A stretch of DNA of 30,085 nucleotides from an uncultured bacterium (GCA_963801165.1 CAWDDT010000002.1:1-30085); one strand, 5' to 3'. Counted from the stretch's first letter, positions 1 through 30,085 are shown. Made by a program: numbers and translations. Notes: generated from the letters alone by a model not told the origin.

Positions 1-598
1 GGCCCGTGTCGTCGCGGACCTCGAGAGGATCCCATGAGCCTCCGGCCGAACCGGACAGGCTCACCTCCACCGTCCGGGTGTCCTGGCGAAGTCCGGTGCG
101 GAGCACCTTCAGGGCACTCTCTTTGGCGGACCAGATCGCATTGGCAACGACGTCAGCGTCGGCGCTGTGAGCGACGGTGAGTTGCTCGGTTGGTGTCAGG
201 TAGTCAGAGACGAAGGCATCGCTACGCGGTTCTACCAACTCCAGGTCGCATCCCACCCGCATCCGGCCGCCGACAACGGCGCACACCGCCCAGTCGGCGC
301 GATCCGTCATCGCAATGACGGCCCCGAGAGGCGCGCCATTCACGTGTGCCTCCGGTGCACCGTCAGCTGCGTTGCGGACCACAATCGTGCGCAGCGTCGG
401 AGGATCAAGAGCCAACCCCAGAGTCATGGCGATGGCCAGCTTGGCCGTCCAACGTCCGAGACGCGTCTCCGAGCGGCGTTTGGTGTAGCGCATCTGACCG
501 AGTCTTCTATCGAGCTGCTCATCCACCCAGTCGTCGTGTCCCGGTACGGCGCCCATGCCAACCGAGAGCCAGGTCACCCGCCCCGCGTCCACACTCAT
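1..598 (-). CDS. 4'-phosphopantetheinyl transferase, Sfp-type (3' end runs off window)
   Basis: Manual translation from ATG 598-596, which overlaps the carboxylase stop as ATGA: MSVDAGRVTWLS...RRSETRLGRWTAK...VGCDLELVEPRS...AIWSAKESALKVLRTGL, open to base 1. GxDxE and WxxKE(S/A)xxK are the Sfp-family motifs. Not in the ORF track because there is no stop in the window. Confidence 0.92.
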   Translation of the reverse strand, partial: MSVDAGRVTWLSVGMGAVPGHDDWVDEQLDRRLGQMRYTKRRSETRLGRWTAKLAIAMTLGLALDPPTLRTIVVRNAADGAPEAHVNGAPLGAVIAMTDRADWAVCAVVGGRMRVGCDLELVEPRSDAFVSDYLTPTEQLTVAHSADADVVANAIWSAKESALKVLRTGLRQDTRTVEVSLSGSAGGSWDPLEVRDDTG

Positions 599-3500
599 CC
601 AACCTCAACCCGGGCTTTGCCGCGCTCGATGGCAGCAACTAGGTAGGGCCGCAACTCCTCGATCGGCAGGATCACATCGATCGATCCCATCTCCTTCGCC
701 CGCTGAACAGAATGGATCCGATCGAACTCGGCAGCTACCTCGCCCCGCTTCTCCGCGGCAACCGAGGCACGCAATTCGTCGAGTTGGTGCCGCAGTTCGG
801 CACGGGTGGAGCCGGAGGCCTGCCCGACCTGTTTCTCCAGCGCGATCACGCGCGGATCGGCATCGGTCAGCGCGTGAACCTCAGGAACGAACACGACCGC
901 TGCGGCTGGTGCTCCTCCAATGACCGATGCCCGCGATCCTTCGAGAGCGGCGACTTCCATGTTCGCGTTGAGCGTCTTCGAGAACACGACAAAGGCGCCG
1001 CCGTGATAACGCGATACCACACAAAAGACGATCGGTCCCTCGAAGTTGACGATGGCTCTGCCGATCTCAGCGCCGTATTCCAGTTGCCAGCGCCGCATTG
1101 ATTCGGGAGATCCATCGAACCCGGAGAGGTTGGCAAGCACGACGAGCGGTCGATTACCCGAGGCGGCGTTGATGGCACGCGCGACCTTCTTCGAGGCAAC
1201 CGGGAATAGCGTTCCGGACGTCCATTGCAGCGGTCCGTCTGCGGGGACGAATCCGAGCCGCGGTATTGGTTTCGACTCGACGCCGAGCAGCGCCACCGGG
1301 TGTCCGCCAATAAAGGCATCCAGCACAACGGCGGTCTCGGCGTGCTGCATCCCGTGCCATCGCTCCATCATGGGAAGATCGGCGTCGGTCACCGCCGCCA
1401 TAACCCGACGGATCTCAAAGGGGAGCTTCCGGTCGGAATTGTGCTCCGACGAGAACACGTCGCCGATGGTGGTGAAGTCACCCCCATGGGGAGCCGTGCG
1501 CACGTCGCGGTCAAGAGGATCGCTGGTTGCTGCCCTCCGCGGGAAACGCTCCCCCGGGGCGGAATAGGTGAAGGAGTAGTGGTCGAGCAGGATGCGGCAA
1601 GCATCGGAGATCTCCGCGGCGAAGTACTGCGCCTGCCCGTTCGGACCCATGATGCGCTCATACCCGCCGATGCCACGGTTGTCTTCGGCAGATACCCCGC
1701 CCGAGTAGTCGAGAGCACGCTTCCCTGTGAGAACCATGGCAGCTGCATCGGTCATCACCAGGATGCCCTTTGTATGCATCAGCATCGTGGCTTCTGCGTT
1801 CCAATAAGGTTGCGCCCCAACGTTGACTCCGGTGACGATGACGTTGAGCTCATGGCCGTGCTGGGTGAATTCGACGATGCGACGCAACACGCGGGCGATC
1901 CAGTCCATGTTCTCAGTTCCGGACTCCATTGAGATACGGGCCCCGGCCGATACCGCGAACCACTCGAGCGGGATGCCTTGCTCCTCGGCGAGATCCATCG
2001 CGGCGATGATCCGCCGGCACTCCTGCTCCGCGACGTTTCCCATGCCACGGGATGGATCCCCGAGGATCATGACCCGCCGCATGCCCTCCGGATAACGGGC
2101 CGCAACGTTGCTCACGAGACCGATCACTACGTTGGACGTGTTCTGCCCGCGGGGGCGCGATACGGGCTCGAGTCGACCATCGGCGGACATGTCGTATTCA
2201 ACGAAGCTCGCGAGGAGCTTCCCTTCCTCGTCGGTGCCGTTCGCATGTTGGAGAATCTCAATGATCTCCCAAGGGTGGAACACGCCACGACGTCGGAGGC
2301 GGACGATGGACTGGGCGACGTCCGATAGCGGCTGCATCGGCCCATCCCCGGGCTCTCGCATTTCGAGTCGCAGGCGGCCGCCGCCGGGGTTGTTGACGAT
2401 GAGGACCTGATTCCGAATATTGCCTTCCCCGTCGACAACACGCCCCCGGACCAAGACCCGTTCGATCCCGAGCCCCTTCGTCTCACGGGCAAAACGGTAG
2501 ACGAGGGCTCTCACCTCATCGAGGCTGAAGTTGAGCACGGGCCACACATAGATGACGACGCGGTTCCAGTGCAGACGACGATGCGGCGCCAATCGTGACT
2601 GATATTTCCTGATCGGCCCGAGGGTCTCGCGAAAGACTCTCTCGAACTCGGGTACCCGCACTACGCGGCCGTCCTCGTCGCGGATAGGGGTTAGGTCGCG
2701 CACTTCCGCCTGGGCAAACAGCCGTTCGTCGCGCGGGTTCTCCTTGGCTATCGCGTGGAATAGGTAGATATCGGACAGGCTAGGGAGGCGTTTGTATTTG
2801 AAATTGGAGAGACGCCACAACTCCAGCCGTTCGGCCATCATCGGGTGCAGGTCCCGATACATGGTGTCCTCCACATACCCTCCATCGCCGGAGCGCCGGA
2901 ATGTGAAGTTCAGCACTCCGCTCATCGAAACGTCACTGCCCGGTCCCGAAACGGCAACAACGATGCGCCGCAGTTGTAGGTCACCCAACGCCGCATCGAG
3001 GGTTTCGCGGATTCGCTTCTCGGTGCGATCCGGCGAGCCGTGTACCCGCGACCGGCGTGCGTAGATCTCAACCGCTAGGTCGTACTCCGGGTCAATCTCC
3101 TCGAGTGCCTCGTGAAGCGCCGCAACCCCCCGTTGCAGGTCTTCGAAGGCAACGTGAGTACTGGCCAAATGAATCCGACGACCCTCGTAGACATATTCGG
3201 TGGTCGAGATGACAATCCCATCGATACGCAGAGTGGAGAATGGACCCAGCTCCCGAATTCGGTAATAGCGGCGTGTCATGATCTCGAGGAGAGCCTCTTG
3301 GAGACGGGGAGAGGCACCGGCAAACCGCAACGACAGCGTTGGTTTCAGCGGTTGCGAGCAGGCAACGAGCTCCTTCACGATGGCAGCACGATCCATTTGA
3401 TTTGGATGGTGCTCGAGCTGGGCCAGCCGCTCGTCGACCTTCTCGTATTCTCGTTGTCTGACCTCCTGGAGGAAGGGCAGGTCAAACGTGGCGTAGCGGA

Positions 3501-6129
3501 GCTCGAGAGCGATTTCGTGCACCGCCGGGTACCGATCTTGCGTCTCGTGGACTAGGCGGTCGAGGAGCTCGCGGAAACGCTCGTTCGGATCTCCGACGTG
3601 AGCAAGCCTGTCTTCGAGGACTGTGAGCAGAGCCGGTACCTGGGTCTGCATCCGGGCGTGAGATTTCGCCAAGCGGAACAGCGCCTCAACCAAATCCGGT
3701 GTGGTGTGATCAAGAGAGTCAACCCCGAAATGACCGAGCGCACGCAACAGCTGCTGGGTGAATTGCTCAGGCAGAGCCCCGCGATGCGCCCCGAGGTCCC
3801 GCATGTAGTCGAACAGGTACTCCTCGGTAGTTCTCCGCTCGCCATTTGCGCCCTCTGCCGGGAGCGTTCTCCGAAACAACGAGATCACGTCCACGAAGAT
3901 CTCGAGAGCCTCGTCCTCGAGGTCTCGGACTGTTCGGTCGGCGCCGCCGGCAGTGCAACGCTCGCTGCCGGGAGCGATCATCGAGTCGAGATGTGCGGGT
4001 TTGACATCCCACCCCAGCAGCATTCTTTGCAGGGCCGCGAGATAGTGCTGGCATCTATGGTGAGTGACGTCGTCTGCGGAAAGGGCGTAGGGCCCGAGGT
4101 CCACCTCTTCATGGACGGGGTCGACGTCGGTCTCGTCTCCCGGATCGATGACCAACAGCGCGGTACCCGAACCGACCTGGGTGTTCTTTCTGGCCAGCAC
4201 CTTGCGGATCGTGCCGGCGAATTCGGCATTGATCGACGTCTCCATCTTCATCGCTTCGATCACCGCCAGACGGTCACCAGCCTTGACTCGATCACCCGGC
4301 GAGACGGCGATCGCTACCACAACCGCAGGCGACGGTGCCCGGACTATGCCGCCTTCGTCGTGAGCAATGCGGTGGGCAACACCGTCGACCTCGACGAAAT
4401 GGTTGGCGCCGTGGACAACCGAAATGACCCGGTATTCGCGCCCCGCACAGCTCAGCCTCTTTCCCGCACGTCCGAGATGGTCGAGATTCGCTTCGATGAT
4501 GTGCCCCGCTGAGGTGACCCGGTAACTCGTCGGCGCAGTCCTCTCGACTGTGAGCCCGTAGCGACGGCCACGGAAGCGAAGCTCGATCAGTTTTCCCGAC
4601 CCGGGCAGGATCTCGGGGCGCCCATGATTTGCGGTGTCCCGGAAGGCCATGATCTCGGTCGCAATCTGTTCGCGGTAGCCGTCGATGGCGGCGGCAATCA
4701 GCGCAGCCCCCGCCAGCGACGTATTCACCGAATCGGACGCAACCAACCGATCAACCCAGTCGGTGTCGTAGTTACCCGAGATGAAGTCGGGATTGGTGAG
4801 CGTGGCCTCCAAGAAGGCCTTGTTGGTTGCTCCCTCGCTGACGATGACCCTGCTTTGGCGGAGAGCACGCAGCAATCTGGCGCGGGCCTCCTCACGGCTG
4901 CGGCCGTATGCGATGACCTTTGCGATCATGGAGTCGAACTCGGGAGGAATCTCGTCGCCTTCCTCAACTCCGGAGTCGACCCGGATGCCCGGTCCGGCCG
5001 GGAATCGGAGCAGCTCGATCTTCCCTGCGGACGGGAGGAACTCCCGGTCGGGATCTTCGGCATTGAGCCGTGCCTCGATCGCATGGCCTTGGGTTGACGG
5101 TGGGTCTCCGTCGAGTGTCCCACCTCGGGCGATGTGGATCTGTAGCTTCACCAGATCCAGCCCCGTGGTCACTTCCGTTACCGGGTGCTCCACCTGGAGC
5201 CGGGTGTTGACCTCCATGAACGAGAAGGTGCCATCGGAGGTGTCGTACAGGAACTCGACAGTGCCGGCGCCGACATATCCGGCTTTGCCTCCCAGGCGGG
5301 CAGCTGCCTCCCTGATCTCTGCGTCCTGAGAGTCCGACAGGGCGGGAGAGGGGGCCTCCTCGATGATTTTCTGATTGCGTCGCTGCACCGAGCAGTCCCG
5401 CACTCCGACCGGCCAAACGGTCCCAGTGGCGTCTCCTACGATCTGCACTTCTATGTGGCGTGCGGCGACAACCACCTTTTCGAGGAAGACGGTGTCATCT
5501 CCGAAGGCGTTGAGGGCTTCCGCACGGGCCCGCGTGAACGATTCCTCGACCGACTCCGGTGTGTCGATGCGCCGAATTCCCCTGCCGCCGCCGCCGGTCG
5601 TTGCTTTGACCATGACCGGGTATCCGAGATGTGAGGCTATGCGGGTGGCCTCGGCCACCGTGTTCACGGCGCCCCCGCTCCACGCGGCGACCGGGACACC
5701 GGCCTCGGTGGCGATGTGCTTGGCTGTGATCTTGTCGCCGAGCCGGCGCATAACGTCGGGGTTTGGGCCGATATGGACGATATCGAGCCGCTTGCAGAGC
5801 ACCCCGAACTCAGGGTCCTCGGCGACGAATCCCCAGCCAACCCAGGCCGCATCTGCCTCGCTTTCGGTGAGGGCTCGCTCTAGCAGGTCGTAGTCGAGGT
5901 AGGCGGCCTTGCGGTTGCCGCCGGAGTCTCGGGAGGTGGCGGAACCCAGGCTGAAACGGATGTCGGCTTCCCGGACGAACAGCGCGTTCTCGTCGGAGTC
6001 GGTATAGAAGGCGATCGTCTTCAGCTCGGTCCCGAACTCGGAGTTGTATTCCGCTACGGCGTTGATCAGGCGTACGGCCGGCTCGCCTCGATTGACAATG
6101 GCGATCCGCTCAAAGCCCGTGATGGTCAC
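595..6129 (-). CDS. Single-chain biotin-dependent acyl-CoA carboxylase (BC-BT-BCCP-ACC central-CT), 1844 aa
   Basis: BC motifs NRGE, GGGGRG, RDCSVQRRNQKIIEE and FMEVNTRLQVEHPVTE. Biotinylation motif EAMKM (Lys628, nt 4246-4248). Central region LEIMTRRYYR and LELWRLSNF. CT motifs SAGARI, ANLSGFDG and GGAFVVF. GTG start overlaps the PKS stop (GTGA). Confidence 0.93.
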   Translation of the reverse strand: MTITGFERIAIVNRGEPAVRLINAVAEYNSEFGTELKTIAFYTDSDENALFVREADIRFSLGSATSRDSGGNRKAAYLDYDLLERALTESEADAAWVGWGFVAEDPEFGVLCKRLDIVHIGPNPDVMRRLGDKITAKHIATEAGVPVAAWSGGAVNTVAEATRIASHLGYPVMVKATTGGGGRGIRRIDTPESVEESFTRARAEALNAFGDDTVFLEKVVVAARHIEVQIVGDATGTVWPVGVRDCSVQRRNQKIIEEAPSPALSDSQDAEIREAAARLGGKAGYVGAGTVEFLYDTSDGTFSFMEVNTRLQVEHPVTEVTTGLDLVKLQIHIARGGTLDGDPPSTQGHAIEARLNAEDPDREFLPSAGKIELLRFPAGPGIRVDSGVEEGDEIPPEFDSMIAKVIAYGRSREEARARLLRALRQSRVIVSEGATNKAFLEATLTNPDFISGNYDTDWVDRLVASDSVNTSLAGAALIAAAIDGYREQIATEIMAFRDTANHGRPEILPGSGKLIELRFRGRRYGLTVERTAPTSYRVTSAGHIIEANLDHLGRAGKRLSCAGREYRVISVVHGANHFVEVDGVAHRIAHDEGGIVRAPSPAVVVAIAVSPGDRVKAGDRLAVIEAMKMETSINAEFAGTIRKVLARKNTQVGSGTALLVIDPGDETDVDPVHEEVDLGPYALSADDVTHHRCQHYLAALQRMLLGWDVKPAHLDSMIAPGSERCTAGGADRTVRDLEDEALEIFVDVISLFRRTLPAEGANGERRTTEEYLFDYMRDLGAHRGALPEQFTQQLLRALGHFGVDSLDHTTPDLVEALFRLAKSHARMQTQVPALLTVLEDRLAHVGDPNERFRELLDRLVHETQDRYPAVHEIALELRYATFDLPFLQEVRQREYEKVDERLAQLEHHPNQMDRAAIVKELVACSQPLKPTLSLRFAGASPRLQEALLEIMTRRYYRIRELGPFSTLRIDGIVISTTEYVYEGRRIHLASTHVAFEDLQRGVAALHEALEEIDPEYDLAVEIYARRSRVHGSPDRTEKRIRETLDAALGDLQLRRIVVAVSGPGSDVSMSGVLNFTFRRSGDGGYVEDTMYRDLHPMMAERLELWRLSNFKYKRLPSLSDIYLFHAIAKENPRDERLFAQAEVRDLTPIRDEDGRVVRVPEFERVFRETLGPIRKYQSRLAPHRRLHWNRVVIYVWPVLNFSLDEVRALVYRFARETKGLGIERVLVRGRVVDGEGNIRNQVLIVNNPGGGRLRLEMREPGDGPMQPLSDVAQSIVRLRRRGVFHPWEIIEILQHANGTDEEGKLLASFVEYDMSADGRLEPVSRPRGQNTSNVVIGLVSNVAARYPEGMRRVMILGDPSRGMGNVAEQECRRIIAAMDLAEEQGIPLEWFAVSAGARISMESGTENMDWIARVLRRIVEFTQHGHELNVIVTGVNVGAQPYWNAEATMLMHTKGILVMTDAAAMVLTGKRALDYSGGVSAEDNRGIGGYERIMGPNGQAQYFAAEISDACRILLDHYSFTYSAPGERFPRRAATSDPLDRDVRTAPHGGDFTTIGDVFSSEHNSDRKLPFEIRRVMAAVTDADLPMMERWHGMQHAETAVVLDAFIGGHPVALLGVESKPIPRLGFVPADGPLQWTSGTLFPVASKKVARAINAASGNRPLVVLANLSGFDGSPESMRRWQLEYGAEIGRAIVNFEGPIVFCVVSRYHGGAFVVFSKTLNANMEVAALEGSRASVIGGAPAAAVVFVPEVHALTDADPRVIALEKQVGQASGSTRAELRHQLDELRASVAAEKRGEVAAEFDRIHSVQRAKEMGSIDVILPIEELRPYLVAAIERGKARVEVG

Positions 6130-9100
6130 TCCTTCCTGGTCATTGCGTCGCGTAGTGGGGCTGCGAGATCGGAGTCGATCGGCGCCGGCAGTTGCACCGT
6201 CGTGTAGCCGGACATCGCAACAAGCGCTGACCCCTTCTCATCGGCGACGACGGCGTCGAACACGCCTCCATCGGCAGGGTGAACGACGGCGCATAGGTTG
6301 CCTTTTGCCTTTGTCACATCTCCTGCGTACACCACCCTATCGATGTGGCTAGGCAACGCCATCGTTCCCGCCGTTCCGATCTCCCAGATCCCCGCAGTCT
6401 GGAAAGCCAGCTCGGTGAGCCGTGGGGTTGTCACCAACGGCCGATCGTCGGGAACATGGTTGTGGGGAAGGTTGTGGGCCATGGCGCCTACGACCATGTC
6501 GCCATCCCTCCATGCTCCATCGACGACCTGGTAGGTGGGTCCGTGGAAATAGATCGCGTAGATGTCGCGTGGGCCGACCGTGCCGTCCGGTCGGGTCGGC
6601 ACCGTTGCTGGTTTGAGCCTCGGTTTGTCGTCCCCGAGCCGGATGCGGGCGGTGAAGTGAACTGTCCGCTGCGGCTCGCCCTGATTGGCAAGTGTACGGA
6701 CTCCAATCAGCTGACCAATGCCGACGATGCCATCGTCGTCGGCCGTGTACACAACCTCCACGGTGAGTACCCGTGGCTCGCCGCGATAGAACTTGAACGG
6801 CACGAGGAAGTTGATATCTTCGATCGCGGTGACGGTGAGTTGGGGGAATCCGGCCCGTGCTGCTGCGGCGAAGGCCTCTATTCCCATGACTCCAGGGAGA
6901 ACCGGGGTCCCGTCGATCTGATGATCGAACAGGAATGGCTGCTCGGACGGATCGAGCCGTACAGTCGCCCGCAGTCCGCTGTAGATGCCGAAACTCTCGA
7001 CCTCGCCTAGCATCACCGATCCGATGGCGCCGCCGCCTAGGGACTCTGTATCGAGGCCCCCGCTGGGGTGGAATTCGTCTGTCAGAACACCGAGCCGTTT
7101 CCCGACCACCATCTCTCCGCCGTGCGCCCGGCTCGTTATCTCCCTGCGCACTATCGGGATTCCTGCGACCGCGGGGAGCATGTCGATCCCCGCCGCCTTC
7201 ATCACGGTCGGGATCGAGCCACGGGTTGCCATACCGATGTCGCCCCAGGCGGTCCAGTCGATCGCCAAACCGAGCGTCCGTGCCTCATCAGAGCGGAGGC
7301 TCGCGGCGAACTTGCACAGCAGATCGTTCGCAGCCGAATAGTCGGATTGGCCGTTGTTGCCGAACCGGCCCGCCACTGAGCTGAACACGACGGCCGAGCG
7401 GATCGGTGTGTCGCCGAGTCCCTTGACCAGGTTGAACCATCCGTCGGCTTTCACGTCGAAGACCAGGTCGTACTCCTTGCGATCCTTGTCCGGGAGCAAC
7501 CGGCTTATCTCGAGCCCACCGGCGTGGAGTAGAACATCGACTTTCTGATGGTCGTGGCGAATCTGTTCCATCACGGCCCCAACCGCGTCGCCATCCCTCA
7601 GATCAACGCTGTGATAGGCGGCCGTCCCGCCGAATCCTTCAACCGCTTTGATTGTGCTCAAAGCCGCGTGTCGGCGCTCGATTCCGGCGAGCTGTCGCTC
7701 GACAATCGCCGGTGTTGCTTTTTCGCCCGCCGTCTTGAGACGATCGAAGATGGTCCGCTTCAGACCGTCCCTGTCGACACTGAACGCGGCAATGTCGGGG
7801 TCGGCTCTGTCGGGCTCAGGAGTGAGGTCGAGCAGATGGAATGTGCCTCCCGACGCTTTTGCCAGGTCGGCGGTTATCGCCGACACGATGCTCCCGGCGG
7901 CTCCGGTGACAACGAAGACAGAATCCGCACCTAGCTCGATAACGGCCGGTTCGGTGGGAAGGTCTTGTTCGGTGAGACCGATAGTCCAGCGTCGTCCTTC
8001 GTTGCGACCGATTTCGACGGCACCGGGATCGACGAGAGTCTCTTCGATCAGCGCGTCGGCCAGCGCGGCGGTCCTGCGGCTTGCGGAGAAGTCCACCGTC
8101 TTCACCAGTGCCTCGCTTTTCTCACGCTTGTACGCCTTGGTGAATCCGGTGACGGCACCACCCATCGGGGCGGTCGCTCCTTCAGCTCCATAGCCGTGGA
8201 ACCCGCCAAGACGCGTGGCGGAGACCAGGAAGGTGCCCTCCGCACCGACGACGTCGTAGAGATGCCGCATGGTTTCGTAAAGGAGCTTGACGCGACGGCG
8301 CAAGCTCTCCCGCCAGCCGGCGAGATCCAACTCTGCAATAGGCAGCTCACTGTCGAGCGCGGCCAGCCAGTAGACGCCGGTGATCTCACCATCGCTCGAG
8401 AATCCGTCGAGCCGAGAACGCAGCTCCTCCGCATCCGGGCTGTCGTCGATGGCGAGGACGGTGACTCCCAGCTTGGCTAGCCGCTTTAGGAGCGCCTTTC
8501 CGACCCCACCCTCGTCGAGCATGACAACGACCCGGCTGTTGTTGTCGAGTGTCACTCCGCTCGGGACACAGTGCTCGGCGGCCGGCCGCAAGAACGGTGT
8601 CGGTATGCGCCGCGGGATGTTTGCCGCCGCCTCGTCGTCACCCTCTAAGAGCCCGACCGGTAGTCCGATCGGATCTGGGCTCTCAACCCCCTTTGGCGTC
8701 GACGCCGTGGCGACACCGCCGGCGAGGTCGGGTCGTTTTTCGTAGACGAAGGCGATGACGTCGTTCAGGGTGGGGTAGTCACGCAACGCCAGGCTGTCGT
8801 CGCGTTCGATCCCGTATTCCTGACGGATGGCAGCAAACGTCTCTGCCTGTTTGACCGTGTCCACCCCGAGGTCTGCTTCCAGGTCGAGGTCGAGGTCCAA
8901 CATGTCGGGTGGGTAGCCGGTCTGCTCAGATACCAACGCCAACACCTGATCCGCCACCGCGTCGCCTTCAGGCTCAACCGGGACGGCAACCACCGCTGCT
9001 GCTGGAGCGGTCGGCGTCTCCTGGCGGGCTGCGAGGTCGGGTCGTTTTTCGTAGACGAAGGCGATGACGTCGTTCAGGGTGGGGTAGTCACGCAACGCCA

Positions 9101-12100
9101 GGCTGTCGTCGCGTTCGATCCCGTATTCCTGACGGATGGCAGCAAACGTCTCTGCCTGTTTGACCGTGTCCACCCCGAGGTCTGCTTCCAGGTCGAGGTC
9201 GAGGTCCAACATGTCGGGTGGGTAGCCGGTCTGCTCAGATACCAACGCCAACACCTGATCCGCCACCGCGTCGCCTTCAGGCTCAACCGGGACGGCAACC
9301 ACCGCTGCTGCTGGAGCGGTCGGCGTCTCCTGGCGGGCTGCGAGGTCGGGTCGTTTTTCGTAGACGAAGGCGATGACGTCGTTCAGGGTGGGGTAGTCAC
9401 GCAACGCCAGGCTGTCGTCGCGTTCGATCCCGTATTCCTGACGGATGGCAGCAAACGTCTCTGCCTGTTTGACCGTGTCCACCCCGAGGTCTGCTTCCAG
9501 GTCGAGGTCGAGGTCCAACATGTCGGGTGGGTAGCCGGTCTGCTCAGATACCAACGCCAACACCTGATCCGCCACCGCGTCGCCTTCAGGCTCAACCGGG
9601 ACGGCAACCACCGCTGCTGCTGGAGCGGTCGGCGTCTCCTGGCGGGCTGCGAGGTCGGGTCGTTTTTCGTAGACGAAGGCGATGACGTCGTTCAGGGTGG
9701 GGTAGTCACGCAACGCCAGGCTGTCGTCGCGTTCGATCCCGTATTCCTGACGGATGGCAGCAAACGTCTCTGCCTGTTTGACCGTGTCCACCCCGAGGTC
9801 TGCTTCCAGGTCGAGGTCGAGGTCCAACATGTCGGGTGGGTAGCCGGTCTGCTCAGATACCAACGCCAACACCTGATCCGCCACCGCGTCGCCTTCAGGC
9901 TCAACCGGGACGGCAACCACCGCTGCTGCTGGAGCGGTCGCGGCTGCCTCAACTTCGTGGGGTCTGCGCGCCACATCGGCGCTGGGCGCCGCTGCTTTCC
10001 CGTAGTCCCGCACCCGCAACGTGCGCTTCACGATCTCGACCTCGGCGGCAGGAAGCCCCGTTGCGGTGCGCAGCCAGTCATGCCAGCGGGCACGATCGAC
10101 CAAACGGGTGTCGTAGCCAAGCGCATCCGGAGCCGGGCGTGCTGCCCCGGCTGGACGGGTGTTCCGATAGAGAGTCAGGCTGATCTGCGAGCCGAAACCG
10201 GCGCCGAGCCGGAGTGCGTATTGGATGGGATAGGAGCCGCCACGGGCGAGGTTGAGAACGCCAAGATCCGGATCGGGTTCCCTGAAGTTGGGTACCGGCG
10301 GGACGATGCCCGTTTCCATGGCCTTGATAGCCAGTACATCCTCGACACCTACCGCCATAGCGTGCCCGGTGTACCCCTTCGTGTTGGAAATGACGATCTG
10401 GTCGGCCGATGAGCCGAATACGAATCGGAGTGCGTCGACCTCTGCCTGAGCGCTCCCTCCCCGTGCCGGTGTATAGGTTTCGTGGGATACGAAAACGGTG
10501 TTGGGAGCAATCTCGTGGCGATCGATGCCCCACCGACGCTCGGCGTCGGAGACCAGGGCTTCCATGGCACGGCAGATGTGCTCGGGATCGAGTCTGCTCC
10601 CATGGAATGCGCTGTTGGCCGTGAAGGTGCTGAGTACCTCGGCGATCGGCTCGAGACCACGGGCGCGCACAGAGTCGCGGTGCTCTACGACAATCGCGGC
10701 AGCGCCCATGCCGAGAATCAACCCGTGACGCCTGCGATCGAAGGGCACCGCGGCGTCCTCGACCAGCTCGTCGGTGGCGGCGGCGCCCATCGTCAAGAAT
10801 CCCGCTCCAATCCACTCGAGAAGCTGATCGCTGGTGACATCATCCCCTGAGATGATCACTACGCGTTCGCACCGTCCCAATCGAATCCAGTCTTCGGCAA
10901 TGGCGACGGCCTGGGTGGTGCTGGCACAGGCCGCGTTGATATGGGTGTTCGGGCCTTTGGCTCCGATGTACTCGGCGAACTGCGCATGGGCAAAAGCAAG
11001 CGCCCGGTACAGGAACTTGCGATCGAATGTGTATCCATTCTCTCCGATCTCGGTCTCGAGCTCAGCAACGCGACGCTGCATCGCAGCGGCGAGGCCCGAG
11101 GAGGCACCGCCGTCGGCGATCCCGGCGGTCAATGCCTTCAGCTCGGCGAGACGTTCTTCGACGGCATGGGCGGTGTAGTAGCGATCGGTCTCTTCCACCC
11201 ACGCATTGGAGCCGGGGAAGGCCGAGGCGAAGATCACGCCGGTCGTGGCTTGGTACGGCTCGGGGAGCATCCAACGCTCAGCGAGCTTCGCTCCGGTGGT
11301 TGTGTCCTTGTAGTGCATGACCAACGGGATACCGGCGTCGCGCAATGCATCGAGCCCTGCCCCGATGGCCAGCTCGCTGGAGCGATCAAGTGTTCCCGCA
11401 CGTTCCTGGGGGAAGCCAAACTCGGCGACAAGGTCGATGGTGCCACCCCGGCCTGCGAGCTTGATCACCTCCGACTCGCTCTCGATAGTCTCGAAGTGGC
11501 CACCGCCTGATTCCGATTTAACAAGACGGGTTATGTGCTTGGCCGCGATCTTCTGCCGCTGCTCATTCGGGATCGAACTGATGAACACCTTGCCCCGCAG
11601 CAAGTCGGGGATCTTGTCATCGCCAAATACCCGGTCGCCGCCGGGTAGCCCGAGCCCGGCACCGGTGACCACCACCGGTTCGTCGATGGGGAGGTCGGTT
11701 CCGGGGGCAGGTCGCGCTGGAGCCGGCCGCTGCTGGCCCCCGAAGATGGCTGCCCCTTTCTCTAGAAAATCTGCAAATAGGTGACCGAGTTCCACGTACA
11801 CATCACCGTCGCCCTGAGCCGACACTGCTGGCTGCGCCCCGGCAGCGGTCCGAGGAGGTGCCGGCCGATGCTCGCGCACGGGCCGGGGGGCGCTCCTTGT
11901 TGGCTCCGGGGTCACACCCTCCGAACGTCGTCCCACCCCGAGACCGGCCGCGTACAGCCCACACAGGCCCTGGTTGAACGAGACGTTGTCGCCTAGCTTT
12001 GGGTGATTGGTGAAGAGAGTCACGACCTCGTCATCGGCGCCGAGCACATCGTCGGCCAATCCCTGGAGGGCCTTCTTCGGACCGACCTCGACAAACACCC

Positions 12101-14729
12101 GGCAGCCTGCTTCGTGGAGAGTATGCAGACCACTGACGAACTGAACCGGCGAAGCGATCTGCCTGCCGAGAATGTCGATCATCCTCGGGACCACGTTTGG
12201 TCCCATCGGGTAAAACTCACCGTCGACGTTGGCGACGATCGGAATCGCGGGCGACTCGAGTCGAAGCCTATCCAACAGGTCTCTCAATGGGATGGCAGCC
12301 GGCGCAACTATCTCGGTGTGAAAGGCATGGCTGACCGGCAGCGGGATGACTTGTGCGCCCGCCTGTGCCAACCGATTGGCCGCCTCGGTCACACCTGCAG
12401 TTGAACCACCAATTACCGCTTGCTTCGTGCTGTTGTAGTTGGCGACGACGACGTAGTCGTCCACCTCCTCTGTGACACGCACAATGTCGTCGAGAGGGGC
12501 GAACACTGCAGCCATCCGTCCCTTGTCCTCGACTTCGACCGACGCCATCTCCCTGCCTCGTCCGGCGACCGCCTCTAGGGCATCCTCGAAGGGGAGGGCG
12601 CCGGCCGCAACCAGGGCACCGTATTCACCGAGGCTATGGCCCATGACCATGTCCGGATAGATGCCATATGCTGCCAGTAGATTGGTGAGGGCATCGTCGA
12701 CGGCGAGTACCGCAGGCTGTGTGATCTCCGTCTGCCGCAGCTCCTGGTCGGCGGCTTGCATCGCCGCCTGATCGTCGGGATCGGCAAATATGTAGGCGCT
12801 CAGCGGCTTGCCAAGCACCGGCTCCATGATCCTGTCGGCTTTCTCGAACGCACTGGCGACGATCGGTTCCGACTTGCGCAAGCCATCGAGCATGTTTACG
12901 TATTGCGATCCCTGGCCGGTGTAGAGAAATGCCACCATGCCCGGGGTACCGGTGCCCCGGAACACTCCCTGGTTGCGTAGGGCTTTCCACATGGGCGGGC
13001 TGTCGGCATCGATAGCCTTGATGGCCTTTTCGGCCCGGGCGGCGAGATCAACAGCATCGCCGTAGTCGATCGCAACCCGAGCCGCGGCGCGTAGGTCCGC
13101 CTCCAGGGGTGGCTCCGGGGGCGGTGCCGCGCCGTCGACAGCGGCTTCAGCAATCACCTCGAGACGGTGCCGGACTTGTTCCATAGTCGCGGCTCCCACA
13201 ACGAGAGCGCCCCGCAGCGGTGCCTTCAGCTCTACATCGTTCACATCAGATGTGGGACGCGGGGCTACAACGACGTGCGAGGAAGATCGATCTCCGACCC
13301 GGAGCCGGCCGGGAACGTACTCCTCCAACACAATGTGGAAGTTCGTACCGCCAAAGCCAAACGCGCTGACTGCCGCAGTCCGAACCTGACCCGGCTCGGT
13401 CTTCCACTCGCGCAGTTCCTTGTTGATGAAGAGCGGCGAGCGCGAGAAATCGATGCTGGGGTTGGGCCGGGTACCGCCAAGACTCGGCGCAAGCAGCTTC
13501 TCATCGAGCGACATCACAGCTTTGAGCATTCCGGCAGCTCCGGCGGCACTCTTCAGGTGCCCTATGTTGGACTTCACCGAACCGAGGGCGACAGATCCGG
13601 GCCGCAGGTCGAGATCGGCAAACACTCGCGACAGGCTCTCGACTTCGACCACGTCGCCGACTCGTGTCGAGGTGCCGTGGCCTTCCACATACGTGGCCGA
13701 GCTAGGCACGAGGTTGGCGTTGCGCCAGGCGCGGGAGATGGCGAACTCCTGACCAATCGGGTTGGGCGCGGTGATTCCCTTGCCACGACCGTCGCTCGAT
13801 CCACCGAGTCCGCGGACCACGGCGTAAACGTGGTCGCCATCACGCTCCGCGTCTGCGAGCCGCTTCAGCAGGAGCACTGCGGCACCCTCACCCATTACGA
13901 ACCCATCCGCACCGTCGTGGTACGGCCGCGTGCCCGTTGCCGAAAGTGCGCCGATTTTGCAGAACTTGATGAAGCTGGGGACGCCCATATTGGCGTCGAT
14001 GCCGCCGGTCAGCACCGCGTCGTAATCACCGCGCTCCAGGCCTCCGATCGCGGCGCTGATGGCGGCAAGCGCCGAGGCGCATGCCGCGTCGACGATGAAG
14101 TTTGGACCATGGAAGTTGTATAGATTCGCCACCCGACCCGCGATGATGTTGCTCAGCTCACCCGGCATTGTGTCTTCGGTGATACTCGGGAATCTGTCTC
14201 GCACACCTCCCAGCAGCTCAGTCAGGATCGATTCCCGCACGGCAGCGTCCAGCGCCGCAAAGGTGGGCGCGTTGCTCAGCTCTTCGGCATACTCCGGGTA
14301 GTAGGCACGGAGGGCGGTCAGATAGTGCATCTCGCCTGCCATGGCATTTCCGAGCACAACTGCCGTGCGGTCGGGATCTAGCGGTCGATCGGGATAGCCG
14401 TAGTCGAGGAGCGCTTCGCGGGATGCAGTAATCGACCACTTCTGCGTCGGGTCCATCGCATCGCTGACCTTGGGAGGTATCGGCATCCGCCACTCGAGTG
14501 GGGAGAAGTCGACATCTTGGACCCACCCGCCAATGATCGAATACGTCTTGTCGGGGGCCTTGGGGTCGGCGTCGTAGTAGAGATTCGGGTCCCAACGGCC
14601 GGCAGGCACGTCGCTGATCGAGTACCTTCCCGATTTCAGGTTCTCCCAGTAGGTAGCGGCGTTGGGTGCGTCCGGTAATACCGCGCCCACTCCAACTACT
14701 GCGACTGCTCTCTCGACCTGTTCCGGCAT
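6126..14729 (-). CDS. Iterative type I PKS/FAS, Pfa-like: KS-AT-KS-ACP x4-KR-DH, 2867 aa
   Basis: KS1 DAACAS/EGHGTST/KSNIGH. AT GQGSQY/GHSLG/HAFH (malonyl-type fingerprint). KS2 NAACAS/SHETYT/TKGYTGH. Four DLEADLGVDTVKQ carrier repeats. KR TGAAGSI...FSSVAG...DYSAAN. DH HQIDGTPVLP. GGGGAG RBS upstream of ATG 14729. No ER or TE motif recognised. Confidence 0.93.
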   Translation of the reverse strand: MPEQVERAVAVVGVGAVLPDAPNAATYWENLKSGRYSISDVPAGRWDPNLYYDADPKAPDKTYSIIGGWVQDVDFSPLEWRMPIPPKVSDAMDPTQKWSITASREALLDYGYPDRPLDPDRTAVVLGNAMAGEMHYLTALRAYYPEYAEELSNAPTFAALDAAVRESILTELLGGVRDRFPSITEDTMPGELSNIIAGRVANLYNFHGPNFIVDAACASALAAISAAIGGLERGDYDAVLTGGIDANMGVPSFIKFCKIGALSATGTRPYHDGADGFVMGEGAAVLLLKRLADAERDGDHVYAVVRGLGGSSDGRGKGITAPNPIGQEFAISRAWRNANLVPSSATYVEGHGTSTRVGDVVEVESLSRVFADLDLRPGSVALGSVKSNIGHLKSAAGAAGMLKAVMSLDEKLLAPSLGGTRPNPSIDFSRSPLFINKELREWKTEPGQVRTAAVSAFGFGGTNFHIVLEEYVPGRLRVGDRSSSHVVVAPRPTSDVNDVELKAPLRGALVVGAATMEQVRHRLEVIAEAAVDGAAPPPEPPLEADLRAAARVAIDYGDAVDLAARAEKAIKAIDADSPPMWKALRNQGVFRGTGTPGMVAFLYTGQGSQYVNMLDGLRKSEPIVASAFEKADRIMEPVLGKPLSAYIFADPDDQAAMQAADQELRQTEITQPAVLAVDDALTNLLAAYGIYPDMVMGHSLGEYGALVAAGALPFEDALEAVAGRGREMASVEVEDKGRMAAVFAPLDDIVRVTEEVDDYVVVANYNSTKQAVIGGSTAGVTEAANRLAQAGAQVIPLPVSHAFHTEIVAPAAIPLRDLLDRLRLESPAIPIVANVDGEFYPMGPNVVPRMIDILGRQIASPVQFVSGLHTLHEAGCRVFVEVGPKKALQGLADDVLGADDEVVTLFTNHPKLGDNVSFNQGLCGLYAAGLGVGRRSEGVTPEPTRSAPRPVREHRPAPPRTAAGAQPAVSAQGDGDVYVELGHLFADFLEKGAAIFGGQQRPAPARPAPGTDLPIDEPVVVTGAGLGLPGGDRVFGDDKIPDLLRGKVFISSIPNEQRQKIAAKHITRLVKSESGGGHFETIESESEVIKLAGRGGTIDLVAEFGFPQERAGTLDRSSELAIGAGLDALRDAGIPLVMHYKDTTTGAKLAERWMLPEPYQATTGVIFASAFPGSNAWVEETDRYYTAHAVEERLAELKALTAGIADGGASSGLAAAMQRRVAELETEIGENGYTFDRKFLYRALAFAHAQFAEYIGAKGPNTHINAACASTTQAVAIAEDWIRLGRCERVVIISGDDVTSDQLLEWIGAGFLTMGAAATDELVEDAAVPFDRRRHGLILGMGAAAIVVEHRDSVRARGLEPIAEVLSTFTANSAFHGSRLDPEHICRAMEALVSDAERRWGIDRHEIAPNTVFVSHETYTPARGGSAQAEVDALRFVFGSSADQIVISNTKGYTGHAMAVGVEDVLAIKAMETGIVPPVPNFREPDPDLGVLNLARGGSYPIQYALRLGAGFGSQISLTLYRNTRPAGAARPAPDALGYDTRLVDRARWHDWLRTATGLPAAEVEIVKRTLRVRDYGKAAAPSADVARRPHEVEAAATAPAAAVVAVPVEPEGDAVADQVLALVSEQTGYPPDMLDLDLDLEADLGVDTVKQAETFAAIRQEYGIERDDSLALRDYPTLNDVIAFVYEKRPDLAARQETPTAPAAAVVAVPVEPEGDAVADQVLALVSEQTGYPPDMLDLDLDLEADLGVDTVKQAETFAAIRQEYGIERDDSLALRDYPTLNDVIAFVYEKRPDLAARQETPTAPAAAVVAVPVEPEGDAVADQVLALVSEQTGYPPDMLDLDLDLEADLGVDTVKQAETFAAIRQEYGIERDDSLALRDYPTLNDVIAFVYEKRPDLAARQETPTAPAAAVVAVPVEPEGDAVADQVLALVSEQTGYPPDMLDLDLDLEADLGVDTVKQAETFAAIRQEYGIERDDSLALRDYPTLNDVIAFVYEKRPDLAGGVATASTPKGVESPDPIGLPVGLLEGDDEAAANIPRRIPTPFLRPAAEHCVPSGVTLDNNSRVVVMLDEGGVGKALLKRLAKLGVTVLAIDDSPDAEELRSRLDGFSSDGEITGVYWLAALDSELPIAELDLAGWRESLRRRVKLLYETMRHLYDVVGAEGTFLVSATRLGGFHGYGAEGATAPMGGAVTGFTKAYKREKSEALVKTVDFSASRRTAALADALIEETLVDPGAVEIGRNEGRRWTIGLTEQDLPTEPAVIELGADSVFVVTGAAGSIVSAITADLAKASGGTFHLLDLTPEPDRADPDIAAFSVDRDGLKRTIFDRLKTAGEKATPAIVERQLAGIERRHAALSTIKAVEGFGGTAAYHSVDLRDGDAVGAVMEQIRHDHQKVDVLLHAGGLEISRLLPDKDRKEYDLVFDVKADGWFNLVKGLGDTPIRSAVVFSSVAGRFGNNGQSDYSAANDLLCKFAASLRSDEARTLGLAIDWTAWGDIGMATRGSIPTVMKAAGIDMLPAVAGIPIVRREITSRAHGGEMVVGKRLGVLTDEFHPSGGLDTESLGGGAIGSVMLGEVESFGIYSGLRATVRLDPSEQPFLFDHQIDGTPVLPGVMGIEAFAAAARAGFPQLTVTAIEDINFLVPFKFYRGEPRVLTVEVVYTADDDGIVGIGQLIGVRTLANQGEPQRTVHFTARIRLGDDKPRLKPATVPTRPDGTVGPRDIYAIYFHGPTYQVVDGAWRDGDMVVGAMAHNLPHNHVPDDRPLVTTPRLTELAFQTAGIWEIGTAGTMALPSHIDRVVYAGDVTKAKGNLCAVVHPADGGVFDAVVADEKGSALVAMSGYTTVQLPAPIDSDLAAPLRDAMTRKE
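8722..9940. repeat. Tandem 309-bp repeat, about 3.9 copies, encoding four ACP-like domains plus Ala/Pro linkers
   Basis: Units start at 8722, 9031, 9340 and 9649. I see no differences between copies. The alternative-frame ORFs at 8765, 9074 and 9383 translate identically, which supports identity at synonymous sites. Confidence 0.95.
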
Positions 14730-14774
14730 ATGGCGGTACTCCCCTGATCTACTCGTGTGTGATGTGGCTCTGGT

Positions 14775-16430
14775 CTAACTCCGGTTGTAGAGCGCGTCCG
14801 CAATCGCATCCATGTCGGAGATCAGACCCGACTGGGCGTCCCTGATAGCCTCGAGCCCTACGGCTGCCCCGAACCGGGCTGTGTCGATGACTCCTGGTTC
14901 GGCGGCACCGAGCACCCATCGGGTGCCGTCGAGCGCCACCCTGGCGGCAGCTTCCCGGGCGAACACGCGAGACATTGTCGCCAGTGTCTCGGCGCTGAAA
15001 CGACCGTCGGTTTTCTTAGGCAGATCATCCGATTGCGCGGCGGCGGCCCGCCGCGCCATAGCTCCGGCACACTCAACGTATGCCACCAGTTCGCCCAGGC
15101 GGAACAGCACATGCTGGTTGCGGGTGAGACGGTGGGCTCTGGCACCCTCCATCACCTCAGCCAACCCGTGGGCGGCGAGAGCGGCGACATCCGCTCCGCA
15201 GCGTCGGGCGGTTGTTGCCAACTGCTCGAGACCGGCACCCTGATCGTGGAAGAAGGCGCCGCGACTCTTGAGGTGCTCCTGCCAGCGATCTCGCGCCATT
15301 GTCATCTCGAGGACCTCGGAAGTGCCTTCGTAGATCGTCGTGATCCGGACATCCCGCTTGATCTTTTCGACCATGTACTCCTTGGTGTACCCGTATCCGC
15401 CAAGAGCCTGGATTGCGTCTTCGGCGGCCTTATTGCCTGCTTCGCTGCCCATGTACTTGGCGATGGCACCTTCGGTGTTCAGACGACCTTCCCCCCGGTC
15501 CAGCCGCAGTGCAGTTTCCTCGATGTAAGCGCGGGCAGCCTCGAGCCTCACCACGTTGGGCACTATGAGCTTGTGGGTGTAGCCCTGCTTCTCGGAAAGG
15601 GGTGCACCTCCCTGGATCCGCCCTACCGAGTATGGGATGGCACGGTCCATCGCCGCCCAGCCGGCGCCGAGACCGAAGGCTGCCACCATCAAGCGGGTGT
15701 AGCCGAAGACTTCTTGCGCCTGCGTCAGTCCGAGCCCCTCGGCGTCACCGACCAGACGATCGGCGCCGACTTTCACATCCTGAAGAGACAGGGCGGCGGT
15801 GTTGCTCGCTCTGATGCCGTGCTTGTTCTCGGGCTTGCCGTGTTCGAAACCTTCGGTATCTCGCTCGACGATGAACCAGGTGGGCCCGTCGGGTGCCAGT
15901 GCCAGGATGGTGTAGACGTCGGCGTAGCCACCGTTGGAGATCCACTGCTTGTTGCCGTTGATCACGTATCCCGTGACCTCTTCTCCATCCATGACGCGCT
16001 TAGCCGTTGTTCGCAAGGCAGCGAGGTCGCTGCCGGCTTCCGGTTCCGTTGCTCCGTAGGCCATCAGGAGACCTTGTTCGCCGATGAGGCTCATCCAGTG
16101 GGCCTTCTGCCCTTCGGTTCCCCCAAAAACGATCGGATCGCTTCCGAGGAAGGTGGCGAAGACGCTGGTGGCAACGCCGAGGTCAATCCGCGCCAGTTGC
16201 TCGCAGATTCGATACACATCGAAGGACGATGCGCCCAATCCCCCATACTCCTCCGGAATGAAGAGCAGACTCACGCCGAGGTCCGCAAGCATGGTGCGGA
16301 CGATTTCTTCGGGGAACTCATCCCGAGCGTCGAGTTCGATCAGGGACGAGTCCGGGAGTTGATCGTTTGCGAATTCCCTGAGCGTCTTGAGCACTAGGTC
16401 GAAAGTGTCGCGATCTAGCCCCGTGTCCAT
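14775..16430 (-). CDS. Acyl-CoA dehydrogenase with about 170-aa C-terminal extension
   Basis: ATEPEAGSD, GNKQWISNG, KHGIRAS, LGGYGYTKEY and IYEGTSEV. Start placed at ATG 16430 behind GGAGGGAG. Ends 45 bp before the PKS start. Confidence 0.92.
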   Translation of the reverse strand: MDTGLDRDTFDLVLKTLREFANDQLPDSSLIELDARDEFPEEIVRTMLADLGVSLLFIPEEYGGLGASSFDVYRICEQLARIDLGVATSVFATFLGSDPIVFGGTEGQKAHWMSLIGEQGLLMAYGATEPEAGSDLAALRTTAKRVMDGEEVTGYVINGNKQWISNGGYADVYTILALAPDGPTWFIVERDTEGFEHGKPENKHGIRASNTAALSLQDVKVGADRLVGDAEGLGLTQAQEVFGYTRLMVAAFGLGAGWAAMDRAIPYSVGRIQGGAPLSEKQGYTHKLIVPNVVRLEAARAYIEETALRLDRGEGRLNTEGAIAKYMGSEAGNKAAEDAIQALGGYGYTKEYMVEKIKRDVRITTIYEGTSEVLEMTMARDRWQEHLKSRGAFFHDQGAGLEQLATTARRCGADVAALAAHGLAEVMEGARAHRLTRNQHVLFRLGELVAYVECAGAMARRAAAAQSDDLPKKTDGRFSAETLATMSRVFAREAAARVALDGTRWVLGAAEPGVIDTARFGAAVGLEAIRDAQSGLISDMDAIADALYNRS

Positions 16431-16475
16431 GTGCTCTCCCTCCACAGCCGCGTAGGCAGATGGTCGTGTGTGTCA

Positions 16476-16488
16476 AACGTAATACGTT
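16476..16488. promoter_or_regulatory. Short palindrome in the divergent intergenic region, possible operator
   Basis: AACGTA-A-TACGTT, adjacent to a minus-strand TTGACA (16471-16476). An AT-rich patch in GC-rich DNA. Confidence 0.3.
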
Positions 16489-16642
16489 GAGGCGTCCTTG
16501 GCGAAGGAACTTGCGATACCACTCAGCCGAGGCGAGCTGCCGGCGCTACCAGTCGACTTCGCCGACTGTTACTCTGGACAGTAGGGCTTCAGGACGAATA
16601 CGATCGACCTCCTCCCTCTCGCACCCCCTCCGCAGGAACAAG

Positions 16643-18115
16643 ATGGCCGAATCGACACGGGCGCATACTCGGCAGGACCGAACACTCCCGAGAATCATCC
16701 AGGGCGGTATGGGAGTCGCCATCTCCGGCTGGGAATTGGCGAACGCGGTTGCCCGCAGAGGCCAGATGGGCGTGGTGTCGGGCACGATTCTCGAAGTGGT
16801 GATGGCGCGGCGGCTGCAGCTCGGCGATCCCGGCGGTCATGTGCGCAGAGCTTTGCACAACTTCCCCTTCCGCTCGGCTGCGGAACGGATCATCGATACC
16901 TACTACGAGCCGGCGGACGGCAAAGGCCCGAAGCAGCTCAAGAACGTTCGCACGTTCACAGTCGTACCGGGTCTGCCACTTCAGGAACTGACCGTCGCCG
17001 CCAACTTTGTGGAAGTGTTCCTGGCGAAGGAGGGCCACAACGGTCCGGTAGGCATCAACTACCTGAGGAAAATCGAGATGCCGATCCCCTTCTCGATCTA
17101 CGGTGCTTTGCTGGCGGGGGTGGACTACATCATCGTCGGGGCGGGGAATCCTAAGGAATTGCCCCATCTCATCTCCGAGCTGGCGGAACATCGGGCGGTA
17201 CGGCTGCCGTTGCGAGTCCAGGGACTCACATCGAAGGACGCCGATGTGGAGATGAGATTCGACCCATCGGATATCAACGAGGGCCGTCTACCCCCGATTA
17301 GCCGGCCCCGATTCCTTGCCATCGTTGCGTCGAACGATCTGGCGGCAGCACTGGCGGGTATGCCCGAAGCACCGGACGGGTTCGTTATCGAGAAGCCCAG
17401 CGCAGGAGGCCACAACGCTCCGCCGCGCGGGCCCCGAAGAATCGACGAGCTTGGACAACCGGTCTACGACAAGAAGGACGAAGTCGATCTCGCCGAGCTG
17501 CGCACCCTCGGACTGCCTTTCTGGCTCGCCGGATCGTTCGGTACCCCGGAGGGTCTGCGCCGGGCGCTCCGAGAAGGGGCCGCGGGGGTGCAAGTCGGCA
17601 CCGCTTTTGCATTCTGTGAGGAATCGGGCCTCGTTGCCGACATCAAGCGGACGATCACCAAGCAAGTAGCGGACGGCACCGTTGAAGTGCTTTCGGATTG
17701 GCGAGCATCGCCAACGGGGTTCCCGTTTCGGATTGTCCAGGTGGATGGAACCCTGTCCGACGAAGCGGTGTACGACGATCGGTCCCGGGTGTGCGACCTC
17801 GGGGCATTACGCGTACCGTACCAGACAGAAAACGGTTCCATTGGGTACCGCTGTCCTGCAGAGCCGCTACGCGCCTACATCGAGATCAAAGGGGGAAGGG
17901 CCGCCAATACCGAACAGCGGCTATGTCTGTGCAACGGGCTGTTGGCGACGGCTGGACTGCCGCAATTCCGGGCGAAGAGCGGATACGAGGAACCGGCGCT
18001 CGTTACCGCGGGTTCGGATTTCAGCGGCGTGAAAGAGCTCATGCAGCGGCGCACACCAGGCGAGTCCTTCTACACAGCCGACGAGGTAATCGACTACTTG
18101 ATGAGCAACGCGTAG
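16643..18115 (+). CDS. FMN TIM-barrel oxidoreductase, nitronate monooxygenase/FabK/FabX family, 490 aa
   Basis: IIQGGMGVAIS, SAGGHN, WLAGS, GVQVGTAF and SPTGFPFR. C-terminal C-x19-C-x23-C-x-C. AGGA RBS before ATG 16643; the ORF-track extension from 16460 looks non-coding. Confidence 0.87.
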   Translation: MAESTRAHTRQDRTLPRIIQGGMGVAISGWELANAVARRGQMGVVSGTILEVVMARRLQLGDPGGHVRRALHNFPFRSAAERIIDTYYEPADGKGPKQLKNVRTFTVVPGLPLQELTVAANFVEVFLAKEGHNGPVGINYLRKIEMPIPFSIYGALLAGVDYIIVGAGNPKELPHLISELAEHRAVRLPLRVQGLTSKDADVEMRFDPSDINEGRLPPISRPRFLAIVASNDLAAALAGMPEAPDGFVIEKPSAGGHNAPPRGPRRIDELGQPVYDKKDEVDLAELRTLGLPFWLAGSFGTPEGLRRALREGAAGVQVGTAFAFCEESGLVADIKRTITKQVADGTVEVLSDWRASPTGFPFRIVQVDGTLSDEAVYDDRSRVCDLGALRVPYQTENGSIGYRCPAEPLRAYIEIKGGRAANTEQRLCLCNGLLATAGLPQFRAKSGYEEPALVTAGSDFSGVKELMQRRTPGESFYTADEVIDYLMSNA

Positions 18116-18388
18116 CCGTCGCATCGCCGCAATCGTTGGTTCAGAAACCGTCGCACGTTGTCCTCGAAGCCCAAAGCGCAGCGAGGATACACTCGTGTTC
18201 TGAAGCCACCTGGCTAGCAGGCATGGATATGTCGAGGCCGCCGAGTAGGGTGTGCCGCCGCCCAACGCCACAGGCGCCAAGTCGATGGCCAGGCACGAAC
18301 TCACTCCCCGACACGGCTTGGTGGAGGACCCTGCCAGCGGTCCCGACGCGTGTTCAGCGCGAGGTCCTCGGTCTTCCAGTTCTTTTGG

Positions 18389-18748
18389 TCACGACGATGG
18401 TTTGTGTTCCCCGAGGACGCAGAACTCGTTGCCCTCTGGATCGGCTAACACCACCCAGGGTACGTCGCCCTGACCAACGTCGACACGGGACGCGCCGTGT
18501 GCGATGAGTCGCTCGACCTCGGTGTCCTGATCTTCGGGGCGGAAATCGAGATGAAGGCGGTTCTTGGACTGCTTCTGTTGGGTGACCGCCTGAAACATGA
18601 TCCCCGGGAGCTGATCGGCCTCTGGTCGAATCTCGAACTCGTCGGGATCGTCGTTGACGATGACCCATCTGAGCGCCTCTAGCCACCATCGACCGAGCGC
18701 CACAGGATCATGGGCATCGATGACGATCTGTTCCCACTCGAGACTCAT
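18389..18748 (-). CDS. VOC/glyoxalase-like protein
   Basis: IVIDAHDP..LGRWW, KNRLHLD and WVVLADPEGNEFCVL. Leaderless -10 TAGGGT 6 nt upstream (18755-18760). Confidence 0.9.
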   Translation of the reverse strand: MSLEWEQIVIDAHDPVALGRWWLEALRWVIVNDDPDEFEIRPEADQLPGIMFQAVTQQKQSKNRLHLDFRPEDQDTEVERLIAHGASRVDVGQGDVPWVVLADPEGNEFCVLGEHKPSS

Positions 18749-18874
18749 GGGATGACCCTACCGCTCGCAAGTCCTAGCGGTCGAGCGCTCTGTTGCGGTG
18801 GCCCGGAGCTGTTTGCTGGCACGTGGAGCCTCGCGGCTCGGACCTGCCCGCCCAGCGCGCGAGATTCCGGGTGT

Positions 18875-18920
18875 TCGGACTCGTACCAAAGGTCGCAGAT
18901 TCGAACCCTGCCCTCGCTAC
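18875..18920 (+). pseudogene. Degenerate 3' half of an initiator tRNA-Met (att-like scar)
   Basis: TCGGACTCGTACCAAAGGTCGCAGATTCGAACCCTGCCCTCGCTAC resembles the tRNA-fMet 3' half (GGCTCATAACCCxxAGGTCGCAGGTTCRAATCCTGxCCCCGCTAC, recalled consensus). T-arm GCAGA-TTCGAAC-CCTGC. No 5' half or D-arm. Confidence 0.55.
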
Positions 18921-18957
18921 GAAGAAGCCCGTGGTAGTCCTACATCTACCAGCGAAC

Positions 18958-19575
18958 CTATATCCATCCCAGGAATCCGGCGAACACGACCATCATCACG
19001 GCATCCAGTGCAGCAAAGGTCCCGATGAAGGTGATCCGCTGCTTGGGCTTTGCGTCGTAGCAGTAGGCGGCGGCCAGGAAGAAGGGGATGTAGACCAGCA
19101 GGAAGACGGGGATGGGTCCCCACCAGGAATATACCCAGACGAAAGCCGGCGTCTTTGCCAGGAAGATCTCGATTGTGGCGAAGAGTGCCGCATTCCCGAT
19201 CACAAACAACAGACGGTTGTTGAGACCAAAGACCTTCAGCTTGGGGTCATCCGGCAGAACCTTGCTCAAGACGAGGCCGGCGATCGAGAACATGAGACTC
19301 AGCTCGATGCCGGCCCCAACCAGGATCAAGAAGGATGTGCCGGTCGGCACCGTCCACAGGGCGTCGCCGCTGAAGTGCTGGATAAGTGCATTGAGGATCT
19401 CGAAGAACCAGTGCACGACGTAGAGGCCAAGCCCGGCTGCGATGCCCTTCCAGTTCCTCCTGGAGATCTCGTTGGTGTACACGTAGACCACCAGTGCCAG
19501 GAAGGTGATCACGTACCACTGGAAGTTGTCGCCCGTACGCAGGATATCGAGCGCCATCTGGGTCGCATTGTCCAT
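18958..19575 (-). CDS. Integral membrane protein of unknown function (about 6 TM)
   Basis: 205-aa hydrophobic ORF with several 20-aa apolar stretches. GGAG RBS before ATG 19575. Confidence 0.8.
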   Translation of the reverse strand: MDNATQMALDILRTGDNFQWYVITFLALVVYVYTNEISRRNWKGIAAGLGLYVVHWFFEILNALIQHFSGDALWTVPTGTSFLILVGAGIELSLMFSIAGLVLSKVLPDDPKLKVFGLNNRLLFVIGNAALFATIEIFLAKTPAFVWVYSWWGPIPVFLLVYIPFFLAAAYCYDAKPKQRITFIGTFAALDAVMMVVFAGFLGWI

Positions 19576-19691
19576 AGGTCTCTCCAATGGAAATGGGATT
19601 CGGGTGTCCGTGTGTCCAGCATAAATCTTGCGAGCGGGCGTCCCAGGTTGGGTTTCGTGAGAGCAGTCGCCGTGTCTCGTAATGTGTGCGT

Positions 19692-21662
19692 ATGAGCCGA
19701 GTGAGAATCCTCCCAGGGATCTGGCACGACCGCCTGACCGTCAACGCCGGGCAAGCGATCTTCCACCAATGGGGGCAACTCGAGGCTTCGGGTTGCATCG
19801 ACAACTTCCGCATCGCAGCCGGCGAAACCGAAGGATTCCGTCAGGGCTGGTTCTTCGCCGACTCGGACGCCTACAAGTGGCTGGAGGCGGCCGCGCGCGT
19901 TTGTGCCACCCATCCCAGCCCACGTCTGGCGACTGTGATGGATGACTTCATCGATCTGCTTGGGCGGGTCCAGCAACCCGACGGCTACATCTACACGTAC
20001 AACCAGATTCACTTCCGGGAATCCCGCTGGGTCAACTTGCAAGTCGAGCATGAGCTGTACTGTCACGGCCACCTGATTGAGGCGGGCGTCTCGCACAACG
20101 AGGCGACGGGGCATACAGACCTGCTGGGAATCGTCCGGCGTGCCGCAGATCGCGTTGTTGCGGATTTCGAGGGCAAGGGACCGGCGTATACCCCGGGACA
20201 TCAGGAGATCGAGCTTGCCATGTTGCGGTTGTACCGGCTCACCGGGCAGGCCGACTATCTGAATCTGGGCAAGCAACTCATTGAGCAGCGCGGCCGGATA
20301 CGACGGTTTGGTCTTTCCGTCTTCCGACAGAACTCGAGTGCTGAAAAGAGGAAGAAGGTCGCCGGGGCGCAGCGGCAGGACTACATGGCCGCCCACCCGG
20401 AGTACTCCCCATCCCGTGTTCCCGCGGGGAACGAATCCAAGAAGCCGTGGCACGCCAAACCACGGTGGATGCTGAGCGCCCTCAACGGCGAGTACTTCCA
20501 GCAGAACGCCTTGATCCGGTTCCAAACCGTGCCGGTCGGACACTCGGTCCGGTTTGCCTACATGGAAACGGCAGCCGCAATGTTGGCGCGAGACAGCAGT
20601 GACCCGTCTCTGCTAGATGCCATCGAGCGAGCCTGGGATCACATGGTCTCGCGCAAGATGTACGTCACGGGTGGAATCGGCTCGCTGCCTCATTCAGAGG
20701 GTTTTGGCCGCGACTACGAGCTCGACCCGGAGGTCGCCTACGCCGAGACTTGTGCCGCTCTGGGGAGCATGTTCTGGAACTGGGAGATGGCCCAGTTGAC
20801 TGGAAAGGCGCAGTACAGCGACCTGTTCGAGTGGCAGCTGTACAACGCTGCCGGCGTTGGCATGGGATCAGACGGCACCACCTACTTCTACAACAATCCT
20901 CTGACCACCACGGGCGGTGTCGAGCGGAAGCCGTGGTACGAGGTCTGCTGTTGCCCGTCCAACATCTCGCGTACCTGGGCCGACCTGCGGAAGTACCTGT
21001 ATACATGCGACGAGGGTGGTGTTTGGGTGCACCAATACGTCAACAGCGCTGCAGTCCTCGAGGAGTGTGGCGCCGCCAATCTCGAGGTTGAGACCGGGCT
21101 TCCCTGGCGAGGGAATGTCCGGATCGAAGTCGCTCCCAATGTGCGCCCTGATTTCGGCCTACACGTGCGCATTCCATCCTGGGCGAGCGGTGGTTCGTTG
21201 CGAATAAATGAGGAGAGGCAAGATCTCCCGATCGTAGGTTCAGCGCCCGATGGGCAAGCGGCCTCGGGTTATGACCCGCGGATCAGTCGCTTCCACAAAA
21301 TCCAGCGCACCTGGCTACCGGGCGATGTGGTCGAGATCGAATTCGACATGGGGATCCAGCTGCGCCGCGCTCACCCGAAGGTGAAGGGGCATGAGGGCCG
21401 AGTCGCCATCACTGCCGGCCCGCTGGTTTACTGCCTCGAAAGCGTCGACAACCCCGACGTGGACATCCACAACGTCCAGATCGACCCTGATTCACTCGCC
21501 CGGCATTTCGATCGAGATCTACTCGGCGGCACAAGCGTGATCACCGCGAGGACGCCGGACTCGAGTCCGTTGGTCCTCATTCCGTATCACCTCTGGGGAA
21601 ACCGTGGACCGTCACAGATGACGGTCTGGGTGAGGATCAGCCACACGACCCGATTTCATTGA
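19692..21662 (+). CDS. Glycoside hydrolase family 127 (beta-L-arabinofuranosidase-like)
   Basis: DSDAYKWLEA, HELYC.GHLIEA, GHQEIE, GHSVR, MYVTGGIG, SEGF, YAETCA, CCCPSN, GPLVYC and IPYHLWGNRG. -10 TAATGT 6 nt before ATG 19692. No signal peptide seen. Confidence 0.92.
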   Translation: MSRVRILPGIWHDRLTVNAGQAIFHQWGQLEASGCIDNFRIAAGETEGFRQGWFFADSDAYKWLEAAARVCATHPSPRLATVMDDFIDLLGRVQQPDGYIYTYNQIHFRESRWVNLQVEHELYCHGHLIEAGVSHNEATGHTDLLGIVRRAADRVVADFEGKGPAYTPGHQEIELAMLRLYRLTGQADYLNLGKQLIEQRGRIRRFGLSVFRQNSSAEKRKKVAGAQRQDYMAAHPEYSPSRVPAGNESKKPWHAKPRWMLSALNGEYFQQNALIRFQTVPVGHSVRFAYMETAAAMLARDSSDPSLLDAIERAWDHMVSRKMYVTGGIGSLPHSEGFGRDYELDPEVAYAETCAALGSMFWNWEMAQLTGKAQYSDLFEWQLYNAAGVGMGSDGTTYFYNNPLTTTGGVERKPWYEVCCCPSNISRTWADLRKYLYTCDEGGVWVHQYVNSAAVLEECGAANLEVETGLPWRGNVRIEVAPNVRPDFGLHVRIPSWASGGSLRINEERQDLPIVGSAPDGQAASGYDPRISRFHKIQRTWLPGDVVEIEFDMGIQLRRAHPKVKGHEGRVAITAGPLVYCLESVDNPDVDIHNVQIDPDSLARHFDRDLLGGTSVITARTPDSSPLVLIPYHLWGNRGPSQMTVWVRISHTTRFH

Positions 21663-21694
21663 ATGGTCGCACCGCCGGGGAGCCTCGACGGCAG

Positions 21695-21732
21695 TTCGGG
21701 TGGTCCCGCCGATAGCCACGGGACCACCCGAA
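21695..21732. terminator. Stem-loop between convergent genes, probable bidirectional terminator
   Basis: Perfect 14-bp stem TTCGGGTGGTCCCG / CGGGACCACCCGAA with a 10-nt loop. No U-tract. Confidence 0.65.
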
Positions 21733-21756
21733 TGATGGGTCATGCGATCGTGGTCT

Positions 21757-22035
21757 CTAGTACTCGATGGCGTCGACTTCTTCATACAGCTCAATACGCG
21801 GCTCGCTCGTGATTCCTGCCGACGCGAGGGCCGCCCGGAGCGAAGGGTTGTTGAGGAACGCCTGGGCGACTTCGGCGCTGTCGTAGCCTTGCACGACCGT
21901 GACGTTGTTCGGGTTCTCGACATTGCGATCGATCCGACCGAACCGGACACCATGCGACCCGTGATCGAATCCGTCGTAGACGGCCTTCCATTTGACGAAG
22001 TCCTCGATATCGTGGTTGACGATTGATACGTACAT
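21757..22035 (-). CDS. Small dimeric alpha-beta barrel (cyclase/ABM-like) protein, 92 aa
   Basis: H.IEDF.KWK.VYD...RNVENPNNV...A.AF....LR.A...AGITSEP pattern. AGGAAGGA RBS before ATG 22035. Confidence 0.75.
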   Translation of the reverse strand: MYVSIVNHDIEDFVKWKAVYDGFDHGSHGVRFGRIDRNVENPNNVTVVQGYDSAEVAQAFLNNPSLRAALASAGITSEPRIELYEEVDAIEY

Positions 22036-22255
22036 GTCTTGTCCTTCCTGACATACCCTGAGGGGCGGCTCGCCGCCGGACGGATCTCTGCAGCTGGCGA
22101 GCCGATGAGTTGCGCTGCCTCGGGATCGGGCTTTCCGATCCACTGAGCACAAGTATCTCGAGCGACCGTTTGCCCAGCGTTTGCGAGTCTTGACCCGATT
22201 ACTGCAGACTCGAGTTCCTTGTGGTGCGCCCGGGCTGCGACTGTCCGATCGGGAG

Positions 22256-23083
22256 CTATTCGTCGAGGAAGATGTCTTGCTGGAGTTCGGCATCGTCGCC
22301 GAATGCGTAGCCGGTTAGGTCGGTGGTGCCGGCTGCGGCGAGTACTTCGTCATCGATGTAGAAGTTGCCGGTGTGTTCTCTGCTCGGGCGGCCCATGATC
22401 TCGTAGGCGGCGTCGGCGACGATCTCCGGTCGTCGGGAGCGGCGCATTGCCTCGTCTCCGCCGAGCAGGTTCTGCACTGCCGCGGTGGCGATGATGGTGC
22501 GTGGCCACAGGCTGTTGACGGCGATGCCGTCGGCGGCGAACTCCACAGCCATGCCGAGGGTGCACATGCTCATCCCGTATTTGGCGATCGAATAGGCAAC
22601 GTGGTTGCCGAACCAGTGCGGTTTCATGTTGAGCGGAGGGCTCAGGGTGAGGATGTGCGGATTGTCGGACCGTTTCAGGTGGGGGATGCAGGCGCGAGAC
22701 ACCGTGTAGGTCCCCCGGGTGTTGATGTCCTGCATGAGGTCGTACATCTTCATCGGCAAGGCTTCTGTGTTGAGCAGGGCGATCGCAGAGGCGTTGTTGA
22801 CGCACATATCGATGCCGCCGAATGCGTCGACCGTCTCGGCAACCGCGGCCTCCACCTGGTCATCGAAGCGGATGTCGCCGACGATGGGAAGCGCCTTTCC
22901 GCCGGCAGCTTCGATCTCAGCGGCGGCGGTGTAGACAGTCCCGGGCAGTTTCGGGTGGGGCTCGGCCGTCTTTGCCATCAGCGCGACGTTGGCGCCGTCC
23001 GCCGCGACCCGCTTGGCGATCGCCAGCCCGATGCCACGACTGCCCCCCGACATGAACATCGTCCTGCCCTTGAACCCGCCCAT
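22256..23083 (-). CDS. SDR oxidoreductase, HSDL2/citronellol dehydrogenase (AtuG)-like
   Basis: SGGSRGIG, AKTAEPHPKLPGT, NNASAI, HILTLSPPL, YSIAK and NSLWPRT. GAGGAG RBS before ATG 23083. An alternative in-frame leaderless ATG lies at 23104 behind TACGCT. Confidence 0.9.
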   Translation of the reverse strand: MGGFKGRTMFMSGGSRGIGLAIAKRVAADGANVALMAKTAEPHPKLPGTVYTAAAEIEAAGGKALPIVGDIRFDDQVEAAVAETVDAFGGIDMCVNNASAIALLNTEALPMKMYDLMQDINTRGTYTVSRACIPHLKRSDNPHILTLSPPLNMKPHWFGNHVAYSIAKYGMSMCTLGMAVEFAADGIAVNSLWPRTIIATAAVQNLLGGDEAMRRSRRPEIVADAAYEIMGRPSREHTGNFYIDDEVLAAAGTTDLTGYAFGDDAELQQDIFLDE

Positions 23084-23342
23084 CAAATCCTCCTCGAGTC
23101 GCATCGGCACAGCGTATCGCGTTGCGACGGAGCCAGCCGGGCCGGCACGGTGCACGAGACACCCGGACGCGGCGGTCCATTGAGCGGGGACGACACCTCG
23201 ACGCTTTCTTGCGTCCCGCGGTGTCGCCCCCGTGATAGCGTTGTCAAATCATGGCTCTCGTCCTTCTCCGGGGTAGTACCGGCCCACCGGGAGATCGTCT
23301 GTTCATGGAGCAAGCGTCACGAATCCGGAGCGGAGTTCCAAA

Positions 23343-23786
23343 ATGGCACAACCACTGATCAATGAAGTCCTGGTCAACTGCGATCCGGCCACGGCGTTTG
23401 ATTTGCTGGCCGATGTCCGGAACGAGACGAGGTGGACCAAGGGCGTTTCGGTAGCGGAGCTACGGAGCGAAGAGCCGGTTGGCGAGGGCGCGAAGTTCCT
23501 GACCGTCTACCGAGGCACGGACAACGATGTGACAATCGCTGAGTTCAATCGACCCCAACGCCTGGTCGTCGCCGCCGGCAACGACAGGATCGACATCGAC
23601 ACGACGTACACGTTCACCGGAGAGAACGGTGGCACACGAGTCGTGGTCAGCACCGACATGATGCCGAAAGGATTTGTCGCGGCCTTCTCCCCGCTGCTCC
23701 GGCTCTTCATGCGACGTGAGCTGGCGAGCAAGTACGCGACCTTCAAGCGAGCGTGCGACGGTCAGTCAGACGCCCGCTCGGACTGA
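23343..23786 (+). CDS. SRPBCC (polyketide cyclase/dehydrase-like) protein
   Basis: P..AFD.LAD..N...W, PVGEG.KF, EFNRPQRL, GGTRV and a C-terminal helix. GGAG RBS. Confidence 0.85.
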   Translation: MAQPLINEVLVNCDPATAFDLLADVRNETRWTKGVSVAELRSEEPVGEGAKFLTVYRGTDNDVTIAEFNRPQRLVVAAGNDRIDIDTTYTFTGENGGTRVVVSTDMMPKGFVAAFSPLLRLFMRRELASKYATFKRACDGQSDARSD

Positions 23787-23971
23787 GCCCTCATCAGCCT
23801 CCCATCGTCAGCGCAACGGTCGTCCCGCTCGTCAGATTCTTGCGAGAACGGGAGAGCACGAACCGTTGTTTGCCATCGGCGTCTACCCTCCTGCGTCGTT
23901 GCGCTCCACGTCCTCCCTGGAAGTGAGGACAAAGGAACAGCGCCGCCACGCTGGTCGGTAGAGTGGCCTGC

Positions 23972-24970
23972 GTGTCGTCGCCACTTGAGTCGTTTCCTCG
24001 TCTCTCGCTCGCTTCTCTGCCAACACCGCTCGAGCCGTGCGCCCGTCTGAGTGAACACCTCGGCGGCCCCCGCATACTCGTCAAACGCGATGACCTGACC
24101 GGTGCCGCGGGCGGCGGTAACAAGATCAGGAAGCTCGAGTTCGTGGTGGCTGACGCTTTGGACCGTGGTGCCGACACACTGGTGACGATGGGTGTGGGTC
24201 AGTCGAATTCAGCCCGGCAGGTCGCGGGCGTGGGCGCCTCGCTCGGGTTTGATGTTCATGTTGCGGTCATCACTGATCGTGTCGAGCGCAGCGATCCGGC
24301 CTACCGATTTGGTGGCAACGCCCTTCTAACGCGACTGTTCGGCGCCACACTGCACGAGTGTTCGGTCAGCGATGATCGGCACGAGGTGCTAGCGCGGCTC
24401 GCCAACGAGCTCACGGCTGAAGGGAAGCATCCCGTCGTCGTGCCCTACGGAGTCTCCAGCGCGCGAGGCGGGCTTGGCTACGTGGCTGCGGCCCACGAGC
24501 TCGCCGGCCAAATCGACGAACTACCCACAGCGATCGTCCACGGATCCGGGACGGGGGCGACACAGGCGGGCCTTATCGTCGGATGCGCCGACGCTCTTCC
24601 AGGCACCGAGGTGCTCGGGGTCGACGTCGACGCCGAACCGGAACGGGTTGCTAGCGACGTAGCGGCCCTCGTCGTCGATATTGCGCATCTACTGGGCACA
24701 GATCCACCACCGCAATCGCCTGAAGTGTTTGCCGGTTGCGCCGGTGCAGCCTACGGCTCGGCGCCCGAGCAGGTTCTCAACGCCATTGATCTCTTCGCGC
24801 GGTATGCGGGTCTTGTGCTCGATCCCGTCTACTCAGGCGTCGGCGCCGCGGGTCTCATCGAGATGATCGGCAACCGACGCTTCAGCCCCGAAGAGACAGT
24901 TGTCTTTCTCCACACCGGAGGAACTCCCGGCCTACACGCCTACCGGTCGACGTTGACATCTCGCTGGTAG
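23972..24970 (+). CDS. PLP-dependent D-cysteine desulfhydrase/L-cysteate sulfo-lyase family protein
   Basis: LPTPLE, VKRDDLTG, GGNKIRKLEF, QSNSAR, SGTGATQAG, LDPVYSG and FLHTGG. -10 TAGAGT 7 nt before GTG 23972. Confidence 0.88.
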   Translation: MSSPLESFPRLSLASLPTPLEPCARLSEHLGGPRILVKRDDLTGAAGGGNKIRKLEFVVADALDRGADTLVTMGVGQSNSARQVAGVGASLGFDVHVAVITDRVERSDPAYRFGGNALLTRLFGATLHECSVSDDRHEVLARLANELTAEGKHPVVVPYGVSSARGGLGYVAAAHELAGQIDELPTAIVHGSGTGATQAGLIVGCADALPGTEVLGVDVDAEPERVASDVAALVVDIAHLLGTDPPPQSPEVFAGCAGAAYGSAPEQVLNAIDLFARYAGLVLDPVYSGVGAAGLIEMIGNRRFSPEETVVFLHTGGTPGLHAYRSTLTSRW

Positions 24971-25309
24971 AGGGCCGCAAACGCCAGGCACCATCTCAGT
25001 CTCGTGGGACTGGGGAGCCCAGATGTCGATGCCACCACAGTTTGCCCTCTCGGCTCGATGTAAGAGACCCAGCCGCAGCTGCAGCGGAATCTCTCCGGGA
25101 TTTCCTACCCCGACCACGACGCCGGCGCTTTCGGTGCGGCAGTGCACGACCGCCCTGCGGTGCAGTCTCCTTCAGCACATGGCGTTCAGGTCGTTAGCCG
25201 CTCGATGCATCGATTGGGAGGTCGATGTGCTGTCGGCCGGCATCACCCGGAAGATCGTATTCGCGTGGCGCTGACCGACTAGCCCATTATCCATCCAGAA
25301 GGAATCAAC

Positions 25310-25334
25310 GTAGGGTCGCAGGCTCGGACCCTAC
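25310..25334. terminator. Hairpin overlapping the permease stop codon
   Basis: GTAGGGTC-N9-GACCCTAC inverted repeat. Confidence 0.3.
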
Positions 25335-26107
25335 TGGCCTGCCGCGGCCGGTTGGCTGTGGCGATAGAGGCTCAGCGCCAGGGTGTATGACACGACCAGG
25401 ATGCCGACGATCCAGGCCAGGGCGATCCAGATGTTGCTGCCGGCGGTGCCGTCTGTCAACAGTGAGCGCATCGTCTCGATGATCGGAGTCATCGGCTGGT
25501 TTTCGGCGAAGCCCCTCAGCAGCGGCGTCATCGAGTCTGTTGGTACGAACGACGGGCTGATGAAGAGGAGAAGCAGCAGGATGTAGGAGAAGGCACCGGC
25601 GCCTTCGGCCGTTTTGGCTAGCATGCCGAAGAACATTGCCATCCACGTCATGGCGAGCACGAACAACACCAGGACGAGCGTGAACGAAAGCCACCCGACA
25701 GTTCCTGACGCCGAACGAAACCCGACGATGACCGCCACGATCAGCACGAGAAGGCAGGAGAAGAGGTTCGATAGCGTCGACGACAAGGCCTGCCCGCTCA
25801 AGACCGACGAAGGCGCAACCGGCATGGTCCGGAACCGGCTGATGATGCCCTTCTGCAGGTCCATGCTGAGCCGCAGTGCGGCATAGGCGATGCCGCTGGC
25901 GACGGTCATGATGATCACTCCGGGTGTGATGTAGTCGACGTAGTCGATGGTGCCGGTCTGAGTACCGAGTGCGCCACCGAACACGTACACGAACAGCAGA
26001 AGCATCGCGATCGGCGTCAGGACGACTGTGATGATCGTGTCGAGGCTGCGCGTCGTGTGACGGAGGGATCGTTTCGCCATGGTCCAGGTGTCACTCAGCG
26101 CTCGCAT
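25331..26107 (-). CDS. ABC-2 type transporter permease (DrrB-like)
   Basis: P..MLLLFVYVFGG, YVDYITPG, GIISRFRTMP, FVP.DSM and NQP.TPIIET. About 6 TM. Confidence 0.92.
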   Translation of the reverse strand: MRALSDTWTMAKRSLRHTTRSLDTIITVVLTPIAMLLLFVYVFGGALGTQTGTIDYVDYITPGVIIMTVASGIAYAALRLSMDLQKGIISRFRTMPVAPSSVLSGQALSSTLSNLFSCLLVLIVAVIVGFRSASGTVGWLSFTLVLVLFVLAMTWMAMFFGMLAKTAEGAGAFSYILLLLLFISPSFVPTDSMTPLLRGFAENQPMTPIIETMRSLLTDGTAGSNIWIALAWIVGILVVSYTLALSLYRHSQPAAAGQ

Positions 26108-27044
26108 GCGAGTCCGTCCTTTCTTCTTCGAGGATCTTGAAGAACACGTCGTCGAGCGTTGCCGTCTGCCTCGAGAACCCGGTCGGTTCGATCCCGCGGT
26201 CTCTCAGCCGGATGAACATGTCCGCCATCTCGGCGATCGAGCCGGTGGTGGCCACCATCAGTTTCGAGTCAACGCGGCTGACGTGGTGGTGCTCCTCGAG
26301 GGTTGATTGCGCTGCGGCCAGCTGCTCTTGTTGGCTGAAGTCCAGTTCGACGAGGCCGGCAGGCACCAACGTCTTGAGCTTGTCGGGCGGGCCTTCGGCC
26401 ACGATTCGGCCGCCGTGGAGGATCGCAATCTGGTCGGCGAGACGGTCTGCCTCTTCGAGATATTGCGTGGTGAGAAAGACCGTGGTCCCTCTCTGGACCA
26501 GATCCCGGATGGTTTGCCACATGTTGGTGCGGCCCTGAGGATCGAGCCCGGTCGTCGGCTCGTCGAAGAAGATGATGGCTGCGTCGCCTATCAGGCTCAT
26601 AGCGATGTCGAGCCTGCGTCGCATTCCACCCGAGAAATTCAGCGTGCGACGATCGGCCGCTTCGTTCAGCTCGAACTGGTCGAGTAGTTGCACCGCCGTT
26701 CGCTCCGGGTCGGGAATGTGGCGCAACTTGCCGATCAGCACCAGGTTCTCGCGGGCGGTGAGCATGTAGTCCACCGCCGCGGACTGCCCGGTGAGGCTGA
26801 TCTGCTCGCGAACGTTGCCGGGTTGTGTCGCCACGTCGAAACCGGCGACTCGTGCGGTTCCCCGGTCGGCCTTGATCAGTGTCGTCAGGACATTGATCGT
26901 GGTCGTCTTGCCGGAGCCGTTCGCTCCGAGCAGAGCGAAGACCGTGCCCCGCTCGACGGTGAACGAGACGTCTTCGAGAACGGGCACTTCTTTGTAGCCC
27001 TTGTGGAGATTGGTTACCTCGATGGCGTTGGTTGTGTCAGGCAT
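26091..27044 (-). CDS. ABC transporter ATP-binding protein (DrrA-like)
   Basis: Walker A GANGSGKT, signature FSGGMRRR, Walker B IFFDEPTTGLDP, LTTQYLEEA and C-terminal TLDDVF. Confidence 0.95.
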   Translation of the reverse strand: MPDTTNAIEVTNLHKGYKEVPVLEDVSFTVERGTVFALLGANGSGKTTTINVLTTLIKADRGTARVAGFDVATQPGNVREQISLTGQSAAVDYMLTARENLVLIGKLRHIPDPERTAVQLLDQFELNEAADRRTLNFSGGMRRRLDIAMSLIGDAAIIFFDEPTTGLDPQGRTNMWQTIRDLVQRGTTVFLTTQYLEEADRLADQIAILHGGRIVAEGPPDKLKTLVPAGLVELDFSQQEQLAAAQSTLEEHHHVSRVDSKLMVATTGSIAEMADMFIRLRDRGIEPTGFSRQTATLDDVFFKILEEERTDSHASAE

Positions 27045-27924
27045 AGTCGTTTGTTCCTTGTTCCGACTTTGGGCGGGTGATCAGAACATCACCGAACGAT
27101 GTCCGGGCGCGAACCTGGACCGTTTCGGCAGACTGTTCGGGATCATCTGTGGGGGAGAGGGTGTTGTGGATCTGACCGAAGCTGGTGTTGGCGTCGATCC
27201 AGGCTGCGGTGCCCTCAGCGATTCCGATCTCGAGGCCGCCGCAGGCCGTCTCTAGCGTTGCCGATCCGCGGCTGATCTGACCAAGATGTATGTCACCGTT
27301 GGAAGTCTTTGCGTTGACATCGCGGCCTGCAGCTTCGATCGTGATGTCGCCGTTGGCCGACTTCACTCTGACGTCACCGTCGACTCGGCTGATCCATGTC
27401 TTGCCGTTGTGGTTCTTGATGTCGGCGGCGCCGTTGACGGTGCCGATGGTTATGTCGCCGGCGGTCACGACCTCGGCGTTGCCGGATGACCCCTCCAGGG
27501 TGACGCGACCCGCCCCGCTGTGAACGTGTAGTGAGCCGGCCTGGTCGATGCCCACGCTGCCTGCGCCCGTCTTGACGTCGACGTCGCCAAGGTTGCCAAC
27601 ACACCGAATGTCGGCGAAGCCGGCCTCAGCGGTGAGAGAGGAGCCCTCGGGGAGCTCAACGGTCACGTCGAGAGAGCCGCTCCTGCCCATCCCCAGATAT
27701 GCGGCGATCCCGCGTCGCCTGGGCGCTCTGACGGTGAGGCTCGCTCCGCTCAGATCGACCACCGTTTGCCTGGCCGTCTCGACGTCAACCTGCCTGTTCC
27801 GATCGCGGGGATTCACCGCAACCACCGTGTCGTTGCGGTCGCTGGCAATCACGTGGACCATGCCCATGCAATGCGTCAAATCGATCGAAACGGCGATGGG
27901 TTGGACCGTCTCAAATGAAGGCAT
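27037..27924 (-). CDS. DUF4097-family beta-strand repeat protein
   Basis: MPSFET..PI start followed by repeated K(T/S)xxGxI units (KTGAGSV, KNHNGKT, KSANGDI, KTSNGDI, RTSFGDV). AAGGAG RBS before ATG 27924. Confidence 0.85.
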   Translation of the reverse strand: MPSFETVQPIAVSIDLTHCMGMVHVIASDRNDTVVAVNPRDRNRQVDVETARQTVVDLSGASLTVRAPRRRGIAAYLGMGRSGSLDVTVELPEGSSLTAEAGFADIRCVGNLGDVDVKTGAGSVGIDQAGSLHVHSGAGRVTLEGSSGNAEVVTAGDITIGTVNGAADIKNHNGKTWISRVDGDVRVKSANGDITIEAAGRDVNAKTSNGDIHLGQISRGSATLETACGGLEIGIAEGTAAWIDANTSFGQIHNTLSPTDDPEQSAETVQVRARTSFGDVLITRPKSEQGTNDYA

Positions 27925-27959
27925 CTGTGCTCCTTGTCGGCTTGCGGAATCCGGTGTGT

Positions 27960-28466
27960 TCAACGCACCCACCCCGTGTATCGCTGGCTGCCCTTCGAGA
28001 ACTGTGTGGACTGTCTCGGGGGACCCTCGACGGCAGCCGCCGCGGTGCGCACCAGCCATGCGTTCAGTGACAGACCCTCACGACGCGCCGCTTCCTCTAT
28101 CCGCACCTTGAGTCCCTCGGGGAGCCGGAGGTTGAGCCTCGAGGTGCTTCCTTCTTCGCCCCCTCCGGGGACTAAGGCAGGAGACGTCGCAGTCCCGTCG
28201 ACCGCGCTACTGCTGAGCACCTCCGAAGGCAGGGTCACCACGAAGTCCGGGTCGGTACCACGGAGTCTGACTTCCACCGACCCGGGGGCGAGCTCGCTCG
28301 TGATCTCGTCGGCGGCGGCGGAAATCGTCTCGAGCAAGACCAGACGCGTCGCCGCCTCCAGACCACCCGAAAGACGCTCGATCACCGCTTTGCTCTCGGC
28401 GCCCCCGGTCTCCGCAGCGGCGATTAGGTGCTCACGCAGGGTCTCTACGTACATTGCAAGATTCAT
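27960..28466 (-). CDS. HicB-like ribbon-helix-helix DNA-binding protein, probable operon regulator
   Basis: AADEITSELAPGSVEVRLRG.DPDFVVT and C-terminal RLNLRLPEGLK.RIEEAA.REGLSLNAWLVR. Confidence 0.85.
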   Translation of the reverse strand: MNLAMYVETLREHLIAAAETGGAESKAVIERLSGGLEAATRLVLLETISAAADEITSELAPGSVEVRLRGTDPDFVVTLPSEVLSSSAVDGTATSPALVPGGGEEGSTSRLNLRLPEGLKVRIEEAARREGLSLNAWLVRTAAAAVEGPPRQSTQFSKGSQRYTGWVR

Positions 28467-28494
28467 GGTGCCACTATGGCACCTACGGTGGCAC
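28467..28494 (-). promoter_or_regulatory. Operator palindrome plus third half-site over a leaderless promoter
   Basis: GGTGCCA-CTA-TGGCACC (28467-28483) abuts the ATG. A further TGGCAC lies at 28489-28494. Minus-strand CATAGT is 6 nt before the ATG. Confidence 0.7.
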
Positions 28495-28615
28495 ATTTCA
28501 AGAGCCAATATGGCGGCGGCATCTCGAGTGGGGGCTGCGGCTGGCGTGCGGAGAGCTCGACGTGACGCTGGAGACCGTGGGGTGTGGCGGGACCGGAGTC
28601 GGTGCCGGCACTGTT

Positions 28616-28652
28616 TTGACAACACGTTTGTACAACCATATGGTTGTACAAA
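28616..28652 (+). promoter_or_regulatory. Sigma70-type leaderless promoter with a perfect 26-bp palindromic operator
   Basis: TTGACA (28616-28621), 17 bp, TATGGT (28639-28644), 7 nt, ATG. TTTGTACAACCATATGGTTGTACAAA (28627-28652) is its own reverse complement. Confidence 0.85.
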
Positions 28653-28987
28653 TGGAGACGACCATCGACCAAGACCGCATCTTCGGGGCGTTGTCCGATG
28701 CCACCCGGCGAGACATCGTCCGCCGCGCCATCGACGGTCGGGAGGGTGTTGCCGAACTGGCCGAGCACTACCCCATGAGTTTCGCTGCCGTGCAGAAGCA
28801 CATCGCGATTCTCGAACGGGCAGGATTGGTCACCAAGCATCAGACCGGACGCCGCAAGGTCGTGCGCACGAACCCGGCCGCCTTGACCGGCGCAAGGAGA
28901 CTGTTCGATCGATATGAGGAGCTATGGCGGGCGCGCATCGGGCGAATGGCCGATCTCATCAGCCAAACCCAGGAGGATCACCTATGA
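28652..28987 (+). CDS. ArsR/SmtB-family transcriptional regulator
   Basis: IFGALSDATRRDI, VAELAEHYPMSFAAVQKHIAILERAGLV and GRRK. Confidence 0.92.
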   Translation: METTIDQDRIFGALSDATRRDIVRRAIDGREGVAELAEHYPMSFAAVQKHIAILERAGLVTKHQTGRRKVVRTNPAALTGARRLFDRYEELWRARIGRMADLISQTQEDHL

Positions 28988-29478
28988 CCGTTGTCGCCGT
29001 AGCCAAGGACCCCCGCGCACTGACGATGACCGTCACGGCCGAGTTCGCCGCCACGCCGGAGCGGGTGTGGCAGCTCTGGGCCGATCCTCGTCAGCTCGAA
29101 CGCTGGTGGGGACCGCCCACGTATCCGGCGACGGTGACCGCACATGACGTGCGTGCCGGCGGACGGGTGGAGTACCACATGACCGGGCCTGAAGGCGATC
29201 AGCCCAAGGGTTATTGGGAGGTGGTGGAGACGGAGCCGCCGCATCGGCTTGTCTTCAGAGACGGCTTCCGGAACGACGACGGCACGCCGAACACCGAGAT
29301 GCCCATGACGACCGACCTGGTGACCATAGAGAATGTGGGCGGAGGCACGACGCGCATGTCCATTGAGGCGACGTTCCCGAGTACCGGGGCGCTGGAGCAG
29401 ATGCTGGCCATGGGCATGGAGGAGGGCATCAGGCAGGCCGTCGGCCAGATCGACGCCGTCCTCGCCGACGCCAGATGA
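28984..29478 (+). CDS. SRPBCC/AHSA1-like protein
   Basis: ERVWQLWADPRQLERWWGPP, YHMTGPEG and GMEEG. ATGA overlap with the ArsR stop. Confidence 0.9.
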   Translation: MTVVAVAKDPRALTMTVTAEFAATPERVWQLWADPRQLERWWGPPTYPATVTAHDVRAGGRVEYHMTGPEGDQPKGYWEVVETEPPHRLVFRDGFRNDDGTPNTEMPMTTDLVTIENVGGGTTRMSIEATFPSTGALEQMLAMGMEEGIRQAVGQIDAVLADAR

Positions 29479-29509
29479 CGTCCGTGACCGGCAACAGCGG
29501 GAGGCTGCA

Positions 29510-30085
29510 ATGGGCAGGACACTGACGGCAGCGAGCGTGTCGCTCGACGGGTACATTGCCGGGCCGAACGAAACCGGCTTCGAGCATCTGTTCGCCTGGT
29601 ACAACGCCGGAGAGATCGACTTCCCGAGCACGCACCCGGAAGTCTCGTTCCGGCTCACGGCTACGGACCACCGGTACCTGCAGGGGTGCGTCGATGGCGT
29701 TGGCGCCATGGTCGTCGGGCGGCGCTTGTTCGACCTAACCGACGGCTGGGGAGGTACCCACCCGTTCGACCGACCTGTGGTTGTGGTCACCCACCGCGAG
29801 CCCGAACAATGGGTGCACGCCCATCCCGACGCGCCGTTCACTTTCGTGACTGATGGATTGGCAAACGCCATCAACAAGGCGCATGAGATCGCAGGCGAGA
29901 AAGGCGTGGCAGTGACTGCCGGGAACCTGGCGAGCCAGTGTCTAGAACTCGGGCTCCTCGACGAGATCTGGCTCGACCTGGTGCCCGTCCTGCTCGGCAG
30001 CGGGGTACGGTTCTTCGACTAGCTCGGAAGCGCCCCTATCGAGCTGGATGGTCCCGATATCAGCGAAGGGGCCCGAGTCACCCAT
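29510..30085 (+). pseudogene. RibD C-terminal/dihydrofolate reductase-family gene interrupted by TAG at 30020-30022
   Basis: SVSLDGYIAGP, GRRLFD...GWGG, VVVVTH and LLDEI.LDLVPVLLGSGVRFFD, then a stop, then in-frame LGSAPIELDGPDISEGARVTH to the window end. GGGAGG RBS before ATG 29510. Confidence 0.7.

Follow-up and report, generated by a model that had tools for sequence, protein, structure and literature searches.

Does a bacterial gene cluster that brings together a PfaA-like type I synthase, a single-chain carboxylase, and a PPTase make the cell's ordinary fatty acids or a secondary lipid, and how is its acyl chain reduced? We addressed these questions in a 30,085-nt stretch of DNA from an uncultured bacterium, to which we refer, at its full length, as the window. 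An earlier note on this DNA had described five genes forming a self-contained assembly system, either a secondary-lipid pathway or an alternative primary fatty acid synthase.

Gene order and domain content of the locus

Table 1. Features of the locus, with positions counted from the first nucleotide of the window
Feature	Position	Strand	Residues or size	Basis or remark
PPTase, Sfp-type, truncated	2-598	(-)		Pfam ACPS
Single-chain ACC	595-6129	(-)	1844 aa	Pfam
ACC: CT	628-2208	(-)		Pfam
ACC: ACC_central	2482-3003	(-)		Pfam
ACC: BCCP	4147-4344	(-)		Pfam
ACC: BC	4750-6114	(-)		Pfam
PKS P0001, PfaA-like type I	6126-14729	(-)	2867 aa	Pfam, NCBIfam
PKS: DH, PKS-type (PKS_DH_N + PS-DH)	6174-6980	(-)	aa 2584-2852	Pfam
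PKS: KR	7242-7913	(-)	aa 2273-2496	Pfam
PKS: four tandem ACPs (PP-binding)	8722-9940	(-)		309-bp units
PKS: second KS	10014-11678	(-)		
PKS: second KS, FabF-like core	10284-11000	(-)	aa about 1244-1482	
PKS: AT	12042-12929	(-)	aa 601-896	GHSLGE and HAFH motifs
PKS: KS	13311-14711	(-)	aa 7-473	C217, H351, H391 invariant (alignment)
ACAD, VLCAD-like	14775-16445	(-)	556 aa	Pfam, sequence, AF2 model
NMO-family flavoprotein	16460-18115, likely from 16643	(+), divergent	551-aa ORF	Pfam

Pfam E-values across the five ORFs ranged from 1e-13 to 1e-67, so that chance matches are not a concern. On the minus strand, the ATG of the PPTase overlaps the ACC stop in an ATGA (598-595), and the GTG of the ACC overlaps the PKS stop in a GTGA (6129-6126) that is preceded by AGGAAGGA. 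The ACAD stop is separated from the PKS start by 45 nt, and a GGGGAG lies within this gap. The five ORFs, the domain order, and both four-base overlaps reported earlier were all borne out by coordinates, Pfam, and sequence. Because the window begins at a contig end, the PPTase (Pfam ACPS, E = 7e-13) is missing its C-terminal part, with 199 aa compared to a median of 254 aa in relatives.

The synthase carries the domain order KS-AT-KS'-ACP4-KR-DH on one chain, as assigned by Pfam, and shares 56-75% identity with each of the other 13 full-length homologues in the alignment. The second KS, divergent in its N-terminal half, keeps Cys1268, His1416, and His1456, which were invariant in 14/14 aligned sequences; such Cys-His-His motifs are presumably the KS catalytic triad. 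Also invariant in the alignment were the HAFH motif of the AT, which we take to be a malonyl-type signature, and the HxxxGxxxxP motif of the DH, which begins at H2603.

How much of this arrangement is conserved? The denominators among public loci were 80 for the NMO gene, 71 for the ACAD, 46 complete loci for the PPTase and ACC, and 54 loci of at least 20 kb for the ETF genes. The ACAD was located directly upstream of the PKS in 67/71 loci, a PPTase homologue followed the PKS or the ACC in 46/46, and the ACC was present in 34/46 and absent from 12/46. The NMO gene was found in 1/80 public loci and in two of the six close-relative loci with enough upstream DNA (eight loci were checked, seven from the same family plus L016). 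The expected co-occurrence of all five genes held for the ACAD, PPTase, and ACC to the extent given but failed for the NMO gene, which is a local neighbor outside the conserved unit; the unit is one of four genes, not five. The NMO ORF opens with 61 Arg-rich residues, and alignments with relatives begin only at residue 53 or 77; translation probably starts from the ATG at 16643 instead. Its assignment as FabK (25.5 bits versus a cutoff of 453) or as PfaD (no match to the PfaD model; E = 1 against a true PfaD) was rejected, and its nearest Atlas clusters are named generically as nitronate monooxygenase. We judge it fairly probable, jointly with the mechanism proposed below, that positions 2-16445 of the minus strand form one operon in the order ACAD, PKS, ACC, PPTase, and that this operon belongs to the Pfa-like "Type R" secondary lipid synthases.

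The ACAD and enoyl reduction

What is the role of the ACAD upstream of the synthase? ACADs normally oxidize their substrates, and the catalytic Glu is compatible with either direction. The protein combines the three-domain core found by Pfam with a YEGT catalytic Glu and a C-terminal helical domain of ~170 aa, and it shows the two features of the VLCAD-like class, which are the catalytic Glu and a C-terminal helical domain of ~170-180 aa. Its AF2 model (pLDDT 86) matched the fold of VLCAD, ACAD9, and the bacterial structures 3owa and 2z1q over the full length, extra C-terminal helical domain included (TM 0.74-0.77; 559-599 alignment columns for 7s7g, 3b96, 3owa, and 2z1q). Because the match to VLCAD is full length, the model suggests a long-chain substrate. 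The ACAD differs from these four proteins in sequence (23-26% identity) and in being located in a biosynthetic rather than a beta-oxidation context.

The only loci without the ACAD were L052, L055, and L068, all from Anaerolineae, together with L128, which may come from one of the same genomes. Each of them carries a true PfaD directly after the PPTase (TIGR02814, 685 bits versus a cutoff of 449), and no PfaD was found in the flanks of ACAD-bearing loci. In the genome of L055, no orthologue of the cluster ACAD is present; the closest protein reaches 34% identity. Because it is mutually exclusive with the PfaD reductase, the ACAD is probably the enoyl reductase, with the exclusivity confined to one lineage and hence representing a single evolutionary event.

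Genes for an Fe-S/CCG protein, EtfB, and EtfA were located directly upstream of the ACAD in 31 to 33 of the 54 long loci. The Fe-S protein is predicted to have four membrane helices and contains a CCG motif in addition to two CxxCxxCxxxC motifs; ETF with a membrane Fe-S protein is the standard electron route of beta-oxidation to the quinone pool. No ETF or Fe-S genes stand beside the operon in this window, and homologues lie elsewhere. Can an ACAD with EtfAB work in the reducing direction? Butyryl-CoA dehydrogenase-Etf, the caffeyl-CoA reductase CarCDE, and acryloyl-CoA reductase are able to do so. Complexes of this kind turned up among the sequence and structure matches; in NCBIfam, the top names for the ACAD as well as for EtfA and EtfB featured the acryloyl-CoA reductase complex, and every match stayed under its family cutoff. 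These complexes serve fermentation, with short CoA esters as their substrates, whereas the ACAD of the window has a VLCAD-type C-terminal domain and is associated with a type I synthase. We found no description of a partnership between ACAD/ETF and such a synthase in the open-access literature searched.

One potential alternative, which we regard as unlikely though not negligible, is that the ACAD works oxidatively and creates a trans-2 double bond in the completed chain, an intermediate, or an acyl-CoA primer, with ETF and then the Fe-S/CCG protein carrying the electrons to quinones. The synthase would then have no enoyl reductase, and its product would be unsaturated or hydroxylated. The retained catalytic Glu, the fold of VLCAD (a beta-oxidation enzyme), and the presence of ETF with a membrane Fe-S oxidoreductase, in general the normal acceptor chain of an ACAD, are consistent with this role. 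However, the ACAD-less loci have the PfaD enoyl reductase instead, with both together in no locus, and the KR and DH already yield 2-enoyl intermediates, to which a 2,3-desaturase adds nothing obvious. Enoyl reduction is the role that we favor for the ACAD.

Carboxylase, known relatives, and the place beside type II fatty acid synthesis

All four Pfam families of the carboxylase were above cutoff on one chain, which identifies it as a eukaryote-type single-chain ACC. In the PDB, its CT is most similar to the corresponding domains of ACC from fungi and human, and from this similarity we infer that the enzyme carboxylates acetyl-CoA. The CT scored 62 to 81 bits against ACC CTs versus 28 to 38 bits against PCC-type CTs, and the ACC_central region scored 75 bits; together these values rule out the carboxylase type in which a PCC-beta-type CT occurs without an ACC central domain. 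Some Chloroflexota differ here: locus L124 has, in the position of the single-chain ACC, a carboxylase of three subunits (CT-BC-BCCP), a swap of which we found no description in the literature searched. The available portion of PMC6491548 describes SACE_4237 of Saccharopolyspora erythraea as an essential housekeeping multidomain ACC with eukaryotic CT kinship, and by that description it is likewise a bacterial single chain with BC, BCCP, central region, and CT. The ACC of the window differs from SACE_4237, as described there, in being accessory, inside a lipid-synthase operon, and beside a separate heteromeric carboxylase.

It is very unlikely that this enzyme is instead a long-chain acyl-CoA carboxylase, which would provide a 2-carboxyacyl-CoA to the second KS for a mycolic-acid-like head-to-head condensation and so yield a branched lipid. 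Tran et al. in 2015 reportedly found single-chain bacterial carboxylases that are active on long chains, and both the divergent N-terminal half of the second KS and the very-long-chain type of the ACAD would suit such a route. Against it stand the ACC_central region, a CT closest to eukaryotic acetyl-CoA carboxylases, the invariant malonyl-type HAFH of the AT, and the variation among loci, 12 of 46 missing the ACC and L124 carrying an ordinary three-subunit enzyme. Acetyl-CoA is the putative substrate that we retain for the ACC.

With PfaABCD(E), the cluster shares a PfaA-like KS-AT-tandem ACP-KR-DH core and its iterative use, a dedicated Sfp-type PPTase, and a flavoprotein reductase in trans. 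It lacks PfaB as well as a PfaC with FabA-type dehydratases, and PfaD occurs in the family only in the Anaerolineae variants; it further differs in the second KS inserted in the PfaA-like chain and in Thr at the carrier site. A synthase of the PUFA or heterocyst-glycolipid type (PfaABCD, HglE), making cis-polyunsaturated or hydroxylated chains, is accordingly a reading to which we give little weight. The ACPs of the PKS are in tandem and TIGR02813 PfaA is the best NCBIfam model for the PKS, but the score of 929.6 bits is below the cutoff of 1010.1. In addition, a PfaC-like KS-CLF-FabA-DH protein is absent from the cluster, and in the genome outside the window KS matched fabF only; the PfaD family (TIGR02814) had no match in the 98%-complete genome; and the neighborhood shows no conserved glycosyltransferase or reductase genes.

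Judged by domain order and downstream PPTase, the architecture matches Type R of Shulse and Allen (2011; PMC3098273). In the available portion of that source, Type R consists of a pfaA homologue with KS-MAT-"CLF"-ACP(3-6)-KR followed by a PPTase, is scattered over phyla with an uncharacterized product, and has a KS clade of Koribacter, Solibacter, Roseiflexus, and Elusimicrobium. The window has KS-AT-KS'-4 ACP-KR (plus DH) with a PPTase downstream, and its carboxylase gene lies between synthase and PPTase, as that portion describes for Koribacter versatilis. Loci L028, L049, and L050, from Korobacteraceae and Solibacteraceae MAGs, showed 53-60% identity, and L049 also has an adjacent ACAD and a downstream PPTase. 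The same portion of PMC3098273 does not mention an upstream ACAD/ETF, a C-terminal DH, or Thr in the ACPs, and it terms the second KS a CLF, whereas that of the window keeps the Cys-His-His triad. The suggestion that similar architectures may appear in surveys of Pfa-like clusters proved right in Type R; the description of an uncharacterized, Pfa-like synthase of lipids that comes with a carboxylase and a PPTase of its own is supported, and we likewise found no assigned product in the literature searched.

Is the cluster, then, the fatty acid synthase of the cell? No fewer than 589 species-level genomes, spread over at least eight phyla, encode the synthase, and carriers include abundant soil Acidobacteriota as well as salt-marsh and soil Acidimicrobiia. 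Gene order is kept, to the extent of the counts given above, across Acidimicrobiia, Acidobacteriota, Gemmatimonadota, Chloroflexota, Myxococcota, Bacteroidota, Woeseiaceae, Binatia, and Amycolatopsis. Strong matches were present in 6/14 same-genus genomes, in 2/10 from other genera of the family, and in 0/16 from other families of the order (0/14 without the unpublished G027 and G038); near-complete relatives without the cluster include G007 (95%) and G017 to G024 (79-100%). In the 98%-complete source genome, contig 6 holds fabD, fabG, acpP, and fabF side by side, and genes of a heteromeric carboxylase (one AccA-like BC, two CT genes of the AccD type) lie outside the cluster; fabD, acpP, and fabF, whose possible absence the earlier note had suggested checking, are thereby accounted for. 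Because the genome keeps these genes and the cluster is patchy among relatives, the cluster is a secondary pathway beside the type II FAS, and of the two options first offered only the secondary one stands. An alternative primary synthase, which the joint encoding of malonyl-CoA supply, carrier activation, and, with a trans reductase, a whole FAS cycle might suggest, is hardly credible against the fab genes, the separate BC/CT carboxylase, and the absence from near-complete relatives.

Threonine carrier sites and the proposed pathway

In each of the four ACPs, Thr takes the place of Ser as the phosphopantetheine-site residue, within the motif DLGVDTVKQAE. The same column held Thr in 526/526 ACP domains of the synthase family, from which the Ser of the D-S-L motif, the usual phosphopantetheine site, is absent; for comparison, the usual GIDSIK is found in a different PKS of the relative G015. 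Family homologues have one to six ACPs, most commonly three. The 309-bp repeats of the window are 100% identical in DNA, and for that reason their copy number could be misjudged by the assembly.

We consider the following working of the four-gene operon as a whole rather more plausible than its rivals; the domains are observed and conserved, and their roles are putative. The eukaryote-type single-chain ACC would supply malonyl-CoA, the malonyl-type AT would load malonyl onto the tandem ACPs activated by the co-encoded PPTase, and elongation rounds are predicted to be split between the two catalytically intact KS domains. The KR and PKS-type DH would give an enoyl-ACP, and the VLCAD-like ACAD, fed by ETF, is predicted to reduce the enoyl thioester in trans, in the role of PfaD; in many phyla, the membrane Fe-S/CCG protein may connect ETF to the quinone pool. 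The acyl chain would be handed over to cellular acyltransferases; for its release, the cluster itself shows no conserved thioesterase or acyltransferase. For this reason, and since the ETF and Fe-S genes found with the ACAD in ~60% of long loci are absent from the window, "self-contained" was too strong a description. The expected product would be a long or very long acyl chain, mostly saturated or trans-unsaturated, and not a cis-PUFA because there is no FabA-type isomerizing dehydratase.

More tentatively, it is possible that the carriers of the family bear phosphopantetheine on Thr, installed by the ever-present PPTase, and that a VLCAD-like ACAD has taken over from PfaD, with ETF and, in many phyla, the membrane Fe-S protein driving it. 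No description of Thr carrier sites was found in the open-access literature searched. If the Thr is modified, it would represent a phosphopantetheine linkage of which we found no report in that literature; the carriers would be invisible to the cell's ordinary holo-ACP synthase, perhaps also to its hydrolase, and carrier and PPTase would form a ready-made orthogonal pair for engineering. If the ACAD works through ETF, chain reduction would tap the respiratory quinone or ETF pool. A dedicated eukaryote-type ACC within a biosynthetic operon also bears on the origin of such ACCs. The ACAD/ETF module, in the place of PfaD in one lineage, suggests how the chain is reduced; with it and the Thr carriers, what was a vague "PUFA-like cluster" now poses specific questions of biochemistry.

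Gene layout and the conserved unit

The window covers bases 1-30,085 of contig 2 in its source genome (4.55 Mb in 13 contigs, 98% complete). Our ORF listing and Pfam/NCBIfam scans recovered every element that the earlier note had listed, together with the 4-base overlaps it had claimed, ATGA at 598-595 and GTGA at 6129-6126, with AGGAAGGA ahead of the GTGA. The genes for the acyl-CoA dehydrogenase (ACAD) and the PfaA-like synthase (PKS) are separated by 45 nt, and the 4'-phosphopantetheinyl transferase (PPTase) gene is cut by the contig end. The ACP-coding units (8722-9940) are 309-bp tandem repeats present in 3.9 copies with 100% DNA identity, so this copy number may be an assembly estimate, collapsed or inflated. 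Homologues hold 1 to 6 such units.

Genes of the synthase region with their positions in the window
Feature	Coordinates	Strand	Basis
PPTase fragment	2-598	minus	ORF listing, Pfam/NCBIfam
Single-chain carboxylase, 1844 aa (BC, BCCP, ACC_central, CT)	595-6129	minus	ORF listing, Pfam/NCBIfam
Synthase, 2867 aa (KS, AT, second KS, four PP-binding, KR, PKS-type DH)	6126-14729	minus	ORF listing, Pfam/NCBIfam
ACAD, 556 aa	14775-16445	minus	ORF listing, Pfam/NCBIfam
NMO-family ORF	16460-18115	plus	ORF listing, Pfam/NCBIfam

The remaining window (18793-30022) carries a GH127 beta-L-arabinofuranosidase-like gene (19686-21662), an SDR (22256-23155, minus), two SRPBCC/AHSA1 genes, a PALP enzyme, a RibD_C gene, and an ABC-2 transporter pair accompanied by a DUF4097 gene (25331-28059, minus). 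GH127, the SDR, and a 300-aa ORF were used as queries against 8 close-relative loci, where no counterpart of any of the three lay next to the synthase.

Of 8000 candidates scored in a search with the second-KS region, 3906 proteins reached E <= 0.001; the top named matches were in Acidimicrobiia, Acidobacteriota, and Myxococcota. The window's synthase was 56-75% identical to 13 other full-length aligned homologues. Scanning one genome per species yielded at least 589 confirmed relatives among the 600 pattern matches listed, from which the best 80 loci were retained. The majority of these 80 belong to Acidobacteriota; the others include Acidimicrobiia, Gemmatimonadota, Anaerolineae, Myxococcota, Bacteroidota/Rhodothermales, Woeseiaceae, Binatia, Eremiobacteraceae, and one cultured Amycolatopsis.

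We scored gene order in these loci by tblastn with the window's proteins. Upstream DNA of 1.8 kb or more was available for 71 loci, and in 67 of them ACAD immediately precedes the PKS; in one other (L067) it lies 780 bp away, and three further loci have no ACAD. For downstream genes we considered the 46 loci whose PKS is complete and which extend 7 kb or more beyond it: all have a PPTase there, and in 34 the single-chain carboxylase (ACC) lies between PKS and PPTase. The divergent NMO-family gene that adjoins ACAD was present in only 1 of the 80 loci (L016) and, when seven same-family loci and L016 were examined, in 2 of the 6 with enough upstream DNA. We therefore rejected it as a cluster member: the conserved unit consists of four genes, not the five proposed in the earlier note. 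The NMO protein matched true PfaD at E = 1, scored 25.5 bits on the FabK model (cut-off, 453), and has its nearest kin in generic ~490-aa 'nitronate monooxygenase' clusters. The NMO ORF opens with an Arg-rich stretch of 61 codons (16460-16642) that is not common to relatives. The start is probably the ATG at 16643, which would give a divergent ACAD-NMO intergenic region of ~200 bp.

Two loci differ from all others in having the PPTase on the strand opposite the PKS and ACC (L066 19195-19782, Amycolatopsis; L092 24047-24658, Actinomycetota). A same-family genome carries a TIR-domain gene (TIR_2, ThsB_TIR; L102 2201-3586) just upstream of ACAD, probably an unrelated defence gene. Near-identical DNA was detected in soil and salt-marsh metagenome runs of several studies. 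One salt-marsh metatranscriptome run held three 151-nt contigs with 100% identity, at 15010-15160 (ACAD), 16526-16676, and 16736-16886 (NMO side); since such libraries may contain DNA, these contigs do not show transcription, and missing cover elsewhere carries no meaning.

Carrier threonines and the second KS

The ACP unit reads EADLGVDTVKQAE. MAFFT placed its Thr in one column with the Ser of DVDSL in the AcpP that the source genome encodes, and HMMER alignments to the solved ACPs 5y08, 2ehs, 2lol, and 6lvt gave the same Thr/Ser column; BLASTP of AcpP against the unit produced no useful alignment. We searched 216 homologous sequences (121 database proteins and 95 locus translations, partly redundant between sets) with the unit as a phmmer query, and 179 of them yielded a total of 526 ACP domains. 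The attachment column was occupied by Thr in all 526 and by Ser in none, and motif counts likewise returned Thr in 321/321 and 259/259 cases. The alignment consensus held no other conserved Ser in the unit. The one control, another Pfa-like PKS in a relative's genome (G015), has the usual GIDSIK. Since all 46 loci include a PPTase gene, the most economical interpretation is that the cluster PPTase would modify this Thr. We found no relevant report of Thr-linked phosphopantetheine in the open-access literature.

Cys1268, His1416, and His1456 of the second KS were invariant in 14 of 14 aligned sequences; from KS motifs, we take these residues to be the catalytic triad. The core of this domain resembles FabF, and its sequence suggests that it is probably an active condensing domain. 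Shulse and Allen, in the available passages of their paper, name the second KS of Type R synthases CLF (PMC3098273).

Proposed extender supply and enoyl reduction

For the CT domain of the carboxylase, the best matches were its counterparts in fungal and human ACC (62-81 bits, versus 28-38 bits for PCC/AccD-type CTs). The AT domain of the synthase contains GHSLGE and an invariant HAFH, the latter presumably a malonyl signature. On the basis of the CT similarity and the ACC_central match, we grouped the carboxylase with the eukaryote-like multidomain ACC described for Saccharopolyspora erythraea in the available passages of PMC6491548. A Chloroflexota locus (L124 15287-18947) has three stand-alone genes after the PPTase, for CT (553 aa), BC (493 aa), and BCCP (164 aa), in place of the single-chain ACC. 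Thus, a dedicated carboxylase recurs in another form, which fits extender supply. The single-chain ACC, missing from 12 of the 46 complete loci, is not obligatory. The CT similarity, the ACC_central match, the HAFH motif of the AT, and this loss or replacement in other loci led us to reject a reading of the enzyme as a long-chain acyl-CoA carboxylase.

Two loci showed a carboxylase match starting at about residue 473-484 (L027 17839-21828; L072 18522-22658), the BC domain of the PKS-adjacent gene seemingly missing. These genes may correspond to what the available passages of PMC3098273 call 'part of the ACC complex' for Koribacter. One 2530-aa homologue (P0023) combines AT, KR, DH, and ACP with biotin-carboxylase Pfam domains; it represents a naturally fused PKS-ACC or else a gene call merged across the 4-base overlap.

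ACAD retains the YEGT catalytic glutamate, and its C-terminal extension of ~170 residues had no Pfam match. An AlphaFold2 model built from 23 orthologues (pLDDT 86) matched human VLCAD, ACAD9, and the bacterial 3owa and 2z1q over the full length (TM 0.74-0.77), which identifies ACAD as VLCAD-like; judging from the model, its substrate is presumably long-chain. Clustering all ORFs from 54 loci of at least 20 kb revealed an Fe-S protein, EtfB, and EtfA directly upstream of ACAD in 31-33 of them, mostly Acidobacteriota. The Fe-S protein (704 aa) combines a CCG domain with two 4Fe-4S motifs and is predicted to have four membrane helices. The window holds no EtfA, EtfB, or Fe-S/CCG genes; elsewhere, the source genome encodes two EtfA homologues and an Fe-S/CCG homologue (34% identical).

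The public loci devoid of ACAD (L052, L055, and L068) are all from Anaerolineae, and each carries a genuine PfaD enoyl reductase gene convergent after the PPTase, with PfaD_N, NMO, and FabD_helical_ins domains (TIGR02814, 685 bits). PfaD was not found in the other loci or in the window, and the genome of L055 has no orthologue of the cluster ACAD. The synthase occurred in 11 of 301 sampled Chloroflexota genomes; among 8 loci from synthase-bearing members, 7 had ACAD and one (L128) had PfaD instead; L128 may share its source genome with L052, L055, or L068. This either/or pattern, drawn from one lineage, is our chief reason to read ACAD with ETF as the putative enoyl reductase of the system.

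Relation to primary fatty acid synthesis and to Type R

Could the cluster be an alternative primary fatty acid synthase, as the earlier note had allowed? It had suggested checking carrier genomes for a lack of accABCD, acpP, fabD, fabF, or FAS-I. In the source genome, fabF, acpP, fabG, and fabD lie together on contig 6, a 590-aa BC-containing gene and a 538-aa CT gene adjoin each other on contig 4, and contig 6 has a further CT gene. Within the genus, 6 of 14 other genomes gave a strong match to the second KS (E < 1e-260); outside it, the count was 2 of 10 for other genera in the same family and 0 of 16 for other families of the order (0 of 14 without the unpublished G027 and G038); several genomes with no match are 95-100% complete. 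The fab genes, the separate carboxylase, and the absence of the cluster from near-complete relatives led us to reject the primary role.

PfaB, PfaC, and PfaD are all missing from the operon, and the synthase scores below the cut-off of the PfaA model; the operon is thus not a canonical PfaABCD system. The 98%-complete source genome likewise has no PfaD-family gene. The operon does match the Type R description in the available passages of Shulse and Allen (PMC3098273): one pfaA homologue (KS-MAT-CLF-ACP(3-6)-KR) with a downstream PPTase, reported in Koribacter, Solibacter, Elusimicrobium, and Roseiflexus, with a carboxylase gene between the two in Koribacter and a product described there as uncharacterised. 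We found no characterised product for such a cluster in the main texts of the open-access literature. Thus, of the earlier interpretation, the uncharacterised Pfa-like synthase with no assigned product stands, and NMO membership and the primary role fall away. The operon belongs to a class that has been catalogued but not characterised, and three family-wide traits lift its interest above a routine 'PUFA-like' call: an ACAD/ETF partner in the stead of PfaD, Thr at the carrier sites, and dedicated carboxylases of alternative kinds.

Follow-up and report, generated by a model that had tools for sequence, protein, structure and literature searches.

Why does an uncultured bacterium encode, between a PfaA-like iterative synthase and a 4'-phosphopantetheinyl transferase (PPTase), an acetyl-CoA carboxylase (ACC) that carries its domains in one chain in the order of the eukaryotic enzyme, and which pathway would such an enzyme serve? 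The gene in question (595..6129, minus strand) is an open frame of 1844 aa in the window, by which we mean the whole 30,085-nucleotide stretch of DNA analysed here, which starts at base 1 of its contig. A sequence-only reading of this stretch had described the product as a compact, eukaryote-style ACC dedicated to the synthase, and that proposal was followed up here using domain profiles, structure prediction, phylogenies and comparison of related loci.

Six Pfam domains of the window ACC stand in the order of eukaryotic ACC, namely biotin carboxylase (BC), biotin carboxyl carrier (BCCP), central region and carboxyltransferase (CT), in agreement with the claim that BC, BCCP and CT share a single chain. 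The BC domain (aa 6-460; 4750..6114, minus strand like all parts of the gene) is covered nearly end to end by PF00289 (Biotin_carb_N, 6-127), PF02786 (CPSase_L_D2, 132-340) and PF02785 (Biotin_carb_C, 352-460), and contains the GGGGRG loop at aa 179-184. It is followed by the BCCP domain (aa 596-661; 4147..4344; PF00364, Biotin_lipoyl, 58.1 bits), the central domain (aa 684-1299; 2233..4080; PF08326, ACC_central, and an AlphaFold model) and the CT domain (aa 1308-1834; 628..2208; PF01039, Carboxyl_trans, 117.9 bits). Inside the PF00364 match lies EAMKM (aa 625-629); biotin is carried by the lysine of the MKM motif in this family, and we take Lys628 to be the biotinylation site. No Pfam model matches the segment between BC and BCCP (aa 461-595; 4345..4749), which is conserved in a 48-row alignment and, from its position, may be the BC-CT interaction (BT) region. 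The gap between the end of BCCP (aa 661) and the start of CT (near aa 1300) measures ~640 aa, close to the ~600 aa first estimated, and the motifs singled out in the sequence-only reading all lay where it had placed them: ALLEIMTRRYYR at aa 946-957 (window 3259-3294), EDTMYRDLHPMMAERLELWRLSNF at aa 1087-1110 (2800-2871), DERLF at aa 1134-1138 (2716-2730), RPRGQN at aa 1325-1330 and YPEGMR at aa 1346-1351.

The central region was searched with the Pfam ACC_central profile, as had been proposed, and matched in two stretches, scoring 75 bits (cut-off 23.2; E 5.4e-21), the sole match of this profile in the genome; the same profile found no match in 14 control genomes. The better stretch, aa 1043-1216, corresponds to positions 490-660 of the 726 in the profile, and since the match spans just part of the profile, any statement about the whole domain rests on predicted structure. 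At the sequence level, all 11 PDB matches of the central region were eukaryotic ACCs, and phmmer aligned ALLEIMTRRYYR, EDTMYRDLHPMMAERLELWRLSNF and DERLF to their counterparts in Chaetomium thermophilum ACC, so the resemblance of these motifs to fungal and animal ACC, pointed out in the sequence-only reading, is real. The AlphaFold model of the region (pLDDT 86.4, pTM 0.82) is helical in its N-terminal part and then forms two alpha/beta domains. When aligned using VIA-align, it matched human ACC with a Z-score of 31.5 (536 residues, rmsd 5.3) and yeast ACC with one of 31.0 (529 residues, rmsd 5.5), with model residues 22-637 corresponding to yeast 793-1521; ranks 1-17 were all ACC and the next unrelated structure scored a Z of 6.8. 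The suggested comparison with yeast Acc1 was thereby borne out, and Foldseek returned eukaryotic ACC throughout ranks 1-31 (E 2.7e-24 against the yeast central domain, 5i6e). As modeled, the central region is predicted to have the fold of solved ACC central domains along its whole length.

Eukaryotic ACCs also accounted for the best 20 PDB matches of the CT domain (1e-21 to 5e-16), with the best chain of any other kind at 5.7e-9 and PccB-type chains no better; no long-chain acyl-CoA carboxylase (LCC) or AccADCB appeared by name among the 35 PDB matches of the CT. When the CT tree was rooted on the PccB-like CTs of this genome, the bacterial family fell together with fungal ACC. Tree and best matches together place the CT with eukaryotic ACC and not with PccB or AccD, the grouping that the sequence-only reading had named as speaking against it, and the CT is fused within the chain instead of forming a separate beta subunit of ~520 aa. 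The BC domain, in contrast, scored best with bacterial chains: its top PDB match was 2vpq (349.6 bits), and its best 60 matches were canonical bacterial-type BCs, with eukaryotic homomeric ACC chains absent from them. In a quick BC tree, the bacterial homomeric BCs and those of two fungal ACCs grouped together to the exclusion of 12 canonical BCs (SH-aLRT 97). The label "eukaryote-style" is thus apt for the architecture as well as for the central domain and the CT, but does not extend to every domain. A 2461-aa protein (P0125) considered as a eukaryotic or intermediate outgroup was rejected as not clean; its BC begins near residue 512, best matches canonical bacterial BC and groups with alpha-subunit BCs. 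The window protein itself is almost certainly a homomeric, biotin-dependent ACC of the family of SACE_4237 from Saccharopolyspora erythraea. By analogy with that family, BC would carboxylate biotin on Lys628 of BCCP using ATP and bicarbonate, the central domain would act as a non-catalytic scaffold that keeps BC and CT apart in the dimer, and BCCP would swing over to the active site of CT for transfer of the carboxyl group to acetyl-CoA, yielding malonyl-CoA.

The genes around the ACC suggest where this malonyl-CoA may go. The ACC is likely the third of four co-transcribed genes on the minus strand, which begin with an acyl-CoA dehydrogenase family protein (14775..16445, 556 aa; Pfam, NCBIfam), continue with the PfaA-like synthase, of the fatty-acid/polyketide kind, directly upstream (6126..14729, 2867 aa; Pfam, NCBIfam) and end, after the ACC, with the PPTase (2..598; PF01648), which is cut by the contig end. 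Four bases (GTGA) are shared by the GTG start of the ACC and the stop of the synthase, and four more (ATGA) by the TGA stop of the ACC and the ATG of the PPTase. By Pfam, the synthase comprises KS, AT, a second KS-like domain, four ACPs, KR and DH, and it scores 929.6 bits against the NCBIfam omega_3_PfaA subfamily, under the cut-off of 1010.1. Its AT matches the malonyl transferase FabD (203 bits, NCBIfam) and carries an HAFH motif, which is typical of malonyl-specific ATs. A divergently oriented gene (16460..18115, plus strand) with a weak NMO match (PF03060, 55.6 bits), possibly a PfaD-like enoyl reductase, was considered as a further cassette member and set aside, as it adjoins the cassette in just one of six fetched relatives.

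The four-gene order itself was found in all six of these relatives. Across 80 related loci, surveyed with 10-kb flanks that end short of the position of the NMO/PfaD-like gene, synthase and PPTase both flank the ACC in 33, the synthase alone adjoins it in 3, and the PPTase alone in another 3 that have no upstream flank to inspect; the acyl-CoA dehydrogenase upstream of the synthase and the PPTase downstream of the ACC are both conserved in related loci. Hosts of cassette-type loci belong to Actinomycetota, Acidobacteriota and Myxococcota, with one metagenome-assembled genome labelled KSB1 or Deferribacteres, and in two proteins the ACC is fused to a PPTase domain. Gene content follows the same pattern among 40 relatives of the genome: ACC_central scored above the cut-off in 7, all of which also encode the synthase (6 of them on the contig that carries the ACC, the seventh assembly being fragmented), 31 have neither ACC nor synthase, one lacks ACC but has a synthase at the end of a contig, and another has just a sub-threshold ACC_central match. 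Membership of the family does not in itself imply a cassette, since no synthase lies beside the ACC in 32 of the 80 loci and in 17 of 20 loci drawn as an even sample of the phylum. For the window ACC, however, synteny, overlapping codons, co-occurrence and ACC-PPTase fusions back the earlier idea of dedication to the synthase, and it probably acts as the dedicated malonyl-CoA supply of its neighbor. The FabD-like AT would then load malonyl units onto the four PPTase-activated ACPs of the synthase, and an ordinary acyl-CoA carboxylase made of an alpha and a PccB-like beta subunit would serve primary metabolism.

Such ordinary subunits are present in the genome, where one BC-BCCP alpha subunit adjoins a PccB-like beta subunit and a second beta subunit occurs as well, with the PccB-like genes lying outside the ACC cassette. 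Beyond these two PccB-like CTs, no E. coli-type AccA or AccD was found in the genome, which could mean that the window ACC is the main housekeeping enzyme for ordinary fatty-acid synthesis and that its place beside the synthase is incidental or reflects shared regulation. Many homologues without a synthase alongside would fit such a role, as would the essentiality of SACE_4237 for growth (PMC6491548). Yet the gene is patchy, being present in 5 of 14 other genomes of the genus and 7 of 24 within the family, and it occurs where the synthase occurs; the codon overlaps and PPTase fusions further bind it to the cassette. Five near-complete relatives (92-100%) without homomeric ACC also retain CT genes scoring like the two PccB-like CTs of this genome, and in relatives lacking the homomeric enzyme the malonyl-CoA needed for growth would have to derive from such PccB-like genes. 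A main housekeeping function for the window ACC is therefore unlikely.

The enzyme could also belong to the cassette but prefer another acyl-CoA (propionyl-, butyryl- or longer), and so supply the synthase with a branched unit, either extender or starter. The closest counterparts of its CT are the CTs of eukaryotic acetyl-CoA carboxylases, and the AT of the synthase matches FabD and has HAFH, all of which argue against such a preference. SACE_4237 takes acetyl- and propionyl-CoA at similar efficiency (PMC6491548), and the methods applied do not read the substrate from sequence alone; even so, we judge a different main substrate to be quite improbable. Eukaryotic contamination or a decayed gene is refuted by an even G+C of 0.60-0.65 throughout the window, an intact 1844-aa frame with codon overlaps to bacterial neighbors, relatives in hundreds of bacterial genomes and an identity to fungal ACC of just 25-27%, with nothing found in its favor. 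Overall, homology and gene context make it likely that this SACE_4237-family ACC is the cassette's own source of malonyl-CoA.

A broader proposal concerns ancestry: bacterial homomeric ACC may have arisen, or first spread, as the malonyl-CoA supply of a mobile lipid-synthase cassette crossing phyla, from which the housekeeping ACCs of Actinomycetes, Pseudonocardiaceae included, and possibly also eukaryotic ACC, would descend. In full-length and BC trees, a synthase-free Actinomycetes clade had cassette-linked Solirubrobacterales as its sister group, with the root falling among cassette-linked lineages, whereas the CT tree placed the root beside the synthase-free clade, against a cassette-first origin; all of these trees came from quick searches in which two fungal sequences represent the eukaryotes. 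With the BC data, a simple sister relation was not rejected by an AU test (p-AU 0.725), and the constrained tree was 14.3 log-likelihood units better. Nesting of the housekeeping Actinomycetes clade within cassette-linked lineages, favored by two quick trees, was consequently withdrawn as a result, and a cassette-first ancestry is retained as a doubtful reading of low probability.

The kind of protein encoded here is not new, as a bacterial single-chain ACC with a central region was characterized in 2019 (Livieri et al. 2019, PMC6491548). SACE_4237 thus contradicts the sequence-only statement that the central domain is missing from the characterized single-chain carboxylases of bacteria, and the novelty implied there gives way before a widespread family of at least 903 proteins, with relatives encoded in at least 584 species genomes, and before a discussion of the origin of eukaryotic ACC that was already published in 2019. 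The window ACC is a new member of this family, and its gene context is little described: on bacterial homomeric ACC, or on ACC within PfaA-like clusters, a literature search with most subscription journals outside its scope yielded no more than Livieri 2019 and a single sentence of Shulse and Allen 2011, and a term look-up in PMC13291983 gave nothing further on either subject in the portion covered. The cassette-linked part of the family now appears sizeable and not housekeeping, spanning several phyla, sometimes PPTase-fused, and gained and lost with the synthase. Accounts of the origin of homomeric ACC must place these lineages, which the 2019 tree did not discuss in the portion available. 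The cassette ACC also offers a way to test what "Type R" synthases make, and a compact, self-contained module of malonyl-CoA supply and synthase could interest pathway engineers.

Among known systems, SACE_4237 is closest, being a homodimeric, multidomain bacterial ACC with a conserved central region; like the window ACC, it is a single chain of ~200 kDa with BC, BCCP, central region and CT, and its CT clusters with eukaryotic ACC, whose origin its authors discussed in this light (PMC6491548). SACE_4237 carboxylates acetyl- and propionyl-CoA and, unlike the window ACC, is the essential housekeeping ACC of S. erythraea, with no synthase described beside it in the accessible text (PMC6491548). 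The window ACC falls in a region of the family tree whose members are mostly linked to the cassette, and Pseudonocardiaceae homologues, among which SACE_4237 is placed here from taxonomy, form a separate synthase-free clade. Eukaryotic homomeric ACC (yeast Acc1, human ACC1; 5csl, 8xkz) shares the domain order, but the window ACC is shorter than two fungal ACCs in BC (460 versus 510 aa), central region (638 versus 747-755) and CT (540 versus 712-714), and identity to the eukaryotic central domain is just 15-21%. The single-chain LCC of Mycobacterium and the multifunctional AccADCB (PDB 9kkm) are further bacterial biotin carboxylases that unite all activities in one chain. LCCs differ in being hexamers that lack a central region and have another domain order (Livieri et al., PMC6491548), and AccADCB matches the window ACC in the BC part only.

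For the cassette, the relevant precedent is the Type R secondary lipid synthase cluster, a cluster whose product was not known at the time and which is defined by a PPTase gene downstream of a pfaA homologue with the order KS-MAT-CLF-ACP(3-6)-KR (Shulse and Allen 2011, PMC3098273). In Koribacter versatilis, the Type R cluster has an ACC gene between the pfaA homologue and the PPTase, the arrangement also present in the window; the Koribacter ACC gene was named "part of the ACC complex" in that one genome only and is missing from the other four clusters (PMC3098273). The window cassette agrees with the Type R definition, having KS, AT, a candidate CLF (the second KS-like domain), four PP-binding domains and KR, together with the PPTase at 2-598. 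Compared with the clusters of the 2011 paper, it belongs to a type in which the ACC is a regular member, as seen in the 33 of 80 loci, and is accompanied by an acyl-CoA dehydrogenase gene.

Pfam analysis of the homomeric acetyl-CoA carboxylase (ACC) placed three biotin carboxylase (BC) domains at aa 6-460, Biotin_lipoyl at aa 596-661 and Carboxyl_trans at aa 1308-1834, and ACC_central was matched at 75 bits (cut-off 23.2; E value 5.4e-21), covering the profile in part only. All motifs quoted in the sequence-only reading, among them ALLEIMTRRYYR, RDLHPMMAERLELWRLSNF and DERLF in the central region of this ORF, were found at the positions given there. When aa 663-1300 alone were searched against PDB sequences, all 11 matches at E values up to 10 were eukaryotic ACCs, the best being Chaetomium thermophilum ACC (4.2e-6), with human chains reaching just 0.4, and the search alignment paired these three motifs with the fungal counterparts named for them in that reading. 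Because the ACC_central match spans only part of its profile, the structure of aa 663-1300 was predicted from a 48-row alignment, producing a model (mean pLDDT 86.4, pTM 0.82) with a helical N-terminal part followed by two alpha/beta domains. Foldseek searches of the PDB with this model returned eukaryotic ACCs at ranks 1-31 (yeast central domain 5i6e, E 2.7e-24), and the earliest unrelated chain followed at E 1.7e-4. Similarly, ranks 1-17 of VIA-align were all ACC, including human ACC1 (8xkz_C; Z 31.5, 536 aligned residues, rmsd 5.3) and yeast ACC (5csl_A; Z 31.0, 529 aligned residues), where model residues 22-637 correspond to yeast 793-1521; the next match had a Z of 6.8. Together, the predicted model and its Foldseek and VIA-align matches indicate that homology with eukaryotic ACC extends over the whole central domain, at 15-21% identity. 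Both the ORF, domains and motifs described from sequence and their structural interpretation as a relative of eukaryotic ACC are thus borne out.

The two catalytic domains differed in their PDB matches. The carboxyltransferase (CT; aa 1301-1844) gave 35 matches, of which the best 20 were eukaryotic ACC CTs (9.9e-22 to 5.3e-16); the 12S transcarboxylase was the best non-ACC chain (5.7e-9), and PccB-type chains came below it. Conversely, the best 60 matches of the BC alone were ordinary BC, pyruvate carboxylase, MCC and PCC chains (top score 349.6 bits), and no eukaryotic homomeric ACC was found among these 60. When 12 canonical BC domains served as the outgroup of a BC tree, however, the bacterial homomeric BCs and those of two fungal ACCs formed a clade (SH-aLRT 97, quick search). 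From the BC scores and the BC tree, we infer that the bacterial BC may be slow-evolving and the eukaryotic BC fast-evolving. The CT tree, rooted on the two PccB-like CTs of the same genome, united the bacterial family, a 2461-aa related protein (P0125) and the two fungal ACCs in one group, with a long branch to the outgroup.

The window, 30,085 bases long, opens contig C2 of a 4.55 Mb genome and has an even G+C content (0.60-0.65). The ACC (1844 aa, 595-6129) is the third of four consecutive minus-strand genes, preceded by an acyl-CoA dehydrogenase family gene (14775-16445) and a PfaA-like synthase (2867 aa, 6126-14729) and followed by a 4'-phosphopantetheinyl transferase (PPTase; 2-598) that is cut off by the contig end. 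The synthase TGA stop is overlapped by the ACC GTG start (GTGA) and the ACC TGA stop by the transferase ATG (ATGA), and such overlaps are usual in co-translated genes of one operon. The dehydrogenase protein is 556 aa long, with acyl-CoA dehydrogenase Pfam domains that stop at residue 385 and ~170 aa beyond. Its gene and a divergent NMO-like gene (16460-18115, plus strand) have listed starts 14 bases apart, so two promoters do not fit between them; the real start of the NMO-like gene is probably later, since the alignment with the one relative carrying such a gene begins only at residue 77 of the window ORF. The remainder of the window (18793-30085) looks unconnected with the cassette and comprises a 300-aa ORF (18793-19695) that no Pfam or NCBIfam model matched and, by Pfam, a GH127 beta-L-arabinofuranosidase-like gene (19686-21662), an SDR (22256-23155), an SRPBCC/polyketide-cyclase-like protein (23343-23786), a PLP-dependent enzyme (23963-24970), an ABC-2 transporter pair (25331-27044) and a DUF4097 protein (27037-28059).

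The top NCBIfam match of the synthase was the PfaA subfamily (929.6 bits, under the cut-off of 1010.1), and no ER domain was present in it. Its AT domain scored 203 bits against the malonyl transferase FabD and contains the HAFH motif, which we take to be typical of malonyl-specific ATs. The four ACP domains are encoded by a tandem array (8722-9940, minus strand) in which a 309-bp unit occurs in 3.9 copies with 100% identity and no indels; such perfect repeats may reflect recent homogenisation or the assembler's handling of the array, and the real ACP number could differ from four.

To describe gene context, the neighbouring proteins of the window were compared with the best 80 related loci, which over-represent the window's own type as they were chosen for similarity to the query. 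The synthase upstream and PPTase downstream of the ACC were both present at 33/80 loci, with the synthase only at three, the PPTase only at three where the upstream flank was missing, neither at 32 with adequate flanks, and flanks too short for a call at nine. Loci with the synthase beside the ACC (linked) came from Acidimicrobiia, Actinomycetes (including cultured Nonomuraea, Actinoplanes and a Mycobacterium sp.), Thermoleophilia, Vicinamibacteria, Myxococcota, deltaproteobacterial MAGs and one MAG labelled KSB1 or Deferribacteres, and unlinked loci chiefly from Pseudonocardia, Actinomycetospora, Gordonia, Phytoactinopolyspora and one group of Acidobacteriota. The dehydrogenase gene was found upstream of the synthase at every locus whose flank extends that far. 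Only three of the 20 loci fetched from an even sample of the phylum were linked. In one relative (L087; G016:C7:30000-49999), the synthase matches were split into several pieces in different frames, which suggests frameshifts, gene decay or sequencing errors, although the neighbouring ACC and PPTase appear intact.

In two metagenomic proteins (2084 and 2093 aa), the ACC was also fused to a PPTase domain. These natural fusions (P0123 and P0124) carry the 4'-phosphopantetheinyl transferase domain at the C-terminus of a full homomeric ACC, and P0124 may be degenerate or mis-called, because its CT has a long branch in the CT tree and fell short of E 1e-5 with Pfam. P0125 has a central region and CT of the homomeric-ACC type; its BC, which begins only at about residue 512, behind a long N-terminal extension, best matches canonical bacterial BC chains and falls with alpha-subunit BCs in the BC tree. 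No Biotin_lipoyl was found in P0125 at E 1e-5, and the protein is possibly an independent or chimeric fusion.

Three CT-domain genes were identified in the window's own genome: the homomeric ACC, a PccB-like beta subunit (656 bits to PF01039) adjoining a BC-BCCP alpha subunit, and a second beta subunit that is more divergent (495 bits). BC domains were present in two proteins only, the alpha subunit and the homomeric ACC, and E. coli-type AccA gave only weak matches inside the two beta subunits. The carboxylase subunits (loci L001, L002 and L111) lie at 696-700 kb on contig C4 and at 342-344 kb on contig C6, and the single alpha subunit besides the homomeric ACC presumably serves both PccB-like beta subunits. 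Among 40 relatives, ACC_central was above cut-off in seven (5/14 of the same genus, 7/24 of the same family), and the synthase was found in the same seven, counts that are offered as description without a statistical test because related genomes are not independent. Both shared a contig in 6/7, the seventh being a fragmented assembly (G008), and the four-gene order was seen in 6/6 fetched relatives. A 77% complete genome (G001) had the synthase at a contig end and ACC_central not above cut-off, another (G036) had nothing but an ACC_central match below threshold, in a frame of 263 aa, and 31/40 had neither ACC_central nor synthase. Five relatives that are 92-100% complete and lack the homomeric ACC carried CT genes at about 655-670 and 493-498 bits, scores that resemble those of the window genome's two beta subunits. 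This co-occurrence and the retained CT genes indicate that the homomeric ACC is an accessory gene in this lineage, apparently gained or lost along with the synthase, and that the alpha/beta carboxylase is its probable conserved core enzyme. The link between ACC and synthase proposed from the sequence appears well supported by the conserved cassette and co-occurrence.

In a full-length tree of 106 rows rooted on two fungal ACCs, a synthase-free Actinomycetes clade (47 rows, SH-aLRT 100) was sister to a cassette-linked Solirubrobacterales clade, and the other lineages were mostly linked, with at least five changes of synthase context. The BC tree with close outgroups gave the same picture, and the root of the CT tree fell beside the synthase-free clade with weak support. 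A tree with the 53 other bacterial rows as one clade was not rejected by an AU test on the BC data (p-AU 0.725), this constrained tree being better than the free quick tree by 14.3 log-likelihood units. As judged from these trees, the family comprises one Actinomycetes clade that lacks the synthase and a remainder that is mostly linked to the cassette; the window gene belongs to this remainder. The two fungal ACCs fell outside the sampled bacteria in all three trees, which says little for two sequences on a long branch.

Searching with the central region only identified at least 903 proteins among 8000 scored candidates, and at least 584 relatives were confirmed in a one-genome-per-species scan. 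PF08326 was in the precomputed domains of all 120 listed relatives, as the table was read, and the named sources were Acidimicrobiia, Ilumatobacteraceae, Terriglobales and Actinomycetota. ACC_central was present in 22/400 other genomes sampled evenly from the window's phylum and in 0/14 well-known control genomes; the homomeric ACC is a minority trait, though the family is large. The exact window sequence was absent from the searched protein collection, the nearest listed relative having 79% identity across the central region, and among the matches listed the nearest relatives of the ACC were Acidimicrobiia MAGs (67-72% identity).

The domain set, biotin motif, operon structure, conserved cassette and co-occurrence were observed directly, and the central domain fold in a predicted model. 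By analogy with its family, the BC would carboxylate biotin on Lys628 in an ATP-dependent step, the BCCP would translocate to the CT, and the carboxyl would pass to acetyl-CoA, in a dimer held together by the CT and shaped by the central domain. Judging from gene context, the malonyl-CoA would then be consumed by the synthase, and supplying it is probably the role of the ACC in the cassette.

The window ACC itself belongs to an already known kind of enzyme. SACE_4237 of Saccharopolyspora erythraea, characterised by Livieri et al. in 2019 (PMC6491548), is presented in that paper as the first prokaryotic homodimeric multidomain ACC. Its homology with eukaryotic ACC runs end-to-end, "including the conserved central region"; the CT falls with eukaryotic CTs (bootstrap 100%), the substrates are acetyl- and propionyl-CoA, the gene is essential, and the authors argue for a bacterial origin of the fusion that led to eukaryotic ACC. 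The new kind of enzyme implied by the sequence-only reading is therefore not one. That reading also held that no central domain is present in the characterised single-chain carboxylases of bacteria, which applies to the long-chain acyl-CoA carboxylases, according to the same paper, but not to SACE_4237. Compared with the two fungal ACCs, the window ACC has a shorter BC (460 versus 510 aa), central domain (638 versus 747-755 aa) and CT (540 versus 712-714 aa). Another single-chain bacterial enzyme of solved structure, the 1517-aa "Acetyl-CoA carboxylase multifunctional enzyme AccADCB" (PDB 9kkm and 9w4a), matches the window ACC only in its BC part (AccADCB residues 982-1392), which marks it as a distinct fusion whose domain order differs. 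The "Type R" secondary lipid synthase cluster, as defined by Shulse and Allen 2011 (PMC3098273), has a pfaA homologue of the order KS-MAT-CLF-ACP(3-6)-KR followed by a PPTase gene and was found in Acidobacteria, Elusimicrobia and Chloroflexi. That paper mentions an ACC gene between these two genes in Koribacter versatilis and its absence from the other four clusters. In the literature searched, most subscription journals lying outside it, no other discussion of ACC genes in Type R-like clusters was found. The window synthase fits this type, with KS, AT, a second KS-like domain, four ACPs and KR, and also has a DH (Pfam); the cross-phylum recurrent cassette with its ACC-PPTase fusions is a modest addition to the print record.
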